Of a stretch of DNA of 64,000 nt, positions 1 to 64,000 are shown in pieces. The notes beneath the pieces are model-generated. The model did not search any database. It was not told where the DNA came from and was given only the letters and a program-made list of their open reading frames with translations. Each line of letters opens with the position of its first letter. Within the stretch, counting starts at the first letter, position 1. The translations under genes were made by a program, and so were the position numbers. The DNA is from a virus (taxonomy: Duplodnaviria > Caudoviricetes). Location: the IMG/VR virus record IMGVR_UViG_3300046474_000147, positions 1,437-65,436 of that record; one strand, written 5' to 3'.

Positions 1-171
1 GAGCTGGTACTTCTGCAACTCTGCTTTGGCGGTCGCGGTAATGCGCTGCGCCAGGCCAGGCTCGTACACCATGAAGCGGCGGTCGTTGTTATCGACCGGC
101 AGAGCGTCGCGGTGGCCGGACATGAAGTGGAAGTGACGGTACGGAACGTCAAGGTTGCGCAGGATCTTCAC
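1..171 (-). CDS. Partial ORF running off the window edge, containing an SF3-helicase motif-C-like segment
   Basis: GTG at 171 after AGGGAGG, overlapping the TGA of 168..401; 57 open codons MKILRNLDVPYRHFHFMSGHRDALPVDNNDRRFMVYEPG...; not in the ORF track. Confidence 0.6.
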   Translation of the reverse strand, partial: MKILRNLDVPYRHFHFMSGHRDALPVDNNDRRFMVYEPGLAQRITATAKAELQKYQL

Positions 172-401
172 AATGCCCTCCCTTTCGCGGTGAGTTTGAA
201 CATGGCGTTGCCGTTGATCTGGCGCTCCGTGCGCTCGATGATTCCCCGGCTCTCAAGGGCGAACACGGTGGCGGTGACGTTCTTGACGGCGGTAGTGGAT
301 GGCGACAGGAACGCGTACGAGTGCAGGCCGCTCATCCAGTGCAGCTTGTAGCCGTTTTTGAGCAGACCCACGAGAGTCTGCTGTGCGGGCGAGAGCTTCA
401 T
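168..401 (-). CDS. Small winged-HTH-like protein
   Basis: 77 aa; VFALESRGIIER...FKLTAKGRAL resembles a wHTH recognition helix and wing; overlaps its neighbours by 4 nt. Confidence 0.6.
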   Translation of the reverse strand: MKLSPAQQTLVGLLKNGYKLHWMSGLHSYAFLSPSTTAVKNVTATVFALESRGIIERTERQINGNAMFKLTAKGRAL

Positions 402-610
402 GCTCCGTTCTCCGTCTCGGTGCGCTGCGACTGCTTGCTCAACGCCTCTGCGTCGCGGTGAATCTGTTGCAGCGCCACGGCCACTTCGTTCAGGCGGTGC
501 AGCAGCGGGATTCGACCGGCCAGGGCCAGGTTGGCGGCCATGCCGACCGCGTTCATTGCGAGATCGACGGCATCGGCGCAGGCCGTCGCGGTGGTGTAGG
601 GTTTGGTCAT
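398..610 (-). CDS. Hypothetical protein
   Basis: 70 aa ORF tightly packed in the leftward operon. Confidence 0.55.
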   Translation of the reverse strand: MTKPYTTATACADAVDLAMNAVGMAANLALAGRIPLLHRLNEVAVALQQIHRDAEALSKQSQRTETENGA

Positions 611-611
611 G

Positions 612-1223
612 TTAAACGCTCCATCCAGGGACGTTGATACGAACCAGCGTGCGCTGGCAGTCGAAAGGCACTGGCAGGCTGTCGTGCAGCATGGTCACGT
701 TGCCAGCGTAGGTGCGGCCCGCCAGCATCGGGATCTCGCGCAGGCCGGACAGGTCGATGTGTGCGCAGTCGCCGCCGACGCCAGGCTGGCCGGTGAACTC
801 GCCCTCGAACGCGCGTGCCGCTTGCACGCTTGACGCGAGCAGCAGACCTTCGTGCTCGATGTAGTCCGCGTTCGCCCACGAGTCAGCGCCGCTCAGGTGA
901 CGCCCGCCACCATGCGCCGACTTGCCGATGTGCGATCCGGTGCCGCCATGAGCACGTACTGCCGGATTCCAGTAGCCGTCGATGTGGACGCCGGGGCGAC
1001 GGTGCGACACGCCAGCGCGCACAACACCCTGGTCGATCATGATGTACAGCGGGCCGTCAGCGTCCACGCCATCGAGCATCGCATCGACGGTGGGCTGCCA
1101 GCGCGCCAGGTCGAACGGCAGGCCGTCAGCCTTGCGGAACTGGCGCATGTACACGCGCTCGCCAGTGAACGCGGGGAAGGCGACATCGCCGCGCTGCTGC
1201 ACTACAGATTGGAAGGTTTTCAT
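612..1223 (-). CDS. Putative Fe(II)/2-oxoglutarate oxygenase-fold protein
   Basis: ATG at 1223 after ACGGAGAAGA; RRPGVHIDG (HxD), distal LHDSLP and RTLVRI match the HxD...H...R pattern. Confidence 0.6.
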   Translation of the reverse strand: MKTFQSVVQQRGDVAFPAFTGERVYMRQFRKADGLPFDLARWQPTVDAMLDGVDADGPLYIMIDQGVVRAGVSHRRPGVHIDGYWNPAVRAHGGTGSHIGKSAHGGGRHLSGADSWANADYIEHEGLLLASSVQAARAFEGEFTGQPGVGGDCAHIDLSGLREIPMLAGRTYAGNVTMLHDSLPVPFDCQRTLVRINVPGWSV

Positions 1224-1261
1224 GTTGTTCTCTTCTCCGTTAAAAAGAGTGATGTCGTGGT

Positions 1262-1621
1262 TTAAGCGTTGCGGGTGACGACCGCGACGAGGTACACGCC
1301 GGACTTGAGCGCGATGTCGCTGATCTCGATGCTGTACTGCGAGCCCGGTACGCGGCGCTTGGCCTGGTTCACGGACGACTGCACGGCGTTGCGCAGCTTC
1401 TCGCTCAGTTCCGGCTTCTGCGCCGTGAGTTGTTCGATGGTGAGGTTCGGGTTGAGCGCCATCACCTTCGCGGCCGGGTCGCCGCCGACGAGAAGATCCG
1501 CGACGACGGACGAGAAGGATGCGCTGCGAGTGCGTGCCGGTTTCGACACGTCCGGCTCGGGACACATCATCGCTGCTGCTACTTTTGCTACTGCTGCCGG
1601 TGCTGGTTGTTTCGTTGCCAT
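1262..1621 (-). CDS. Hypothetical protein
   Basis: 119 aa, RBS AACTAGGA, phage-typical codon use. Confidence 0.75.
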   Translation of the reverse strand: MATKQPAPAAVAKVAAAMMCPEPDVSKPARTRSASFSSVVADLLVGGDPAAKVMALNPNLTIEQLTAQKPELSEKLRNAVQSSVNQAKRRVPGSQYSIEISDIALKSGVYLVAVVTRNA

Positions 1622-1648
1622 GTTCAGTTCCTAGTTCGGTTGGTTGAT

Positions 1649-1915
1649 TTATCGGTAGTAGGTGATGCCGTCGTCGCACGCCCATCCGGTCTTGTCCGGT
1701 GTGGTCGCGATGCCGACGACCGGGTTGCCCTTAGAGTCCATGCTGAGCGTGTTGAACGTGTCACCTGAGATCTTCGCGACAACCCGGCACTTGTGGGCCA
1801 CCTTGAATTGCTGCCACTCTTTCTCTTCCTTGATCTCGATATAGATAGCCACGCCGATCAGTGCCGCGAGCGTCGAGAAGATCGCAAGGCCGACTGCTGC
1901 TTCAAATCTGTCCAT
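1649..1915 (-). CDS. Small membrane-anchored protein, first gene of the leftward operon
   Basis: 88 aa, N-terminal hydrophobic helix, Cys pair, RBS GGGGAG. Confidence 0.7.
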   Translation of the reverse strand: MDRFEAAVGLAIFSTLAALIGVAIYIEIKEEKEWQQFKVAHKCRVVAKISGDTFNTLSMDSKGNPVVGIATTPDKTGWACDDGITYYR

Positions 1916-1935
1916 CCCCTACTCCCCTGTTTGGT

Positions 1936-1948
1936 TATTCATTGAATA
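1936..1948. promoter_or_regulatory. Palindrome B, TATTCA-T-TGAATA
   Basis: Same dyad as 18913..18925; lies between promoter P-left and its first gene. Confidence 0.5.
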
Positions 1949-1961
1949 GCTGTTGAGTCCG

Positions 1962-1991
1962 ATTATGAACGACAAGGATTTTCCATGTCAA
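1962..1991 (-). promoter_or_regulatory. Sigma70 promoter P-left containing operator A (1971..1989)
   Basis: Minus strand TTGACA-18-CATAAT with an A/T-rich UP-like tract upstream; embeds GACAAGGATTTTCCATGTC. Confidence 0.8.
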
Positions 1992-2341
1992 CTCCATTTT
2001 TCAAATTTCGATTTTTAATTTTTATTTTGGTTGCGGGCTCGCGACGGCAGGGTAGGGGGTCGGTTCGCCGCGCCGAATTCGATTTTTTGGAACAGGCTAG
2101 GGTTCTCAAGTAAGCCGGACGCGGCGTCGCGCGCAACCGAATTCGCGTACCGTTCCGATGAGTCGCCCTGGTGCTCGCGGCGTGGCCGCCGTAGCGCAAA
2201 TTCGAGGTGATCGGTGGATGGTGCGGATCGGGCTGACCCTGGCCGGGCTTGCCGCTGGCGCACTTGGCCGCCCGGTGGGCGTGTCGCGCTGCCTGGCCGC
2301 GTTCACTATTGCGCCGGATATGCGCTCAGTGTGAAAAAGTG

Positions 2342-2371
2342 TTGACAAGGAAAAACCGTGTCGCTTACTAT
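2342..2371 (+). promoter_or_regulatory. Sigma70 promoter P-right containing operator A (2344..2362)
   Basis: TTGACA-18-TACTAT; embeds GACAAGGAAAAACCGTGTC. Confidence 0.8.
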
Positions 2372-2425
2372 GCAATCTCTGGCGCAAGTCAGAGCTAAAA
2401 CAGACCACTTTCAAAGGGTGACAAC

Positions 2426-2902
2426 ATGGAAAGCAACATCGCATATAACGGCATGCCGCTATCGGATGCAATGCAACGCCAGCGCGAACGCCTGTTCGCT
2501 CGCATGACGCACTACGCTGAGAACGGCGCTTACAGTGCGCTTGTGACGAAAGAGACCGGCCTGCAAGGCGTGTTCTGGATGATCGTGATTCGCAAGGGTT
2601 CCGAAGTGATTGCAAAAGACATTCACTACGCCGGACCCGATCACGCGCAGCGCCGCGCCGATCAAATGCTGTCCGCCAGTGTGCCGCGCGACGTGCGCCG
2701 CACCGATACCCCTCACGATCATTGGAACTGCCCGCACCATATGGCGGTTTTTGGCTATCACGTTGGGATTGATGGCTGGACCTACATCATGGATGACTTC
2801 GGCAACGCTATGGAAGTTAATGCGCTCCTGGCCGAACAGAATTTCATCTTTCACGATGGCACGAATGAAGGCTATTCGCGCTACGTTCCCGCGATCCTGT
2901 AA
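2426..2902 (+). CDS. Hypothetical early protein
   Basis: 158 aa, first ORF after P-right, RBS AAGGG. Confidence 0.75.
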   Translation: MESNIAYNGMPLSDAMQRQRERLFARMTHYAENGAYSALVTKETGLQGVFWMIVIRKGSEVIAKDIHYAGPDHAQRRADQMLSASVPRDVRRTDTPHDHWNCPHHMAVFGYHVGIDGWTYIMDDFGNAMEVNALLAEQNFIFHDGTNEGYSRYVPAIL

Positions 2903-2908
2903 CCCATC

Positions 2909-3043
2909 ATGGCTCACACCGATAACCCCATCAACATGCGCGCCTGGTATTTCCGCCTGGCGGACCTGGCCGCGCCATTCCTGATCGGCCTTGCTTCCGC
3001 CGTCGCCCTGGTGGCGACTGTCAACCTTGTAACCACGTTCTAA
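2909..3043 (+). CDS. Small hydrophobic peptide (44 aa)
   Basis: MAHTDNPINMRAWYFRLADLAAPFLIGLASAVALVATVNLVTTF; fills the gap between two ORFs; below the track cutoff. Confidence 0.5.
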   Translation: MAHTDNPINMRAWYFRLADLAAPFLIGLASAVALVATVNLVTTF

Positions 3044-3062
3044 CCCTGAGAGGATCAACAAC

Positions 3063-3959
3063 ATGAAACGAGTTCTAGACAACAACGCCCAGGTGGCGCA
3101 CTACTTCGCCAACAACGTACAAACGGAAGGTACGGGCTCCAATTTCTTTTTCCGTAATGGCAAACTGTACAGCTACGGACTGCACTTCTGCATTGCTCGC
3201 CGCTTGCCGAACGATGTTTTCGTGTTCACTACGCGCACCTACAGCACCTCAACATCAAAGCACCTCATGTATGCGCGCGCCGCGTTGAATCACAAGCGCA
3301 AGGTGTATTGCTACGATCCAAGCGCGACGGCGGCCAGTAACAAAGAAGCGGCGCAAATCGCAATCAATGCCGAACTGGTCGCCAGTGAAACTAAGGCGCG
3401 CATTCGTCAAACTACGCGCGACGCACACAAGGCCCGCGCGTTGATCCTGGCCGAACAATTTAACGAATACCTTGCCGCACTGCCGGAAGATGAACGCGCC
3501 AATGTCGTGCCGTTCGATGTGTCGGGCCTGGATGAAATGCGCGCGGCCATGCAGCGCGAAGAGGCGCGCAAGCGCGAAGAGGCGCGCAAGCGCGAAGAGG
3601 CGGCGCAAGAGGCGGCGCGCGAATATATGGACGACTGGCGCAACGATCCAACGATGCGGACTCAAGGCATGTTTTCGTTGCCGCCAGTGTTGCGATTGAA
3701 TGGCGGCGTTATCCAGACTTCACACGGCGCAGAAATTCCCGTTGCCGATGCGCGCGCACTGTGGCCTGTAATTCTTAGCGTGAAAGCGGGCGAACGCACT
3801 AGCGAAGATGCCGCGCGCCTGGTGCGCCGCCTGGGCGTCTATACCTTGAACGAGATTCGCGCCGATGGTTCTATCAAGGTAGGTTGCCATGACATCGCAT
3901 GGTGCGAGATTGAGCGCATGGCTGTTGTTCTTGGCCTGGCCGATGAGGTGCAAGCATGA
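3063..3959 (+). CDS. Hypothetical early phage protein
   Basis: 298 aa, RBS GAGAGGA; LYSYGLHF and IQTSHGAEIP...VGCHDI blocks. Confidence 0.8.
   Translation: MKRVLDNNAQVAHYFANNVQTEGTGSNFFFRNGKLYSYGLHFCIARRLPNDVFVFTTRTYSTSTSKHLMYARAALNHKRKVYCYDPSATAASNKEAAQIAINAELVASETKARIRQTTRDAHKARALILAEQFNEYLAALPEDERANVVPFDVSGLDEMRAAMQREEARKREEARKREEAAQEAAREYMDDWRNDPTMRTQGMFSLPPVLRLNGGVIQTSHGAEIPVADARALWPVILSVKAGERTSEDAARLVRRLGVYTLNEIRADGSIKVGCHDIAWCEIERMAVVLGLADEVQA
3554..3608 (+). repeat. 18-bp in-frame tandem repeat (REEARK, about 3 copies)
   Basis: GCGCGAAGAGGCGCGCAA twice plus a degenerate third copy. Confidence 0.85.
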
Positions 3960-4351
3960 ACCGCAAACACACCATCGCAATGTCCGCATTGCATCGCATC
4001 GCCAACCTGGCGTTCCCTGCGCTGAATGATCTTGTGATGACTGCGCGCACTGCCATTGAGGAAATCAAGGCAACGAAGGAATTCCGCATTACTGCGCGCA
4101 CTTGGTATGGCAAAAACGGCGGTGAATTTCGCGCCGAACTGTGCGACGTTGAAAGCGGCAACAAGTTGATTACCGTATCGGGCACGACGCGGGGAAGTGA
4201 TGCGTGGTCCTATGCGATGCGCGACGCCATGCACGCACAAAGGCCCGATCTGTTCCCCGATCACGAAAAAGGCCATCCGACGATTTACTTCCGCGATGTG
4301 TGCAACGTGGATTACGAACACACGGAAGTTCAACGCAAGCGCGATTTGTAA
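3956..4351 (+). CDS. Hypothetical protein
   Basis: 131 aa, ATGA overlap with the upstream gene. Confidence 0.75.
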   Translation: MNRKHTIAMSALHRIANLAFPALNDLVMTARTAIEEIKATKEFRITARTWYGKNGGEFRAELCDVESGNKLITVSGTTRGSDAWSYAMRDAMHAQRPDLFPDHEKGHPTIYFRDVCNVDYEHTEVQRKRDL

Positions 4352-4371
4352 TAAATCGTTTATACCGTTTT
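4352..4371. repeat. 20-bp motif C copy, inverted relative to 5888..5907
   Basis: TAAATCGTTTATACCGTTTT; 19/20 identical to the reverse complement of 5888..5907. Confidence 0.8.
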
Positions 4372-4403
4372 TAAAACAAGCCATCATTTAAGAGGTGTAA
4401 ATC

Positions 4404-5081
4404 ATGAGCAAAGCGATTCCGTTCTATCTGCGCATTGAACCGCGCATCACTTCCGGCGCACGCCTGGCGCACTTGCGCGCACTGGCCGCGAACGAACATA
4501 AGCAGGACTGGCGCGCGGCGCGCGCCTGGAATCTCGGAAACTGGTATGCCGCATACGGCAATTTGTCGCAAGGTTCGCGGACGGACGGCAAAACGTCGCG
4601 CGCAATCTGGTATTCCCACATGGGTCCGCACTTCCGCAATGAACAGTTCGCAGATGAGATTGACGGCGCGCGCATCGGACACACTGGATGGTTTTCCGAC
4701 AGCGATCAACGCGCCACCTTTCGCGGCATTGTTTGCAATCTGTCGCATGGCCGCTTTATCGCTGGATACTATTGGAGCGACAACGGCGAACGCGTGTACT
4801 TTGATCGTGTCTTTGACGATGCCGTTGAAGCGGCGCGGTATGCCGATGGCGAAGCGGAAAGCATAGCGGAAAGCGAGCGCGAATATGATGAAAGATGGCA
4901 AGCGGCGCATAGGCTGAATGATGAGATTGACGATCACAAAACGCGCGCCTCCGAACTGTTCGCGCTTCGGAACATGGTGCAGTTCAAAGGTACGGCGCGC
5001 GATGAACTGCGCGAAGTGCTGGACGATATCCGCGCCAAGCGTGAACGCCTGGCGGACGAATTCAAAGACATCGAAATTTGA
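4404..5081 (+). CDS. Hypothetical protein
   Basis: 225 aa, RBS GAGGTG. Confidence 0.75.
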   Translation: MSKAIPFYLRIEPRITSGARLAHLRALAANEHKQDWRAARAWNLGNWYAAYGNLSQGSRTDGKTSRAIWYSHMGPHFRNEQFADEIDGARIGHTGWFSDSDQRATFRGIVCNLSHGRFIAGYYWSDNGERVYFDRVFDDAVEAARYADGEAESIAESEREYDERWQAAHRLNDEIDDHKTRASELFALRNMVQFKGTARDELREVLDDIRAKRERLADEFKDIEI

Positions 5082-5094
5082 AGAGGTGGCCGCG

Positions 5095-5418
5095 ATGGAA
5101 ATTAAATACGTGTGGGACTTCAACAAGGCGCTTGCGGACGGCGCGCATGTGTGGCCTGGCGGTTATCCGCTTTACTTTGTGACGGCGGACGGCGGCGCGC
5201 TTTCGTTCGCATCCGCACAAGAGAACGCGGCGCAAATTCGAGACGCCATCATCCAGAACGACACGCATGGCGGATGGTGCGTTATCGGCGTAGAGGTTAA
5301 TTGGGAAGATGGCGAACTGTATTGCGACCATAGCGGCGAACGCATCGAAAGCGCGTACGCTGAACCCAATGACGAGTGCCAACATGATGATTCCAACGAA
5401 GAGGACAGCAATGATTAA
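5095..5418 (+). CDS. Hypothetical phage protein (WPGGYPLY...NWED...LYCD type)
   Basis: ATG at 5095 after GAGGTG; 107 aa. Confidence 0.75.
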   Translation: MEIKYVWDFNKALADGAHVWPGGYPLYFVTADGGALSFASAQENAAQIRDAIIQNDTHGGWCVIGVEVNWEDGELYCDHSGERIESAYAEPNDECQHDDSNEEDSND

Positions 5419-5899
5419 CATTCCAGAGACTATGCCGCATGATTCCGCGTTCGCGCCATCTTGCAACGTAGGCCCGAATCATCAAGGCCGCATTTCCGCT
5501 AGAAGTGCGCGCGCACTGTGCGGCATGTATCCCATGCCCGCGCCTGGTAGCGAAACCGTTGTCGCTGGCCGTGGTAGCGCTGCGCTGTACGTGGCAAACA
5601 TGAGTAGCGCGTACGTGTTGCTTTCCTATTCCGTGCCAGTGGCCGATTGGCCGCAAGTGTTCGGCGTCATGCTCAAGCGCCACGCCAGAAAGAACGCAAG
5701 GCAGTTGGCCGAACAGTTGCGCCGCCTGGCCGCAAATCAGACTATCAGCGCGGACGATTACGCGGCATTGCGCAATCATGAATCCAGCACGAACAACGAC
5801 CGAGACGCCATGCAGCGCACGATGTATGGCCGCGCGTTACCCGAAGATGCCGCGCGCCTGGAAAGCTTGGCGCAAGAACTCGAACGCAAAACCGTATAA
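5411..5899 (+). CDS. Hypothetical protein
   Basis: ATG at 5411 after GAGGA; 162 aa. Confidence 0.7.
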   Translation: MINIPETMPHDSAFAPSCNVGPNHQGRISARSARALCGMYPMPAPGSETVVAGRGSAALYVANMSSAYVLLSYSVPVADWPQVFGVMLKRHARKNARQLAEQLRRLAANQTISADDYAALRNHESSTNNDRDAMQRTMYGRALPEDAARLESLAQELERKTV

Positions 5900-5907
5900 A
5901 CGATTTA
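5888..5907. repeat. 20-bp motif C copy
   Basis: AAAACCGTATAAACGATTTA, an imperfect dyad AAACCGT-ATAA-ACGATTT. Confidence 0.8.
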
Positions 5908-5922
5908 GAGGATTTGAAAATC

Positions 5923-6144
5923 ATGGACACCAAACAGAAAAAAGACTTCATCAACTCGCTGATTACCGCCGTGCAAAACGAGCTCATTGCGAAAGTCGAT
6001 AAGATGCCCGCCGATTGGGATGGGATCGAACTGCGCCAACTCATTGCCGACAAGTTCGCGGAATGCGTCATTGAGCGCACCATGCCGAAGCGTAGCGCAC
6101 GCATGAAGGCATACCGCAACACCGTCATTGTTGAAAACCTCTAA
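5923..6144 (+). CDS. Hypothetical protein
   Basis: ATG at 5923 after AGAGGA; 73 aa. Confidence 0.7.
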   Translation: MDTKQKKDFINSLITAVQNELIAKVDKMPADWDGIELRQLIADKFAECVIERTMPKRSARMKAYRNTVIVENL

Positions 6145-6160
6145 CGCGAGAACCTACATC

Positions 6161-6502
6161 ATGCGCAACGTTCAAAACCTTAAACACTTCCGCACGATTG
6201 ACGGCGCGACGCGTAGAACCGCAATGCGTGCGCACCTGGCGCAGCATGAGCAAATTGATTTTCGCGCCGATCCTCACGCGCTATCGTTCGCGCAGCAATG
6301 CGCGCTTGCCGACATGGCGAAAGCGGTATCCTGGCGCAAGGGTATTGCGTCGTCGTTGTCTCTTGGCCTGGCGTTCTTCGTGTACCTGGCGCGCGATGTG
6401 ACAAACGGCCATGCGCCGCGCAAGTACGCCCAGGGGGCCGCGCCTGTTGTTATCCGCAAAGCGCGCCGTTCGTTCTTCGTTCCGTGCGAGGTGTCAGCAT
6501 GA
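6161..6502 (+). CDS. Hypothetical protein
   Basis: ATG at 6161; 113 aa. Confidence 0.6.
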   Translation: MRNVQNLKHFRTIDGATRRTAMRAHLAQHEQIDFRADPHALSFAQQCALADMAKAVSWRKGIASSLSLGLAFFVYLARDVTNGHAPRKYAQGAAPVVIRKARRSFFVPCEVSA

Positions 6503-6726
6503 TTATGTTTGTTGTGTTCGTGCGCTTGGTTCTCATGCTTGCGGCCGTCGCGTTCGCCGTGTTCGGCGGACTGTTGCTGGCGCTCTTAGGTGACACACAT
6601 CGGGCAACGGGTCTTGTTATCTTTTGCGGTTTCACGGCATGGATGGCAAGGCCGGATAACGAAGAGTTGCACGCGTTCGCAGAGTTCCAAAAGCAACGCG
6701 CCGCGCGTCTCAACGTCAAACTGTGA
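6499..6726 (+). CDS. Small membrane protein with two predicted TM helices
   Basis: ATGA overlap, RBS GAGGTG; 75 aa, hydrophobic. Confidence 0.65.
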   Translation: MIMFVVFVRLVLMLAAVAFAVFGGLLLALLGDTHRATGLVIFCGFTAWMARPDNEELHAFAEFQKQRAARLNVKL

Positions 6727-6734
6727 GGAACGAC

Positions 6735-6881
6735 ATGGGCAAATCTCTTGATGTGTTAATCGCCATGCTGTGCGGCCTGGCCGCCTGCTATGTGCTCGCG
6801 CTTATCGGCGCGTTGGATTGGTACGACCTAGGCCGCGATGCGCAACGCCTGGCCGCCTGGATCGTGTCCGCACTAGACTGA
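6735..6881 (+). CDS. Small membrane peptide (48 aa)
   Basis: RBS GAGGA; MGKSLDVLIAMLCGLAACYVLALIGALDWYDLGRDAQRLAAWIVSALD. Confidence 0.6.
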   Translation: MGKSLDVLIAMLCGLAACYVLALIGALDWYDLGRDAQRLAAWIVSALD

Positions 6882-6900
6882 CCCCCGCTCCACCTCTACA

Positions 6901-7272
6901 CCTGGCCGCCTTGTGCGGCCTTTTCTTTTTGCGCGCCGACTGGTGCGCGTCCTGGCCTGGTGTCCACCTGGCCGCATTCACTCCCCCGATTCGTCTCTCG
7001 TGTGTACGTGTACGCGTATGCGCACGCCTGGCCGCTTGCCTGGTGGCGGCCTGGCCTGGTGTCGCCCTGGCGTGTGTTCGTGCGCCTGGTGGCCGCTTGG
7101 TGCGCCCTGGCCGCATTCCCTGGTGGCCGCCTGGCCTGGTCTAGCTCATCCTGGCCGCCTGGCCGTGTTCCCTTGTGTTGTGAATGCCTCTCAGGCTTGC
7201 ATAGCGGGCCTACAGCGCACGAACGGGCCTAGGTTGGTGTCCGCCTAGCCTGGTGACGGCTGCGCGGCCTGG
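6901..7272 (+). repeat. Strand-polarised CCTGG / CCTGGCCGC array, non-coding
   Basis: 18 CCTGG counted on the + strand and no CCAGG in the same span. Confidence 0.8.
6904..6930 (+). terminator. Intrinsic terminator of the rightward early cluster
   Basis: GGCCGC-CTTGT-GCGGCC followed by TTTTCTTTTT. Confidence 0.8.
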
Positions 7273-7320
7273 CGGGCCTATATGCGACAAGGTACTTCCC
7301 CGCGTCGATTGGGTGCCGGG

Positions 7321-7332
7321 GGGCCGTGGAGC
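7321..7332. other. Candidate cosN 12-nt cohesive end, GGGCCGTGGAGC
   Basis: Non-coding, G-rich, followed by CGCG as in lambda cos; gpA-type terminase present; R-like repeats follow. Confidence 0.45.
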
Positions 7333-7420
7333 CGCGTGTCCCGCGATTTTGTCGAAATCGTCATAGCACCAAGTTGTTGAACACTTTTTGCAGCGTTTCC
7401 GGCCACGGTTGGTGGCGGCT

Positions 7421-7597
7421 TGATCTCTATGATCCCAAAAACCGGGGGTTCGCTACTCTCTGTATTTTCAATTTTTTTTATTTTTTCTCGCTACACGTAG
7501 TCAAACTAAAGGAAATAGAGATCATAGAGATCAGAAGTACCAGTTTTGCCTGAATTTTGAGCAAATTTCGACGTTTTTGCTCTCTAATGATCTCTAT
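7421..7597. repeat. cosB-like R elements, TGATCTCTAT x4
   Basis: 7421(+), 7515(-), 7524(-), 7588(+), with an A/T tract between the first two. Confidence 0.65.
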
Positions 7598-7690
7598 TCG
7601 GTGGGGTTTTCTGTTCGATGACGCTGCGGATTTTTCACGTCAAGCCGCGCTGGAAGTGGTCGGTCACGAGCGATTCGCGGATCTGCGGAC

Positions 7691-7717
7691 AAAAAAATGC
7701 CCGGCGCGAGGCCGGGC
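7691..7717 (-). terminator. Intrinsic terminator after the methyltransferase
   Basis: Minus strand GCCCGGC-CTCGC-GCCGGGC-ATTTTTTT. Confidence 0.8.
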
Positions 7718-7810
7718 GAGTGGGTTGATGGAAGTGAACGCGCCGGAATCCGAAACCGCCGCGTTCGATGACACTATGCCGCGATCAGGCGGACTCAGCT
7801 TTGCGAAAAA

Positions 7811-8665
7811 TCACAGTTCGTAGATGGCGCTAAGCTCCGCGATGCGTTTTTCCTGAATCGCTTCATATTTCGCGTTGAGTTCGCAGCCGATGTAGTTACG
7901 GCCGTACCCGCGAGCCACCCCGGCTGTCGTCCCGCTACCTATGAACGGGTCGAGCACGATATCGCCAAACCGACTTCCTGCTCGAATGCACGGTTCCACG
8001 AGATCCGGTGGATAAACTGCATCATGCGCGCCCCTGTAGGTGCTTGTCGCAATCTGCCACACGTCCGGTCGGAGCTTGGTTTGACCGTTTTCCGCTCGAA
8101 CGCGAATGGCATCGCCGTTGAAAAAGTACCTGGGCCTCTTGGTGAATAGGAACAACTTCTCATGGCTCCGCACACACCTGTCTCGAACTTTTTCGGGAGT
8201 GTAGTTGGTTTTGGCCCATACGATTTCTTGTCGCAGCAACCATCCGGCGTCCCGCATGGCCAGTGCGAATCGCCACGGTATCCCCATGAGTTCCTTGTCC
8301 TTGAATCCGTCTAGTTGCAAAAGCTGCTTGCTTCGATGCGGTGCCCCACTTTTCGGCATACCGCGCTGATTACCATTGCTGTGCGAATGCGGCGGGAATT
8401 TTCCATCCTTGTATGCAGCGTACGTGTCACCTATGTTCACGAACAGAACTCCGTCGTCAGCGAGGACTTCAGAGACCAGCGAGAACACTTGAATCAACCC
8501 TGCAATGTATTCCGGGGCACGTTGCTCAAGGCCGATCTGACCATTGACACCGTAATCGCGCAAGCCGAAATACGGTGGCGATGTGACGCACATTTGCACC
8601 TTCACGCCGTCGTCCGCAAGTGCGCGCAAGGTATCGCGGCAGTCGCCAAAAAAAATCTTATCCAA
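7811..8665 (-). CDS. Orphan DNA methyltransferase, N4-cytosine/N6-adenine, beta class
   Basis: VTSPPY catalytic motif precedes the VLDPFIGSGTT SAM-binding motif; TTG start. Confidence 0.9.
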   Translation of the reverse strand: MDKIFFGDCRDTLRALADDGVKVQMCVTSPPYFGLRDYGVNGQIGLEQRAPEYIAGLIQVFSLVSEVLADDGVLFVNIGDTYAAYKDGKFPPHSHSNGNQRGMPKSGAPHRSKQLLQLDGFKDKELMGIPWRFALAMRDAGWLLRQEIVWAKTNYTPEKVRDRCVRSHEKLFLFTKRPRYFFNGDAIRVRAENGQTKLRPDVWQIATSTYRGAHDAVYPPDLVEPCIRAGSRFGDIVLDPFIGSGTTAGVARGYGRNYIGCELNAKYEAIQEKRIAELSAIYEL

Positions 8666-8676
8666 AATTTACCCTT

Positions 8677-11277
8677 TCACAGTTCGTCGTCATCGTCCGT
8701 ACCGGCACGAGCGTCGAGCACGAATTTTCGCACTTTCGCGTTGTCGATCACTACCGCGCCACCGTCGCCGTCCGAAGTCTGGAACATTTCGACGTTCCGC
8801 GTGTAGTAGGTGCGGTAATCGGTGCCGACGCGGACCTTGCCGATACACTCGAAGCGGTGCCGCGACATCATCGACCCGACTGCCTTGTTGCCTGGTACGT
8901 CCAAGCCGCGATCCATGAGAACTTCCGTCAGTCGCACGCCGTCGATCAGGTCATACGAGATCAGCGGGTCCACTTCTTCAGTGATGATGTCGGTGAGGTT
9001 CTGGATAAACTCAGGCTGCGCCTGGCGGATCATGTACTTCTTCGCATCCGTGGTCGGCGCGTCACCGAACGGCTTGAACGAGTCGCTTTGCTCCCACTCC
9101 AACAGCCACTTCCGCAGCGCCGGGGCCGAAGTCTGAATGCTCGCGTACAGATCCTCGTAGTAGTCGGGGTTCTCATCCTTGAACGCGTCCAACTTGTCCT
9201 TGCGCTGCCACTGGCTGAACAGCACGCAGTAACGGCGGCCGTCATCGTCGAGCGGCAGCGCATCGCGGTAGTTCGAGAACAGCAGATAGCTCGTCGTGTT
9301 GGTCGCGTTGTACGTGCTCTTGCCTTTCGGGTGAACCTCGATGATGTCGTTCGTGATGTTCGGCTTGATCCTGTTGAGCAGTTCGTACTTGTTGTGCGCG
9401 TTGATGAGGCGGACTTCTTCGATGCAGGTGAGGCACTGGCCGACGAGCCAATCGGTGAACGACGATTCGAGGATATGCGCGTTGAGCATCTGGACGTTCG
9501 ACACGCCCATCACCGCGCGCATGAGGAATGCGAAGAACGACTTGCCGTCACCCTCGACGCCTTGCAGCAGGATCGACCAGTTGACGTGACGGCCTGGGTT
9601 CTGCACAACCCACGACAGCCAATCGAGCAGGATGCGACGTTCTTCCTGCTTCACGAGCAGGTGGCGAATGTGATTCTTCACGCGGCGGATCGCTGCTTTG
9701 TCGCGCGGCAGCAGTTCGTCCGGCAGTTTGGGGATCTCGTGCTCAGGATAGGTGTTCGCATACACGCCATCGGCAGCGTAGAACACCGGATCTTTGCCCG
9801 GCTCGTAGCGGCGACCGTTGACGACCTTGATCTTGTAGAGATTCAGCGCGAGTGCGGACGCCGACGACGACGGCGACGACTTGCCGTCCAAGATGTCCTT
9901 CTTGGTCAGTGCGTAGCGGTCGAACATCGCGTCGAAGCCCTGCTTCGTGGTCGAGATATTGCGCTTCGTGTCGTAGAAGCGGTCGTCGCTCGTGTCGTAC
10001 ACCCAGCCTTCGCACCAACCAGGCATTTTTTCGCCTTTCGACGGTGAGTATGCGATGGCTTTCTTCACTTCCGACAGCGGCGTTTTCGTGCCGGTGATGA
10101 TGTCGATGCGATCCTTCGCCAGCGATGCCAGCGCGGCGCGCGCCAGGCCGTCGATCTCGGCTTCGCGCGCAGCGTCGCGCGCCTTGTTCCACTCGATCAG
10201 CGTTTTCGCGTCCGAGAATTTGTCCTTCAGCGTGACCATGAGTTCGGCCGCGCTTTCTGCCGCAGCTTCTTTCGACAAGCGCAGGATGAAACGAGCGGTG
10301 ATCGGCGCACGCTTCTTGCCTTCGATGCCGAAGTCGTCCCAACGACGTTCAAGCGCGTCGCGGTCGTAGTTGTCGGCAGTCTCGCTCCACTCGTTCCACA
10401 GATTCAGGCCGGTTTCGTCGCCGTCGAACTGGTGGTACAGCGCCATACCAACCTGAACCCATGTCTCGTAATCGTCGGGATTCGGCACCATCATCAAGCG
10501 CGAGCGCAATTCCTGCTCGGTGATGTTCACGGCCTGCGTATCTTCGATGAACGGGTCGTCGTAGTCGATGTTTGCCAGCCCATTGTCGCGCTGCGACTTC
10601 ACGATCTTCCAATCGGATTCCTGCTTCGCGCGCTCGTGGAACCAGTTGATGAATTCCTGGCACTTCTCGACCGTGATCGGCGTGAGTTCGCTTGCCGGGA
10701 TCGTGAGCGGCCCACCGGCTTCGATCACGTCACCGACGCGGCCGGTTTTCTTGCCGTCCTTATCGACTTCGATCTCGAACTTCTCGTCCGGCCACGCATA
10801 CGGCTTTCCGGTGTCGGGGTGCGTGTGATAGACGACGCATTGCTGGCCGTCGCACAGGATCTCGATTTGGTGGAGTTCACCCCATTCGTCCTGATAGCGA
10901 TTCGACCGCATTTTGCGGAACGGTTTATCGGTGCGGTACAGCAGCAGGCGTTTCGGCGGCATGCCAATACGCAGCGGCGCAGATCCGAAGATCTCGCGCG
11001 CTTTTTTCTCGCAGTCGAGCGCAACCTTTTCGTCTCGCACGTCGATGTCAACGGCGGGGGTGAGCTTGGTCAGCACGCCGACGCCGGAATTGCGGTGCCC
11101 CGACTCGACCCATTCCTGAAGTTGCTGCTTGGTGCTGCGCGCCTTCGACCAGTTATCAAAGCCTGGCGCTTTTTTGCCGACCGCGATGGGTATGATCTCG
11201 TACCCGTTGTCGATCAGGTCCGATCCCAGGTAGGCCAGTGGCCCGCTATTCTTGGACGTGTATTCTTCTTTTTTCAT
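8677..11277 (-). CDS. Primase-helicase (Prim-Pol, PriCT-2, SF3 helicase)
   Basis: Start MKKEE overlaps the upstream stop; AVDIDV; DYETWVQVGMAL; GVEGDGKSF Walker A; CIEEV Walker B; FSNYRDALP motif C. Confidence 0.9.
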   Translation of the reverse strand: MKKEEYTSKNSGPLAYLGSDLIDNGYEIIPIAVGKKAPGFDNWSKARSTKQQLQEWVESGHRNSGVGVLTKLTPAVDIDVRDEKVALDCEKKAREIFGSAPLRIGMPPKRLLLYRTDKPFRKMRSNRYQDEWGELHQIEILCDGQQCVVYHTHPDTGKPYAWPDEKFEIEVDKDGKKTGRVGDVIEAGGPLTIPASELTPITVEKCQEFINWFHERAKQESDWKIVKSQRDNGLANIDYDDPFIEDTQAVNITEQELRSRLMMVPNPDDYETWVQVGMALYHQFDGDETGLNLWNEWSETADNYDRDALERRWDDFGIEGKKRAPITARFILRLSKEAAAESAAELMVTLKDKFSDAKTLIEWNKARDAAREAEIDGLARAALASLAKDRIDIITGTKTPLSEVKKAIAYSPSKGEKMPGWCEGWVYDTSDDRFYDTKRNISTTKQGFDAMFDRYALTKKDILDGKSSPSSSASALALNLYKIKVVNGRRYEPGKDPVFYAADGVYANTYPEHEIPKLPDELLPRDKAAIRRVKNHIRHLLVKQEERRILLDWLSWVVQNPGRHVNWSILLQGVEGDGKSFFAFLMRAVMGVSNVQMLNAHILESSFTDWLVGQCLTCIEEVRLINAHNKYELLNRIKPNITNDIIEVHPKGKSTYNATNTTSYLLFSNYRDALPLDDDGRRYCVLFSQWQRKDKLDAFKDENPDYYEDLYASIQTSAPALRKWLLEWEQSDSFKPFGDAPTTDAKKYMIRQAQPEFIQNLTDIITEEVDPLISYDLIDGVRLTEVLMDRGLDVPGNKAVGSMMSRHRFECIGKVRVGTDYRTYYTRNVEMFQTSDGDGGAVVIDNAKVRKFVLDARAGTDDDDEL

Positions 11278-11561
11278 GTGAGGTCGTGGATCTCGGTTGG
11301 GTAGATGAGCCATTCCCGGCGTACGCAATCACGACCGCATGCTTTCTCGATCTGCTGCGCCATCTTGGCCGAGAATTTGCCGCCCTTAATGGCGGCATGT
11401 ACCTCGGTGCGTTCGATTTTGCAGAAGTCAGCAAACGAAGCGATGTTGCCGCTAGGCGTACACCAGTTCGATGCCTTCAGAACGAGAAATCGCAGTCGCC
11501 GCGACGCGAGATCATCCTTCGGTGCGCGCGGATCATCGACCCACGCGGGAAAAGTAATCAT
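11274..11561 (-). CDS. Cro/CI-like HTH regulator
   Basis: ATG at 11561 after GGGGAGG; 95 aa; IASFADFCKIERTEVHAAIKGG HTH-like; divergent from the replication operon. Confidence 0.6.
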   Translation of the reverse strand: MITFPAWVDDPRAPKDDLASRRLRFLVLKASNWCTPSGNIASFADFCKIERTEVHAAIKGGKFSAKMAQQIEKACGRDCVRREWLIYPTEIHDLT

Positions 11562-11687
11562 GCAGTTGTCCTCCCCAAAACTATTTTTCAAAAACCTGTA
11601 AGAATTATCCCACAGGTGCTTGACGTGAATCAATTGATCGTGAGAATATTCTGGTCATGCACTGATACAGAACAACAGGGCGACAGA

Positions 11688-12080
11688 ATGGAAAATTTTG
11701 ACCTTATCGCAGCAGCGAAACAGCACGAGTCATTGGGATTCGATGCGCGTGATGTGGCGAAGCTGACGGTGAAGCAGTTGCACCTGTTGAAGCTGAAGAT
11801 GCACATGATCCACGACGCTTCCCGAAGCGCCGACAGGCGAAAAGCGATCCTCAAGGCGTGCCACGCATTCGAGGAACTGATCGAGCATATCCAATCGGGT
11901 GATCTCGACCGCGCAATTCGCAATTCGGATCGCGCAACGATGTTGTGCGCCGATGTCGAGTTGTCCAGGGAATCCGTCGCATTAGTTGTCGCCCAATCCA
12001 TCGCGCCGAATCAAGCATTCTGGCTTGTAGGACAAGGCCGACAACCGAGGATCGACGTATCCGGTGTCCTGAAAGAGTAA
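11688..12080 (+). CDS. Hypothetical protein
   Basis: ATG at 11688 after AGGG; 130 aa. Confidence 0.6.
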   Translation: MENFDLIAAAKQHESLGFDARDVAKLTVKQLHLLKLKMHMIHDASRSADRRKAILKACHAFEELIEHIQSGDLDRAIRNSDRATMLCADVELSRESVALVVAQSIAPNQAFWLVGQGRQPRIDVSGVLKE

Positions 12081-12157
12081 GTTTTGCAAAATGCGTTGAC
12101 CCACGGCGGTAAGTCAGCGCACCAAATAACCCGCCCTTTTTTTTAATGGAGTTCTGA

Positions 12158-12526
12158 ATGAGTATCGAACAACTGCTGCAAGGTGTCATCGAAGCACTGA
12201 ATGCCAACACCGCAGCCCTGCAAGGCAGCGCAGTCAAGACCACCGGCACCGGCACCTCGGGCGAAACCGGCACCGCATCGACCGGCAAGGGCGGCGACAA
12301 GGGCGGCGACAAGAAGAAAGGCCCGACCGTCGAAGAAATGCAGGCTGCGCTGACCGCCGTGAAAGAGAAGTTCGGCGCGGCCGAAGCCAAGTCGATCATC
12401 AAATCGGCCGGTGGCGTCGAGAAGATGAACGAGATCCCCGAGAAGAAGGTCAAGGCCGTGTTCGAGGCAGCCCAGGCCAAGCTGACCGCCGAGGACGACA
12501 CGACCGGCAGCGACGACGACATCTAA
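12158..12526 (+). CDS. Small protein of the type found upstream of DUF2800 genes (helical C-domain, acidic tail)
   Basis: 122 aa; G/T/K linker then a helical domain; ends GSDDDI. Confidence 0.8.
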   Translation: MSIEQLLQGVIEALNANTAALQGSAVKTTGTGTSGETGTASTGKGGDKGGDKKKGPTVEEMQAALTAVKEKFGAAEAKSIIKSAGGVEKMNEIPEKKVKAVFEAAQAKLTAEDDTTGSDDDI

Positions 12527-12532
12527 TCGTCG

Positions 12533-13837
12533 GTGGCCGAGCATCACATCAGCGTCGAGCAACTGCGCGACGCGATCAAACGAGTGGAGTCGGGCGGGCA
12601 TTCCGTGTTCGCCCCATCTGCCTCGAAGATGTGGCTCGGTTGCAGCGGATCTCTGATCGCCAACCTGTTTGCGCCGGACGATTCCGGCGAGGACGCGGCC
12701 TACGGCACCGTTGGTCACATGGTTGGTGAACAGTGGTTGAAGGATGGCGTGCGACCGAAGCACCTGCTAGGCAAAACGTATTGGGTTGACGGTTCCGACT
12801 TTGGGTATTTCATCACCATCGACGAGGTGATGATGGACTACGTGAAGCGGTACGTGGACTGGTGTAAGAACCTTCCCGGCGACCACTATGTTGAGACTCG
12901 CGTGGACTTCTCGCAGATAACGCCGATCCCGAATCAGGGTGGCACCGCTGACCATTGCGCATGTTCGTATCAGCGCATGGTCATCACCGACCTGAAGATG
13001 GGTAAAGGTGTGCGGGTCTATGCTGAGAAGAACACCCAAGCTTTGCTGTACGCGTTGGGATTCTTTTTGGAGTGGGACTGGCTGTACGACTTCCAAGAGA
13101 TCGTGATTCGCATTGCGCAGCCGCGCCTGGACGTGTTCGAGGACTGGACTGTGGATCGCGAGTATCTGCTGAAGTTCGCGGAGTACGCCAAAGAGCGAGC
13201 AGCGGCAGCGTGGGTCGTGGGTGCGCCGCGTACCCCAAGCGCGGAAGCGTGTCAGTGGTGCCGCGTTCAAGCGACGTGCGCCGCGAAAGCGAAGGTGGTG
13301 TTCGACCTGACTGGCGGCGCGTTCGACGATCTGAGCGAGCCTATCGGAACTGAGGGCATGCTGTACTTCCGCGAAGTGCTGCGTGATACCGATGCACCCG
13401 AAGCCATCAACGCCGCGACGCTGACGACATTGGAGTTGGAGAAGCTGTTCGCGTGGCGCAGCACGATCACGCGGTACTTCGACAAGGTGGCTGAAGAACT
13501 CGAAGGTCGCGCCAAGCGCGGTGTGAAGCTGTCGCAGTACAAACTGGCGGAAGGTCGCTCGTTCAGGGCATTCCGCAACAAAGATAAGGCCGTCGAGAAG
13601 TTGGTCGGCCTTGGCCTGAAGCGTAAGGATCTCGTCACCGAAGAGGTGGCAAGTCCGGCGAAGGTCGAAGAGTTGCTTCGCAAGGCCGGTTATAAGGGCA
13701 AGGACATTCCAGATCTGTTGAAGGATCTCGTGTTCAAGCCGCCTGGCAAGGCAACCCTGGTGTCAGTCAAAGATCGAAGGCCAGCCCTGGCCGACGCCTA
13801 CGACGACGCCTTTAGCGAGTTTGACGAGAAATCGTGA
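12533..13837 (+). CDS. DUF2800 / Cas4-like PD-(D/E)xK exonuclease
   Basis: FAPSASKMW, GTADH, TDLKMGKG, YALG, CQWCR motifs; position upstream of the SSB. Confidence 0.85.
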   Translation: MAEHHISVEQLRDAIKRVESGGHSVFAPSASKMWLGCSGSLIANLFAPDDSGEDAAYGTVGHMVGEQWLKDGVRPKHLLGKTYWVDGSDFGYFITIDEVMMDYVKRYVDWCKNLPGDHYVETRVDFSQITPIPNQGGTADHCACSYQRMVITDLKMGKGVRVYAEKNTQALLYALGFFLEWDWLYDFQEIVIRIAQPRLDVFEDWTVDREYLLKFAEYAKERAAAAWVVGAPRTPSAEACQWCRVQATCAAKAKVVFDLTGGAFDDLSEPIGTEGMLYFREVLRDTDAPEAINAATLTTLELEKLFAWRSTITRYFDKVAEELEGRAKRGVKLSQYKLAEGRSFRAFRNKDKAVEKLVGLGLKRKDLVTEEVASPAKVEELLRKAGYKGKDIPDLLKDLVFKPPGKATLVSVKDRRPALADAYDDAFSEFDEKS

Positions 13838-13881
13838 AGCCATAATCCATTTAACGTGAAGTCCGAAATTGGGAGAATAGT

Positions 13882-14520
13882 ATGTCCGCACTGGTAGTCA
13901 AGAAGAGTGGTAAGAACTTTGTGCTGTACGAGAACGGCATGATCCGCGTCGATAACGTCCGCTTCTCTTATCCCCACGTCGATAAGCCGTGGAAGAAGGA
14001 AAGCGACAAAGGCACGGCGAAATACGGCCTCGTCGGCATGCTGCCGAAAGAGACGCACGAAGAAGCCAAGAAGGTGATCGCTGAAGAAATGAAGCGCCAC
14101 CTGGCCGAAGCGAAAATCAGCGTCCCTGCCGACAAGAAGTTCCTGCGCGATGGCGACGCCAACCGCGACGAGGATAGCGGTGACGACGCGAGCAACAGCT
14201 ACGCCGGTCACTGGTTCCTGTCGGCGCGCGAAACGAACCGTCCGACTCTCCGCGACGCTTCCGGTCGCAAGCTCGATCCGGTCGAAGATCTCGAAACCAT
14301 CAACGAGTTGTTCTACGGTGGTGCATGGGGTCACATGCTGATTCGTCCTTGGGTTCAGAACAACGAGCACGGCAAGCGCATCAACGCTGGCCTGGTCGGT
14401 GCGATGTTCAAGAAGAACGACAAAGCGTTCGGCCAGGGCCGCGTTGACGATTCCGGCGCATGGGACGACGTTGCCGACGATACCGGCTCGACCGGCGACG
14501 GCGAAGACGACGACCTGTAA
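13882..14520 (+). CDS. DUF2815 single-stranded DNA-binding protein
   Basis: VRFSYPHV, FYGGAWG, NEHGKRINAGL, FGQG; acidic tail GEDDDL. Confidence 0.85.
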   Translation: MSALVVKKSGKNFVLYENGMIRVDNVRFSYPHVDKPWKKESDKGTAKYGLVGMLPKETHEEAKKVIAEEMKRHLAEAKISVPADKKFLRDGDANRDEDSGDDASNSYAGHWFLSARETNRPTLRDASGRKLDPVEDLETINELFYGGAWGHMLIRPWVQNNEHGKRINAGLVGAMFKKNDKAFGQGRVDDSGAWDDVADDTGSTGDGEDDDL

Positions 14521-14534
14521 CACCATGTAGTACC

Positions 14535-14577
14535 ACAACGCCCGGCAAGACTCACCCTTGTCGGGCGTTGTTTCGTT
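14535..14577 (+). terminator. 15-bp hairpin, probable terminator or processing site between SSB and polymerase
   Basis: ACAACGCCCGGCAAG-actcacc-CTTGTCGGGCGTTGT then TTCGTT. Confidence 0.65.
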
Positions 14578-14590
14578 CTGAAAGAGCTAC

Positions 14591-16792
14591 ATGCCAACAA
14601 CGAACAAATACCTAGAAAAGCGGGACGAAGCCGCGACCGATACCGAGTGCTACATCGACTATTGGAGCATCGGCTTCAAGAATCTCGCGACCGGCAAGAA
14701 GGTCATCATCGAGAAGTACGATGGCCTGGATCTCGACCGAGCGAAGATCAAGCGCATCATGCGCAAGTTCCGCCTGTACTCGTTCAACGGGCTCGGGTAC
14801 GACATGCCGATGATCGCGCTGGCGATGGCTGGTGCCAGCAACAAGCGCCTGAAGGAAGCGAGCGATGACCTGATCGCGAATCGTCTGCCGGTGTGGCGGT
14901 TTTGGGAGAAGTACGGCGTCGAACTGCCGGAATGGCTCGATCACATCGACATCATGGAAGTCGCACCAGGCGTCAGGCTCTCGCTGAAGAAGTACGGCGC
15001 GCGCATGAACATGAAGCGCCTGCAAGAACTCCCGATTGATCCGAGCGAACCAGTCGGCGCGCACCGTCGTCCGCTCATGCGCGTGTACCTCGGTAATGAC
15101 CTCGACACGACCGCAGAACTGGCGCTTGGCCTGCGCGAAGAGATCGACATTCGCAACGAGATCAGCGCCGAGTACAACATCGACGTGCGCTCGAAGTCGG
15201 ACGCGCAGATCGCGGAAGCTCTCATCAAGGCCGAGGTCGAGCGAGTCACCGGCCGCAAGATCGAGAAGCCGGTGGTCAAGACTTTCAGCTTCAAGTACGA
15301 GGCACCAGACTTCATCAAGTTCAAAACGCCGCTGCTGCAAGAGGTGCTGGAAGTGGTCACGTCCACACGCTTCTTCGTCAGCGGCGAGCCCGATCCAATC
15401 GGAGCGAAGAAGAAGAACTTCGGCGTCGTGCGACTGCCGCAGGCCATCAAGGATCTGAAGATCCGCATTGGCTTCACCGACTACAAGATGGGTATTGGCG
15501 GTCTGCACTCGAAAGAGAAGCGCCGCTCGTATATCGCGGGCGATGACACGATCATCGAGGATCGCGACGTGCGCGCCTACTACCCGCGTCTCATGCTCGC
15601 ATGCGGCTACGTGCCCGCCGCACTCGGCCAGAACTTCCTCGGCGTGTTCTCGAAGTTCGTGAACCTGCGCGACAGCTACAAGATCAAGGCCGCGAAGCTC
15701 AAGAAGTTGGGCGACGCGGGCGGATCACTGAAATACAAGAAGCGTTCTGATTCCTTCAAGATCGTCAACAACGGCACGTTCGGTAAAACCGGATCGCCGT
15801 ACTCCGTCGTGTACGCGCCGAAGCTCATGATCTCCACCACGATCACCGGCCAGCTTTCGCTGCTCATGCTGATCGAGGAACTGGAATTGAACGGCTTTAC
15901 TGTGATCTCCGCGAACACTGACGGCATCGTTACGGTGATCGAGCGTGACCGCTACTGGCTGTTCAACGCAATCGTGTTCGAGTGGGAGTGCGCAACGTCG
16001 TTCCAGACTGAAGCCGTGCGATACCTCGGTGTGTACAGCCGCGACGTGAACAGCTATGTTGCTGTGGTCGAGGACGCGAAGAAGCCAGGCCAGGTCGCGA
16101 TGATCGAGGACAAGGCTGCCGGTACGATGGTGCCGGAAGTGAAGCGCAAAGGTCTGTTCGCGAAGGCGGGCCTGCAAGCCAAGCACGATCCGACATTCGA
16201 CATTTGCTCGACTGCCGTGGTCGAGTACCTGATACACGGCACCGACATCGAGGACACGATCACCGGCTGCACCGACATCACGCAGTTCATCGGTGTGAAG
16301 CAGGTGGGCAAGGTCAAACTCGGCAACGGCAAGATGGCCGAAGGCGGCTACGACGTTCACGGCAACTACCTCGGCAAAATGGTGCGCTGGTACTACGGTG
16401 AAGGTGAGCGTGGATTTATCGCGAAGGCGAACGGTGCCCGCGTGGCCGGTACGACCGGCGCGGTGCCGTGCATGGATCTGCCGGACGAACTGCCGGACGA
16501 CATCGACTACCGCTGGTACGTGCGCGAGGCGTATGCGCGCTTGAACGACATCGGCCTGACCGTGAAGAACCCGCGCCTCGCCGGTCGCCAGGGCTACGTG
16601 CCTGCGATCCTGCCGGGACAAAAGACCGCGCACATCATCGACCTGCAAACGATGCAGGCGTTGTGCGGTCGTGAAGAGAAGAACGTGCGCGAGCCGTGGG
16701 AAGAACTCAACGTGATCCAAGACCACATTCGCGTTTGCCGCAAGTGCCAGGACGAACGCGCGCTGCCTGACGACGAAGAGGATGAGGATTGA
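14591..16792 (+). CDS. DNA polymerase, family B-like, with 3'-5' exonuclease
   Basis: DTEC, FNGLGYDMPM, YLGND exonuclease motifs; DVRAYYP (A), KIVNNGTFGK (B), SANTDG (C). Confidence 0.85.
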   Translation: MPTTNKYLEKRDEAATDTECYIDYWSIGFKNLATGKKVIIEKYDGLDLDRAKIKRIMRKFRLYSFNGLGYDMPMIALAMAGASNKRLKEASDDLIANRLPVWRFWEKYGVELPEWLDHIDIMEVAPGVRLSLKKYGARMNMKRLQELPIDPSEPVGAHRRPLMRVYLGNDLDTTAELALGLREEIDIRNEISAEYNIDVRSKSDAQIAEALIKAEVERVTGRKIEKPVVKTFSFKYEAPDFIKFKTPLLQEVLEVVTSTRFFVSGEPDPIGAKKKNFGVVRLPQAIKDLKIRIGFTDYKMGIGGLHSKEKRRSYIAGDDTIIEDRDVRAYYPRLMLACGYVPAALGQNFLGVFSKFVNLRDSYKIKAAKLKKLGDAGGSLKYKKRSDSFKIVNNGTFGKTGSPYSVVYAPKLMISTTITGQLSLLMLIEELELNGFTVISANTDGIVTVIERDRYWLFNAIVFEWECATSFQTEAVRYLGVYSRDVNSYVAVVEDAKKPGQVAMIEDKAAGTMVPEVKRKGLFAKAGLQAKHDPTFDICSTAVVEYLIHGTDIEDTITGCTDITQFIGVKQVGKVKLGNGKMAEGGYDVHGNYLGKMVRWYYGEGERGFIAKANGARVAGTTGAVPCMDLPDELPDDIDYRWYVREAYARLNDIGLTVKNPRLAGRQGYVPAILPGQKTAHIIDLQTMQALCGREEKNVREPWEELNVIQDHIRVCRKCQDERALPDDEEDED

Positions 16793-16795
16793 AGC

Positions 16796-17092
16796 ATGGT
16801 CAAAATCTTGGATAAATCGCTGCTCGAAAGCGACAACACCGGCGATGCCCACAAGTACGCAGAACGGCGCGGCTGGTGGACGATCAAGGTCGAGTCACCG
16901 ACGTGCAACGGCATACCTGATCGCCTGTATCTGCGTCGCGGGAAGTACGTGTGGGTCGAATGGAAGCGCCCTGGACGCGGCAAAGATGGCCTGTCAGCGA
17001 TCCAAGTTATCCGAATCAAAGAAATGCGCAAGCACGGCGCAGAGGTGTTCGTGCTCGACGACATCGAAGAATTCAAGAGGATCATGAAATGA
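16796..17092 (+). CDS. VRR-NUC endonuclease
   Basis: GIPDRL, VWVEWKRPG, LSAIQ...G..VFVLD. Confidence 0.85.
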   Translation: MVKILDKSLLESDNTGDAHKYAERRGWWTIKVESPTCNGIPDRLYLRRGKYVWVEWKRPGRGKDGLSAIQVIRIKEMRKHGAEVFVLDDIEEFKRIMK

Positions 17093-18870
17093 GCGCAGTC
17101 GCAGATCAATTCCTGCTCGGCATTCGCGCCAAGTTCGCGGACGTTGAACTGTACCGATACCAGATGCACGGCTATCAGAACATCGGTCTGAAGTTCTTGC
17201 GCGATAACCCGTTCTCCGCGCTGTTCATCGACATGGGCCTCGGTAAAACGGTCACGTCGCTGACGCTGATTGCGGACCTGTTGGCCGAGTTCGCGAACGA
17301 CGACAAGGTGCTCGTGATCGGCCCGCTGAAGGTGGCGACGCGCACCTGGCCCGACGAGATTCGCAAGTGGAATCACCTGGCGCACTTGAATTATTCGGTG
17401 ATCCACGTCGATGATGAGGATGAGCGCATCAAGGCTGAGTACAGGTCCGCGTACAAGCAGCGTCTTGCCAGCAGCACCGAGTTGTTCAAGTCCGAGAAGC
17501 AGAAGGACGCCGCGAAGTGGGCAACCGGCGTCGCAGCGCAGAAGCGCGAGGAACTGCGGATTGCGGCCACGCTCGATCCCGCATCGGTCCACATGATTAG
17601 CCGCGACTGGATCGACTGGCTCGTGACGTACTACCGCGTGGCGAAGAAGCCCTGGCCGTACCGCACAATCATCATCGACGAGTCGAGCGGCTTCAAGGAT
17701 CACAACTCGGGCCGCTTCAAGGCGCTGCAAATGATCGTCGATAACGGCAAGGTGGATCGCCTGCACCTGCTGACGGCGACGCCAGCGACGGAAGGCTACA
17801 TCGGCCTGTTCCCGCAGATGTACCTGCTGGATCGCGGCGCACGGCTCGGCCGCAACATCACCGCGTACCGCTCGCGCTACTTCACCGAGAACAGGTGGAC
17901 GCGCAAATGGGATCTGCGCGAAGGTGCGGAGAAAGAGATCCTTGCGAAGATCTCCGACATATGCCTCGTGATGAAAGAAGAGGACTATCTGCCGAAGGTG
18001 CCACCGCTGTTCGTGAGGCGGTATGTTCACATGACAGCATCGCAGCGCGAGTTGTACCTGACGATGGAAAAGGACATGGTGGTGACGCTCGACGACGGCA
18101 CCGAGGTCGAAGCGGAGACTGCTGCGGCGCTGTCCGCGAAGCTGCTGCAAATGGCGTCAGGCGTCCTGTACGACACGAAGCTCGAACCGGGGCAGACCGA
18201 GGACGACGATCATGTGAAGATCACCAAGATCCACAAGATCCACGATCACAAGATCGAGGAACTGAAGCAGATCGTGGAAGAGTCGCAGGGCAAGCCGATC
18301 CTCGTCGGCTATCACCATCGCTCGTCGAAGGACCGACTGCTGAAGGCATTCCCGCAGGCCGTTATGATGGACAAGGACGGCAAGAACATCAAGAAGTGGA
18401 ACAAGGGGAAGATCCCGATTCTGCTCATGCACCCGCAGTCGGGCGGTCACGGTCTGAACCTGCAAGCAGGTGGTCACATCATCGTGTTCTTCGACATTCC
18501 GTGGTCGCTCGAACTGTACCTGCAATTCATCGGTCGCCTGGCCCGCCAAGGTCAGAAGTTCCGCGTCACCGTGTTCCTGTTGATGTGCAAGGACACGCTC
18601 GACGAAACCGTGGTCGATGCGTTGACGGCGAAAGAGAACGCGCAGGACAAACTCTTCAAGATCCTCAAGCGCATGCGCTATCGCCTGCGCAAGCTGCTGA
18701 AGGGTCGCACGAAGAAGATCGTGGCCGGTGATCCAGAGTGGGACAAGGTTGTGGACGTGCTCACCGGCTTCGCTGATCTCGACGACGCGGCGGAAAGCGA
18801 CGGCATCGAAATCGGTGACGGTCTGCGCGACGATGAGATCGTGAAGGCCGTCGAAGATGACGAACTCTGA
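17089..18870 (+). CDS. SNF2-family helicase
   Basis: ATGA overlap; DMGLGKT, IIIDESS, LTATP, HPQSGGHGLNLQ, GRLARQGQ. Confidence 0.9.
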   Translation: MSAVADQFLLGIRAKFADVELYRYQMHGYQNIGLKFLRDNPFSALFIDMGLGKTVTSLTLIADLLAEFANDDKVLVIGPLKVATRTWPDEIRKWNHLAHLNYSVIHVDDEDERIKAEYRSAYKQRLASSTELFKSEKQKDAAKWATGVAAQKREELRIAATLDPASVHMISRDWIDWLVTYYRVAKKPWPYRTIIIDESSGFKDHNSGRFKALQMIVDNGKVDRLHLLTATPATEGYIGLFPQMYLLDRGARLGRNITAYRSRYFTENRWTRKWDLREGAEKEILAKISDICLVMKEEDYLPKVPPLFVRRYVHMTASQRELYLTMEKDMVVTLDDGTEVEAETAAALSAKLLQMASGVLYDTKLEPGQTEDDDHVKITKIHKIHDHKIEELKQIVEESQGKPILVGYHHRSSKDRLLKAFPQAVMMDKDGKNIKKWNKGKIPILLMHPQSGGHGLNLQAGGHIIVFFDIPWSLELYLQFIGRLARQGQKFRVTVFLLMCKDTLDETVVDALTAKENAQDKLFKILKRMRYRLRKLLKGRTKKIVAGDPEWDKVVDVLTGFADLDDAAESDGIEIGDGLRDDEIVKAVEDDEL

Positions 18871-18910
18871 GATTCGTTAATCCAGACTCATCAATACGCT
18901 AATATCCCGT

Positions 18911-18927
18911 CCTATTCAATGAATAGG
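18911..18927. promoter_or_regulatory. Palindrome B, CCTATTCA-A-TGAATAGG
   Basis: Perfect 8-bp arms, flanked by CCCGT/ACGGG, 10 nt upstream of the HTH start. Confidence 0.6.
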
Positions 18928-18937
18928 TACGGGACAC

Positions 18938-19165
18938 ATGGCGAAAGAGTGCAAGGAAATAGTCGAGTTCGAGGCGCTAGTCGGCCTCGGATCGACTGAC
19001 GCATGCCGCGTTCTCGGCATCGCGTACTCCACCTACGCGGCGTATCGCAACTGCGGTCGCCCGCTCCAACCTTATCACCGCAATCACATCGACGTTATCG
19101 GCCGCCTGTCGCGCCGCGAACTGTCACAACTTATCGACGAGCGAGTACATGGTATCGAGAACTGA
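18938..19165 (+). CDS. Small HTH DNA-binding protein
   Basis: LGSTDACRVLGIAYSTYAAYRN HTH; 75 aa. Confidence 0.7.
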   Translation: MAKECKEIVEFEALVGLGSTDACRVLGIAYSTYAAYRNCGRPLQPYHRNHIDVIGRLSRRELSQLIDERVHGIEN

Positions 19166-19751
19166 ACTGACTGACGAAAAGACCCGCGCGATTCTGTACG
19201 ACGGTGCGAACTTGTCGCAGCTTGGCAATCTGTTCCGCATGGATCACCGCGTCCTCGTAGAGAAGCTGGAAAAGGGTAAGTGCCAACCGTGCGGCAAGCG
19301 CAACGGCGCGAACATCTACGCGGTGCATGAGGTGGCACCGTTCCTTGTAAAGCCTGCGTACGAGATCGAGGAATACATCAAGCGCATGCACCACAACGAT
19401 CTACCCAAGCACCTCACGAAAGAGTTTTGGGCCGGTCTGCGTTCGCGTCAGGAATACGAACAGCGTGAAGGCAATCTGTGGCCGACAGAGCGCGTGGTCA
19501 GTGCTGTCGGCTCGTTTATGAAGCTGGTCAAGATGAGCGTGCGACTCATGGCTGACGCGGTTGATCGCCAGGCGGAACTCACGCCACGCCAACGCGCAAT
19601 CGTGAAGGCGCAGGGCGACGGCATGCTCGAAGAACTGTACCGCAACGTGATCGAGGAATTCAGCAAAGAGCCGACAAACCCAAGCGTCGTTGACCAGGCC
19701 AATGCTGCGGTTGACGCGGCGCGAGAAGAGGAAGATGACGATGCGCTTTAA
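19149..19751 (+). CDS. terS: Terminase small subunit
   Basis: Directly upstream of the large subunit; N-terminal HTH-like NLSQLGNLFRMD; coiled-coil middle. Confidence 0.75.
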   Translation: MVSRTELTDEKTRAILYDGANLSQLGNLFRMDHRVLVEKLEKGKCQPCGKRNGANIYAVHEVAPFLVKPAYEIEEYIKRMHHNDLPKHLTKEFWAGLRSRQEYEQREGNLWPTERVVSAVGSFMKLVKMSVRLMADAVDRQAELTPRQRAIVKAQGDGMLEELYRNVIEEFSKEPTNPSVVDQANAAVDAAREEEDDDAL

Positions 19752-21801
19752 CTCAGTCGAACACCTCATGGTGTCGTGCGCCGAAATGCTTCGGCCACCC
19801 GAGCGCACCACCGTGGCTGAAGCTGCGGCGAAGTACCGCATCGTGAACTCGCCTGGCGCGTACGTCGGACCCTGGTACAACGCCACGACGCCCTACATGA
19901 TCGAGCCCATGAACGAGTTCGCGTCCAGCGAATTCAGCGGCATGATCTTCGTCGGCCCGGCGCAGTCGGCCAAGACCGACGCCCTGGTGGTGAACTGCAC
20001 GCTCTACTCCATCAAGATCGACCCGATGGACATGATGATCGTGTGCCCGACCAACACGGCGGCGCGCGACTTCTCGATGCGCCGTATCGACCGACTGAAC
20101 CGCTACTCGCCGGAAGTCGGCAAGATGCTGCTGCCGGGCGCAGACAGCGACAACAAGTTCGACAAGCTCTATAACACCGGCATGATGCTCTCGCTGTCGT
20201 GGCCGACACCGACCGAACTTGCGGGTAAGCCAATTGGCCGCGTGGTGCTGACCGACCGTGACCGCATGGTGGACGACGTGGACGGCGAGGGTGAACCGTT
20301 CGACCTGGCATCGAAGCGAACCACCACGTTCGGATCTAACGCGATGTGCGTGGCAGAGTCGTCGCCGTCGCGCGAGATCAAGGACATCAAGTGGGTTCCG
20401 CGCACGCTGCACGAAGCGCCGCCGTGCGACGGCATCATCGGCCTGTATAACCGTGGTGATCGTCGTCGCTGGTACTGGCCTTGCCCGCATTGCGATCACT
20501 ACTTCGAGGGTCGCTTTGAAATGCTGAAGTGGGATCGCCGCGAAGGCATGTCGAATCTCGAAGTGGCCGAAACCGTGTACATGGAATGCCCGAAGTGCGG
20601 TGATCCAATCGCGCCGGACGACCGCTACGAAATGAACCTGTGGGGGACGTGGGTCAAGGACGGCGAGGCGATAGACAAGTTCGGCAAGAAGTTCGGCACG
20701 CCGATCCGTTCGATGATCGCGTCGTTCTGGTTGCGCGGCGTGGCCGCAGCGTTCGTGACGTGGAAGAAGCTGGTCGTCACCTACCTCGACGCGATGGACG
20801 ACTACGAGCGCACGCAGACTGAGGAAACGCTGAAGAAGTTCTACAACAACGACCTTGGCGAGCCGTACGTCAGCCGGGCGCGCATGGAAATCCGCCTGCC
20901 TGAAACGCTCAAGGCGCGCGCTGAAGAGGCGCTTGGTGAGCGCGTGGTGCCGGAAGGCGTGCGCTTCCTCGTCGCCACGGTGGACGTGCAGAAGAACCGA
21001 TGGGAAGTGCAGGTGTTCGGCATCATGGCTGGCCGACCTTTCGACATCGTTGTGATCGACCGCTACAAGGTGCAGAAGTCGCAGCGCGAGGACGCCGAGG
21101 GCGACCGCGAGTGGGTTCGACCGCACGCATACGCGAAGGATTGGGACGAACTGATCGAGCACGTCATCGAGAAGGAATACCCGCTCGGCGATAACTCCGG
21201 TCGTCTCATGTCGATCAAGATGGTCGGCTGCGACTCGGGCGGTAAGCGAGGTGCGACGACAAAGGCGTACGAGTTCTATCGCAAGCTGGTCAAGGAAAAC
21301 AAGCACCGCCGATTCATTCTGCTGAAGGGCGAGGGGAAGCCCGGCAATCCGCGCACGCGCGTCAGCTATCCAGATAGCAGCCGCAAGGATTCCAAGTCGG
21401 GCGCACGCGGCGATATTCCAGTGCTCATGTTGAACTCGAACCTGCTGAAGGACGATCTCGACGGACGCCTGGACTGCATCGAGCCGGGCAAGGGAATGTA
21501 CCGAACTCCGAAGTGGTTGGCGGACACCTTCTACGCTGAATTGTGCGCAGAGACTCGCACTGAAAAAGGCTGGGAGCACGACGAGAAGGTGCGCAACGAG
21601 GCGTGGGACTTGTCGTACTACTGCATTGGTTTGTGCGTATCCCAATTCGTGAAAGTTGAAGGCATCGACTGGAACAATCCGCCGTCGTGGGCCGACGAGT
21701 GGGACAAGAACGATCTCGTGCGAGTGGCCGATGCCGAGAAGCCGTTTAGCTCTGCTGTAAAATCGTACGACTTCAAAAGTATGGCGAGCGCACTCGCCTA
21801 A
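19741..21801 (+). CDS. terL: Terminase large subunit, lambda gpA family
   Basis: TTPYMIEPM, GPAQSAKT, WPCPHC/ECPKCG zinc motif, FYNNDLGEPY, VDVQKNR, RNEAWD. Confidence 0.92.
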   Translation: MRFNSVEHLMVSCAEMLRPPERTTVAEAAAKYRIVNSPGAYVGPWYNATTPYMIEPMNEFASSEFSGMIFVGPAQSAKTDALVVNCTLYSIKIDPMDMMIVCPTNTAARDFSMRRIDRLNRYSPEVGKMLLPGADSDNKFDKLYNTGMMLSLSWPTPTELAGKPIGRVVLTDRDRMVDDVDGEGEPFDLASKRTTTFGSNAMCVAESSPSREIKDIKWVPRTLHEAPPCDGIIGLYNRGDRRRWYWPCPHCDHYFEGRFEMLKWDRREGMSNLEVAETVYMECPKCGDPIAPDDRYEMNLWGTWVKDGEAIDKFGKKFGTPIRSMIASFWLRGVAAAFVTWKKLVVTYLDAMDDYERTQTEETLKKFYNNDLGEPYVSRARMEIRLPETLKARAEEALGERVVPEGVRFLVATVDVQKNRWEVQVFGIMAGRPFDIVVIDRYKVQKSQREDAEGDREWVRPHAYAKDWDELIEHVIEKEYPLGDNSGRLMSIKMVGCDSGGKRGATTKAYEFYRKLVKENKHRRFILLKGEGKPGNPRTRVSYPDSSRKDSKSGARGDIPVLMLNSNLLKDDLDGRLDCIEPGKGMYRTPKWLADTFYAELCAETRTEKGWEHDEKVRNEAWDLSYYCIGLCVSQFVKVEGIDWNNPPSWADEWDKNDLVRVADAEKPFSSAVKSYDFKSMASALA

Positions 21802-21822
21802 CAAAACTAGGGAAAAATCACC

Positions 21823-22077
21823 ATGTATCCTCAAACTCTGACGCCCGAAGAACGGGTGCAAATCGAGACGAACCTGGCGGAAGCGCGTAGCTCGTATCAC
21901 ACGCTCACCACCGGCCTTCAGGCTCGCGTCGTGGTCGATCAAAACGGTGAGCGTGTCGAATTCACGGCGGCGAATTCCGCGCGCCTCGCGCAGTACATTC
22001 GCTCGCTCGAACTCAAACTCGCTCCAACCTGCCATGACGCCCTGCGCATGGTCGGCCCGGCGTCCTTCACGTTCTAA
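21823..22077 (+). CDS. gpW-like head-tail joining protein
   Basis: 84 aa between terL and portal; VVDQNGERVEFT. Confidence 0.75.
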   Translation: MYPQTLTPEERVQIETNLAEARSSYHTLTTGLQARVVVDQNGERVEFTAANSARLAQYIRSLELKLAPTCHDALRMVGPASFTF

Positions 22078-22079
22078 TC

Positions 22080-23789
22080 ATGGTGGCCCGCAAACAGCGC
22101 GCACCGGCCGCCGAAAGTGCCGGTATGAGCGTCGTGGTCAGCCGACCGCGAGATAACGCGATGGGCGGCGGTTTGGAAGGCGCAGATCGCACCACGCGCG
22201 AACTCTCGTCGTGGCGTCCGCCGATTGTCTCGCCTGACGTGCAGATCGGCCCGGTAAAGGATCTTGCTGACGCACGCGGTCGCGACATGGTGCAAAACGA
22301 CGGTCTGACGATGGGCGCGGTCCACACGCACAAGGACAGCATCGTAGGTTCGCAGTACCGCCTGATCTCGACGCCGGACTTTCTGACCCTCGGTGCCGAC
22401 GAAGCATGGGCGGCAGACTTCGTGCAGTACGTCGAGTCGCGCTACAACCTCCTGGCCGATTCCGTCGAATGCTGGTTCGACGCGAGCGGCACGATGACAC
22501 TTACCGACATGATCCGCCTCGGCATTGGCGGTTTCGTGATTACCGGCGAAGTGCTCGGCACCGCAGAATGGCTCGCACAGGATCTCGGTCGCCCGTTCAA
22601 GACCGCGATCCAGATGGTGTCGCCAACGCGCCTGTCGAATCCCGATGGTCAGATGGACACGCAAACGCTGCGGCGCGGCGTCGAGCGCAACCTGTACGGT
22701 AAGCCGGTCGGCTATCACATTCGCAGCGCACACCCCGGCGATTTCTTCCCCAACACCGAGATCCCGTACTGGAAGCGCGTACCGGCAACGACGAATTGGG
22801 GTCGCCGCCAGGTGATCCACATTCTCGAACGCCAGTTGCCGGACCAGTCGCGCGGTATCAGCGACATGGTGTCGGTGCTGAAGCAGCAGCGCATGACGCG
22901 GAAGTTTCAGGACATCACGTTGCAGAACGCCGTGGTCAATGCGACGTACGCTGCGGCCATCGAATCCGAACTGCCTAGCGAAATGGTGTACGCCTCGATG
23001 GGCGCTGGCGCACCGGGCCTGGAACACGCACTCGGCCAGTACATGAGCGCGCTGACGAACTACGTGGAAGGTGCGAACAATATCGCTATCGACGGTGTGA
23101 AGATGCCGCACCTGTTCCCCGGCACGAAGCTGAACCTGAAGCCGATGGGTACACCGGGCGGCGTCGGCACCGACTTCGAGCAATCGCTGCTGCGCCACAT
23201 CGCCGCACCGCTCGGCCTGTCGTATGAGCAGTTCACGAAGGACTACACCAACACGAACTATTCGTCGGCTCGCGCCTCAATGGCCGAGACGTGGAAGTTC
23301 ATGCAGTCGCGGAAGAAGGTGGTGGCCGACCGCATGGCAACCATGATCTACGTGTTGTGGCTCGAAGAAGAACTCGGCAGGACCACGAGCACGATCCCGG
23401 TGCCGAAGGGAATGACGCGCGCCGAATTCCGCTCGATGTTCTACGACCCGGTGATGCGCGAAGCGATGTGCTCGTGCCAGTGGATCGGTGCATCGCGCGG
23501 CCAGATCGACGAGGTGAAGGAAACGCAAGCGGCTATCATGCGTATCAATTCCGGTCTGTCCACCTACCAGATCGAGTGCGCTCGACTCGGTGAGGACTTC
23601 CGCAAGATCTTCATGCAGCAGGCGCGCGAGCAGAAAATGGCGAAGGAATTGAACCTCACGTTTGTCACCGACGCGACGCAGCCTGGAACGAACGACCGGC
23701 AGCAAACCATGACCGAAAACGGCGGCAAAAACGGCGACGAATCTCAGCCGAAGAAGCGGTCGAACGACAAGAAAGGGAACCAGAAATGA
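22080..23789 (+). CDS. Portal protein, lambda family
   Basis: LGLSYEQFTKDYTNTNYSSARAS, IDEVKE, RINSGLST. Confidence 0.9.
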   Translation: MVARKQRAPAAESAGMSVVVSRPRDNAMGGGLEGADRTTRELSSWRPPIVSPDVQIGPVKDLADARGRDMVQNDGLTMGAVHTHKDSIVGSQYRLISTPDFLTLGADEAWAADFVQYVESRYNLLADSVECWFDASGTMTLTDMIRLGIGGFVITGEVLGTAEWLAQDLGRPFKTAIQMVSPTRLSNPDGQMDTQTLRRGVERNLYGKPVGYHIRSAHPGDFFPNTEIPYWKRVPATTNWGRRQVIHILERQLPDQSRGISDMVSVLKQQRMTRKFQDITLQNAVVNATYAAAIESELPSEMVYASMGAGAPGLEHALGQYMSALTNYVEGANNIAIDGVKMPHLFPGTKLNLKPMGTPGGVGTDFEQSLLRHIAAPLGLSYEQFTKDYTNTNYSSARASMAETWKFMQSRKKVVADRMATMIYVLWLEEELGRTTSTIPVPKGMTRAEFRSMFYDPVMREAMCSCQWIGASRGQIDEVKETQAAIMRINSGLSTYQIECARLGEDFRKIFMQQAREQKMAKELNLTFVTDATQPGTNDRQQTMTENGGKNGDESQPKKRSNDKKGNQK

Positions 23790-25177
23790 GCCACGAAGTA
23801 GCACGCCACGCACTTACTCGGATGAACCTCCGCGAGCAGGCGGTAGCGAACATCTACAAGGAAGGATTCTCGGCGGATCTCGCGCAACTGGCCGCAACGA
23901 TTCCCGAGGCTGCGCGCGATAAGTACGAGAACGAAACGCGGTACGAATTGTGCGAAGCGTACGGCCTCGGCCGTCCTAGCCAAAGCAAGCCGTACGCCTT
24001 CTCCAACGGCTTCGCGATCATCCCGGTACACGGATCGCTTATCAACCGCTTCGGAAGTAGCTGGGGCTTCGTCACCGGCTACAACTACATTCGTGCGATG
24101 CACATGGCCGCGCTTATGGATGATGACGTGAAGTACATCATCCACGATCACAACAGCTATGGCGGCGAGGCTGCTGGCTGCTTCGAGTTGGCCGACGAGA
24201 TCTACGCCACGCGCGGCAAGAAGCCGATCATCGCAATTGTCGATTCCAACTGCTACTCGGCGTCGTATGCGCTGGCGTCGGCGTGCGACAAGATCATCGT
24301 GATTCCGTCTGCCGGTGTCGGTTCGATTGGCGTGGTCGCCATGCACATCAACATGAAGGGCTTTCTCGACAAGGTGGGCGTCGAGATCACCTTCATCCAA
24401 TCCGGCACGCACAAGACTGATGGCAATCCGTACGACGCATTACCTGCGGAAGTGAAAGCCGACATTCAGAAGAACGTGGACAAATCGCGCGCCAAATTCG
24501 CGAAGCTGGTAGCTCGCAATTTGGGCTTGGATGAGAAAGTCATTTATGATACCGAGGCGCGAACTTACCGGGCAGACGATGCACTGAAACTCGGCCTGGT
24601 ACATTCGATTGCAGTACCATCTGCGGCGCTGCAATCCATCATTGATGAGGACGAGGGTGATTCCTCGGACGACACGCAAGACGATGGGCAGGACGAGAAA
24701 GCGATTATCACCAACCCACCTGACGAGGAAACGATGGACAACAACGCAAACACCCCGGCTGCCGGTCAACCGCAAGCATCCGTCCCGGCGAACACCGGGG
24801 CTGCCGCAACCGCCGACGCAGCAACCATTCAGGCCAACGAGCGCGCACGCGTGAGCGGCATCCTGAATAGCGAAGAAGCGAAGGCCAATCCGGCGCTCGC
24901 AAATCACCTGGCCCTGAACACCACCATGTCGGCTGACGACGCGAAAGCCGCACTGAAGGCCGCAGGCCCGGCAGCAGCCGCAGCACCGGCAGCCGCAGGC
25001 AAGAGCACCCTGGAGCAAGCGATGGAGCAAACCGCGCAGCCGAACGTCGGCGCTGACGGTAGCGTGGCTGGCGCGGGCCAGCAGGGCGCAGGCGGCCAGC
25101 AGTCCTCGGCGGATCGCGCGGCGGCAGCGATGCAGGCTTACACGCAAGCCACCGGCTTCAAGCCCGACGAGAAGTAA
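23786..25177 (+). CDS. S49 prohead protease with C-terminal scaffold domain
   Basis: NSYGGE, CYSASYALAS, VGSIGVV, GTHKTDGNPY; Ala-rich C-terminus. Confidence 0.9.
   Translation: MSHEVARHALTRMNLREQAVANIYKEGFSADLAQLAATIPEAARDKYENETRYELCEAYGLGRPSQSKPYAFSNGFAIIPVHGSLINRFGSSWGFVTGYNYIRAMHMAALMDDDVKYIIHDHNSYGGEAAGCFELADEIYATRGKKPIIAIVDSNCYSASYALASACDKIIVIPSAGVGSIGVVAMHINMKGFLDKVGVEITFIQSGTHKTDGNPYDALPAEVKADIQKNVDKSRAKFAKLVARNLGLDEKVIYDTEARTYRADDALKLGLVHSIAVPSAALQSIIDEDEGDSSDDTQDDGQDEKAIITNPPDEETMDNNANTPAAGQPQASVPANTGAAATADAATIQANERARVSGILNSEEAKANPALANHLALNTTMSADDAKAALKAAGPAAAAAPAAAGKSTLEQAMEQTAQPNVGADGSVAGAGQQGAGGQQSSADRAAAAMQAYTQATGFKPDEK
24734..25177 (+). CDS. Probable internally initiated scaffolding protein (Nu3-like)
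   Basis: In-frame ATG (MDNNANT) preceded by GAGGA after an acidic linker. Confidence 0.6.
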   Translation: MDNNANTPAAGQPQASVPANTGAAATADAATIQANERARVSGILNSEEAKANPALANHLALNTTMSADDAKAALKAAGPAAAAAPAAAGKSTLEQAMEQTAQPNVGADGSVAGAGQQGAGGQQSSADRAAAAMQAYTQATGFKPDEK

Positions 25178-25245
25178 TCGCGTCGGTCGGAACGGAAAGC
25201 TCAAAACACCGGGCGAGTTTTAAACCCTAAATTACGGAGAAACGT

Positions 25246-25638
25246 ATGTCCTCTATCAACAACGCGCCGGACGACTTCGATCTGGCAAAAACGCCGACCA
25301 ACGTCATCGTTCGCGGCGGTGTCGCACCGCTATTCACCGGCGCTGCGCAAACCTGCGCTGACTCGGCACCATCCCTGGTCGCCTCGATCAAGAAGTACGA
25401 ACTCATCGCCCTGACCGATACCGGCGTCACGACCTTCGTGGTCGGCACGCACAACGCATCGCAGGCCGTGATCGCGTCGCAACCGATCACCAAGATCGGC
25501 CAGGCGTGCCCGTACTGGAACGAAGGCGAGTTCAACAACGCTGCTATCGTGTGGCCCGCAGATCCGGCCCTGGACTCGCTGGCGAAGCGCAAGGCGTTCC
25601 TGAACGGCACCAACATCAAGGTCGGCCACACGATCTGA
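25246..25638 (+). CDS. Head decoration protein (gpD-like)
   Basis: 130 aa between protease and capsid; YWNEGEFNNAAIVWP. Confidence 0.8.
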   Translation: MSSINNAPDDFDLAKTPTNVIVRGGVAPLFTGAAQTCADSAPSLVASIKKYELIALTDTGVTTFVVGTHNASQAVIASQPITKIGQACPYWNEGEFNNAAIVWPADPALDSLAKRKAFLNGTNIKVGHTI

Positions 25639-25714
25639 TTCGGCAGTACGGCAGCAAAAGAAAATCGGAACCACAAGAACCGACCCTGAAAATCCAAAAG
25701 CATAGGAACCCGAA

Positions 25715-26770
25715 ATGGACATCGGACTTTTTGACCTCTACACCCTGCAAGACCTGTACCGTCGCATCAAGACGGCACCGCGCTTCTGGCTGAATTTCTA
25801 CCAGAAGCAGATCAACTTCGACGGCCGCAACATCATCTTCGAGAAGGTGTATGGCGACGACCGCAAGCTGGCGCCGTTCGCTGTGCCGACCGCCGCTGGC
25901 CGCCCGCAGAAGCTCGACGGCTTCGAGGCTTACACCCTGGCCCCGGCGTACATCAAGCTCAAGGACACGGTTGACCCGACCATGCACATCGAGCGCCTGC
26001 CGGGCGAAGCCCTGGGCGGAACCCTGACCATCCAGCAGCGCCGCGATGCGGTCAAGGTTGAACTGCTGCGCCGCCAGAAAGAGAAGGTGTTCAACACCTG
26101 GAACTGGCTGTCGGCCCGCGCAACCATCGACGGCAAGGTGACGATCAGCGGCGAGGACTACCCCGAAACCCTGATCGACTTCCGCCGCGACCCTGCGCTG
26201 ACCAAGGTGCTGACTGGTGGCGCAGCCTGGGACCAATCCACCGCGAAGCCGCTGGAAGATCTGCGCGACATGCGCATCGGCGCGCAAGAACTGTCCGGCG
26301 CTCGCGTCAGCCGTCACGTTTTCGGCGCGAACGCGTGGGAACTGTTCTGCGAGCGCGTGGACCTGACGGCCATGCAGAACTCGCTGAATCGCGGCGCGGG
26401 CCAGCAGGTCACCGTGTCCACGATCAGCGACGGCTACGGTGACACTATCGAGTACATGGGCTCGATCCAAGGTCTGAACGGCCAGGGCCGCCTGGAGTTT
26501 TGGGTCGATACCACTCGCTACATCGACGAAGCCGGTAACGAGCAGTTCTACCTCGACCAAGATACCGTGGTCGGCCTGTCGCCGGATCTCATGGGCGGCA
26601 CCCGCTGCTTCGGCGCGATCATGGATGCCAAGGCTGGCTTCCGCTCGCTCGACGTGTTCCAGAAGAATTGGGAAAACGAAGATCCGAGCGTCGAGTACCT
26701 GCTGATGCAGTCGGCTCCGCTGATGGTCCCGAAAGAGCCGAACGCGACCTACAAGATCAAGGTCAAGTAA
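25715..26770 (+). CDS. Major capsid protein (lambda gpE-like)
   Basis: 351 aa; KLAPFAVP, PAYIKLKD, QSAPLMVP. Confidence 0.9.
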   Translation: MDIGLFDLYTLQDLYRRIKTAPRFWLNFYQKQINFDGRNIIFEKVYGDDRKLAPFAVPTAAGRPQKLDGFEAYTLAPAYIKLKDTVDPTMHIERLPGEALGGTLTIQQRRDAVKVELLRRQKEKVFNTWNWLSARATIDGKVTISGEDYPETLIDFRRDPALTKVLTGGAAWDQSTAKPLEDLRDMRIGAQELSGARVSRHVFGANAWELFCERVDLTAMQNSLNRGAGQQVTVSTISDGYGDTIEYMGSIQGLNGQGRLEFWVDTTRYIDEAGNEQFYLDQDTVVGLSPDLMGGTRCFGAIMDAKAGFRSLDVFQKNWENEDPSVEYLLMQSAPLMVPKEPNATYKIKVK

Positions 26771-26793
26771 TCCGGCGAAAAGCAGTAAAGAAC

Positions 26794-26813
26794 GGGCGGG
26801 GGAAACCCCGCCC
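26794..26813 (+). terminator. GNRA hairpin after the capsid gene, weak U tract
   Basis: GGGCGGGG-GAAA-CCCCGCCC. Confidence 0.5.
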
Positions 26814-26856
26814 TCTCCGCATCACAACACACCCCTGACAAGTTTGGAGAACCAAC

Positions 26857-27159
26857 ATGCCAAAACGTATCGCAGTTAATTCCATCGTCGTGTACCGCGA
26901 CGGCAAACGCTTCACCGTCAAGCCGGACCAGATGTTCGACTTCACCGACGCCGAACTGGCCGACATCAAGCGCAGCGCGTCGGACGCCGTACGTCAACCG
27001 ACTCCCGAGAACGCCGTGGTCGAAGTGAAGCTGCCTGGCGCGTCGGCACCGGCAGGCGGCAAGGGTAGCGGTGGCCGTGGTGGCAACAAGACGCAGCAGC
27101 AAGCCGCCGAGCAAGCCGACGCACCGAAGGCTGACGCAACCGGCGACGACGAAATCTAA
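26857..27159 (+). CDS. Head-associated hypothetical protein (FI-like position)
   Basis: 100 aa, RBS GGAGA, low-complexity tail ending TGDDEI. Confidence 0.7.
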   Translation: MPKRIAVNSIVVYRDGKRFTVKPDQMFDFTDAELADIKRSASDAVRQPTPENAVVEVKLPGASAPAGGKGSGGRGGNKTQQQAAEQADAPKADATGDDEI

Positions 27160-27161
27160 CC

Positions 27162-27536
27162 ATGCCGTTCGACTTCGCAGCAATCAAGGCACAGGCTCGC
27201 CGCATCGTCCACGGCACGTTCGGCGTCCCAGCCGAATACTCGTACGATGGCGGCGATCCTGTGTCGCTGCGAGTCCGGTGGCATACCAAGATGACCGCCG
27301 TTGGCGACATGAACGGCGACGGCTACGCGATGACGTTGGACGGCATCGAGCGCCTGATCTTCAACGCCGATGAACTGGCCGAGAAGAATCTGACGATCCA
27401 GCGCGGCGGCCTCGTCAAGCTCACCGCTCCACAGTTCGGCGGGCATACTCTCGTCATCGACACGCGCGAGAACTATAGTGGCCCTGCCGAAGAAATTTGG
27501 CACGTAGGGACACACAATGGCACTCAGCCTTCTTGA
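27162..27536 (+). CDS. Head-tail joining protein (FII-like)
   Basis: Synteny; 124 aa. Confidence 0.7.
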   Translation: MPFDFAAIKAQARRIVHGTFGVPAEYSYDGGDPVSLRVRWHTKMTAVGDMNGDGYAMTLDGIERLIFNADELAEKNLTIQRGGLVKLTAPQFGGHTLVIDTRENYSGPAEEIWHVGTHNGTQPS

Positions 27537-28101
27537 AGCCGCAGGATTCGTTCAACGGCTCCCACAGCAGACCGACAAGGCTGCGCAACTAGCGATCAAC
27601 ACCATTGCGACGAGAGGCGGATTGACATTGATCCGCCGCTCGGTTCTCGATGAGATCGCATTCCCCAAAAACTACCTCACCGACGACCGCCTCGGCGTCA
27701 CGAAGAAAGCCTCACCCGGCGATCTCGAAGCCGTGATTGCGGCGCGCGAGCGTCCAACCAGCCTCGCTCGATTCGCTGACGCAGGTACGCCGCTCGGAAG
27801 CCGGGCGCGCATTGGCGTGCGAGTGCATGTGAAGAGTGGCAACGGCACCGTCGCGCTGAAGCAGGCGTGGCTCACCAAACTGAAGAACGGAAACGTCGGC
27901 CTGGCCGTGCGCCTCAAGCCCGGTCAAGAACTGGCGAACCGCTACAAGGCCGTCAGCGCGTGGCTTGTGCCTAACAAGGTGGCGCTGCTGTACGGTCCAT
28001 CGGTCGATCAGGTGTTCCGCGACGTGTCGGAGAAAACTGCCGCGCCAATCGGACGCATGGTCACTGAGGAATTCCTTCGACAATTCGCGAGACTTTCATA
28101 A
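27517..28101 (+). CDS. Neck / tail completion protein (gpZ-like)
   Basis: Basic; LYGPSVDQVF near the C-terminus; synteny. Confidence 0.7.
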   Translation: MALSLLEAAGFVQRLPQQTDKAAQLAINTIATRGGLTLIRRSVLDEIAFPKNYLTDDRLGVTKKASPGDLEAVIAARERPTSLARFADAGTPLGSRARIGVRVHVKSGNGTVALKQAWLTKLKNGNVGLAVRLKPGQELANRYKAVSAWLVPNKVALLYGPSVDQVFRDVSEKTAAPIGRMVTEEFLRQFARLS

Positions 28102-28102
28102 C

Positions 28103-28630
28103 ATGACAATTACCCGCACACCGAAACCGAAACGCCTCGAAGTTCTGCTGAAACTGAAGGCGTTGCTAGAACAAATCTCAACTGCGAGTGGCTACAATTT
28201 CGACCTGGCAGGTAAGGTCCATCTGAACCGCCTGCTGTTCGGACAGGACGTAACCGGCAATCCGCCCGCCCTGTCAATCGTCGAAGCGCCGCGCACTGAT
28301 CCCGGCATCTACGGCGGCGAAGGGCGCGAGGCGCGTAGCGATTCCTGGCCGATTTTCATTCAGGGGATCTTGCCCGACACGAAGCTCGAAGCGAACGAAG
28401 GCGACATCTATTTCTTCGTGCAGGACGTGGAGCGAAAACTGAATCGAATTCAGGCGATGAAGCCCGGCAGCGGGACGCCAGAGTTTCCAGACGACTACAA
28501 CCTGGGTGGTATGATTGCGGGCGTTGAGATCGCGCCACCCGTAGTCCGGCCGCCCGAAGCAGGCGTATCCGACAACGTATTCTTCTATCTGCCGATTCGC
28601 ATTCAAATCGGCGTGAAGATTGGCGAGTGA
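28103..28630 (+). CDS. Tail terminator-like protein
   Basis: ATG at 28103; synteny before the major tail gene. Confidence 0.65.
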   Translation: MTITRTPKPKRLEVLLKLKALLEQISTASGYNFDLAGKVHLNRLLFGQDVTGNPPALSIVEAPRTDPGIYGGEGREARSDSWPIFIQGILPDTKLEANEGDIYFFVQDVERKLNRIQAMKPGSGTPEFPDDYNLGGMIAGVEIAPPVVRPPEAGVSDNVFFYLPIRIQIGVKIGE

Positions 28631-28680
28631 AATCGACTCGCAGATTGCATCACTAACCTTCCAAAACTGGAGATTCTGAA

Positions 28681-29502
28681 ATGAATGATGACGGCAAAAA
28701 CTACGTGCTCGGTAAGGGCCGGCTGTTCTTCGATATGTTCACCGCTGGCACCAAGGTCGGCGTCGGTGAACGCTACCTCGGCAACACGCCGGAACTGTCG
28801 CAGTCGCTCGCGCAGGATTCGCTCGACCACATCGACGCGGACCAGGGCTTGAACGTCAAGGACGAAAGCATCACGATCAAGAGCGACCTGAAGCTGACCT
28901 TCAAGACCGACAACATCAACGCCGAGAACATCGCAATGTTCTTCGGTGGCGACCTGTCGAAGTTGACCGTGGCATCGGCCCTGGCCGTCGTCAACCCCGA
29001 CCTGACCGTGAAGCGCGGCCTGAGCTATCAACTCGGCGCTGACGACACCACGCCGCACGGCACCCGCAAGATCACCAACGTGCTGATTAGTAAAGTGACG
29101 CCGGGCGCGTTGCCCGCCGATCCGCCGACCGTGACCCCACTCGCAACCCTGGCTGGCAACGTCGAACTGGATCTCGAACGTGCCCGCGTCTATGTCGAGA
29201 TCGACGCGCCCAACATCGCTGACGGCGACGTGCTGCGCGTGACCTACGACCAAGAAGCGTACACGAACGAAATCGTGATCGCCAAGGGCCAGCAGGTCGG
29301 CGGCGCTCTGCGCTTCCTGGCGAATAACCCGCACGGTAAGAACCGCGACTACTTCTGGCCGTACGCGAAGATCACCTCGAACGGCGACTACGCCCTGAAG
29401 GGTGACTCGTGGCAGGAAATGTCGTTCTCGGTCGAGGTTCTGAAGAAGGACAGCGCAACCGAGCGCGCCTACATCGACAGCGTGGCCGTGACGGCACCGT
29501 AA
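28681..29502 (+). CDS. Major tail tube protein
   Basis: NYVLGKGRLFF, GERYLGNTPE, GALRFLANNPHG. Confidence 0.85.
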   Translation: MNDDGKNYVLGKGRLFFDMFTAGTKVGVGERYLGNTPELSQSLAQDSLDHIDADQGLNVKDESITIKSDLKLTFKTDNINAENIAMFFGGDLSKLTVASALAVVNPDLTVKRGLSYQLGADDTTPHGTRKITNVLISKVTPGALPADPPTVTPLATLAGNVELDLERARVYVEIDAPNIADGDVLRVTYDQEAYTNEIVIAKGQQVGGALRFLANNPHGKNRDYFWPYAKITSNGDYALKGDSWQEMSFSVEVLKKDSATERAYIDSVAVTAP

Positions 29503-29518
29503 CCGGGAGAGCCCTGAA

Positions 29519-29941
29519 ATGGCACTGAAAGACTTTGCTATCCGCAAGGACAAGGTGTCGTTTCAGGGCGGTGTTCTCGAACTCCGAGGACTCGCCCTGA
29601 TCGACGTTTCGGTTCTCGTGCGGAACCACATGGACGAACTCAATCGCCTGCTCGGCCTGTATGACAACGAGCAGACCCGCGCAACGGCCCTGGCCGAAGC
29701 CGCGAACTTCGCCATCGCACTCGTGAAGGAATCGCCGCAGATCGTGGCGCAGATGATCGCGCTGGCGAGCGACGAGCCGGATGAAATCGCCGTGGCTGAA
29801 CGCCTGCCGCTGCCGGTGCAGGTTGAAGCGATGCGCAAGATCATCGAAATGACCTTCGAGGAAGCTGGTGGCGCAAAAAAGTTCCTCGACAGCCTGTTGA
29901 CGATGGTGGGCGGAATGATGCCGGTGCATTTGACGGCCTAG
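29519..29941 (+). CDS. Tail assembly chaperone (G-like)
   Basis: Between the tail tube and tape measure genes; slippery GCA AAA AAG near its 3' end. Confidence 0.8.
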   Translation: MALKDFAIRKDKVSFQGGVLELRGLALIDVSVLVRNHMDELNRLLGLYDNEQTRATALAEAANFAIALVKESPQIVAQMIALASDEPDEIAVAERLPLPVQVEAMRKIIEMTFEEAGGAKKFLDSLLTMVGGMMPVHLTA

Positions 29942-30201
29942 CGCACCTGACCCGCGCCGAGCGATTCCACAGGTCGCTCCGCGCACAGGTCAGCCTGTTG
30001 ATGTCCGAGGGGCACCCGCACGCAGACCGATACCCGCTGTCGAAACTGTGGATTGAAACCGAGATAGCACGCGAGCGAATCAATGCTCGATTGGCGTCAG
30101 AAGCTACGCTGATCCACTCAGCCATCGTTGCGGTTCTCGCGCCAGATGGTAAGGGCGTGGAAAACCTGAACCGACAACTGAAGAGACTCACCGATGGCTA
30201 A
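29875..30201 (+). CDS. -1 frameshift extension (G-T-like) from A AAA AAG at 29875..29881
   Basis: The -1 frame is open from 29881 through the TTG at 29998 to the stop at 30201 (read codon by codon). Confidence 0.75.
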   Translation, partial: KKVPRQPVDDGGRNDAGAFDGLAHLTRAERFHRSLRAQVSLLMSEGHPHADRYPLSKLWIETEIARERINARLASEATLIHSAIVAVLAPDGKGVENLNRQLKRLTDG

Positions 30202-33200
30202 TCAGACCCAAGACGTAGAACTGCGGATCAGGGCGTCCAACTACTCGAAGCAAACTACCGATCAGGTAGTGGACGCCCTGAAGAAGATGACCGCTGCGCA
30301 GGATGCGCAGATCGAAGCCGCGAAGAACGGCACGGTCACTGTCCAGCAACTCGAAAAATCCTACACCGATCTTGAATCCGCAGCGAAGGCGCTGTTGGGT
30401 CAGAACTCCCTCATCAAACTGTTCCAGTCGCAGACGCAAACGCTCGCGGATCTGGAATCAAAGCTCGCCGCCGCGCGCAAGGCGCAGCAGGACTTCATCA
30501 ACGCATCCAATTCTGGCATCAAGCCGTCGAAAACGTACGCGCAGTTCATGTCGGAGAACATGGCCGACTTCGTGAAGTCTGAAGGTAGCCAGAAGGCCGC
30601 CATGCAGCGCATGAAAACGGCATGGGCGGAATACAAGGCCGAGTTCGAGAAGCAGAACCCCGGCGCTGCGGCAGCGGCAGGCGACGCGAAGAAACTTAAG
30701 GATGCAGTCGCATCGGCCGAGAAAGAAATGGCGCGCGCGCAGGGTCGCATCGAAACGACGCAGAAGCGCCTGGCCGAATTCGGCATCAACTCAACCGACG
30801 CTGCCGCCGCGCAGCAGAAGATCGTGGCCGCCGTCTCCGCAGCGAATACGGCGCTCGAACGGCAGGACGCCGCGATCAGCACGCACGACGCGCACGCCGC
30901 CGCGCGCAAGGCGCAAGCCGACGCCATCGTGCAGCGTGAAGCTCAGGTCAAGGTGGACAACATATTCGCGCAGGCCGAGCGCGACGTGGCCGCAGCTCTG
31001 GAAGCTGAACGCAAGGCGCAGGTTGCGGCAAACCAGGCCGCCAACGACAAGAACCGCGAGCGCCAAGTCGAGGTGGACGTGATGTTCGCGCAGGCGCAGC
31101 GACAGGCCGCCGAGGAACTGAACCGCAAGACCGCTGCGATCAACGCGCAGAAAGCTGCGATGCAGGCCGCCGCCGATCAGGCCGAGCGTATGTCGCGCGG
31201 CGCTGGCACCACCGCACGCGGCACAGGGCCAGTGAGCACGCCAAACGTGGCCGGACAGATCCGCGACATTCAGAACCCGAACGACGCCGCTGTGCGCTCG
31301 CTGGATGGCATCGAGCAGGCGGTCGCCAAGCTGGAACGCCGCGTCAGCGAGATCCGTGGTCCGGTCAAGGACTACCGAGGTGCCATAGAAGAGACTACGC
31401 GGGCGCAGAAGGCGCTCATGGCTGTCGCTGGCGACATCGACGCCTACCAGCGTCAACAAACCGCCGTACGAGCCGCAGGTACGGAATTCGGGCGAGCACA
31501 GGCCGAGGTCCGCCGCCTAGTCGCAGAACTTCGTTCCGGTAACGCTGGCGAGGACGTTACGACGCGCCTCTCCCGCGCGCAGAACACAATGCAGCAGGCC
31601 GCGCAACGTCTCGGTAACGTCCGCACCGAAGCGCGCGCCATGCAAGCCGCCCTGCAAGCCGCAGGCGTTGATACGCGCAATCTCAGCGCGGCGGAACAGG
31701 CGCTCGTGGCGCAAGCGAACCGCGCGACAACGGCGCTCAACGCACTCAACGCGGCACATCAACGCCACGGAGCGGCGGCCGATGATTCCGGCTCGCGCCT
31801 GTTCCGCTGGTTCGGTGGAGACGGTGGGCGCACTACGCTGTCGTACATGCAGCGCATGCGCGGCGAACTGCTCTCCCTGGCCGCAGGTTTCGTCGGCCTG
31901 AACGCAACCATCGAACTCGGTAAGAAGTCGCTCGAAGCGTACCAAAACAACCAGGCGATCATGTCCCGCCTGACCATCGCGAATGGTGGCGATGTGCGCA
32001 AGGCTGCCGACGACTTCAAGTACCTTCAAGCGCAGGCCGACCGCATCGGCTTCTCGTTCGCGAAGGTGGCACCGGCATTCACGAAGTTCTCGATTGCCGC
32101 ACACGAAGCTGGCTGGAACACGCAGCAGACTCGCTTCTCGTTCGAGCAGATCGCGGGTGCAGCCGTTAAAGCGCGCCTCTCGACCGAAGATCTCGAAGGT
32201 GTGATGAAGGCGTTCGAGCAGATGATGTCGAAGGGCACCATCCAGGCCGAAGAACTGCGCGGCCAGCTTGGCGACCGCCTGCCTGGCGCATTCCAGATCG
32301 CAGCGCGCGCCGCGAAGATGAGCGTCGAGGATTACACCAAGGCTGTCTCTGAAGGCAAGATCGGTTCGGATCAGGTGCTCGCGATTGCACGCGAGTTGGG
32401 CAAGACGTACGGTGTGGCACAGAAGGGCGCTGAGACGCTGCTGGAAGCGCAGGCCCGCTTCGACAACGCCGCGAACCGATTCCTCACGAACACCGCTGCC
32501 GGTGGCTACGTGCAGTCCTTCCAGGCGCTGTTGAACAAGCTCACCGAAATGATGAACAACGGGCAGGCCGACAAGCTGGCGGCGCAACTGTCCGCAGGTT
32601 TCAGCGCCGTGATCGACGTTCTCAGCTTCGTGTCCGATCACATTGATGCGATCAAGGACGCCATTAAGGCGCTCATCGCGGTCGGCTTCATCAAGTGGCT
32701 TCTGGCGCTGCCCGGCTTTATCCGAATGTTCAAAGCTGAACTCATTCTCGCGAGTGCCGAACTCAGGACATTTCAGCGTTGGCTCGCCGTGCAGGAAGTG
32801 GCCGCTGCTGCGTCCACGGCTCTCGGCGCTGGCGGCCTTACCGGCGTTGTCGCTCGACTCACGCCTGTCCTGACAGGCGCGGCAAGTGCCGCCATGCTGC
32901 TCACCAAAGGGCTCGGCTTGCTCGCTGTCGGCTATGCGGCATACGAAGCGACGAAAACCGGACTGTCCTTCGTTGACGATAATGAGCGCGCAAAAGTTAA
33001 GGACACGATAAACGCGACCACCAAGGCGTTGCAGGACGCCGCCCATGCGCAGCAGGAATACGAAAAGACCATCGGGACCGCGAACGAAGCGCGCTTCAAG
33101 GGGCAGCGTGATCGCTTCCAGAAGATCGCCACGGATGCGCTGAAGGCTCAATCCGATGCGGTCAAGGCCGCAGGCGGGTTCCACCTCTTCAGCAACGGGC

Positions 33201-35098
33201 CGGACAAAATTCTTAACGAAGATGTGCAGAACGCACTCAAGCGGCAAGCTGCCATCACGAACACACCGAAGCCCGGCACTGACGATTATTCCGGTGCGAC
33301 GCCAGATCCAGGCAATCCGTCCGGCGAGCGTCAACGCAGGGCTCAGTTGCAGAAAGCCCTGGACGCAGAGGACAAGAAAACGCAGCGCCAGATGAAGCTC
33401 GCTCGCCTGAAGGCCGAGAAGGGTGACTTGGCCGAACGCCTCGAAATCATCAAGGAGTGGTACGACGATCAGAAAGAGAAGTATCGCGCCGCGACCAAGG
33501 ATGACGTTGAGTACAACGAGGCGGTCAAGAAGATCGACGCGTCGTATGCGAAGGCTGCCGCGCTCGAACGGCAGAAGTACGCCAACGAGCAGGCCAAGCA
33601 GGGTGAGAGTGCAGCCAAGAAGCGCGCGACCTTGATGGAAAACCTCAAAGAGCAGGTTAAGGCCGCTGAAGCCGACATCGCGAAGAGTGAAGCCAAGCAG
33701 GATCGCGACATTCCGTTCGAGAAACGGATGGATGCCCGCGTCGATGCCGTGATGAAGGCGTACGACGCAATGAATAAAGAGATCGCCAAGCTGCGCCCGC
33801 TCGATCCGGCTGCTGCGGCAGCATTCGACAAGCGCCTGGAGAAGATCAAGACTGAACGCGCCGAGATCGAGAAGACCAACGCGATCCGCGACGAGGCAAA
33901 TGTCCTGCTGGACGAGTACAACAAGAAGCAGGGCATCCTCAATAACCAGATCGCCGCGATCAAGACCGAGCATGACATGGGCTTCATCGACGATGCCGAG
34001 GCGGCAAAGCGGATTAGCGAACAGGTCAAGACGTGGGCTCCAGAAATCGACGCTGCCGGTCAAGCGGCGCTGAAGTTCGCCGCGTTCAATGCCAATGCGC
34101 TCGACCCGACGCGCTTCGCTGAGATCGTGTCCACCATCCGGCAAGGCATGGCGCGGAACAACGCCGATGCGCAGGCGGCCGTTACGAACATGAACGCGGC
34201 GCAGGCGCAGATGAACGAACTGCTCGCAATGCAGCAACGCGAAATGGACAAGATCCACACGCAGAGACAGATCGGCAAGCTCGATGCGAATCAGGAAGTC
34301 GATGCGATCAACGCCACCACGGCGAAGTACGCTGGCAGCATTCAGTACATGGCGCAAGAACTGTTGAACTTCGTCGCCATCGTCCGCGAGAAGGGCGGTA
34401 TGAAGCCGGAAGAGTTGGCCGTGATCGAGGCGGCTGCTGGTCGTGTGCTGACCGTATCGAAGGCGAACGTGGCCGTCGCGAAGGAATGGGAAACCACGCT
34501 GGTTCAATCGGTCACGCAGAACGGCGTCACCGCGTTCGACCAAATGGCCGAATCCATCGCCAAGGTAGTCAACGGGCAGCAGAGCGTGGCTGAAGGTTTC
34601 CACGGCATGCTGCGAGCAGCAGGCACGTTCTTCGCGAGCCTCATGCGCGACCTGGCTGCGGCGATCCTGCGCACCATGATCCTCAAGGCTCTCAGCAACT
34701 CCACCATGTTCGGCAGCGGTGTATCTGGCGCGGCTACGCAGATGCTCGCCGGTCACCACAACGGCGGCATTGCTGGCTCGACCCCGACCTTCTCTCGCAT
34801 GGTGCCCGCGTCGTCGATGCGCGCCGCTATCCGCTACCACACTGGCGGCATCGCTGGCTTCGCGCCGAACGAGGTTCCGGCCGTGCTGCAAAAAGGTGAA
34901 GAGGTGTTGACCCGCGACGATCCGCGTCACGTCCTGAACGGCGGTGCGCGTGCGGCTGAAGGCGGTGGCTCGCAGCGGTTCGTGCTGGTGGACGACCGCA
35001 GCCAGGTTCCGCAGGCGATGGCGTCCGCCGAAGGTGAGAAGGTCGTGCTCGTCCACCTGAAGAACAATCTCCCAACCATCAAGGCAATGCTCCGATAA
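30194..35098 (+). CDS. Tape measure protein
   Basis: 1634 aa, Ala/Gln-rich; QMMSKGTIQAEELRGQLGDRLPGA; C-terminal HTGG...EVPAVLQKGEEVLT. Confidence 0.92.
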   Translation: MANQTQDVELRIRASNYSKQTTDQVVDALKKMTAAQDAQIEAAKNGTVTVQQLEKSYTDLESAAKALLGQNSLIKLFQSQTQTLADLESKLAAARKAQQDFINASNSGIKPSKTYAQFMSENMADFVKSEGSQKAAMQRMKTAWAEYKAEFEKQNPGAAAAAGDAKKLKDAVASAEKEMARAQGRIETTQKRLAEFGINSTDAAAAQQKIVAAVSAANTALERQDAAISTHDAHAAARKAQADAIVQREAQVKVDNIFAQAERDVAAALEAERKAQVAANQAANDKNRERQVEVDVMFAQAQRQAAEELNRKTAAINAQKAAMQAAADQAERMSRGAGTTARGTGPVSTPNVAGQIRDIQNPNDAAVRSLDGIEQAVAKLERRVSEIRGPVKDYRGAIEETTRAQKALMAVAGDIDAYQRQQTAVRAAGTEFGRAQAEVRRLVAELRSGNAGEDVTTRLSRAQNTMQQAAQRLGNVRTEARAMQAALQAAGVDTRNLSAAEQALVAQANRATTALNALNAAHQRHGAAADDSGSRLFRWFGGDGGRTTLSYMQRMRGELLSLAAGFVGLNATIELGKKSLEAYQNNQAIMSRLTIANGGDVRKAADDFKYLQAQADRIGFSFAKVAPAFTKFSIAAHEAGWNTQQTRFSFEQIAGAAVKARLSTEDLEGVMKAFEQMMSKGTIQAEELRGQLGDRLPGAFQIAARAAKMSVEDYTKAVSEGKIGSDQVLAIARELGKTYGVAQKGAETLLEAQARFDNAANRFLTNTAAGGYVQSFQALLNKLTEMMNNGQADKLAAQLSAGFSAVIDVLSFVSDHIDAIKDAIKALIAVGFIKWLLALPGFIRMFKAELILASAELRTFQRWLAVQEVAAAASTALGAGGLTGVVARLTPVLTGAASAAMLLTKGLGLLAVGYAAYEATKTGLSFVDDNERAKVKDTINATTKALQDAAHAQQEYEKTIGTANEARFKGQRDRFQKIATDALKAQSDAVKAAGGFHLFSNGPDKILNEDVQNALKRQAAITNTPKPGTDDYSGATPDPGNPSGERQRRAQLQKALDAEDKKTQRQMKLARLKAEKGDLAERLEIIKEWYDDQKEKYRAATKDDVEYNEAVKKIDASYAKAAALERQKYANEQAKQGESAAKKRATLMENLKEQVKAAEADIAKSEAKQDRDIPFEKRMDARVDAVMKAYDAMNKEIAKLRPLDPAAAAAFDKRLEKIKTERAEIEKTNAIRDEANVLLDEYNKKQGILNNQIAAIKTEHDMGFIDDAEAAKRISEQVKTWAPEIDAAGQAALKFAAFNANALDPTRFAEIVSTIRQGMARNNADAQAAVTNMNAAQAQMNELLAMQQREMDKIHTQRQIGKLDANQEVDAINATTAKYAGSIQYMAQELLNFVAIVREKGGMKPEELAVIEAAAGRVLTVSKANVAVAKEWETTLVQSVTQNGVTAFDQMAESIAKVVNGQQSVAEGFHGMLRAAGTFFASLMRDLAAAILRTMILKALSNSTMFGSGVSGAATQMLAGHHNGGIAGSTPTFSRMVPASSMRAAIRYHTGGIAGFAPNEVPAVLQKGEEVLTRDDPRHVLNGGARAAEGGGSQRFVLVDDRSQVPQAMASAEGEKVVLVHLKNNLPTIKAMLR

Positions 35099-35100
35099 CT

Positions 35101-36756
35101 ATGGCACTCCGCACACCCTATGACTTCGACAAAGACCCGCCCGGCGAGTATGGTGAAAAGCTCGTCGCGGTGGCTGATCCGCTCGGCGCTGCGCCCCAAG
35201 GCACCTACTACTTCGCGCGCCACTTCAACTTCACCGAAGGCACGTACACATTCCTCGTGGAAGCCGACGATGCGGCGACGCTCTGGCTAGGCACCACGCA
35301 GTTCGATACGCGCGTTATCGCGTCGGCGGTGCTCGGTCAGGCCGCCCGCAACGACATCTACATTCAGCAGGGCCAGTTCCGCCTCGACGTGGTGCTGCGG
35401 AATACGCCTGCGGCGCTTACACCGTGCTACTTCACGCTGGTGATCCTGCGTGACGGCGAGGTGGTGTACGCATCGTCGAAGGACGACTGGCTGCTGGACG
35501 ACGGCTCCATCAATGACGCGGATCTGCCGCAGACCGACGATATTCGATTCAAGCTGCCGGTGTGGTCGATCCTGCCGAATTGGGAGAGCGGCATCACCGA
35601 GCGCCTGGTGTGGCAGACCGACGTGATGGCGAGCGAGACTGACGCCGAGCAGCGTCGCTCGGTTCGCCGCAACGCTCGCCGCACGTTCGAGGCATCGTTT
35701 CTGCGGCAGCGCGCGCAGCGTGCCCGCATGGACTCGTTCTTCGTCGGCGTCGGCTCGTCGCAGTTCATGCTGCCGCTGTGGCACGAGCAGGTGAAGATGA
35801 TCGACGGCATCGACATGGAAGCGACCGGCGTGGTTCTCGACGCCCTGCCGATGCGTGAGTTCCGCAAGGGCGACCTCGTGTTCGTGAACAACGGTGATCC
35901 GAGCGACTACGACATTCTGCAAGTCGGTGAACTTGAACTAGGCCGCTTCTCGTGGGCGTTCCCACCTCCGCGCAAATGGCCGGTCGGCACGCGCATTTAC
36001 CCTATGCGCCTGGCACGCATCGAATCGCAGGCTCCAAAGATGTCGAATATCACGGACACCGTGAGCCAGGCGCAAGTGCTGTTCGATCTCGTCGAGCCGT
36101 ACGAGATCGACGCGTCGTGGGGTTCGATCGACAACGGCGAGCCGCTGTTCCACTTCGCCGTGGATCGTGTGCAGGCTCTCGACGTTGAGTTCTCACGTAA
36201 GTCGTTCGCGCTGGACAATCAGGCGAGCGTTCCTTCCGTGGTCGATCACGGCAAGTACACAACGAGCACCACGTCGGTGAGGCTGCGCTTGTTCGGCCGT
36301 AATGCCGCGTACAGCTACAGGCAATTTCTGCAAGCCGCACGCGGTCGCTCGCAGACGTTCATGTGCCCGACCTTCATGGCCGACGTGTACCCGCTTGGCG
36401 ACATCGCTGCCGGTTCTGATCTGCTGATCGAGGACCAGGGATTCCGCGCCGCGATGGCAGTCCCGCAGCCGGTGCGAATTCAATTGGCGTTTCAATTCCA
36501 TGACGCCCCGACCCTGTATCGCACGATCACCGACGCGCACGCGCTGCATAGCGGCCTGCGCACTACCGGCGAGAAGCTGACGCTGGACTCGCCGCTGCCG
36601 TCGATTAAACTGTCCGATCTCAAGCGTATCTCGTTCCTGTGCGAGACGCGATTCGATCAAGACCAGTTCGAGATCCACCACCCGAGCAGCAATCAGGTGG
36701 TGGTCGATACCGCCCTGGTACTGCGCCAATTCACCGACAAGAGGACTCCGCAATGA
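35101..36756 (+). CDS. Distal tail-type protein with an N-terminal PA14-like domain
   Basis: Follows the tape measure gene; GTYTFLVEADDAATLWLG. Confidence 0.7.
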   Translation: MALRTPYDFDKDPPGEYGEKLVAVADPLGAAPQGTYYFARHFNFTEGTYTFLVEADDAATLWLGTTQFDTRVIASAVLGQAARNDIYIQQGQFRLDVVLRNTPAALTPCYFTLVILRDGEVVYASSKDDWLLDDGSINDADLPQTDDIRFKLPVWSILPNWESGITERLVWQTDVMASETDAEQRRSVRRNARRTFEASFLRQRAQRARMDSFFVGVGSSQFMLPLWHEQVKMIDGIDMEATGVVLDALPMREFRKGDLVFVNNGDPSDYDILQVGELELGRFSWAFPPPRKWPVGTRIYPMRLARIESQAPKMSNITDTVSQAQVLFDLVEPYEIDASWGSIDNGEPLFHFAVDRVQALDVEFSRKSFALDNQASVPSVVDHGKYTTSTTSVRLRLFGRNAAYSYRQFLQAARGRSQTFMCPTFMADVYPLGDIAAGSDLLIEDQGFRAAMAVPQPVRIQLAFQFHDAPTLYRTITDAHALHSGLRTTGEKLTLDSPLPSIKLSDLKRISFLCETRFDQDQFEIHHPSSNQVVVDTALVLRQFTDKRTPQ

Positions 36757-37568
36757 CGTTCGCAGCAATCGAGACTAGCGATAACGCTGGCCGCCCAATC
36801 TTCCTGTACGCCTTCGTCCTCGGCGCGGCCACCTGGCGCTATACGTCGTCAGACATGGACGTGAGCGTGGACGGCTACGCGTGGAAGGCTTCGCCTATTT
36901 CGGACGATGGCGTGAAGCAGACTGGAGACGCGGTGACCGACAGCCTTACGATCACGGCTCCCAACACCATCGCGCCGGTACAGATGTTCTTCGGCACCCC
37001 GCCGTCGCAGGCGATCATGGTCAAGATCTACCACTACCACGAGGGTGACGGACAGGCCGTTCTTGCGTATGTCGGAGAACTGATTCAGGTCAATCAGCCG
37101 CAGCCAGGTACAGCGACTCTCACCTGCGACGCGATCAACGCCTCGATGCGGCGCGACGGCCTGCGGCTTGCGTGGCAGCGCAATTGCCCATACGCGCTGT
37201 ACGACGACGTTACCTGCCAGGTCGATAAGGCGGAACACGGCGTCCCTGTAACCGTGGCCGATGTCGTCGGTAGCACCGTCTATTTCAACGGAATGAACGC
37301 TGCGAAAGGTACGTTCGACGGCGGCTTCATCGAATGGACTCACCCGACTCGCGGCACTGAATTCATGGCTATCGAATCGCAGGACGGCGGTGCCTGTGAA
37401 ATGTTCGGTATGACCGACGGGCTATACTACGGCCTCGCAGCTACCGCCTACCCCGGTTGCAACCGAACGGTGGATGACTGCACAAAAAAATTCGACAACT
37501 TGGACAACTTCGGCGGCGTACCTGATCTTCCAGGCAAATCGCCGTTCGACGGTGATCCGGTGTTCTGA
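36753..37568 (+). CDS. DUF2163/BR0599-type tail tip protein (gpL-like, Cys cluster)
   Basis: ATGA overlap; CPYALY..C and GCNRTVDDC..KFDNLDNFGG. Confidence 0.85.
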   Translation: MTFAAIETSDNAGRPIFLYAFVLGAATWRYTSSDMDVSVDGYAWKASPISDDGVKQTGDAVTDSLTITAPNTIAPVQMFFGTPPSQAIMVKIYHYHEGDGQAVLAYVGELIQVNQPQPGTATLTCDAINASMRRDGLRLAWQRNCPYALYDDVTCQVDKAEHGVPVTVADVVGSTVYFNGMNAAKGTFDGGFIEWTHPTRGTEFMAIESQDGGACEMFGMTDGLYYGLAATAYPGCNRTVDDCTKKFDNLDNFGGVPDLPGKSPFDGDPVF

Positions 37569-37599
37569 TCCTACGGGACCAAACTAGGGAGTGTGAAGC

Positions 37600-37836
37600 A
37601 TGAATATCGGATGGGCGATTTTTCAACTCGTCGCATCGTACCTAATCAGTCTTGCGCTGACGCCGAAGCCGCAGGATGCGAAGGCAACCGCATTCAAAGA
37701 CATCGACTTCCCGCAGGCCGACGAAGGTACTCCGCAGGCGGTGATCTTCGGTGATTGCTGGACTGGCGACTGGATGGTGCTCGCTGTCGGCAACTACCGC
37801 GTCGATGAGATCCATGCGAGCGGGGGCAAGAAATGA
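37600..37836 (+). CDS. Small tail assembly protein
   Basis: DFPQADEGTPQAVIFG; 78 aa. Confidence 0.75.
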   Translation: MNIGWAIFQLVASYLISLALTPKPQDAKATAFKDIDFPQADEGTPQAVIFGDCWTGDWMVLAVGNYRVDEIHASGGKK

Positions 37837-38054
37837 CGACCGTTCGCGTACGCCACATTCGCCAGGCGGGATTTTGCGCGAGCGGTGCGCGTGACTGGTT
37901 TAGGCGGCACGATCTCGACTATCCGGCATTTCTGAGGGATGGCGTTGACGCTGAAGTGCTCGAAAAGCTTGGCGACCACTTCGGTAACCAGGTGGTCGCG
38001 CTGGCGCGTGCAGAAGAACAAGCACAACTGAAAGAGGCAGACGATGGGCGGTAG
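37833..38054 (+). CDS. Small tail assembly protein
   Basis: GFCASGARDWF..H.LD; 73 aa. Confidence 0.75.
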   Translation: MTTVRVRHIRQAGFCASGARDWFRRHDLDYPAFLRDGVDAEVLEKLGDHFGNQVVALARAEEQAQLKEADDGR

Positions 38055-39624
38055 TACAGCAAACGAACTACTCACCGGCAGGCGCGGCACCCGCGCTATT
38101 CTCAAGAAGAACCGGAATCCAGTCACCGGCTACAAGTATAGCTTCGGCATCCACATGGGCATCGGCCGTGGTCCGATCAACGAGGTCGTGGCCGTGAAGG
38201 TTGGCGACAAGATCGCGTGGAGTGGGAGCCAAACCGAGTCGGGCGACATCACGATCAATCAGCCGGAACTGTTCGGTGGCGACAAGTCGGAAGGCGGCAT
38301 CGTCGGCACGCTGAAGATCATGATGGGCGAGTTGACTCAGAAAGCGCCGGATGCCCTGGTCAAGATGCTCGGACACGCGCTACCCGGCTTCCGACGCATG
38401 GCGACGTGCTTCTACGACGGACAGATCTCATCGAACTCCGCGTATCCGAAAGCGTGGAAGCTCCGCGTGCGTCGCACCACGAAAGGCTGGCAGGACGACG
38501 CGCCGTGGTATCCAGAGAAGGCGATGATCCCGTTGTTCGGAGATCCAGTGACGACGACGAAGCTGGTCCCGAACGGCATTGAGCATACTGGCGGCGGCAT
38601 AGGTGGATGGGAGCCGACGTACCTCGAAGTCATAACCAGTAGCACGCCGAACATTAACGCAATGAACGCGGCGCATATCCTGTACGAGTGCATGACGAAT
38701 CGCGAGTGGGGTCGCGGTCTGCCGTCAACTGCGCTCGACAACGCGTCGTTCACTCGGGCGGCCGACACGCTGTTCGATGAAGGGTTCGGCCTGTGCCTGC
38801 GCTGGACTCGTCGCGACTCGCTCGAATCGTTCGTGCAGAGCGTGCTCGATCATATCGGCGCTACGATGTACTCGGACAGGCAGACGAGCCTCATCACGCT
38901 CAAGCTGATCCGCAAGGATTACGACGCAACGCTGCTGCCGATCTACGACACGAACAGCGGCTTGCTCGAAATCACCGAGAACGAAGTGAGTTCCCTCGGC
39001 CCGGCTGTCAACGAGGTGGTGGTCGAGTACACCGATCCTGTCAGCGGCGAGACACGCACGAAGAACGCGCAGAACCTCGCATCGTTGCAAGCGTCGCGCG
39101 GCGTGTTCAACTCGACGAAGAAAAGCTATCCAGGCATTCCGACCGACGCAATGGCCGCGCGTATCGCGCAGCGAGATCTCCGCGTAAGTGCAATTGCGCT
39201 GCGGCGCTTTACGATCAAGATGGATCGCAGCGCGTGGAAAATCGCGCCTGGCGACGTGTTCCGTATTCGCGACGTGAATCGCGGCATTCTCGACATGATC
39301 GTTCGCGTTGGCCGCGTCGAGGACGGAACGCTGACGAACGGTATCGTTACGATCACGGCTGTGCAGGACGTGTTTGGATTACCGCAGGCGGCGTTCACCG
39401 GCACGCAGCCACCGAGCGAATACAAGCCAATCACGCAGCCGGTACTTGGTCGCCATCGCGCATTCGAGGTTCCGTACTTCATGCTCAGTGGTGCCGACCT
39501 GGCCGATGACGCTGGATTCCTCGGCACCGTGGCAGAGAAGCCAACCGATGTGTCCCTCGGGTACACGCTCTACGTGAAATCGAGCGAGCCTACTTCCGAC
39601 GAGTACCCACCGAGCGGCAACTGA
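38044..39624 (+). CDS. Tail tip hub protein (J / GTA-megatron-like N-terminal part)
   Basis: VTGYKYSFGIHMG, MNAAHILYEC, EGFGLCL, IAPGDVFRI. Confidence 0.8.
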   Translation: MGGSTANELLTGRRGTRAILKKNRNPVTGYKYSFGIHMGIGRGPINEVVAVKVGDKIAWSGSQTESGDITINQPELFGGDKSEGGIVGTLKIMMGELTQKAPDALVKMLGHALPGFRRMATCFYDGQISSNSAYPKAWKLRVRRTTKGWQDDAPWYPEKAMIPLFGDPVTTTKLVPNGIEHTGGGIGGWEPTYLEVITSSTPNINAMNAAHILYECMTNREWGRGLPSTALDNASFTRAADTLFDEGFGLCLRWTRRDSLESFVQSVLDHIGATMYSDRQTSLITLKLIRKDYDATLLPIYDTNSGLLEITENEVSSLGPAVNEVVVEYTDPVSGETRTKNAQNLASLQASRGVFNSTKKSYPGIPTDAMAARIAQRDLRVSAIALRRFTIKMDRSAWKIAPGDVFRIRDVNRGILDMIVRVGRVEDGTLTNGIVTITAVQDVFGLPQAAFTGTQPPSEYKPITQPVLGRHRAFEVPYFMLSGADLADDAGFLGTVAEKPTDVSLGYTLYVKSSEPTSDEYPPSGN

Positions 39625-39625
39625 T

Positions 39626-41407
39626 ATGGCAAATTCTGATTACGTAAAAACTGGCGGTGGCGCGTTCGCCAACGCACTCGTGCTCGACGCGGCGCTCGAC
39701 CACCTGTCCGTCGATATCCCGTTCACGCGCTTCCGCTTCGCACAGCCGCTCACTGTCGGCATGGTTGCCTTGGTTGACGACGAGATCATGAGCATCGCGG
39801 CCATCGGCACCACGAGCATCACCGTCAAGCGTGGCTGCGCCGATACGGTCCCTGCGCCGCACGTCGTCAACTCGCTGGTCTGGATCTTCGACAGCGTGGG
39901 CGGCGACATGAAAGAGTGGAGCGCGGGCGAGACTATCGGCGTGAAGTTCTCGCCGTACACCGGGTCGGGCAGCGTGCCGATGGAGAGTGTGGCACCTGAA
40001 GCGGTCACGTTCAACTGGCGCTTCACCCGCCCGTACCCGCCAGCAAAGCTCATGGTGAACGGCCTGCGTTGGTTCGATCATCCGACCATCGACGACACGA
40101 CACCCATGCTCAATCTGTCGTGGGTCCACCGTGACCGCGTGCTGCAAGCCGACCAGCTTATCGGGCATGACGACGCAAGCGTTGGACCCGAGCCTGGCGT
40201 CACGTACACGCTGCGCATCTACGACCCGATCAGCGACACCGTGGTACGCGAAGAGGTCGGCATCAATGGCGACTCGTTCACCTACCAGCGTGCGCAGGCC
40301 ACGCACGATCAGCGCAACCCGACCGAGGTGCTGACGCCGTACTACACACTGACTTCCGTGCGCGACGGTATCGAGTCGTTTCAGGAATATCGCGGAGACT
40401 TCTCGCTCGTGCCTACCTTCACGCTGGACTCGAACTACCTGGCGTTCGAGCATCGCATGTTCGAGTCGTTCTACGTCGCCAACGCCATCAAGGGTCTGAC
40501 GTTCGACGCCAACTACAGCATCGGTGTTGCGGCCCGCCCGGCTGATCGCATGTCGGACTCGTTCGACCTGATCGCTAACGGTGCGTACGCGCAGACCTCG
40601 AATTACACGCCCTGGCTGACGCTCGACGTGAAACTGGTCGAACTCGAAACGATCATGAACCTGCGCTCGTCGTCGCTGTATGACGGCGTGGCGCTGCCGC
40701 CAACCCTGGTCGGTAAGCTGGCCCTGATCGACGACGAAATCGTGAAGGTTGTGCGGATCATTGGCGACAAGCAGATCGAAGTTCTGCGCGGCTGCTGCGA
40801 CACGATTCCGGCGCAGCACATCGCCGGATCTCGCGCCTGGTTCTTCGACGGCGCGCACGCATTCGACGGACTTGCCCGCAACGTCGGCACCTCGGTCGAT
40901 TACAAGACCCGACCCGGCGTGTACGGCCCGGCGATCCCGCTGAACGATCTGCCCACGGATACCGTGACGTTCACCGGCCGCGCGAGTCTCCCGTACGCAC
41001 CTGGCCGGATCGTCGTGAACGGGCGTCCGTGGTTCGAGGAAGTGCAGGCAACGCTCGGCACCGCCGTCGCATTCTCGTGGGCTCGTCGCAACCGCGTCTC
41101 ACAGGCAGCACAGATCGTCAGTCATGTCGATGCGGACATCGCGCCGGAAGTCGGCCAGGTGAGTCGCCTGCGCTTCTACTACGTTCTACCCGGCCCCGCG
41201 CAAGTCCTGCTGCGCCAGATCGACGTGGCCGGTACGAGCTACAGCTACAGCTACGCCAATGCGCAGACTGACGGTGACGCCGCTGGCCGCGCGACCGGAG
41301 TGTGCGGGACGGTCGTGATCTACTGCGAGATCTCGGCGGTGCGCGACGGCCTGAAGTCGTTTCAGTCGTACGTCGTGCCGCTGCGCGTGCCGTCGTATCC
41401 GTGTTAA
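39626..41407 (+). CDS. Tail tip protein with two internal repeats, paralog 1
   Basis: ALVDDE..RGCxDTxP..H..W.FD..PYxP module present twice. Confidence 0.75.
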   Translation: MANSDYVKTGGGAFANALVLDAALDHLSVDIPFTRFRFAQPLTVGMVALVDDEIMSIAAIGTTSITVKRGCADTVPAPHVVNSLVWIFDSVGGDMKEWSAGETIGVKFSPYTGSGSVPMESVAPEAVTFNWRFTRPYPPAKLMVNGLRWFDHPTIDDTTPMLNLSWVHRDRVLQADQLIGHDDASVGPEPGVTYTLRIYDPISDTVVREEVGINGDSFTYQRAQATHDQRNPTEVLTPYYTLTSVRDGIESFQEYRGDFSLVPTFTLDSNYLAFEHRMFESFYVANAIKGLTFDANYSIGVAARPADRMSDSFDLIANGAYAQTSNYTPWLTLDVKLVELETIMNLRSSSLYDGVALPPTLVGKLALIDDEIVKVVRIIGDKQIEVLRGCCDTIPAQHIAGSRAWFFDGAHAFDGLARNVGTSVDYKTRPGVYGPAIPLNDLPTDTVTFTGRASLPYAPGRIVVNGRPWFEEVQATLGTAVAFSWARRNRVSQAAQIVSHVDADIAPEVGQVSRLRFYYVLPGPAQVLLRQIDVAGTSYSYSYANAQTDGDAAGRATGVCGTVVIYCEISAVRDGLKSFQSYVVPLRVPSYPC

Positions 41408-41410
41408 TCG

Positions 41411-41482
41411 TATAAACGGAATAAATAATATAAACCGTATAAACGATATAAACGAAATAAATCAAATAAACGATATAAGCGA
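41411..41482 (+). repeat. AT-rich 9-bp tandem array, 8 units, consensus WATAAACGA
   Basis: tataaacgg aataaataa tataaaccg tataaacga tataaacga aataaatca aataaacga tataagcga. Confidence 0.85.
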
Positions 41483-41485
41483 TTT

Positions 41486-43861
41486 ATGGCAAATAGCGAC
41501 TACAGAGAATGCCCGTTGCCGTGGTCATTCGCACCTATCGCCTCACTAGCTGAAGGTGTTGACTACCTCGATCACAAGCTGATCCTCGGCGCGGCTAACT
41601 TCCCGCGCACCGACTCGCTGCACGTCGGCATGGCCGCCCTGGTGGACGAAGAGTTCATGGTGGTAACGGAAGTCGGGCAAGGCAGCGTGACCGTGAGCCG
41701 TGGGTGCGCCGACACGGTGCCAGCGCAGCACGCAGCCGGATCTCTCATCTGGTTCGTCGAACTGAACGTGATGGGCAGCGACGCGGTGGAACACGTTGCA
41801 GGCGAAGTCGAATCGGTGAAGTATTCGCCGTTCACGACGGACGGCAAACTGGCCGTGGCTGACAGCACGATTGACGTAGTTAGGTACAACTACCGATTCG
41901 TGCGTCCGTATCCACCTGGCGCTGTGCGCGTGCAGGGTGACCGCTGGTGGGTCGAGCATACCGTGTCGGCGGACAGTGGCCCGCTCGTGTTCACATGGAA
42001 CTACCGCGACCGCATCATCGAGGCGGATCAACTCGTCGATCACGACGCTGCCGACATCGGCCCCGAACCTGGCACCACCTACACCATGCGCGTGTACGAC
42101 GCGAACAACGTGCTGCGCGCGACCTACAGCGACATCATGAAGGACTCGACCGACATCTACGGTAAGAGAGTCGCGGCGTCGTGGTCTTACTCGTGGGACC
42201 GCGCTATGGCCGACCTGAACGCGCACACGTCCGAGATTGGTGTACTCGTTCCCGGCAAGTTGACGCTGTTCGCCACGCGCGACGGCTTCGATTCATGGCA
42301 GGGCTACACGATCCCGTTCAACGTCGATACGCAGGGTTACTTCATCAAGGCCGCACAGCTTGCGCAGATCACCGCACAGGGCGACGACATCGGCTCGGAC
42401 TACCCGCCACCGAGCGGCATCTTTGCGGGCCAGTTGGCGCATATCACGGCGCAGGGCGACATCATGGCTGACTCGGGTCCGGTGCATGGCGTGTTCGTCG
42501 CGAGTCTGCGTGAGGGCGTGGGCCAGGCGACGAACTTCTACACGCCGCTCGACCGTGGACTGTTCGAGGCACCGTACGCACTGCTCACGAAGCGCGGAGA
42601 CGATGCGAGCAAGGCCAAGCTAGTGACCGTGGTCGCTCGCCCATCCGACCGACTCACCGACGCGCATTCGATCTGGTCGCGCTACGACTGGCCGCGTGGT
42701 AGTGGCTGGCTCAGGACGTTCGAGCATCGCGTCGATCCTGAGTTCACGCCTTGGCTCACGCTTGGCGCGCAACTCGACTACCTCGACACGAACCTCGTGA
42801 TCGGCAATACCTCGTTCACAGATGGCGTGCCGCTGTCGAACGTGCGGGTCGGCCAGGTCGCACTCGTGGACACGGAGATCATTCGCATTGACGCGCTCGG
42901 CTCCGACTCGTACACCATCGCTCGCGGCTGCTACGACACGGTGCCGACCAAGCATTACAGCGGTGCGCGCGTGTGGTTCTTCGATGCGGCTGCGGGCAAC
43001 GATCCCACCGCTTACCCGTACACATGGGGCACCTACACGCTCGATAGAGTTAAAGTCACGGAGCTTGGTAACGCGGCCGAGGTGAAGATGGTCCCGGCAG
43101 TGTACGGCCCACCGCTCGATATCAACACCGTACCGAGCGATCAGCTTGTGATGGCGCACCGCGTTGAGCGGCCGTACGCGCCGGGCGAAGTGCTCGTGAA
43201 CGGCCTGCCGTGGTTCAAGGGCTGCATCGTCGCGCCGAATCAGGACACGCGCATCACATGGGTCCACCGCAACCGCGACACGCAGGGCGCGCAGGCGGTC
43301 GATCACCACGCACCGACTCGCGTGCCGGAAGCCGGGCAGAAGTATCGCCTGTCGATCACGTTGAGCTTCTACGACTACACCGCGAAGGTGTCGCGCAAGG
43401 TCACCGTGCGCAATCAAACCGTGGACGGCGAATCGTTCCTGTACACCTACGCGATGGCGCAGGCTGACGGCTACCGTTCTGGCACGCTGCTCAAGATATG
43501 CGGCCACGTCACTGTCGGCCTGGTGCTCGAAGCGATCCGCGATGGATTCGCGTCGTGGCAGAACTACGTTATTCCGATCTCACTTCCGGCACCCGCTTGT
43601 CCACCGGGGCGTCCACCTGGCGGCGGCCAACTCCCGCCCGGCAACGGTGGCGGCAATGGCACGCCTGGCGGGAGCGATAATCCACCACCACCAGGCGGCA
43701 ATGGGCCACCACCGCCCGACGTGCCGCCAGATTGGCCCGATCCGATTGACCCGCCACCAGTGCCAGATCCAGAAGATCCGAACCCTGAACTGGCGCATCA
43801 TTGGGATCTGAATTGGGACCGCCATTGGGACGCATACACGAAAGACAATACAGGGGATTAA
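41486..43861 (+). CDS. Tail tip protein with two internal repeats, paralog 2, with a Pro/Gly-rich tail
   Basis: Also starts MANSDY; same duplicated module. Confidence 0.75.
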   Translation: MANSDYRECPLPWSFAPIASLAEGVDYLDHKLILGAANFPRTDSLHVGMAALVDEEFMVVTEVGQGSVTVSRGCADTVPAQHAAGSLIWFVELNVMGSDAVEHVAGEVESVKYSPFTTDGKLAVADSTIDVVRYNYRFVRPYPPGAVRVQGDRWWVEHTVSADSGPLVFTWNYRDRIIEADQLVDHDAADIGPEPGTTYTMRVYDANNVLRATYSDIMKDSTDIYGKRVAASWSYSWDRAMADLNAHTSEIGVLVPGKLTLFATRDGFDSWQGYTIPFNVDTQGYFIKAAQLAQITAQGDDIGSDYPPPSGIFAGQLAHITAQGDIMADSGPVHGVFVASLREGVGQATNFYTPLDRGLFEAPYALLTKRGDDASKAKLVTVVARPSDRLTDAHSIWSRYDWPRGSGWLRTFEHRVDPEFTPWLTLGAQLDYLDTNLVIGNTSFTDGVPLSNVRVGQVALVDTEIIRIDALGSDSYTIARGCYDTVPTKHYSGARVWFFDAAAGNDPTAYPYTWGTYTLDRVKVTELGNAAEVKMVPAVYGPPLDINTVPSDQLVMAHRVERPYAPGEVLVNGLPWFKGCIVAPNQDTRITWVHRNRDTQGAQAVDHHAPTRVPEAGQKYRLSITLSFYDYTAKVSRKVTVRNQTVDGESFLYTYAMAQADGYRSGTLLKICGHVTVGLVLEAIRDGFASWQNYVIPISLPAPACPPGRPPGGGQLPPGNGGGNGTPGGSDNPPPPGGNGPPPPDVPPDWPDPIDPPPVPDPEDPNPELAHHWDLNWDRHWDAYTKDNTGD

Positions 43862-43865
43862 TGAA

Positions 43866-44618
43866 ATGCCAAGACACGAATCAGCACGACTGAAACTATC
43901 TTACGGATGGCTGCGCGGCGAAGACTGGTGGGGAGATCCGGTATCCGGCAACTTCCTCAAGCTGGACATGCTCTCGCATCCGTACGCAATCTCGATGACC
44001 GAGACGACGCCGCCAATCAACGGGCTGACCGTGGGCGATACCTACATCGTCGGCGTCGGCGCAACTATGGCGTGGCAGGGTCACGAGAACGCCCTGGCCG
44101 TGTACGTCGGAGACACCTACGACGGCGGGACGACGGAATGGATCTTCTGCACTCCGACCAGGGGCGTGCGCGTGCGCCTTGCGAATCCGGCCTCGTGGGT
44201 CTGGTTCGAGGGTAACGCCTGGATCGACGAATCTCAGGACGACATAACCACGCCGCCGCCGCTCGGGTCGCGCTACGACGTGTCGGTGTCGGTCGGCTAC
44301 GAGGCAGAACCGGAGGACGTTCTGCTCGTGTTTGCGGTGCCCGAGGCGATGACGCTGCCGGATAAAGCGGTCGGATCTACGGGTCGCTGCATGGCGTCGC
44401 CTTCCTCGATTCACCGGCTGACGCTGAAGAGGAATGGTGGTGAGATTGGTACAATCGTGTTCGATCCTAGCAGTGTGCGCGCGACAAATACCGTGGTCGG
44501 AAACAAGCCCTTCGCTGCTGGCGATCTGCTCACGGTTCACATGCCAACCGCGCCCGCGCCCGGCTTTCAGAATTATTCGTTCACGCTGCGCCTTCTGCTG
44601 CAAAACAACGGGGGATAA
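43866..44618 (+). CDS. DUF2793-type tail fibre adaptor protein
   Basis: TPP...GDTYIVGVGATMAWQG..NALAVY...WIFCTP. Confidence 0.75.
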   Translation: MPRHESARLKLSYGWLRGEDWWGDPVSGNFLKLDMLSHPYAISMTETTPPINGLTVGDTYIVGVGATMAWQGHENALAVYVGDTYDGGTTEWIFCTPTRGVRVRLANPASWVWFEGNAWIDESQDDITTPPPLGSRYDVSVSVGYEAEPEDVLLVFAVPEAMTLPDKAVGSTGRCMASPSSIHRLTLKRNGGEIGTIVFDPSSVRATNTVVGNKPFAAGDLLTVHMPTAPAPGFQNYSFTLRLLLQNNGG

Positions 44619-44619
44619 A

Positions 44620-45603
44620 TTGACAATTCACTTCGACGGCTTCGAGCAATTCAAAGACGAATCTCTCGACGACGCGTTCGTTCGCGCTGGCTACGATCCC
44701 GCTGGCATGTGGGCGGTGGTTGCAGGCCGTGGGCCGAGCGGCAGTGCGGCTATCTCGGCATCGCAAGCTGCGCTCACTCGCGAATTTCCCTGGAACAGCG
44801 GCAAGTTCTCGGTTGGCTTCTGCCATCGCTTCACTCAGCGCGGCTCTGTCGCCTGGTTGAACATCGGACAAACGCGAGTTCTGTTGCGGCTCGATCCGGC
44901 GAACGGCTCACCGTACATCAACGACAGCGTGGGGAACGCGCTGCCCACGACTAGTCGCTGGTACTACTACGAGCTTGAGATCGACCGGGCCACTGGCCGC
45001 GTGTACCTGTACATCAACAACCGCCTGGACTGTTCGTACGATCTCGGTTATGTGCCGAGCGAGCAGGCCGTGATCGTGAACCTCGGCTACATGGACCCGA
45101 AGTTCTACAGCGACGTGGTGCCGCCGCCAGCGGACAATGCGGTAAAGACTTACGACGACTTCTACGCCAATGATGGCCCGCGTATGACTCCGATCACGGT
45201 GACGACGCGCTTCCCGACATTCGACAAGAACGTGCAGTGGTTTGCCGCCGAAGCGAGCAAGACCCACTCCGAGGCTCTGTCCATGCAGCCGACGCAGCCA
45301 CTTGACCTCTACGTTGCGTCGGACGTGATAGGTGCCGAGGATCGCTTCACTTCATGGAAGCCGCTCAACAACGCCAACCCTGTACTCGCTACCGGCGTCA
45401 TAGTGATGGCACGTCGGTCGCCAGAATTCATCGCGCAGCTTGGCGTGTTCGTGGGCGGCCAGGTTGGCGCGGAACTGCGGCAAGGCGTGCGCGTCGTTCC
45501 GACCGATTGGGCGACGCAGTACGTGTGCTTCGACAAAAACATCAACGACACCGTGGCCGGTATTACCGCTGCGGACTTCGGCATCAACGTATCGCCAATC
45601 TGA
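44620..45603 (+). CDS. Tail fibre / lectin-like protein, paralog A
   Basis: TTG start, MTIHFDGFEQF; WYYYELEIDR. Confidence 0.7.
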   Translation: MTIHFDGFEQFKDESLDDAFVRAGYDPAGMWAVVAGRGPSGSAAISASQAALTREFPWNSGKFSVGFCHRFTQRGSVAWLNIGQTRVLLRLDPANGSPYINDSVGNALPTTSRWYYYELEIDRATGRVYLYINNRLDCSYDLGYVPSEQAVIVNLGYMDPKFYSDVVPPPADNAVKTYDDFYANDGPRMTPITVTTRFPTFDKNVQWFAAEASKTHSEALSMQPTQPLDLYVASDVIGAEDRFTSWKPLNNANPVLATGVIVMARRSPEFIAQLGVFVGGQVGAELRQGVRVVPTDWATQYVCFDKNINDTVAGITAADFGINVSPI

Positions 45604-45616
45604 AAGGGAATCATCC

Positions 45617-47488
45617 ATGCTTCGACACATTGACGGCTTCGACCAGTTTCAAGGTCAGTCCAGCCAGGCGCTTCTCACGTCGCTCAACTCGGCGGGCTAC
45701 AGCGTCACCAACGGGCTCGCTATCGGTGACGGTCGCAAGGCGGGCACGTACGCGCTCGAACTGCAAGTATCTGCCGGTGCTGCCGGACAGTCGTGGTCCG
45801 CTCGCACGAATACGATCAAGGCCAACCTGAACTCTGTCGCCGGTAACACGCAAGGCCGCCTGGTCGCTGTTGGTGACGGCGGCACTGCCACCACGACCGC
45901 TGACGGTATCAATTGGGCGGCCCTAGTGCTCGGCACGAACAAGACCATGCGCGGTATCGACTGCAACGCCGATACGTTCATCGCGGTTGGCGACGGCGGC
46001 ACGATCCTGCGCTCGACTGACGGTCAGACGTGGGTGCCGCGTGCATCACCTAACCCGACGATCAACTTCACGGACGTGGCGTGCAGCGGCAACCGCTGGC
46101 TTGCCGTTGGCTCGAATGGCGCGAGCGGCGCGATCATCGTGTCCGACGACGACGGCATGTCGTGGGCGCTCGTCACCGAGAATCCCGGCACGCGAGGTAA
46201 CTTGTGCGTAGCGTATGGCGACTGCTGGATGGTCGGTGGCCTTAGCGGGCAGCTTCTCACGTCCGACACCGGCCTGACGTTCACCGACCGTGCGTTTGGC
46301 GCAGCCGTTGACGTGAACGACATCGCGTACCAGAACGGAACGTGGCTGGCAACGGCCAACAAGGACATTCGCCGCAGCGTCGATAAGGGTATCAATTGGG
46401 CCGTGGCTGCGCTGGCTATTGCGACCGACACGCTGCGCTGTATCGAGGTGTCGGACGGTCGCTGGATCGCTGGCGGTGAAAGCGCGAACCTCTGGATGAG
46501 CGACGACACCGCAACATGGGTCAAGCCCGCGTTCACTGGCGCAGGAACCAACGCCATCTTCGACATCAACACGTCGAGCGGCGCTCAAGTCGGCTGGTGC
46601 CTGGTCGGCGCGCGCAGCGGGCAGATCAACTCGACGGCAACGATCTACGTGTCGCTGGCACCGCCAACTACCGTGTCGCGCACTCTCACTTCGGTGGAGA
46701 GCAAGGTGGTCATCGGCTTCGCACATCGCGCCACGGCGCGCGGTCGCATCTTCGCGATCAAGGATCTGCTCAACATGGACTGGCCCGCTGGCATCGAGAT
46801 CCTTGGCGTGCGCGGCGCAAGTGTCCCGATCCGAAACACCTGGTACTACTACGAGGTCGAGATCGACAAGCAGGCGAACAAGATCCGCCTGTACGTGAAC
46901 GACACATTGGACATCACCGCCGATCTCCCGGCCGCAGGTATGGGTATGACCACGTACACGCTGACCTGGGAAGCGGAGAACGGCGCTGTGGCGCGCATCG
47001 ACGACCTTTATCTGCTCGATAGCGATATCACTGGCGGATCGACTCTCACCTCGCGCCTGAAGCCGATCTCGATTCCGCTGCGCCTGCCGACCGCCGACGT
47101 GTCCGCAAATTGGGACGCTTCCGAGTCCGGCCCGCACTGGCCGCTCGTAGGCATGCTGCCGCCGTCCACCGATAGCTACGTGCGCTCCGCAACGTCCGGC
47201 GAACAGGATCTCTACTCGTCGGATACCGCGCTGCCCCCTGGTGCAGGAACGGCGAGTGCGCCGATCATCGCGGTTGGCGTGATCGCGCTCGCGCAGAAGT
47301 CCGACCTCGACAACCGCCAGCTTGGCCTGGTCGTCGGCGCACCGGGCAACCAGACAGAAGTGATCGACACCGTACTCTCGACGACGATGGAGTACAGCGT
47401 CGCGCTGTTCGAGAAAGCGCCCGGCGACGTGGCATGGGACGCCAACAATGTAGTATCTACGCCGTTCGGTATCACCGTCCGCCCATAA
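45617..47488 (+). CDS. Tail fibre protein, paralog B, with a BNR-like propeller insert
   Basis: MLRHIDGFDQF; repeated xVAVGDGG..S.DG..W; WYYYEVEIDK. Confidence 0.75.
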   Translation: MLRHIDGFDQFQGQSSQALLTSLNSAGYSVTNGLAIGDGRKAGTYALELQVSAGAAGQSWSARTNTIKANLNSVAGNTQGRLVAVGDGGTATTTADGINWAALVLGTNKTMRGIDCNADTFIAVGDGGTILRSTDGQTWVPRASPNPTINFTDVACSGNRWLAVGSNGASGAIIVSDDDGMSWALVTENPGTRGNLCVAYGDCWMVGGLSGQLLTSDTGLTFTDRAFGAAVDVNDIAYQNGTWLATANKDIRRSVDKGINWAVAALAIATDTLRCIEVSDGRWIAGGESANLWMSDDTATWVKPAFTGAGTNAIFDINTSSGAQVGWCLVGARSGQINSTATIYVSLAPPTTVSRTLTSVESKVVIGFAHRATARGRIFAIKDLLNMDWPAGIEILGVRGASVPIRNTWYYYEVEIDKQANKIRLYVNDTLDITADLPAAGMGMTTYTLTWEAENGAVARIDDLYLLDSDITGGSTLTSRLKPISIPLRLPTADVSANWDASESGPHWPLVGMLPPSTDSYVRSATSGEQDLYSSDTALPPGAGTASAPIIAVGVIALAQKSDLDNRQLGLVVGAPGNQTEVIDTVLSTTMEYSVALFEKAPGDVAWDANNVVSTPFGITVRP

Positions 47489-47509
47489 CAAAACAGAAGG
47501 GAACCTGAA

Positions 47510-48520
47510 ATGCTGCTCTTTACCGATGGCTTCGACCACTACGCGGCCAAGACCGAGACTGCCGTGAACATCACGTCATACCTGCAAGCCGCTGGTTACG
47601 TCGTGAACAACGCCACCAACACCACCTTCAACATCGCGGACGGCCAGGACACCGGCTCGCTCGACCTGAAGATGACGATTCCGGCTGGCGGCTCCACGCC
47701 GCCGTCGTTCAGCCGCACCGTGAACAGCGCGGCGTCGCGCGTGGTGTTCGGTTTCTCGTTCCGTGGCAACACGTCGCGCATTCGCTTCGCGCGTATCGCT
47801 GGCGTGATCGACCTCGATTGGGACACCACCACCGGCAAGATGAAAGTTGGCGCAGTGCTCGGCAATGATGTGATTATCCTGAACGCCTGGTGGTACATCG
47901 AGATCGAGGTGGACAAGGTAGCCAACAAGGTGAACGTGTATGCGAACGACACGCTTCAACTCAGCGTCGATCTGCCGGGCGGCGTCGGCAGCGCGTACAC
48001 GATCACCTGGGGCGTGTCGGCGGCGTCGGCAAGCGCGGCCACCATCGAGATCGACGACGTGTACATTCTCGACAACAGCGGCGGCACGAACAACGCGCGC
48101 CTCGGCCCGGTGCAGATCATCACGCGCGCACCGACCGCCGACGTGACGACTCAGTGGACGCCGGTCGGCTCCACCGGCACGCACTACTCGATCCTGTCGC
48201 AACTGTCGCCTGGCGCTGCGAACGCGCCGTACCTGCAAGCCAACGTGGACGGCAAGGTGGACAAGTTCGCGTCGAATCAGGTGCTCCCAAATGCGAACAC
48301 GATCTTCGCTGTTGCGCTCACGTCGTACGCGCGCAAGGGCGACCTCGACAACCGCAGCCTCGGCATGCTGATTAGCACCGCTGGCGGCGACGTTGAAACG
48401 CAGGTGCCGCTGGATACCGCGTTCGCCTACAAGCAGACCATTTACGAACAAGCGCCTGGTGGCGTCGCGTGGACGCAGAACCTCGTCGAGTCGTCGAACT
48501 TCGGCATCGTCGCGCGCTAA
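47510..48520 (+). CDS. Tail fibre / lectin-like protein, paralog C
   Basis: MLLFTDGFDHY; WWYIEIEVDK; RAPTADV. Confidence 0.75.
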   Translation: MLLFTDGFDHYAAKTETAVNITSYLQAAGYVVNNATNTTFNIADGQDTGSLDLKMTIPAGGSTPPSFSRTVNSAASRVVFGFSFRGNTSRIRFARIAGVIDLDWDTTTGKMKVGAVLGNDVIILNAWWYIEIEVDKVANKVNVYANDTLQLSVDLPGGVGSAYTITWGVSAASASAATIEIDDVYILDNSGGTNNARLGPVQIITRAPTADVTTQWTPVGSTGTHYSILSQLSPGAANAPYLQANVDGKVDKFASNQVLPNANTIFAVALTSYARKGDLDNRSLGMLISTAGGDVETQVPLDTAFAYKQTIYEQAPGGVAWTQNLVESSNFGIVAR

Positions 48521-48532
48521 GGGAGATCGAGC

Positions 48533-50659
48533 ATGCTCTTGAGTACCGAATCCTTCATCGCCTTCGAGGCGGTGAACAGCACTGACGACACGAACACGAC
48601 AGCGAACAACAACCAGCGTTCCGCCGTCGCCGCTAACCTGGCCCGCGCAGGTTATCAGGTGTCGATGCCTTCCGCTGCGACGACTGGTTTCGCGGTGCGA
48701 CCTGACGCCATTAACCCCGAGCGCAACGCGCTGTTCCTGTCGCTCGGCGCGTTCACCAACGGCATCGTCGCCGCAGGCATTCGCAAGATCCTGCCGGTGG
48801 TGAACGAGGTAGTCGTTGGCGGCTTCAGCCTGTTCATTCCACCCGAGTTCGTGAAGATGGGCGCGACTACGACGAAGATTATTCGTTTCCTCGCCACCTC
48901 TGCGTCCGATGCGGCGTGGGATAGCGCCATAGGTCAGCCGACGAACGAGATCTTCAGGATCACCGCCGACCTTCTCATCAAGTGGTACACCGACGCGGCG
49001 CAAAGCTCGAAGGCGCTCACACCCGGCCGCATGAACTACATCGAATACCGCATTAGCGGCGACGATGTGCGCGTGTGGATCGACGACACCCTGGTGCTGC
49101 AAAAGGCGAACGTGCCGTTGAATACCGAGAGTATCGCCATCGTGGTCGAGCAGAACACGTTGACGGCACCTGGGACCAACCTAACTGGCGCTGCTGGCCG
49201 CTGGTCGTTCGGCAACTGGTACAACCTCTGCGAAGATGCCGTCACGCCGAACGTGCGACTCGGTGCAACCACGCGCGTCATCGGTAAGCGGCCTGACGCC
49301 GACGTATCGACGCAGTTCACGCGGCCATCCGGCTTCGCGAGCAACGCGGCGGTCGCCGGGCAGAACCTCGTTGACAATCCGACGTACACGCTGCAAAGCC
49401 TTAACGTTGGGGATCAGGACGTGTACTCGACCACCGACAACACCACTAGCACCGCGAAGCTGGTGCATGCGGTTGTGACGAAAACCCTGGTTGCTAACCT
49501 CGAATCGAATCCGCACGCGCTGCGCCCGGTTATCCGCTCGAAGAACGGTGTCGAGATTTCGACCCCGCGAGCGCGCGAGTGGCGAGTGCAGACCTCGTTC
49601 TCAGGCCGCGACCTGAAGGGCATTGCGCGCCGTCCGACCGACAGCAAGATCTTCGCGGTCGGTGCCTCGATCTCGTTGTACTCGAACTCGCAGAACGCGG
49701 CAGCAGGTAGCGCATGGGTGCAGATTGCCGACGACGGCGGTGCGGTATCCAACAACGCCATCGCGTTCCGCACTGACGGCTACGGCGTCATCGGGCGCAG
49801 CGATGGCAAGCTGGGCGTCCTCACGCCAGGCTCCGATAACCCTGTCATCATCACACCGGCAAGCAACGCGTCGGCTATCAACCATGTTGCCGTGCTGCCG
49901 AACGGTCGCTTCATCGCTGTCGGCGCGGCTGGCACCATCCTCATGACTACCGCTGGTGCAGCGCCGGAACTCGCCGCGTCGTGGACGAAGGTGACGCCGC
50001 TCGCGCAGAACATGATGGCGTCTGCGTTTGCTCCAACCATCGGCGCTCAAGGTCGCCTCATGGTGATGAGCAATGTGAATACGGCGGCCACGACGACGAA
50101 CACGTATGTCACGAGCGACGACGGCGGCGCGACTTGGACTGTCCGCACCTGCGGCACGCTGGCGGTCGGCAACACGTATCGCACGTTGACGTGGGATGGA
50201 AATGCGTTCGTCACACACGCATCGCTAGGCACGGCCAGTAGGCGTTCGTCCGATGGCCTCACCTGGGCCGCTCTCGCTAACCAGACGTGGGGGACTCAAA
50301 ACAATCCGAACAATACCGTCAACTTCGGCTTCGTTGATCCAGACAGTTCGCTTCAGCTTTCCATGTGCGCTGCCGGGAACATTCACATTTCTCGTGACGC
50401 AAACAACTTCCACCTGCTCAGGACGGCCGCTACGGTCGATTTGCGCAGCGCATGCAAGACGACGAACGGAGACTTCCTTGTTGTCGGTGACGCTGGAACC
50501 TTTATGACGTACTCCGCGCCCGCCGCCGATGTCACACTCGGCCCTTTGTCTGGTTATCAGACGACGGTTAATATCGCGCCGTTCGACACCACGACCAGCG
50601 CACCGTGGGCTCCAAGCGATGCCGCTGCCGCGCAATTCGGCATGCGCGTAATTTCGTAA
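48533..50659 (+). CDS. Tail fibre protein, paralog D, with a BNR-like propeller insert
   Basis: MNYIEYRI, KRPDADV; SDDGGATW-type repeats. Confidence 0.75.
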   Translation: MLLSTESFIAFEAVNSTDDTNTTANNNQRSAVAANLARAGYQVSMPSAATTGFAVRPDAINPERNALFLSLGAFTNGIVAAGIRKILPVVNEVVVGGFSLFIPPEFVKMGATTTKIIRFLATSASDAAWDSAIGQPTNEIFRITADLLIKWYTDAAQSSKALTPGRMNYIEYRISGDDVRVWIDDTLVLQKANVPLNTESIAIVVEQNTLTAPGTNLTGAAGRWSFGNWYNLCEDAVTPNVRLGATTRVIGKRPDADVSTQFTRPSGFASNAAVAGQNLVDNPTYTLQSLNVGDQDVYSTTDNTTSTAKLVHAVVTKTLVANLESNPHALRPVIRSKNGVEISTPRAREWRVQTSFSGRDLKGIARRPTDSKIFAVGASISLYSNSQNAAAGSAWVQIADDGGAVSNNAIAFRTDGYGVIGRSDGKLGVLTPGSDNPVIITPASNASAINHVAVLPNGRFIAVGAAGTILMTTAGAAPELAASWTKVTPLAQNMMASAFAPTIGAQGRLMVMSNVNTAATTTNTYVTSDDGGATWTVRTCGTLAVGNTYRTLTWDGNAFVTHASLGTASRRSSDGLTWAALANQTWGTQNNPNNTVNFGFVDPDSSLQLSMCAAGNIHISRDANNFHLLRTAATVDLRSACKTTNGDFLVVGDAGTFMTYSAPAADVTLGPLSGYQTTVNIAPFDTTTSAPWAPSDAAAAQFGMRVIS

Positions 50660-50669
50660 AGGGCTTCCA

Positions 50670-52625
50670 GTGGCGAACCAAATTGGAGTTAGTTCTGCGG
50701 TTCGTGAAAGCGTGTCAGGCGATGGCCTGGGTAAAGATATCTTTGCCGATGTCATCGCCACCTCGCGGGAAGTCCTGACCGGCGACGGCTACGGCATTAC
50801 GATCCTCGCTGACGCTATCTGCGCGGCGCGTGAGGTGCTGACCGGCGATGGCTACGGCGTAACGTACACCAGCGGCATCGCGTCGATTGTGCGCGAAGTG
50901 CTGATTAAGGAAATGCCGATCAAGGCATCGGCTGTCGTGCGTGAGACGCTAGCCAGCGTGGACGATCCGCTGTCGGTGGCTCGCGTCATCACCGGGTATC
51001 GGCAGTCCGCAGTCATGCTTCGCCCTAAGATGGCGCTGCCGTCCGCCGTGAAGAGTCCGCAGATCGTGCCGACGCTGCGCGAGCATGTGGTGATGCGCAA
51101 CCTGCGCACTTGGCCGAAAAGCACGCGCTTCGCGCAAACGCTGCGCATGCAGGCCGCGCTTCGTCGCGTGGCGAAGCCTGCGCCGCAGATGTGGAGCACC
51201 ATGCGCGTCGGCACCTACCGCGAGCAGATCGTGCAGTCTCGCGGCAAAGTGTATGTCCCGGTGTCGGCGGTGTACACGAGGACGCAGCGGCAGATGGTCG
51301 TGTCTCATCGCGCCACCACGCCAGCGTCGCAGATCCGCACTCCGATCAGCGTCGGCGGCCAGCGGCAGGTTGTCGTGCTGTCGCGTCGAGTGATCGTGTC
51401 GATGACCAGCGCAGACGTTGCGACGCTCGTGCTGCATGCCGTGCAGAAGGCTACGCGCGTCGCGCCGTATTCGGAAGTTGACTCAGCCGGGTTGGTGCAG
51501 ATGACGGTGCAGCGACACAACGTCGTCCCGCCAGGTATCGACGACCGCGTGGGCTCACTGAGCGAGCAGGCCGTGATCCGCCGTGCGCCGACAACGACAG
51601 CGCCATTCGGCGTCGAGCATTCCGCCGCTATCAGCCAGCAGGCGATCATGGCGCGCGTCGCTCCGATATGGCGCTCTACCGCCGACGTTGCAGGCGGCGT
51701 GATGCTCACCATCCAGCACCGAGACACGTACGCGCCGCAGTACGCGATGGGCCGGAACGCGGCGACGTTGCGGCAGCAGACCGTGATGAAGCGCGATGTC
51801 GGCCCGGTTCACGGCTATGCGATCGTGCGCCAGGCGCGACTCTCGTTCACGCTTCACCGCGACACGCCGAAGCCGTGGGAAGTGATCGACCCGAGCATCG
51901 GTCGTCACACCGCATCGCTGCGCATGCTGACCGTGCAGCACCGCGTCACGCTGCCGCCCGACGTGCTCAGGACGCAGAGCCGCTACGTGTTCAATGCTGC
52001 GAGTCAGGTTGTCGTGGGCGACGCTTTCCCGGCACCAGAGTATCCGGCACCAGTCCACGAGACTGACGTGAACTCGGTTGTGGAATTCGTGATGATGCGT
52101 GACAGCGCCGGATGGGAGCCTGTGTCGTCGGTCAAGTCCACGTCGATGAGCGAGAGCCTGGTGATCGGTGACGCTGAAGGTTGGATCGACGCGACTATCC
52201 CGCAATCGGACGTGACCACCTGCGGCATCGTGCAGCACATGGCCGTGGCCGACGAGTTCCCCGACTCGATGCTGCCGCAGTCCGACGCCGAAGTTGCCGC
52301 GCTCGTCACGATGGTTGCGCTCGGTGATTCGTCGCTGCCGGACCCGGCGATTCCGGCATCCGAAGTGTCGAGCCTGCAAGTGGCTGAAATTGCGGCCCTG
52401 GGAGACGCGCAATTCCCCGACCCGCTGATACCCCTGTCCGAACTGCGTTTGCGCGCTGTGGGCGCGTTTTGCGTGCTTGGCGACCCATCGCTGGCCGGAC
52501 AGTTCGGCATGTCGGAGATCAGCGCGCCGAGCGTTGCCGAGGTGGTCGTGATCCCCGACCGAAGTCTTGTTGGAATTCCGCTACGAAAAGGTCCGCGACC
52601 TGTGGTAACTGTTTCCATGTCGTAA
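50670..52625 (+). CDS. Repetitive tail or fibre-associated protein
   Basis: GTG start; recurring xRQQxVxxR-like units, then LPDPxIP repeats. Confidence 0.65.
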   Translation: MANQIGVSSAVRESVSGDGLGKDIFADVIATSREVLTGDGYGITILADAICAAREVLTGDGYGVTYTSGIASIVREVLIKEMPIKASAVVRETLASVDDPLSVARVITGYRQSAVMLRPKMALPSAVKSPQIVPTLREHVVMRNLRTWPKSTRFAQTLRMQAALRRVAKPAPQMWSTMRVGTYREQIVQSRGKVYVPVSAVYTRTQRQMVVSHRATTPASQIRTPISVGGQRQVVVLSRRVIVSMTSADVATLVLHAVQKATRVAPYSEVDSAGLVQMTVQRHNVVPPGIDDRVGSLSEQAVIRRAPTTTAPFGVEHSAAISQQAIMARVAPIWRSTADVAGGVMLTIQHRDTYAPQYAMGRNAATLRQQTVMKRDVGPVHGYAIVRQARLSFTLHRDTPKPWEVIDPSIGRHTASLRMLTVQHRVTLPPDVLRTQSRYVFNAASQVVVGDAFPAPEYPAPVHETDVNSVVEFVMMRDSAGWEPVSSVKSTSMSESLVIGDAEGWIDATIPQSDVTTCGIVQHMAVADEFPDSMLPQSDAEVAALVTMVALGDSSLPDPAIPASEVSSLQVAEIAALGDAQFPDPLIPLSELRLRAVGAFCVLGDPSLAGQFGMSEISAPSVAEVVVIPDRSLVGIPLRKGPRPVVTVSMS

Positions 52626-52626
52626 G

Positions 52627-52662
52627 TTAAGCCGGGGATATAATTTCCCCGGCTTAATTTTT
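52627..52662 (+). terminator. Intrinsic terminator after the tail genes
   Basis: TTAAGCCGGGGA-tataatt-TCCCCGGCTTAA then TTTTT. Confidence 0.85.
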
Positions 52663-52697
52663 ATCAACAATACCTCATCCAAAACGAGGGATAAATC

Positions 52698-53147
52698 ATG
52701 GAACAGGGATCGAGTAATGAAAGAGCAGCGCCGGATCAACACGGCCTCCCCGAAGATCTGGCAGGCGACAGCCAGTGGGACGGCCAAGAGCGACGAACCG
52801 CACCAAGGGAGCCGAAATTGAAACTAGACCTCACCGTTAATATTCCGACCATGATCTCGCTGATCGTCTTGGTTGCGACTACTTCGGCGTCCGGCTTCCA
52901 GATGTATTACAACCTGCGCCAACAGCAGATGGCGACCGAATATGCTGTGTCGAATCTCACCAACCGTGTCGAGAAGGCCGAGTCGGCAATCGGCATTCTC
53001 AAGACCGAGCAGGTAGCGAGCACCAGCAGTCTGCGCGCAGAAGTAAAGCAGGATCTCGCTGAGATCAAGGGTCAGCTTAACGACTTGATCTTCGGTCGCC
53101 GTCCGCAGCAAGCCGCCCGATCCCAACTTCGTGAATGGAGCCGATAA
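52698..53147 (+). CDS. Single-TM coiled-coil protein heading the lysis cassette (holin or antiholin candidate)
   Basis: RBS GAGGGA; TM segment IPTMISLIVLVATTSASG; TAATG overlap with the endolysin. Confidence 0.6.
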   Translation: MEQGSSNERAAPDQHGLPEDLAGDSQWDGQERRTAPREPKLKLDLTVNIPTMISLIVLVATTSASGFQMYYNLRQQQMATEYAVSNLTNRVEKAESAIGILKTEQVASTSSLRAEVKQDLAEIKGQLNDLIFGRRPQQAARSQLREWSR

Positions 53148-53842
53148 TGAGCACCGCAACTCCGCGTGGTATCCGCAACCGCAATCCCGGCAACATCGAC
53201 TGGCACGAGAACACGAAATGGCAGGGTCTTGTCCCTTCCGGTGAGCGCACCGATCAACGCTTCTGCGAATTCAAAGATGCGGTGTGGGGCATCCGTGCTC
53301 TCGCAGTCCTGCTCATCAACTATCAGGACAAGTACGACATCAACACGGTGCGCGGCATCATCCATCGTTGGGCACCGAGCGTCGAGAACGACACGCGCGA
53401 ATACGTGTACGCCGTGTGCGACTCGTGCGATGTCGAAGCCGATGACCCGCTCAACCTGCACAGCTACGAGCACCTGCGCCCGCTGGTCGAAGCGATCATC
53501 TTCCACGAGAACGGACGCGGGCCGAAGTCCACGTTGAACTCGTGGTACGACATGAGCGTGATCGACGAGGCGCTGAAGCGCGCTGGCGTAGTCAAGACCG
53601 CCGCTGTCGTCGCTGCCATGCCGGTGACGAAAGAGACGGTGGCCGCGACCGGCACGGCGGGCCTGGGTGTCGCGCAGATCGCGGACGTTGCGCCGCAGGT
53701 GATGGATGCTATCGACAGCCAGCAGGATCACCTGTCGTCCGGCAGCTACGTGCGCATCGCATTCGCGGTGCTCACTATCGGCCTGGCGGCGTTCATCGCG
53801 TACAGCCAGGTCAAGAAGCATCAATCCGGCGTGGTGGCGTGA
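53147..53842 (+). CDS. Endolysin (lysozyme-like RGIRNxNPGNI family) with a C-terminal TM helix
   Basis: ATG at 53147 after GGAG; WAPSVENDT, IIFHENG; C-terminal IAFAVLTIGLAAFIAY. Confidence 0.75.
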   Translation: MSTATPRGIRNRNPGNIDWHENTKWQGLVPSGERTDQRFCEFKDAVWGIRALAVLLINYQDKYDINTVRGIIHRWAPSVENDTREYVYAVCDSCDVEADDPLNLHSYEHLRPLVEAIIFHENGRGPKSTLNSWYDMSVIDEALKRAGVVKTAAVVAAMPVTKETVAATGTAGLGVAQIADVAPQVMDAIDSQQDHLSSGSYVRIAFAVLTIGLAAFIAYSQVKKHQSGVVA

Positions 53843-54141
53843 TGGTGCCGCTGTTCGTCGTCGAGAAGTTGAAGTCGTGGGCGCTGACGTTCCTGGCCGT
53901 TCTGGCGGTCCTCGTCGGTGCCTACGCAATCGGTGGCCGCAAAGCACGGCGCGCGGCTGAAGCGAAACATAACTACGATGAGGCGCTGCGCGCTGGTGCC
54001 GGTGCCAAGGGGGTTCATGATGTGGAAGTCGAAGTTCGCAAGCTGCCTACTGGTGGCGCTGCTGACCAGCTTCGCCGCGACTGGATGCGGAACGATAGCG
54101 CCAACGCCAACGCAGGTGGCACTGGCGTCAACCGTTCCTGA
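53842..54141 (+). CDS. Inner-membrane spanin (Rz-like)
   Basis: TGATG overlap; N-terminal TM followed by a helical domain. Confidence 0.75.
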   Translation: MVPLFVVEKLKSWALTFLAVLAVLVGAYAIGGRKARRAAEAKHNYDEALRAGAGAKGVHDVEVEVRKLPTGGAADQLRRDWMRNDSANANAGGTGVNRS

Positions 54142-54256
54142 CTTCTGCGCGACCGCGAAGCCGATCTACATTGGCAAGAACGATGTGATCTCGGACGACA
54201 CGGCGCAGCAGATCTTGGCGCACAATCTGACAGGCCGCAAGCTGTGCGGCTGGTGA
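54017..54256 (+). CDS. Outer-membrane lipoprotein spanin (Rz1-like)
   Basis: Overlaps Rz in another frame; signal peptide with Cys at FAATGC; start 54017 or 54020. Confidence 0.75.
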   Translation: MMWKSKFASCLLVALLTSFAATGCGTIAPTPTQVALASTVPDFCATAKPIYIGKNDVISDDTAQQILAHNLTGRKLCGW

Positions 54257-54270
54257 TGAAAGGGGGTGAC

Positions 54271-54298
54271 TTGATCTCGTAACGCTCGCTGCTACAAT
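54271..54298 (+). promoter_or_regulatory. Extended -10 sigma70 promoter
   Basis: TTGATC-16-TACAAT with TG at 54290-54291; inverted repeat AACGCTC/GAGCGTT spans the -10. Confidence 0.65.
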
Positions 54299-54303
54299 GA
54301 GCG

Positions 54304-54364
54304 TTCCGTTAAAAAGAGAAGGTGCTTGGCCGGTGTGGAGAGATCCGCACCGGCCTTTTTCTTT
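54304..54364 (+). ncRNA. Candidate trans-acting antisense sRNA, about 60 nt
   Basis: The promoter fires into no ORF; 5' TCCGTTAAAAAGAG is complementary to several phage RBS leaders; ends in an intrinsic terminator. Confidence 0.55.
54328..54364 (+). terminator. Intrinsic terminator
   Basis: GGCCGGTGTGGA-GAGA-TCCGCACCGGCC then TTTTTCTTT. Confidence 0.85.
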
Positions 54365-54365
54365 A

Positions 54366-54755
54366 CTAGTCCGACGCGCGGCGCGCAAGGCGCTGCGGAC
54401 CTTCCCGCAACTGATCCTCGTCGATCCAGTCCTCGCAGAAGCGGCCGGTCTTGTCCGAGTACGCCACCTGATAGCGCGGCAGGCGCGAATTCACATGCTC
54501 CGCGCGACCGCGCACCTTGCCTACAACCTGCGTGGTCGTTATCGTCACGCGCTCGTTCAACTCGAACTTGAACTTGATGGACTGATCCCCATTCGCCTTG
54601 CTCGGCGGCTTAGGCGGATCTGCTGCCGGTGCGCCACCATTGTTGCCCGCTGCTGCGGCTGCCTCGCGCGCAGCTTTTGCGCCAGGCTTCGGACCCGGCT
54701 TGCTGCCGCGAGTTTTGCGGGGCTTCTTCACTTTCGGTTCACCTGTTGTTGCCAT
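54366..54755 (-). CDS. Basic low-complexity N-terminus with a small beta-barrel-like C-domain
   Basis: 129 aa; K/P/A-rich then FKFELNERVTI...EDWIDEDQL; RBS ACGGAGAAG. Confidence 0.75.
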   Translation of the reverse strand: MATTGEPKVKKPRKTRGSKPGPKPGAKAAREAAAAAGNNGGAPAADPPKPPSKANGDQSIKFKFELNERVTITTTQVVGKVRGRAEHVNSRLPRYQVAYSDKTGRFCEDWIDEDQLREGPQRLARRASD

Positions 54756-54768
54756 CTTCTTCTCCGTT

Positions 54769-54794
54769 AAAAAGCGCAGCGGAATCCCCGCTGC
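54769..54794 (-). terminator. Intrinsic terminator whose U tract abuts the next RBS
   Basis: Minus strand GCAGCGG-GGATT-CCGCTGC-GCTTTTT-AACGGAG. Confidence 0.65.
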
Positions 54795-54800
54795 CGGGTA

Positions 54801-55121
54801 CTACAGTTCTTCGTCGAGCGTTGTGTCCCTCTTCGCCAGCACGACCACCTCGGGGCACCTGTCGGTGCGCAGCGTTTCGGTGTACGCGCTGCTGCCGTGC
54901 AGAGTGCCCTGAATGTGATTGAAAACCGCATCCAGGCGTGCGATGTTGGGGGCGATCACGATAACGTCCTGCCCGGCCACCTTGCACGCCATCGCGCGCC
55001 CGGCGTAGGCGATGCTCCCTTCCCGCACCTTCAGCGCAATCTCGGCGGGCAGTTCGACTTGTCGCATCATGTCTCCCAACGTGCTATGCCTTATCGTGAA
55101 GTCGTCGTCAGCCTGCGACAT
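54801..55121 (-). CDS. Hypothetical protein ending LDEEL
   Basis: ATG at 55121 after GGAGA; 106 aa. Confidence 0.7.
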   Translation of the reverse strand: MSQADDDFTIRHSTLGDMMRQVELPAEIALKVREGSIAYAGRAMACKVAGQDVIVIAPNIARLDAVFNHIQGTLHGSSAYTETLRTDRCPEVVVLAKRDTTLDEEL

Positions 55122-55500
55122 GGCCGTTCTCCGCGAGATCGCACAGCCCGGCGAACGTGGTGGCGGCGACCATGCGCGCATGCAGCAATGCGGCCTTATC
55201 GTCGGCAGGCGCGCTCTTCATGTAGCCGAGTTCCTTGAAACGTGGATCTGCGCTAGACATGAAGATCGCCATTGACTTCGAGGTAAGCATTTCGTAGCGC
55301 GCGCCCATCAACAGTGCTGATTCGAGGATCAGCGCATCGGCCGGATTTGCGAGCGGGCGGAACGTCGCGATCACGTCGGGCGGAACGACGCTGCGATCCA
55401 CGCGGATAAGGCCGTGCGAAGTCTCCGACCACTCGAACGCGGTCAAGTCCATTCCGATGATGCGGGCCGCTGCTCGTGTCACTTCTTCGAGGCGATTCAT
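55108..55500 (-). CDS. Hypothetical protein
   Basis: 130 aa, overlaps its neighbours. Confidence 0.7.
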   Translation of the reverse strand: MNRLEEVTRAAARIIGMDLTAFEWSETSHGLIRVDRSVVPPDVIATFRPLANPADALILESALLMGARYEMLTSKSMAIFMSSADPRFKELGYMKSAPADDKAALLHARMVAATTFAGLCDLAENGHVAG

Positions 55501-56246
55501 TCTGCGCCACCGTTCAGGGAAACGCGCACAATGCCGCTGTCGTCCAGTGGGTCACCGGCATACGGTGCGCCGAGCGGGCCGTCGTAGAAGCCAACCAGCG
55601 AGTCAGGCGGCGGGGGTGCTGCGTCGAGGATCGTGGAGAGGCTGAATGCGATTTGCTTCCTCTGCTCGTCGCCGCATCGCGCAAGTGCGGCCTCGATCCA
55701 TTCCGGCGTTGCGACCTTCAGGATCGCCTCGATCCATTCCGGGGTCGGCTTTTCCGGCACAAGCTTGAAGCCTGCGGGCACGTTGACACGCATGCGCGCC
55801 GGGCGCAGGCGGCGCTCTGGCACCTGGCCGTGTACCGCGCCGTTGCGCATCATCCAGCCAACCACGGCGTCCGCGTCCGCGTTCTTCAGGTTGAACTTCA
55901 GGATCGAACCGGCCTTGTAATACACGACCGCCTTGCGATTCAGCTTGTCGAGCGGGCCTGGTTCCCACTCGATGCGCCGGATCGACTCGTACACGAGTTG
56001 GTACGGCACGCCGCTCATGCTGTCGATGACGTTGAAGATGGTCCTGTCGTAACGGCTGAGTCCGTTCTGCGCCAGCCAGCTACGCACGCGGCGCACGCCG
56101 TCGATGCCGATGATGTGCGACTTCGGATATTCCCCTTTACGTTCAACCTGAATCGTGTTGATGTCGACGAAGGTGACGCGCGCATTGGCGTCGAGCGTAA
56201 CCATCGCGTCGTCGCTCTCGTCTTTCACTTTAATCGTTTCACTCAT
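55497..56246 (-). CDS. Hypothetical mosaic protein
   Basis: ATG at 56246 after GAGGA; VPAGFKLVPEKPTPEWIEA segment with duplicated PEWIEA. Confidence 0.7.
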   Translation of the reverse strand: MSETIKVKDESDDAMVTLDANARVTFVDINTIQVERKGEYPKSHIIGIDGVRRVRSWLAQNGLSRYDRTIFNVIDSMSGVPYQLVYESIRRIEWEPGPLDKLNRKAVVYYKAGSILKFNLKNADADAVVGWMMRNGAVHGQVPERRLRPARMRVNVPAGFKLVPEKPTPEWIEAILKVATPEWIEAALARCGDEQRKQIAFSLSTILDAAPPPPDSLVGFYDGPLGAPYAGDPLDDSGIVRVSLNGGAE

Positions 56247-56253
56247 GGCGTCC

Positions 56254-56610
56254 TCACAGTTCTTCGTCATCGACCAGCTTCGCGCGCATTGCTGCTTCGC
56301 GCTCGCGCAGGGTTGGGCCTTGCAGGGACAAGCCGAAGCCGGGCTTGCGCACCTCGGGCATCAACTCTTTCATGATCGGCTCACCGACGAACGTGTACGT
56401 CCACTCGTCGCCGTCCAGGCCGTCCTCGTGCCGGATGGTCAGTTCGCCGCGCTCGACGAGAATCACGCCGTCGATGCCGATTGCCGGAATGCGCTTTTCG
56501 AGCAGGCTCTTGACGATACCCACGCCGGACATGAATAGGTTGAATTTCGGGTTGCCTTTTCCGCCGAGTTGGTCGCGCGTGAACGTCACGCTGATAGTTT
56601 CGATTCCCAT
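56254..56610 (-). CDS. Hypothetical protein ending DDEEL
   Basis: 118 aa. Confidence 0.7.
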   Translation of the reverse strand: MGIETISVTFTRDQLGGKGNPKFNLFMSGVGIVKSLLEKRIPAIGIDGVILVERGELTIRHEDGLDGDEWTYTFVGEPIMKELMPEVRKPGFGLSLQGPTLREREAAMRAKLVDDEEL

Positions 56611-56611
56611 T

Positions 56612-56899
56612 TCAGAATCCTTTGAACTTGAATACCTCGCCCGCGATCAGGTATGCGATCACAAGCGCCACAGCGACCACCGCGACAAGCGCAACGATCC
56701 AGAGTCGAGTGAACTCGTCGTCGTCGCGCACGACATAAGAGGTGACACGCACAGCACCCATGAGCAGCAGGACGCCGCAGAGGGTGACGTACGCGGCAGG
56801 GAACGATGGTCGCGACCACAGGCCACCGATAAGCGACGCCATCGTTCCAACGCTGAACGCGGCGGCGATCATGAGGCATTTGAGAATGTTATCGAGCAT
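56612..56899 (-). CDS. Small membrane protein with three predicted TM helices
   Basis: 95 aa hydrophobic; RBS ACGGAGAG. Confidence 0.7.
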   Translation of the reverse strand: MLDNILKCLMIAAAFSVGTMASLIGGLWSRPSFPAAYVTLCGVLLLMGAVRVTSYVVRDDDEFTRLWIVALVAVVAVALVIAYLIAGEVFKFKGF

Positions 56900-56912
56900 T
56901 GTGCTCTCCGTT

Positions 56913-56942
56913 AAAAAGAACCGGGCCGCGCGTGCGACCCGG
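56913..56942 (-). terminator. Intrinsic terminator whose U tract abuts the next RBS
   Basis: Minus strand CCGGGTCGC-ACGC-GCGGCCCGG-TTCTTTTT-AACGGAG. Confidence 0.7.
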
Positions 56943-56953
56943 CGTGCTGCGAA

Positions 56954-57259
56954 TTACTTGGTCACGGCCGGGCTGATCTCGGCCACCTTACGCCCGCGCA
57001 GGTTCAGCACGTTGATGACGAATGCGCCCAACTCGAACTTGCAGGTTGAAGGGTAGTCAGCGAGGACGGTGCGCAGTTGGCCGACGTTCTTGACCTCGTG
57101 CTTCGCAATCGTGTCCGCCTTCTTCAGCGGCTTCTTGTCGATCACCTTGGCCTGGACCGGATCGGCGCGCTTTGCGTCTTTGAATGAGCGGCGCACACCG
57201 AGCGTGTCTTTGCTCGTCGCGGCGGCCAGGGTGTTAGCGGAGGTCTTTTTGGTTGCCAT
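56954..57259 (-). CDS. Basic hypothetical protein, first gene after the 57.3 kb promoter
   Basis: ATG at 57259 after AAAGGA; 101 aa. Confidence 0.75.
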   Translation of the reverse strand: MATKKTSANTLAAATSKDTLGVRRSFKDAKRADPVQAKVIDKKPLKKADTIAKHEVKNVGQLRTVLADYPSTCKFELGAFVINVLNLRGRKVAEISPAVTK

Positions 57260-57303
57260 TTTTGGCGTCCTTTCGTTTTGGTTGTGGTTACTGCTGAGTT
57301 GAG

Positions 57304-57332
57304 AATATACCGACAAGGAATTTCCGTGTCAA
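57304..57332 (-). promoter_or_regulatory. Sigma70 promoter containing operator A (57312..57330)
   Basis: Minus strand TTGACA-17-TATATT; embeds GACAAGGAATTTCCGTGTC. Confidence 0.8.
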
Positions 57333-57339
57333 ATCTTTT

Positions 57340-57564
57340 TCACAAGTCTTGATCTATCCCTAGATCGGATTCCAGTTTCGCAATTACGCGACGCTGGTGC
57401 TCGACTTGTGCGCGTAGCCTGGTCGATTCTTCCTCGGCTTCGCGGACGCGCTGGCCGCTCGGGCTCTCGATCAGCGCGTGCAGCGGGACATTGTGCTTGC
57501 CGCACACGTCGAGCAGTTTGCGAAGCGAATCGAGCACGGCTGGCGGCAGCGATTTAGAGTTCAT
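57340..57564 (-). CDS. Hypothetical coiled-coil protein
   Basis: 74 aa. Confidence 0.6.
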   Translation of the reverse strand: MNSKSLPPAVLDSLRKLLDVCGKHNVPLHALIESPSGQRVREAEEESTRLRAQVEHQRRVIAKLESDLGIDQDL

Positions 57565-57808
57565 CGAACGAGCCCTCTTCGCGCCAGATCCGCACGCCTG
57601 GCTGCTGATAGATCTCGTCCAGTTCGACGCGCATGATCTTGATGCCGCAGCCTACGCGCAGCGCCGGGCGGCGCAGGAATTCAACGTCGCCCGGTTCCGC
57701 GTCGGGAACGAAGATCGAATCGCCCACCTTCAGGCGGGCGAACTTCTCGATCAACTCGACGACCTGATTAGAGTTCTTCGTCGCTTCCGTCACGATCTTC
57801 ACCTTCAT
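57554..57808 (-). CDS. Small protein (VGDSIFVP...GVRIWR type), possibly DNA-binding
   Basis: 84 aa; ends GSFDEL. Confidence 0.7.
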   Translation of the reverse strand: MKVKIVTEATKNSNQVVELIEKFARLKVGDSIFVPDAEPGDVEFLRRPALRVGCGIKIMRVELDEIYQQPGVRIWREEGSFDEL

Positions 57809-58739
57809 TGAGCACGGTGGTCACGCCGTCGAGGATCTGCTTGAACGTCTTGGCGAGCAGCCAGTACGTCGCGTGCAGATCGTCGGTGTCATTGCCGATC
57901 CCGGTAATCGTCACATCGGACAGCTTCACACCCTTGAACACGAACTTGTCGGTAAGCGTGAAGTCGGCCACAGCGTCGTCGAGCACGACGTACGACATCG
58001 CCAGTTCGACGACGTTGTAGGTGCCGGTCGCCATGACCTTCTGCACTTCTTCGCTCGACACGTCGCGTTCGGACACGCTGATCGTGCGCTTGTCCTCGCC
58101 CTTGAACTTGCCCTTCTTCCCGGCGTGGAGCGCGGTGCCATCGTCGTCGATGCCGAGCGTGGTGTTGCGCGCCAACTCGGCCAAGATGTAGCCCGGCGAG
58201 ACTGCGGTCTTGATGTCGATGAACTCGAACTTGATGTTGCGCGCTTCGGCCAGGCGGTTGAGGAAGTGCAGCACGCTCTCGACCTTCTTCGCGCTCGTCG
58301 AGCAGATCATGATGCGATCCTTGAACACGAGGACCGGCACAGTGCTGCGCACGATGAACGCCTGCGGCAGCAGCGAGTTCTCAACATCCTCGCGCAGTTG
58401 CGCGTATTCCTGCTTGTTGAGCTTGCGGCTGCCCTTCTCGGTCAGTTCCGCGTAGCGGGTCGAGATCTTCTCGTCGCGCACCGACGCGGGCAGCTTGCGC
58501 TCGTTGAACTGCACGACCATGAGCCGCGCGGTGCCGTCGAGATCGTGGACGTAGCGGCCTTCATCGACCGGCCCAACGAAGCCCATGCTCGACCATGTTG
58601 TAGCTGCCGGATCTTTCGCGATGAAGTGCTCAATCGCGTCGGCGGTCTTTTCAGGATTGCGCGCAGCGCGGCCACACCAGTCGTACAGGGCGGCCGTGGT
58701 GGCGAACGGCATGAACGCCTTGATGAGTTTATTTTTCAA
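57768..58739 (-). CDS. rdgC: RdgC-like recombination-associated protein
   Basis: MGFVGP, ERKLPASVRD, LREDVENSLLPQAF; 323 aa; typical of chi-like phages. Confidence 0.8.
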   Translation of the reverse strand: MKNKLIKAFMPFATTAALYDWCGRAARNPEKTADAIEHFIAKDPAATTWSSMGFVGPVDEGRYVHDLDGTARLMVVQFNERKLPASVRDEKISTRYAELTEKGSRKLNKQEYAQLREDVENSLLPQAFIVRSTVPVLVFKDRIMICSTSAKKVESVLHFLNRLAEARNIKFEFIDIKTAVSPGYILAELARNTTLGIDDDGTALHAGKKGKFKGEDKRTISVSERDVSSEEVQKVMATGTYNVVELAMSYVVLDDAVADFTLTDKFVFKGVKLSDVTITGIGNDTDDLHATYWLLAKTFKQILDGVTTVLNEGEDRDGSDEEL

Positions 58740-58897
58740 AGTTCTTCCTCTTCGTCTTGGGTTTCGGGCTTTTGCGACACGTACTCGGTCACGTAGTCGC
58801 CCTTCTCGCGCCGCTTGTTAGCGACATCTTCTTTCAGCGTGAGGTACGGATCGCCGCCCTTCGCAGGTTCGATGATCCACGCTATCGGTTTCTTCAT
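58736..58897 (-). CDS. 53-aa protein ending QDEEEEL
   Basis: MKKPIAWIIEPAKGGDPYLTLKEDVANKRREKGDYVTEYVSQKPETQDEEEEL; TTGA overlap with rdgC; not in the track. Confidence 0.65.
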   Translation of the reverse strand: MKKPIAWIIEPAKGGDPYLTLKEDVANKRREKGDYVTEYVSQKPETQDEEEEL

Positions 58898-58899
58898 GG

Positions 58900-59391
58900 T
58901 CAGTCCCCTACTGGTCGCATCGTGTACTCGATCACGTCCTCGTCGGTGATCGTGTACTTGATCTCGTTGCGCTTGAACACCGTAGCCATGTGCGCGAGAT
59001 CCAACGTCATAGACGACAAGCCCTGCTGCTCCATGACGGCGGCGACGACGGCGGGCATGGTCAGCTTCGTGCGAGCCTGGTACTGCTGTTCAAGCAGCGC
59101 CTCGACCGCGCCGTTCTGTTCGAGCGCGTCGGCATGGCCGAGGTTGTAGGCTTCACGCACGGCGGCACGCACGTAGTTCTGAATGAGGTTCACATGCGTT
59201 GCCGCCATGGTAGGCATGCTTGACAGCGAGGCGCTGACCTTCTCCATCGTGCGCTCGTAGATCTGCTCTTGCGTGCGACGCTCGCGCTTCGGCTCTCGCG
59301 GCGGCTGCTGCGGCAGATCGCCACGGCCCAACAGCGCGCCGATGTTCGCGAGCCCTTTGACGCTTGGGAGCCCTCGGGGTTTCTTTTCCAT
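58900..59391 (-). CDS. Hypothetical protein
   Basis: ATG at 59391; 163 aa. Confidence 0.7.
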   Translation of the reverse strand: MEKKPRGLPSVKGLANIGALLGRGDLPQQPPREPKRERRTQEQIYERTMEKVSASLSSMPTMAATHVNLIQNYVRAAVREAYNLGHADALEQNGAVEALLEQQYQARTKLTMPAVVAAVMEQQGLSSMTLDLAHMATVFKRNEIKYTITDEDVIEYTMRPVGD

Positions 59392-59455
59392 GTTTCTTGT
59401 TTCCGTAATTAAGAAGGGTGTGAATGATACGGCAGGGACTAGCCCTGCCACCGGA

Positions 59456-60079
59456 TTACAGCGGTTCCTGATCGTCGGTGAAGCCGCGCCACGCGAAGTT
59501 CGGCGTGAGATCGGGGTCGATGAAGTAGTCCTCGTGCGGCTTCACGAATCCGTCCTCGCGCTCGTGTTCAGGTTGCAGCGGCCAGGACCAGCTACCGTTG
59601 TCGAACCAACGCTTGTGAGTCTTGTCGGTGCCGTCAGCGTTCTTCTCTGCCAGCGAGCCGACCATCTTGCACTCCCACGCGCCATTCTTCGGCGGGTCTT
59701 GGTCCTTGATCTCGCACCAGTCGGTCATTTTAGTCGTATTCACTTTTCTCTTCCTTTTAGGTTTGGAACCGCTGCTTCGGAAGAAGGCGAGCGGTAGGTC
59801 TTTATAGATGCACCACTTCGGGATAACAGTAACCGTCGGCGGCCCGTACTTATAAACAGCGGGCGAGTTGCGACCGAGTGCCTGCGCCTTGATGGCGATG
59901 TGGATTCGGCCTTTGCCCACAAGATGCTGCATGAAGCGGTTCGCGGTTTGCAGACTCACTTCAAGCATGTCCGCGACTTGCTGCTGTGTCGCGCCGTGCA
60001 GCGGTCGCCCGATCAGGTAGGCCAATATCCGGCCTATCGTCTCGCGCGACTGCGGTGATTCAAAACTTAGCGCCTGCAT
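59456..60079 (-). CDS. Winged-HTH protein fused to an unrelated C-terminal domain (possible internal start at 59728)
   Basis: GATQQQVADMLEVSLQTANRFMQHLVGKGRI; second part begins MTDWCEIK. Confidence 0.6.
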   Translation of the reverse strand: MQALSFESPQSRETIGRILAYLIGRPLHGATQQQVADMLEVSLQTANRFMQHLVGKGRIHIAIKAQALGRNSPAVYKYGPPTVTVIPKWCIYKDLPLAFFRSSGSKPKRKRKVNTTKMTDWCEIKDQDPPKNGAWECKMVGSLAEKNADGTDKTHKRWFDNGSWSWPLQPEHEREDGFVKPHEDYFIDPDLTPNFAWRGFTDDQEPL

Positions 60080-60086
60080 GCTGCGC

Positions 60087-60701
60087 TTAGTTCACGTCGG
60101 TCCTGACTGCACCGAGCCGATTGTCGTCGGCGCGGCGCTGCGGCGAATCGCTCTGATACTTCTCAGCGTAGTCCCTGCGCAGCATCTTGCGGCTGTTGAC
60201 CATGAAGCCCCACGGCCCGAGGTAGCGACCGAACATGAACAGTGTCCATGCCTCACCGCCGTGCAGCTTCGTGATGCGGTGGTACTTGTCGAAGCCGAGC
60301 GTCGTGGTGTCGCCCACCAGGCGCGTGTACTCGAACATGGCGCGGTCGTCGAACAGCGTAAGCGGCTCACTGAGGCGCACTTCGTCGTAGCCGCCCTTCA
60401 GAATCCACGTACGCGCGTTGAACGGATGGTCGTGCAGGTGCCGGTCGAGATCCGGCATGACGATATGGTGGATGCGCAGCGAGAACGGAATGAAGCGGTA
60501 CTTGCGCTTGCCGGTGACAGTCGATTCGCCTTCTTTCGCCATCGTGATTTTGTTGAACAGCCAGTAGCGGTACATGTAGACCTGGCTTTTATCCGCCGAC
60601 ATGATGTGGTCGTCAGGGTCGCGCTGCGCGATGGCGATGAGGCGATCACGAATCGCGGGCATGATGACGATGCTGCCGATGAGGCGTGCGAGGAATTCCA
60701 T
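60087..60701 (-). CDS. Cupin-like phage protein
   Basis: LRIHHIVMPDLDRHLHDHPF, ILKGGYDE, YHRI, WTLFMFG. Confidence 0.75.
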   Translation of the reverse strand: MEFLARLIGSIVIMPAIRDRLIAIAQRDPDDHIMSADKSQVYMYRYWLFNKITMAKEGESTVTGKRKYRFIPFSLRIHHIVMPDLDRHLHDHPFNARTWILKGGYDEVRLSEPLTLFDDRAMFEYTRLVGDTTTLGFDKYHRITKLHGGEAWTLFMFGRYLGPWGFMVNSRKMLRRDYAEKYQSDSPQRRADDNRLGAVRTDVN

Positions 60702-60731
60702 TTTTGTTGTTCTCCCTAGTTATCGTGGTTG

Positions 60732-61016
60732 TTACTGCTTCGGCTTGACGCCGTTGCGCAGCATGTCGAGGACGAAGCGGCCGAGCTTACTGCGAACATC
60801 GCTCGACGACATTGCGGTGCGTTCCGCCCAATTCTCGACTTCCTTCAGCTTGCCGACAACGCGCGGAACTTCATCCTTAGATTCGTCCTGCGGGATCATC
60901 GGCATTTCGACCCAGCGCGCGTAGCTGTCGAACTGCCAGATCGTACCGTCGTTGCAGATCGCGTATAGCTTGCTGTCGCTGCTATCGACCGCGATTTGTA
61001 CTGGCCTGCGGATCAT
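60732..61016 (-). CDS. Hypothetical protein
   Basis: 94 aa; LYAICNDGTIWQ. Confidence 0.7.
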   Translation of the reverse strand: MIRRPVQIAVDSSDSKLYAICNDGTIWQFDSYARWVEMPMIPQDESKDEVPRVVGKLKEVENWAERTAMSSSDVRSKLGRFVLDMLRNGVKPKQ

Positions 61017-61156
61017 TTCTTCTTCCCCTTCTTCTCTCGTTTCAGTCTTGCTCGGATTTGCGCCTTGGCGATTGCACGCGCCTCGGCATCACTTACGCCT
61101 GGAATTCTGCACTTCACCGCGCGTGCCAGGACTGCCACGCCGCTGTACGGGTTCAT
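61013..61156 (-). CDS. Small basic protein (47 aa)
   Basis: ATG at 61156 after AAGGA. Confidence 0.55.
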   Translation of the reverse strand: MNPYSGVAVLARAVKCRIPGVSDAEARAIAKAQIRARLKREKKGKKK

Positions 61157-61158
61157 GG

Positions 61159-61653
61159 CTATTCCTTGCGGTAGCCGAGCATCAGCGCCTTGAACGGGCA
61201 TGCGTTCGGGTCAGCCAGGCCGACGCGGTACGTGTTGCCGTTGTGGCTGACTTGCTCGACATGATACGTGCCGAAAGCGAGCGTTACCGTTTCGATGCTG
61301 AACGGGACGTGGACGTGGCAGCCGTCACCATCGCCGCCGATCAGCGTGACGTGGTTCTGCGCTGCCCACTCGTCGCCGTCGTCGCCTTTGGGGGTGCGGT
61401 AGTTGGTCAGCAGGGCCAGCAGCGGGCACTCGTTCATGGTGCGAACGCCGACGCGGAATACCTCGTGGTGCTTGCCGTAGATAGGAATAATCGCGTACGC
61501 GACGCGCTCGTACCTCACAGCCTCGCCGGGTGCCGCAGGTGCCATGCGTGGAGACTCGACGAACTCGAACTGGCGCATCGTCGCGTCGATTGAGTAGATC
61601 ATGGCGTCGCCAGGGCCGCCGATCAGAAGAAGGCTTACCGATGCTTTATTCAT
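61159..61653 (-). CDS. Hypothetical protein with an internal duplication
   Basis: LIGGPGD..FRVGV..CP and LIGGDGD..YRVGL..CP halves. Confidence 0.7.
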   Translation of the reverse strand: MNKASVSLLLIGGPGDAMIYSIDATMRQFEFVESPRMAPAAPGEAVRYERVAYAIIPIYGKHHEVFRVGVRTMNECPLLALLTNYRTPKGDDGDEWAAQNHVTLIGGDGDGCHVHVPFSIETVTLAFGTYHVEQVSHNGNTYRVGLADPNACPFKALMLGYRKE

Positions 61654-61680
61654 TTTTGTTCTCTTTCAGGTTTTGTAGTT

Positions 61681-62037
61681 TTAGTCGATGATGAGGATGA
61701 TGCGCTCGTTGTTGCTGACGTACCCTGGCCCCTTGGTGGACACGCCGAACCACCGCAGAACCCACGGCCCGCTCGGATACCACTTGTCGTCCTTGACGTA
61801 GGTTTGCGCCTTCCAGCACTTGCCCTCATACGCGCCGCTCGGATTGGTGGTGCTGTACTCGGCCAGTTGCTCGAAGTCGCGACGCGTCATCATCACATGC
61901 GTGTCGTCGATCACGAAGTTGTCCGTGTCGGGTTGATCCCAATGCCGACCCAATTCGTGCGTGATCGGCGGAATCGTATTCGGCGCGGTGATGTGCGTCG
62001 TCGCGCCGTACGGTACGGGGTGCATGGTAGAGATCAC
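61681..62037 (-). CDS. Hypothetical phage protein
   Basis: THELGRHWDQPD, EYSTTNPSGAYEGKCWK. Confidence 0.75.
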   Translation of the reverse strand: MISTMHPVPYGATTHITAPNTIPPITHELGRHWDQPDTDNFVIDDTHVMMTRRDFEQLAEYSTTNPSGAYEGKCWKAQTYVKDDKWYPSGPWVLRWFGVSTKGPGYVSNNERIILIID

Positions 62038-63197
62038 GATTTGTCGCCTTCCTTCTCGGCCGCGATACCGATGGCCTGGTGGAAGCTGGTCGAGAGGTAT
62101 TCGCGCGCATTCGACGCGCCACCGTCGCGCGGGAGAATTTCGATGCGCACACCGTCGTCGCGACCATAGATGGCGACCGCCGCATTGCGCTTGTCGGTGA
62201 CGAGCGCATTCAGTGATGCCAGCAGATCCGCGTCGCCCGCGATCTTCTGCGCCTGGATGGTGGTTTCCGCCAGCACGCGGTTGCGCAGCACTTCAGGGAC
62301 GAAGATGCGCAGATCCTTCGATTCGGGCGGCAGCGTGGCGAACGTGCGGTCGAACGCTTCCAACTCGTGCTCCCAATACGCACGGTCATCCGCGTCGTTC
62401 ATGCCGGTGTACGCCATTTCTTTGATGCGCTCTTCGACGGCCTTGCGCCACGAGTCGCGGTGGGTGTAGAAGTCATGGCTAATGACGACTGGCGGCAACG
62501 TTGTCATCCACAACTGGCCGACCTTGTGTGCCGGGATCTCGACGTTGCGAAGGCGCTTGGCCTGCTCGAATTCAAGAGCGGCTGTCATCACGAGTTCATC
62601 TTCGTGCGGCGTGAACGTCGAGCGCGTGCCGTACACGACCGGCTTGCCGTAACCGTCGGTCGCAACGACGTAGATCGTGTTCGCATAGTATTCCGGCGTT
62701 ACCTTACGCTGCGACGCAAGCACGGTTTTGCGGAACGACTTGTCGCGCGGCGCTGCGAGCGAAACCGGATCTTGGCCCGGCGTGATCGCATCGAGCAGCT
62801 TTTCGCGATCCTCGTCCGACAGATTCAGGCAGACGTGCGGCGTGCCGTGATGTGGGCACCCTTCGTCCCGGCACAGACCTTTGTCGGCGCCATCGACGAC
62901 ACGGCCCGCTGCACTGTACAGTTCGGTGTAATGCTGTTCCAGCACGCGACACAGCGCCTCGCGCAGCTTCTCGGGCATGCCGATTAGGCCGATTGCGGCA
63001 GCGGAGAAACGACCGAAGTCGTACGCCTCCATCACCAGCGCCTCGTCCTCGGTCGGCTTACGGCCCGGCACCTCGATTGTCAGCGCCACGCGCGGATTGA
63101 ACTGGCCCTGCGCGATCAGCATGAGGTGCTGCTGCGCGGTCGTGATGAGCGCGTCGAGTTGCGCGCGGTACTGCTCAACGTCGAATTGGTTGTCCAT
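62034..63197 (-). CDS. Hypothetical mosaic protein
   Basis: ATG at 63197 after AAGGGGA; 387 aa. Confidence 0.7.
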   Translation of the reverse strand: MDNQFDVEQYRAQLDALITTAQQHLMLIAQGQFNPRVALTIEVPGRKPTEDEALVMEAYDFGRFSAAAIGLIGMPEKLREALCRVLEQHYTELYSAAGRVVDGADKGLCRDEGCPHHGTPHVCLNLSDEDREKLLDAITPGQDPVSLAAPRDKSFRKTVLASQRKVTPEYYANTIYVVATDGYGKPVVYGTRSTFTPHEDELVMTAALEFEQAKRLRNVEIPAHKVGQLWMTTLPPVVISHDFYTHRDSWRKAVEERIKEMAYTGMNDADDRAYWEHELEAFDRTFATLPPESKDLRIFVPEVLRNRVLAETTIQAQKIAGDADLLASLNALVTDKRNAAVAIYGRDDGVRIEILPRDGGASNAREYLSTSFHQAIGIAAEKEGDKS

Positions 63198-63207
63198 GTC
63201 GTTCCCC

Positions 63208-64000
63208 TTATGCGGACTCGCGCGCTGCACGAATCGACACTTCGGTTTTGTAGTTGCCCATAGCGAGCGGCCGCTTCGCCACCTGCGAGACGGTCAAGAC
63301 CAGGCCGAGCCGCTGGCAGTCCGACAGGATGCCCTCCATGTATGTGCGCAGTTCTGCCGCAGCGGTCACCTTCTCAACGAGATCGTCGGGTATGTCGCAC
63401 ATCTTCGCCACGCCGCCGACATGGCCCATGATCTGCTTGGCTACCGTAGCGCCAGCGTAGTCCTTGAGATCGCACAGCGCGCGCTCCATCTTCTGCCGGG
63501 CATTGGAGACAATCGTCTCGCCGGGCAGCGGAAGTGCAGCCTGCGTCGCGATGTCGTCGCTCACGCCGATGACGCCACCAGTGCGATACTTGTCGGTGCT
63601 GCCGAAGCCACCGGCACCGCGCTCGGTCGAGTTCAGTTCGTCCACCTCGACGAAAGACACCTGCGGGCACGGAAGGATGACTGCCTGCGCGATTGCCTTG
63701 TCGGGCTCAATCTCAAAGCAGCGGCCCGGTGCGTCGCACGTCAGCTTGACCATGATCTCGCCGCGATAGTCGCTGTCGATGATGCCGGTGCCGTTCGCCA
63801 GGCGCACGTCGTACTTGAAGCCGTGGCCGCTGCGCGAGAACACGAACAGACCGAAGCCTGGCGGGATCTCGACGGCGATGCCGGTGCCGAATACGCGCGG
63901 GTGGCCGTGTTCGACGGTGCCGCTAGTGCTAGGGTACAGGTCGAAGCATGCTGCGCCGGTCGAGCCGTAGGTCGGCATCTTGGCGAGCGGGTAGAGTCGT
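63208..64000 (-). CDS. dut: Trimeric dUTPase, 5'-truncated by the window, with a long C-terminal extension
   Basis: AACFDL, SRSG, GIIDSDYRGEI, IAQ and TERGAGGFGST motifs; the frame stays open to 64000. Confidence 0.9.
   Translation of the reverse strand, partial: RLYPLAKMPTYGSTGAACFDLYPSTSGTVEHGHPRVFGTGIAVEIPPGFGLFVFSRSGHGFKYDVRLANGTGIIDSDYRGEIMVKLTCDAPGRCFEIEPDKAIAQAVILPCPQVSFVEVDELNSTERGAGGFGSTDKYRTGGVIGVSDDIATQAALPLPGETIVSNARQKMERALCDLKDYAGATVAKQIMGHVGGVAKMCDIPDDLVEKVTAAAELRTYMEGILSDCQRLGLVLTVSQVAKRPLAMGNYKTEVSIRAARESA

Follow-up and report, generated by a model that had tools for sequence, protein, structure and literature searches.

In the 64,000-nucleotide stretch of viral DNA analysed here (the window), which belongs to a Chi-like phage (Casjensviridae, 65 kb), 11 of the 77 called proteins end in [DE]{2,}A?[LI], and the carriers are mutually unrelated DNA-handling and packaging proteins. 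The reading that we favour, at a probability of roughly 0.6, is that these tails serve as a docking tag that is flexibly tethered and recognised by a single shared site, the reader probably being phage-encoded. The docking motif would be D/E-D-[D/E]-aliphatic residue with its free carboxylate, carried on a flexible, fast-evolving linker and common to replication, recombination and packaging-accessory proteins as well as to several small early proteins. One common site, or very few, would read all of the tails by recognising the acidic run and holding the last side chain in a pocket, and the tagged proteins would be recruited to, or compete for, the same hub. The principle is already in print for the gp2.5/gp4 tails of T7 and for the clamp-binding ends of gp43, gp33 and gp55 of T4; by analogy, the system of the window phage would be a larger, co-evolving variant of it.

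Tagged proteins of the window phage

We made the gene calls of the window phage ourselves on the basis of codon usage; the C-termini are unaffected by the choice of start codon, and the same approach applied to the Chi genome agrees with the deposited annotation. When re-read from the translations, all eleven tagged C-termini quoted by an earlier, sequence-only reading of this DNA were correct, likewise its three weaker cases (polymerase, DDEEDED; 57340, IDQDL; 59456, DDQEPL). The protein identities that it had proposed (primase-helicase, gp2.5-like SSB, SNF2 helicase, TerS and RdgC) were upheld by Pfam and PHROG matches. The features are as follows, and several proteins are referred to below by their first coordinate.

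8677..11328, minus strand: primase-helicase (Prim-Pol + PriCT_2 + DUF5906), 883 aa, ends GTDDDDEL
8680-8697: coding segment of the primase-helicase tail
12158..12526, plus strand: p122 (Chi gp4 ortholog, phrog_7721), ends GSDDDI
12533..13837, plus strand: DUF2800-type exonuclease (phrog_69), 434 aa, ends SEFDEKS, untagged in the window phage
13882..14520, plus strand: gp2.5-like SSB/annealase (PF10991, phrog_112), 212 aa, ends GDGEDDDL
14591..16792, plus strand: family-A DNA polymerase 'type 1' with a Cys-containing C-terminal extension, ends DDEEDED, acidic without hydrophobic tip
16951..18870, plus strand: SNF2-family helicase, ends VEDDEL
19149..19751, plus strand: small terminase subunit TerS (phrog_141, DUF1441), ends EEDDDAL
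26857..27159, plus strand: p100 (DUF7443, Chi gp18 ortholog), directly 3' of the major capsid gene, ends TGDDEI
54801..55181, minus strand: small early protein, 126 aa as called, ends TLDEEL
56254..56610, minus strand: small early protein, 118 aa, ends VDDEEL
57340..57564, minus strand: small early protein, 74 aa, ends GIDQDL
57554..57808, minus strand: small early protein (phrog_7200), 84 aa, ends GSFDEL
57768..58739, minus strand: RdgC-family protein (PF04381), ends DGSDEEL
58736..58897, minus strand: 53-aa protein, ends QDEEEEL
59456..60079, minus strand: protein with weak HTH matches below Pfam thresholds, 207 aa, ends TDDQEPL

The rightward replication operon opens with the gene of p122, a protein composed of a low-complexity N-terminal part, a helical module that is 39% identical to dUTPase residues 162-215, and the tail GSDDDI. 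In p100, a hypervariable linker joins a folded N-terminal domain of ~50 aa to the tail TGDDEI. The product of 54801..55181 had no Pfam or PHROG match. As the earlier reading had it, the tag is absent from the capsid, portal and tail proteins of the window phage, and one head-module protein (26857) is tagged.

Judging from how often the motif occurs internally, 0.22 tagged proteins would be expected among the 77, so that the 11 observed are a 50-fold excess (binomial P 5.9e-16). None of 396 shadow-frame (non-coding-frame) ORFs of the window phage carried the motif, and a broad version of it occurred in 2 of the 320 proteins of five unrelated phages (T7, lambda, phiKMV, D3 and T1). The motif, for which an enrichment test had been proposed, is hence strongly enriched over its internal frequency, the shadow ORFs and the five control phages. 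Hydrophobic tips are also the rule where termini are strongly acidic, with 222 of 266 distinct termini of this kind (83%) ending in L, V, I, M or F.

Tail conservation and selection on the peptide

Ten other complete genomes of the family encode 5-14 tagged proteins each, tallied with two slightly different tag definitions. The primase-helicase, p122, the DUF2800 exonuclease, the gp2.5-like SSB, TerS, the protein after the capsid gene and RdgC are the core carriers family-wide. The SSB is tagged in 27 of 28 lineages, p122 in 20 of 21 and TerS in 18 of 22, its tip matching the genome type, while the SNF2 helicase is tagged in only 11 of 28. Orthologs of the exonuclease are tagged in most other lineages; the window clade instead keeps YDDAFSEF a few residues upstream of the C-terminus.

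The earlier proposal depended on the tails being conserved in orthologs, and they are: the last 3-4 residues are constant and the linker is variable. Among close orthologs of ten families, residue class is kept at 75-100% of the last four positions, whereas the preceding 20 residues are only 10-43% identical in eight of the ten. The motif is thus kept beside a linker that has diverged both in sequence and in length, as is general for short linear motifs. In a 39-sequence alignment of p100, only the N-terminal domain and the last 3-4 residues are conserved, on either side of a linker of ~10 to ~100 residues. Of the 78 IMG/VR loci with a recognised capsid gene, about 65 had a readable p100 tail. 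All six close orthologs of the primase-helicase end DDEL; the terminal DEL of the SNF2 helicase is constant in nine close orthologs, in which the 20 residues upstream are 11% identical.

Close relatives have conserved the small proteins 54801, 56254, 57340, 57554 and 58736, tails included, as the earlier idea of small tagged decoys that compete for SSB-tail pockets would allow. The ortholog ends are LDDEL or FDDEL for 54801, YDEL or YDDL for 57554 and EEDDEL or TEDDEL for 58736, and five orthologs or paralogs of 56254 end EDEEL, EEDEL, EDDEL or ADDEL. Judging from its counterparts in relatives, which end GIDDEL or GIDQEL, the GIDQDL of 57340 appears to be a conserved tag variant. The TDDQEPL of 59456 is possibly another, kept in orthologs that end EDQEPL.

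Structure prediction suggests that the tail sits on a flexible tether, as the AF2 tails of both SSB and p100 are of low confidence. The core of the SSB monomer model is confident and its last ~25 residues are not docked on it (pLDDT 66 falling to 43); for p100, pLDDT is ~90 over residues 1-50 and ~55 over linker and tail.

The sequence-only reading had argued for selection on the peptide from the codons used. The codons and stops it quoted (CTG, CTC, CTT and ATC; TGA, TAA and TAG) are correct, and the argument holds and extends to the ten other genomes. Within each genome, several synonymous codons encode the tip residues, as many as five or six in one genome, and nearly all tails of a genome are accounted for by 7-14 different strings of the last four codons. 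With such synonymous variety inside single genomes, it is the peptide that is under selection. This diversity bears directly on the idea that the tails are a nucleotide-level by-product, either a Shine-Dalgarno or coupling signal for the downstream gene or gene conversion of a DNA repeat. The genes are tightly packed, as such a signal would have it, and some tails overlap the next gene's start. There is also some codon-level bias in the window-phage tails, with GAA used 16 times and GAG once (GAA genome-wide, 51%), but it is missing in other lineages. Moreover, the tail codons GAC, GAT and GAA do not resemble a Shine-Dalgarno sequence, and the distance from a tagged gene to the next one varies from -41 to +70 nt, with several gaps of 45-70 nt and with the TerS gene overlapping that of TerL by ~60 nt. 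The last-four-codon strings are nearly all distinct and no shadow ORF carries the motif; together these points leave the explanation close to refuted.

Coordinated changes of the last residue

The tip is near-uniform within a genome and depends on the lineage, being L in the window phage, V in Chi/Enc34, I in the Aeromonas phages and F/I in JC01. All 14 tags of MA12 end in L and all 9 of BUCT551 in I, and under the strict motif Chi carries 9 V and 1 I. Mixed tips occur in PibeRecoleta (7 V, 4 I, 1 L) and, as F and I, in JC01 and L083; the tip of p122 often deviates, being I or M where other proteins of the same genome have L. Individual families follow the genome type. Across ten genomes, the RdgC tip tracks it as L, L, L, L, I, I, I, V, V, V, and the primase-helicase orthologs end in V in Chi/Enc34, I in the Aeromonas phages and F in L083. 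The 57554 family is tagged in the other L-type genomes that have it (SS2019XI, FoX4 and MA12) and untagged in V- or I-type genomes.

In at least seven lineages, the last residue has changed jointly in six to nine unrelated families. When tips were shuffled over 28 collapsed lineages, 5.8 identical non-L pairs were expected; we counted 38, a value that none of 20000 shuffles reached. On a tree of concatenated SSB, exonuclease and primase, obtained by a quick LG+G4 search with the tails removed beforehand, non-L types occupy at least seven separate positions (three for V, two each for I and F/I), two of which (L062 and L088) are based on two families each. AU tests, which cover the I and F types only, rejected a single clade for I (p 1e-10) and for F (p 5e-57). 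Residues of different proteins have therefore changed jointly, repeatedly and independently, in at least seven switches, as expected of co-evolving ligands.

These switches weigh on an explanation that needs no common reader, in which each tail is a DNA mimic that folds onto its own or a nearby basic surface and tunes DNA binding, the likeness among tails being convergence. DNA binders do predominate among the carriers (primase-helicase, SSB, SNF2 helicase, TerS, RdgC, exonuclease and the possible HTH protein). The tail of T7 gp2.5 reportedly competes with ssDNA on its own groove. Removal of the tail also changes the discrimination between ssDNA and dsDNA by the Enc34 SSB (PMC5686142). Unrelated folds, however, would not be expected to need an identical last residue, nor to change it jointly in at least seven lineages; no DNA-binding domain could be recognised in p100 or in several of the small carriers, and in the AF2 model the SSB tail is not docked on its own protein. 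We thus regard independent DNA mimicry as unlikely.

A stability signal, such as an anti-degron or protease timing, fares worse. Acidic residues near the C-terminus are generally known to blunt tail-specific proteolysis, yet an anti-degron leaves the conserved aliphatic tip unexplained, non-polar ends being destabilising in that literature, and does not predict coordinated switches between L, V, I and F. The shared anti-degron suggested earlier found no support, and we consider a stability signal very improbable.

The docking-tag reading, by comparison, was put forward earlier as an address that recruits the proteins to one hub, and that part is favoured by the comparative data, namely a conserved tail, an unconserved linker and coordinated tip switches; the hub itself was not found. 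A phage-encoded reader appears more likely than a host-encoded one, because the tip follows phage phylogeny and not host taxonomy. If the reader were a host protein, the tags would plug phage proteins into host machinery, for instance through a protease adaptor, a chaperone or a pocket of the host SSB interactome. Bacterial SSB has a docking peptide of this general kind, an acidic run and a hydrophobic end with a free carboxylate, which recruits many host enzymes, and each tip type in the data set coincides with a different host genus or group. Nevertheless, V is common to phages of Salmonella, Hafnia/Enterobacter and Providencia, while the tip is F/I with Cronobacter as host and L with Pectobacterium, two further Enterobacterales genera; conserved hubs are generally near-identical among these hosts. 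The tag also lacks the Pro-Phe of the host SSB tip, and a host reader seems doubtful.

Known tail systems and candidate readers

A close likeness is with T7, in which a disordered acidic tail with a hydrophobic tip is found on two proteins of the same phage, the gp2.5-fold SSB and the primase-helicase. T7 gp2.5 ends ADEDGDF and gp4 ends SNDTDF; the window phage has the same combination of a disordered acid-rich end and a conserved hydrophobic tip on both its SSB (EDDDL) and its primase-helicase (DDDDEL). The two systems differ in extent, as the T7 proteome scan yielded these two carriers and none further, compared with 11-13 in the window phage, where TerS, a head-module protein, RdgC, SNF2 and small early proteins are included. 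Whereas the tip is Phe in T7, it is aliphatic (L/I) in the window phage, with F only in the F/I lineages, and in the window phage's family it switches between lineages and the polymerase type varies. The T7 tails dock on basic patches of the phage polymerase (PMC12339929; PMC8472574). That of gp2.5 reportedly docks on the SSB groove as well; for the window phage, any docking site is putative.

In T4, the C-terminal epitopes of gp43, gp33 and gp55 are interchangeable, sit on a divergent linker and dock on the gp45 clamp (PMC2988020). The likeness lies in several unrelated proteins ending in a short epitope, both hydrophobic and acidic, whose linker diverges and varies in length (PMC2988020). 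The T4 epitopes are more hydrophobic, with three carriers described versus about a dozen in the window phage, and their hub is a phage clamp, for which the 30 Pfam-scanned window proteins, mid-sized unknowns included, gave no match. The window tails have neither the Gln nor the second hydrophobic residue of the clamp motif (QL[SD]LF).

The bacterial SSB-Ct (D-D-D-[IL]-P-F) shares the acidic run and the hydrophobic end with a free carboxylate. It is one tail with many readers, whereas the many tails of the window phage imply few readers, and the window SSB has the gp2.5 fold and not that of the bacterial OB-fold tetramer type. Identity with the bacterial SSB-Ct tip was rejected, as no window tail has Pro-Phe and the SSB is gp2.5-like; the SSB of the control phage T1 does end DDDIPF.

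Searches for the reader returned few leads. Pfam scans of the 30 window proteins, 20 of them non-structural and without assigned function, revealed no PDZ, TPR or clamp-like domain. No column of the SSB alignment tracks the tip type, position 153 mirroring L/V/I only partly, and among core orthologs of 11 genomes a scan yielded no more than a scatter of candidate columns and no reader side of the co-evolution. We rank the DNA-binding groove of the gp2.5-like SSB as the first candidate, because it is the only site with experimental precedent in the gp2.5 fold family, followed by another phage protein, for example the helical module of p122, and by TerL as third candidate. The polymerase comes last as a less likely reader, since the tags persist in the family although its members alternate between two unrelated types of this enzyme. 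Type-2 (Chi-like) polymerases end in a conserved FYRKD, without a tail. Among type-1 polymerases, close relatives of the window enzyme end GEDI and others end xE[LG]L or xSD[LI], and in the distant clade L090-L106 the polymerase ends in the clamp-motif-like EKLxLxLA.

Acidic C-terminal tags in a Chi-like phage genome

The phage genome measures 65,436 bases, of which the window spans 64,000, with a G+C content of about 60%. DNA and protein searches assign the phage to the Chi-like siphoviruses of the family Casjensviridae: Burkholderia phage AH2, BcepNazgul and Chi were the DNA matches of its TerL and portal genes, and its primase shares 52% identity with the protein of Pseudomonas phage SS2019XI and 28–44% with those of FoX4, phiAxp-2, AH2, Enc34 and Chi. 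More than 400 records contain the primase. Ten IMG/VR contigs, each about 65 kb long, are close relatives, with SSB identities of 70–85%. In our own gene calls, made with a codon-usage model trained on long ORFs, the eleven tagged C-termini and three weaker cases that the sequence-only reading had described, short acidic ends tipped by Leu or Ile on unrelated proteins, carried exactly the sequences it had given.

The enrichment of the motif was checked, and 11 of the 77 proteins of the window genome were found to end in [DE]{2}A?[LI]. At internal positions the motif occurs 58 times in 20,273, from which 0.22 such C-termini would be expected, a 50-fold excess (binomial P 5.9e-16). The motif was absent from all 396 ORFs read in non-coding frames, and a broader version of it was found in 2 of 320 proteins of T7, lambda, phiKMV, D3 and T1, with genes called in the same way. 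Ten other complete genomes encode between 5 and 14 tagged proteins each, as counted under two slightly different tag definitions. Reciprocal best hits gave the following core carriers (window coordinates):

8677-11328, primase-helicase (Prim-Pol/PriCT_2/DUF5906)
12158-12526 (+), p122, ortholog of Chi gp4
12533-13837, DUF2800 exonuclease, ortholog of Chi gp6
13882-14520, gp2.5-like SSB (PF10991, phrog_112)
TerS (phrog_141)
26857-27159 (+), p100, window gene 26857 (DUF7443), ortholog of Chi gp18
57768-58739, RdgC (PF04381)

The primase-helicase, SSB, SNF2 helicase, TerS and RdgC assignments of the earlier reading were borne out by Pfam and PHROG. SNF2 and window gene 57554 are tagged in some lineages, the portal in FoX4 only, and the ortholog of window gene 1262 only in genomes whose tails end in Val (V type). 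The exonuclease tag was lost in the window's own clade; there, the protein carries a conserved YDDAF[SN][ED][FV] located two to six residues from the C-terminus, which may be the tag in internalised form. In V-type phages of the Chi clade (e.g. IMG/VR loci L056, L064 and L073), SNF2 ends in W-D-D-E-[DE](-[DE]), the Trp being conserved and the hydrophobic last residue absent. A DNA methyltransferase (phrog_67; 7811-8665, minus strand) lies directly downstream of the primase-helicase and ends in SAIYEL, with no tag here.

Two explanations at the nucleotide level were considered. The tail codons are GAC, GAT and GAA and do not resemble a Shine-Dalgarno sequence; the spacing between a tagged gene and its successor varies between a 41-nt overlap and a 70-nt gap, and TerS and TerL overlap by about 60 nt. 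These codons, the spread of spacings (-41 to +70 nt) and the 0/396 count in non-coding frames exclude an origin of the tails in Shine-Dalgarno sequences or translational coupling. The Leu/Ile and stop codons that the sequence-only reading had listed for the tails were correct, and in each of the eleven genomes the tip, i.e. the last residue, is written with several synonymous codons (TTA, CTA, CTT and CTG in MA12; GTT, GTG, GTC and GTA in Chi). Because of this variation, and because the last-four-codon DNA strings of the tails nearly all differ from one another, gene conversion between tails or homogenisation of a DNA repeat was likewise excluded. As a separate observation, over the final six codons of the eleven tagged window genes Glu is encoded 16 times by GAA and once by GAG (genome GAA 51%; Fisher P 3e-4), and the ends of untagged window genes lack this bias (GAG 26, GAA 17). 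The GAA bias of the tails is common to the close relatives, often with the rare GAA CTT, and is absent from other lineages.

Conservation of the tail and divergence of the linker

Conservation in orthologs, which the earlier reading had named as a test able to refute it, was found throughout: every tagged family keeps its tail in close relatives. The orthologs there end in DDEL for the primase (6/6), D[DE]DL for SSB (10/10), [DYN]DEL for SNF2 (9/9), GDDL, DEDL, DDDL or DEEL for RdgC, and EDEEL, EEDEL, EDDEL or ADDEL for window gene 56254. Counterparts of window gene 57340, which itself ends in IDQDL, end in IDDEL or IDQEL, and the DQEPL of window gene 59456 is kept; by this comparison of ortholog ends, both are conserved variants of the tag. 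Residue class is kept at 75–100% of positions over the last four residues, and the preceding 20 residues are 10–43% identical in eight of the ten families. A profile of 273 distinct tagged termini reads D/E at -5, D at -4, D at -3, E/D at -2 and L/V/I at -1, and L, V, I, M or F comes last in 83% of strongly acidic termini.

Judged from an alignment of 39 sequences, p100 is the clearest case of a tail kept on a diverging linker. Its only conserved parts are an N-terminal domain, about 50 residues long, and the final 3–4 residues, and the linker between them varies from about 10 to about 100 residues, with an inserted helical domain in some members. This insert, helix-extended-helix-like, lies between N-domain and tail in loci L187, L188, L191, L203, L208, L221 and L229 (e.g. 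...TVPQLKELAEAREVDLGDATKKVDIIAKL...). AF2 models of SSB and p100 had confident cores and low-confidence tails. The p100 gene directly follows the major capsid gene, and the gene order agrees with that of lambda gpFI; structural comparison of the two proteins gave a weak match (Foldseek E 1.9; VIA Z 2.8, rmsd 3.1 over 46 residues), which ranks under unrelated small beta domains.

Lineage-dependent tip residues

The tip is nearly uniform within a genome and differs between lineages. It is L in the window phage, SS2019XI, FoX4, AH2 and MA12, V in Chi, Enc34 and PibeRecoleta, I in the Aeromonas phages BUCT551 and A18P4, and a mixture of F and I in Cronobacter phage JC01 and contig L083. In a set of 28 lineages, obtained by collapsing the SSB tree, 38 family pairs shared an identical non-L tip within the same genome, compared with 5.8 in column shuffles, and 0 of 20,000 shuffles reached 38. 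We then placed the tips on a tree of concatenated SSB, exonuclease and primase sequences trimmed of their last 25 residues (39 rows and 1388 columns; quick search under LG+G4), on which non-L types occupy at least seven places, each beside L-type neighbours.

Switches of the tip residue (type; lineage; families affected)
V; Chi clade; five of six locus families, and in whole genomes also p100, RdgC and the 1262 ortholog
V; L062; two families
V; L088; two families
I; Aeromonas phages; all families
I; L077; three to four families
F/I; JC01; six families
F/I; L083; six families plus the polymerase

AU tests rejected monophyly of the I-type tips (delta lnL 494, p 1e-10) and likewise of the F-type tips (delta lnL 520, p 5e-57). 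Exceptions to uniformity occur: p122 often ends in I or M where the other proteins end in L, and PibeRecoleta has 7 V, 4 I and 1 L. The V tip is kept across phages of Salmonella, Hafnia/Enterobacter and Providencia, and for two other genera of Enterobacterales the phage tips are F/I on Cronobacter and L on Pectobacterium. As far as sequence comparison goes, the tip tracks phage phylogeny and not host taxonomy.

A proposed shared reader of the tails

Since unrelated folds keep a 3–4-residue end on a fast-evolving tether and repeatedly switch its tip together, the simplest explanation would be that all tails are served by a shared reader, a binding protein that touches the last residue; we give this a probability of about 60%. 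The distribution of tips, which follows phage phylogeny rather than host taxonomy, makes a phage protein more likely than a host protein as this reader. Among the roles offered by the sequence-only reading, an address tag recruiting proteins to one hub is favoured by the kept peptide on its diverging tether and by the joint tip switches, although no hub was found; a shared anti-degron was not supported, and small decoys competing for SSB-tail pockets may be a further role. We consider it possible, if rather unlikely, that Casjensviridae use a proteome-wide docking code, in which a phage-encoded pocket binds the D-D-E-tip-COOH tails of about ten proteins, orders their hand-offs and co-evolves with them. 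Such a pocket would perhaps lie in the gp2.5-like SSB, in its groove, or in the p122 helical module. Docking would then order hand-offs among replication, recombination and packaging, co-evolution of reader and tails would give each lineage its tip (L, V, I or F/I), and these tips could shield related phages from one another's proteins during co-infection.

The docking-tail principle is already in print for T7 and T4. T7 gp2.5 and gp4 have acidic tails with a Phe tip, as read from the T7 sequence, and these bind to basic patches on the polymerase (PMC12339929; PMC8472574). T4 gp43, gp33 and gp55 bind the gp45 clamp through interchangeable hydrophobic-acidic C-terminal epitopes with a divergent linker (PMC2988020). 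In the crystal of Enc34 SSB the acidic C-terminus sits in the groove of a neighbour (PMC5686142); that paper discusses the SSB tail alone, and a study it cites is given as the source for competition between tail and ssDNA for one surface in T7. In contrast to T7 and T4, the window phage tags about a dozen carriers, or about a tenth of its proteome, the carriers include proteins outside the replisome (TerS, a head-module protein, RdgC and several small early proteins), and the last residue switches in concert from one lineage of Casjensviridae to another. Within limited literature coverage of multi-protein tails in Casjensviridae, the DUF2800/DUF2815 module and phage short linear motifs, we found no publication that describes the multi-protein tail.

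Searches by structure, column scans and domain scans found no reader. The SSB groove is the candidate with experimental precedent; an AF2 model of SSB (43-sequence alignment) left the tail undocked in cis at low confidence, which neither supports nor opposes docking, and no core column of SSB tracked tip type, the columns that scored all being variable ones. SSB residue 153 (window numbering, alignment A2; in a beta-strand) mirrors the tip in the Chi clade (V), L088 (V) and the Aeromonas phages (I) and is L in most L-type phages, but three L-type relatives have I there, and L062 and L077 have L; it is off tip type in L062, L077, L078, L082 and L063, and its partial mirroring may be chance. Across 23 core-ortholog groups from 11 genomes, a search for columns that are invariant in L-type genomes but differ in the V, I and F types gave scattered candidates only; the primase, which is also the longest protein, has the largest number of them (8). 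No PDZ, TPR, clamp or other peptide-binding domain was detected (Pfam/PHROG, about 40 window proteins; Pfam alone, 30).

In T7, suppressors of a gp2.5 without its final Phe mapped to the polymerase. A T7-style polymerase pocket is weakened as an idea because the family alternates between two unrelated types of polymerase: one has a Cys-containing, often tipped extension, and the other has a conserved FYRKD end and no tail. These family-A polymerases occupy the same slot after SSB (window 14591-16792; loci L001-L089), with the Cys-extension type in the window and the FYRKD type in Chi, the Aeromonas phages, JC01 and MA12; the alternation looks like gene replacement inside a syntenic module. The p122 helical module is an alternative candidate reader. 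Residues 59–112 of p122 are 39% identical to residues 162–215 of the dUTPase (window 63208-63978; E 8e-9), which therefore carries a copy of the module, and the matches of the module in the ESM Atlas were unnamed viral clusters only.

If one pocket reads all tails, the family would run replication, recombination and packaging via a single interchangeable peptide, extending the two-protein case of T7 and the three-protein clamp case of T4 to about a tenth of a proteome, and the lineage-specific tips would be a natural experiment in ligand-receptor co-evolution. The tag would also be a cheap annotation aid, a small tagged ORF probably belonging to the DNA-transaction network, and a handle for pulling down the hub. 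A shared reader can be tested directly with peptides and tip swaps in laboratory pairs such as Chi/Salmonella, or in Enc34.

A further set of tails was seen in the outgroup, distant relatives of the DUF2800-SSB-Pol block (L090-L106), where SSB ends in ...LPPFMSAQ and the exonuclease in ...ELPAWLS, with a common non-acidic LPx[FW][ML]. From these ends, the two proteins are a second, chemically different case of a shared tail. The polymerase of the same loci ends in EKLxLxLA, which resembles a clamp-binding motif.

Follow-up and report, generated by a model that had tools for sequence, protein, structure and literature searches.

Trans-encoded base-pairing small RNAs such as RybB, OmrA/B and MicC carry a seed at their 5′ end and finish in a Rho-independent terminator. 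Others, such as DapZ and MicL, derive from 3′ UTRs, where they have a promoter of their own and share the terminator of the mRNA. In phage T4 a single protein, RegA, shuts off the translation of dispersed early phage mRNAs at their ribosome-binding sites. Among RNAs of phage origin, the CI RNA of P4 and the CB RNA of N15 are related to the c4 antisense RNA of P1 and P7; RNAs of this type are processed from the transcript that they control and serve the immunity of temperate or plasmid prophages. The short complementary stretches of c4 bind repeated sites, including the ribosome-binding site, and block translation (PMC12197685), and the OOP RNA of lambda and the sar RNA of P22 act as cis-antisense phage RNAs (PMC12197685). 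Few phage small RNAs are understood, and those few come mostly from temperate phages or prophages and act in cis or on host genes (PMC12197685).

The locus described here lies in a window of 64,000 bases, the whole stretch of DNA that was analysed, taken from an IMG/VR virus record of 65,436 bases whose terminal repeats indicate a complete genome. We propose, with a probability of about 0.5, that a short unit behind its lysis genes encodes a plus-strand, trans-acting anti-leader RNA of ~60 nt that would act on a few genes of the same phage, repressing their translation, and that would be transcribed from a promoter of its own and/or carried at the 3′ end of the lysis transcript. The candidate resembles RybB, OmrA/B and MicC in being short, with a putative promoter of its own, no ORF, a conserved single-stranded 5′ seed and a terminator with a U tail, and in having several predicted targets at or near Shine-Dalgarno sequences; it differs from them in being phage-encoded and aimed at the phage's own genes, and it has no sequence relation to them. 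Like DapZ and MicL, it follows immediately on the final gene of an operon whose terminator it shares, so that the 3′ end of the mRNA carries the seed, but its promoter-like box follows the stop codon rather than lying inside the upstream ORF, and the operon is a phage lysis cassette. With c4 it shares short complementary stretches to repeated sites in a candidate phage RNA; unlike c4, CI and CB, it is convergent to the target operon, with targets 0.4–11 kb away, and has no Rfam match. Like OOP and sar, it would be a small phage RNA (~60–80 nt) with a strong terminator, predicted here to act by pairing, but those two overlap their target gene on the opposite strand, whereas the targets of the candidate lie elsewhere, at 54.77, 56.9, 1.2 and 12.1 kb. 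RegA shares the proposed logic, although RegA is a protein and the factor proposed here is an RNA. The best reading of its kind is thus a trans-acting base-pairing sRNA, associated with a 3′ UTR, that would be a member of no described family and would have functional parallels in P1 c4 and T4 RegA.

The window belongs to an uncultured, Chi-like phage placed near the Casjensviridae by protein similarity. The best cultured matches of its endolysin and o-spanin include Chivirus and other Casjensviridae (~36–58% identity); searches of cultured phages for DNA similar to the window, in near or distant mode, returned no match, and the Chi-like Salmonella phage 37 has no intergenic space 3′ of its spanin gene. 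Genes for replication, virion and lysis functions occupy the plus strand from 12158 to 54256. Minus-strand genes run from ~1915 down to 1, continue across the record start into 63978, and end at 54366. No integrase or immunity region was seen. Three near-consensus σ70 promoter-like sites mark early units, at 1991–1962 (minus strand), 2342–2371 (plus strand) and 57332–57304 (minus strand), the first and last of these being the promoter-like sites of the leftward block. Relatives were found by an endolysin search and an o-spanin alignment search; they are uncultured phages of 61–68 kb, of which nine whole genomes and one fragment were compared, giving 11 genomes with the window for motif scans. 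Proteins of the window are mostly ~30–70% identical to those encoded in the relatives' genomes, and about 50–70% identical among the window, G005, G006 and G007, the four phages that share the seed described below (the seed phages).

The o-spanin (Rz1-like) gene (53918–54256, plus strand), whose translation contains a lipobox-like TGC motif and whose tblastn matches are annotated as Rz1/Rz-like spanin, is the last gene of the late/lysis block. A gap of 109 nt separates its stop codon (54254–54256) from that of the last leftward gene (54366–54368). The element within this gap (54258–54364) overlaps no gene and ends 2 nt before the stop codon of gene 54366–54755. The o-spanin transcript must traverse the element to reach its terminator, and the late transcript, which has no other, certainly carries the whole unit at its 3′ end. 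The unit is kept behind the o-spanin gene, or behind one extra small ORF, in about 9–10 diverged uncultured phages, and a weaker form of the promoter–terminator unit occurs in two further relatives. It opens with an invariant GAAAGGRGGTGAY-NNN-ATCTC block and a TAnAAT/TATAAT hexamer; beyond a stretch that varies come a hairpin with a GNRA loop and then a T run. Among 88 sources, a covariance model of the unit (R1) found it only in the window, in the eight related loci used to build the model and, weakly, in G010. No Rfam family reached its gathering score in the window, and looser E-values brought up nothing relevant, whether around the element or in six related loci. When IMG/VR and JGI metagenomes were scanned for the pattern of the promoter–terminator unit, only the known relatives and chance matches came back, and the GNRA-hairpin pattern in GTDB genomes found unrelated terminators (Streptomyces and others).

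Spacing between the o-spanin gene and the element differs in three of the relatives: G006 and G007 have an extra small ORF (MWT..) there (L182 4343–4500 and L186 4337–4495), and G005 has ~45 nt of extra non-coding sequence. Elsewhere in the window, a GNRA-loop hairpin without a T run, GGGCGGGGGAAACCCCGCCC (26785–26815), lies directly 3′ of the probable major capsid gene (25715–26770); it matches the covariance model of the element weakly and is a different unit.

The element is non-coding as judged from its sequence. The stretch from the promoter-like box to the terminator contains no ORF, and the candidate frames of both strands lack conservation. The possibility that the minus strand holds an ORF or a functional ribosome-binding site was considered and rejected: in the window a TTG is followed immediately by TAG, the frames differ among the four seed phages, and the ATT/ATG start candidates are not conserved. 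With no usable minus-strand start and with differing frames, the conservation of the seed is not that of a ribosome-binding site. On the plus strand, the left block amounts to a complete Shine-Dalgarno sequence (AAGGAGGTGA), and downstream of it a conserved start codon is lacking; a small ORF in this place was likewise rejected, its TTG being present in some of the phages only.

What the element does encode at its downstream end is an intrinsic terminator (54328–54364, plus strand) with a 12-bp stem, a GAGA loop and a TTTTTCTTT tail, common to the lysis operon and the proposed small RNA. Its hairpin (54328–54355) lies 29 nt downstream of the promoter-like box. Six of its pairs show compensatory changes, and its U-G pairs would be A-C mismatches on the opposite strand, which together with the T run makes it a structure of the plus-strand RNA. 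The predicted fold of the 62-nt RNA has a z-score of −5.1. Upstream of the hairpin, a purine tract, AAAAAGAGAAGG (54311–54322, plus strand), agrees with A-R-N repeats and could base-pair with the U tail at the 3′ end; we infer from it a possible link to Hfq. G004, G008 and G009 share with the seed phages a purine-rich, GAAGG-type motif.

At the upstream end of the element, the invariant left block GAAAGGGGGTGAC..ATCTC, of the form GAAAGGRGGTGAY-NNN-ATCTC (54258–54278, plus strand), is identical in nine of the nine aligned elements (the window, L002, L005 and L182–L187). In the plus-strand RNA it could form a 5-bp hairpin, H0 (GRGGU/AUCUC, with two G-U pairs), for which two-sided covariation was not found among the aligned elements. 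The distance between this block and the −10 box varies from 9 to 14 nt, so that the block does not represent one fixed −35 box. The σ70-type promoter-like site overlaps its end (54271–54298, plus strand): TTGATC at 54271–54276 is followed by a 16-nt spacer and by TGC and TACAAT at 54290–54298, an extended −10 arrangement that matches the consensus at 9 of 12 positions, with the TG. The same hexamer also lies within the loop of a conserved hairpin, H1, formed by the inverted repeat AACGCTC/GAGCGTT (54281–54305, plus strand). Across relatives the H1 arms stay complementary while taking at least five different sequences, with a loop that ranges from 11 to 30 nt, and in the four seed phages two pairs are changed on both sides; such variation in spacing favours an RNA hairpin over a protein operator. 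The left arm of H1 lies upstream of any start that the −10 box could direct, so H1 can fold only in read-through RNA from the lysis operon, and the hexamer could be part of a 3′ UTR structure rather than of a promoter.

This last point leads to an alternative that we regard as unlikely, namely that there is no separate promoter and that the unit, ~110 nt long, serves the late lysis transcript as a structured 3′ UTR and terminator. It would then consist of H0, H1 with TAnAAT in its loop, a single-stranded stretch and the terminator, and any anti-leader action would come from the UTR or from a fragment cut from it. Such an arrangement agrees with the obligatory passage of the late transcript through the unit, with the diversity of complementary H1 arms and the position of the left one, with the variable distance from left block to hexamer, and with the G-U pairs of H0, H1 and the terminator, all of which fit the plus strand. 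It explains the hexamer poorly, however. An A+T-rich TAnAAT/TATAAT that stays constant in loops of 11–30 nt, with TGn before it in five elements, looks like a −10 element and not like a loop motif. Positions T1, A2, A4, A5 and T6 are kept in 11 of 11 elements of this clade of ~60% G+C. The hexamer is TACAAT in the window, TAAAAT in G005 and TAGAAT in G006 and G007, each preceded by TGn, and TATAAT in G001, G002, G003, G004, G008, G009 and G010. In G001, G003 and G004 a perfect TATAAT has GTGACT 17 nt upstream and a G exactly seven bases downstream, which also speaks against a purely structural role. Against a simple promoter stand the register of the −35 hexamer, which differs among relatives, the variable position of the left block, the inverted repeat around the hexamer and, in the seed phages, a pyrimidine as the seventh base after the hexamer (T in the window), which leaves the exact position of the predicted RNA start uncertain. 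We take an internal promoter in the unit to be likely as judged from these sequences. The six bases between hexamer and seed (54299–54304) are G+C-rich, reading GAGCGT, GTGCGC, GAGCGC and GGGCGC in the window and G005–G007, respectively; they resemble the discriminators of growth-rate-controlled promoters and also form the right arm of the inverted repeat.

The feature that sets the four seed phages apart is the anti-leader seed itself, TTCCGTTAAAAAGAG (54304–54318, plus strand), which coincides with the predicted 5′ end of the RNA or adjoins it and is unpaired in the predicted folds. Just after the TGnTAnAAT box, TCCGTTAA is invariant in the window, G005, G006 and G007, and so is the seed core UCCGUUAA, despite the divergence of these phages. 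The distance from hexamer to seed is fixed in all four, and the seed is followed by the purine tract and a variable spacer. When the 5′ 26 nt of the RNA are compared with the whole genome, the longest exact complements fall at gene starts in every one of the four phages: 14, 13 and 12 nt at leaders in the window; in G005, 12 nt ahead of a gene for 338 aa and 10 nt ahead of the gene that opens the replication block; 13 and 10 nt in G006; and 12 and 10 nt in G007. With lengths of 10–14 nt, these own-leader matches span the GGAG in two to four leaders per seed phage. Exact matches were used instead of a ranking by RNAduplex energies, which was noisy in this G+C-rich genome.

Chance is an unlikely origin for these matches, as indicated by two counts. 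With at most one mismatch, CCGTTAAAAA had 6 matches against 1.2 expected, and none of 100 shuffles reached 6. Random 26-nt windows had at least one 12-nt complement in a translation-initiation region in 0.3–0.5% of cases (0.3% in this genome) and at least two in no more than 0.03% (0.03% in this genome), against a background in which the automatic gene-start mask missed some true leaders. One further 12-nt complement, at 26078–26089, falls inside a gene and looks like chance. Across the 11 genomes, every copy of TTAAYGGAR is located at a gene leader or in the element; the leftward operon of each seed phage has two to three such leaders, and that of phages with another element 5′ region has none.

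Three leaders of minus-strand genes in the window are exact complements of the candidate RNA. The longest match, 14 nt at 1236–1249, is in the leader of gene 612–1223 (203 aa, PHROG 8970). A 13-nt match at 56907–56919 lies in the leader of a gene for a protein with three transmembrane segments (3-TM; 56612–56899), directly after a terminator-like hairpin (56943–56920), and a 12-nt match at 54763–54774 lies in the leader of gene 54366–54755 (129 aa, P0001), directly after a hairpin at 54794–54776. Each complement ends in the GGA of GGAG, 6–11 nt before ATG. Because two of the three leaders stand directly behind terminator-like hairpins, the string shared on the minus strand is a U tract followed by a Shine-Dalgarno sequence. 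The leaders at 1249 and 54776 have an alternative predicted fold in which the U run is paired to the purine tract that surrounds the Shine-Dalgarno sequence, so this run may have a role of its own. A possible fourth target is the leader at 12137–12150 (plus strand) of gene 12158–12526, the first of the plus-strand replication block, which can form 14 pairs, three of them G-U. Homologous leaders carry TTAACGGAG in G005 and G007 and TAAACGGAG in G006, but this target is the weakest, as the leader type TTAATGGAG occurs also in G001 and G004, which lack the seed. The motif was not found in the other leaders of the window. The earlier note had described this unit, with TTGATC-16-TGC-TACAAT, a 12-bp GNRA-loop terminator within ~30 nt and no ORF between them, together with the three exactly antisense leaders and the wobble-containing fourth; all of these are present where it placed them, the fourth having been checked by hand.

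Upstream of the first replication-block gene, the four seed phages keep a hairpin of the form GGCGG-(~19–22 nt including CAGCGCAC)-CCGCC, followed by a pyrimidine run and then by a TTAAYGGAG leader (window 12085–12157; G005 55500–55590; G006 ~3890–3960; G007 ~53090–53165). A reading of the leaders as boxA/nut antitermination sites was rejected, as in all 11 genomes every copy, whether in a leader or in the element, differs from the 12-nt consensus GCUCUUUAACAA by more than two mismatches.

All three genes with exact matches are accessory, and homologues are absent in G001–G004. The 3-TM gene has no homologue in any relative examined; in G005, a leader homologous to that of the 3-TM gene directly precedes the next gene. 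A homologue of gene 54366–54755 is absent from the relatives, and its product P0001, used as a query, found no related loci. For the 203-aa protein, G005 encodes a homologue of 86% identity whose gene has a different leader, and this identity, far above the ~30–70% of most proteins, suggests a recent exchange. In G005 the leader with the first codons (MKT..) heads a different gene, of 338 aa. The leaders thus lie at mosaic junctions, where they have been rejoined to different genes, and the recombination history of the motif is real, whatever its present function.

That history could be taken as the whole explanation. No regulation between RNAs would then be involved; a leader cassette, made up of the U tract of a terminator and a Shine-Dalgarno sequence, would have spread by recombination, and the copy in the element would be an inverted relic, kept at most as an A/T run that aids a bidirectional terminator. 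Read on the minus strand, the element does present a hairpin, 10 nt and CTCTTTTTAACGGAA, in the same order as at 56943–56905 and 54794–54761, and the A run in the window pairs with the U tail. The accessory nature of the three targets in the window and the joining of one leader to different genes in different phages are also what such spreading would leave behind. We nevertheless consider this decidedly improbable: in four phages whose neighbouring spacer bases vary, TCCGTTAA does not, not even where it is complementary to GGAG, and on the minus strand the motif is followed by neither a start codon nor a conserved ORF. In addition, the T run lies 10–14 nt from the hairpin, too far for the tail of a minus-strand terminator, and a shared stretch of 12–14 nt is short for gene conversion.

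That TTAACGGAG is instead the binding site of a protein (a RegA-like RNA repressor or a DNA-binding regulator), with a decoy or autoregulatory copy in the element, is very improbable: the motif does recur at defined places, and RegA, which represses many early mRNAs of T4 at their ribosome-binding sites, is a precedent, but the leader copies are all gene-oriented at Shine-Dalgarno distance and the element copy alone is inverted, beside a plus-strand promoter-like box and terminator, as an antisense RNA predicts, an RNA-binding protein would require a minus-strand read-through transcript, and no candidate protein was found.

If the unit does encode an anti-leader RNA, as we favour, the RNA would be made from its own promoter, and the same sequence would also be present at the 3′ end of the late lysis transcript. 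The seed would pair with leaders of the form U-rich/AAC/GGAG, cover the Shine-Dalgarno sequence and block the initiation of translation, possibly followed by decay of the mRNA. The affected set would be small and dispersed, made up mostly of accessory genes that occupy variable slots in the leftward early operon, with the first gene of the replication block as a possible further member. Since late transcripts carry the seed, repression should grow as late transcription rises, and an early-to-late switch, which the earlier note had offered as one possible use of the RNA, is plausible for the reason that the seed is necessarily present at the 3′ end of the late lysis transcript as well. Its other suggestion, that the RNA is an antitoxin to the membrane protein, is rejected, since only the window has the inserted 3-TM gene and G005–G007 keep the seed without it; the seed of G005 in the absence of the 3-TM gene likewise led us to discard a type I toxin-antitoxin system.

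Comparison of relatives strengthens parts of this picture and restricts others. The idea of a trans-acting seed sRNA gains from the conserved unit, the invariant seed and the own-leader matches in four phages, and loses some of its reach with the weakness of the fourth target. The four seed phages may form one clade, however, and being possibly one lineage they are not four independent observations. Covariation of seed and leaders in related phages, for which the earlier note had called, is seen once: G005 has TTCTTAAC in both its seed and its best leader, where the other seed phages have T runs. The seed of G006 matches a leader of the window over 15 nt, and matches within a phage are not always longer than those between phages, so the covariation rests on the single event in G005. 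A similar division applies to relatives that lack the seed. Their leftward operons have no such leaders, as expected if seed and leaders belong together, but G001 and G004 keep TTAATGGAG/TTAACGGAG leaders without it. In the elements of G001–G004, no complement of 11 nt or more was found at any leader, and the elements of G001, G002, G003, G004 and G008 retain the promoter-like box and the terminator. As G001–G004 keep the scaffold without a leader complement, the general function of the unit is not anti-leader pairing.

A broader and more tentative proposal, which we would call doubtful at present, is that in this clade of uncultured Chi-like phages one small RNA provides shared post-transcriptional control of exchangeable genes through a leader tag, a U-rich stretch followed by TTAACGGAG, that is read by base pairing. 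If this is true, accessory genes that enter variable slots would gain the temporal control of the phage without bringing a promoter of their own, which would give a simple account of coordinate control over mosaic accessory genes. A trans-acting RNA that represses several genes of its own phage would be an RNA counterpart of T4 RegA. In sister clades the retained scaffold bears other 5′ sequences, and evolution could thus retarget it to other mRNAs, possibly those of the host. With its conserved scaffold and exchangeable 5′ ends, the unit offers a small, testable system of ~110 nt of DNA and three short leaders.
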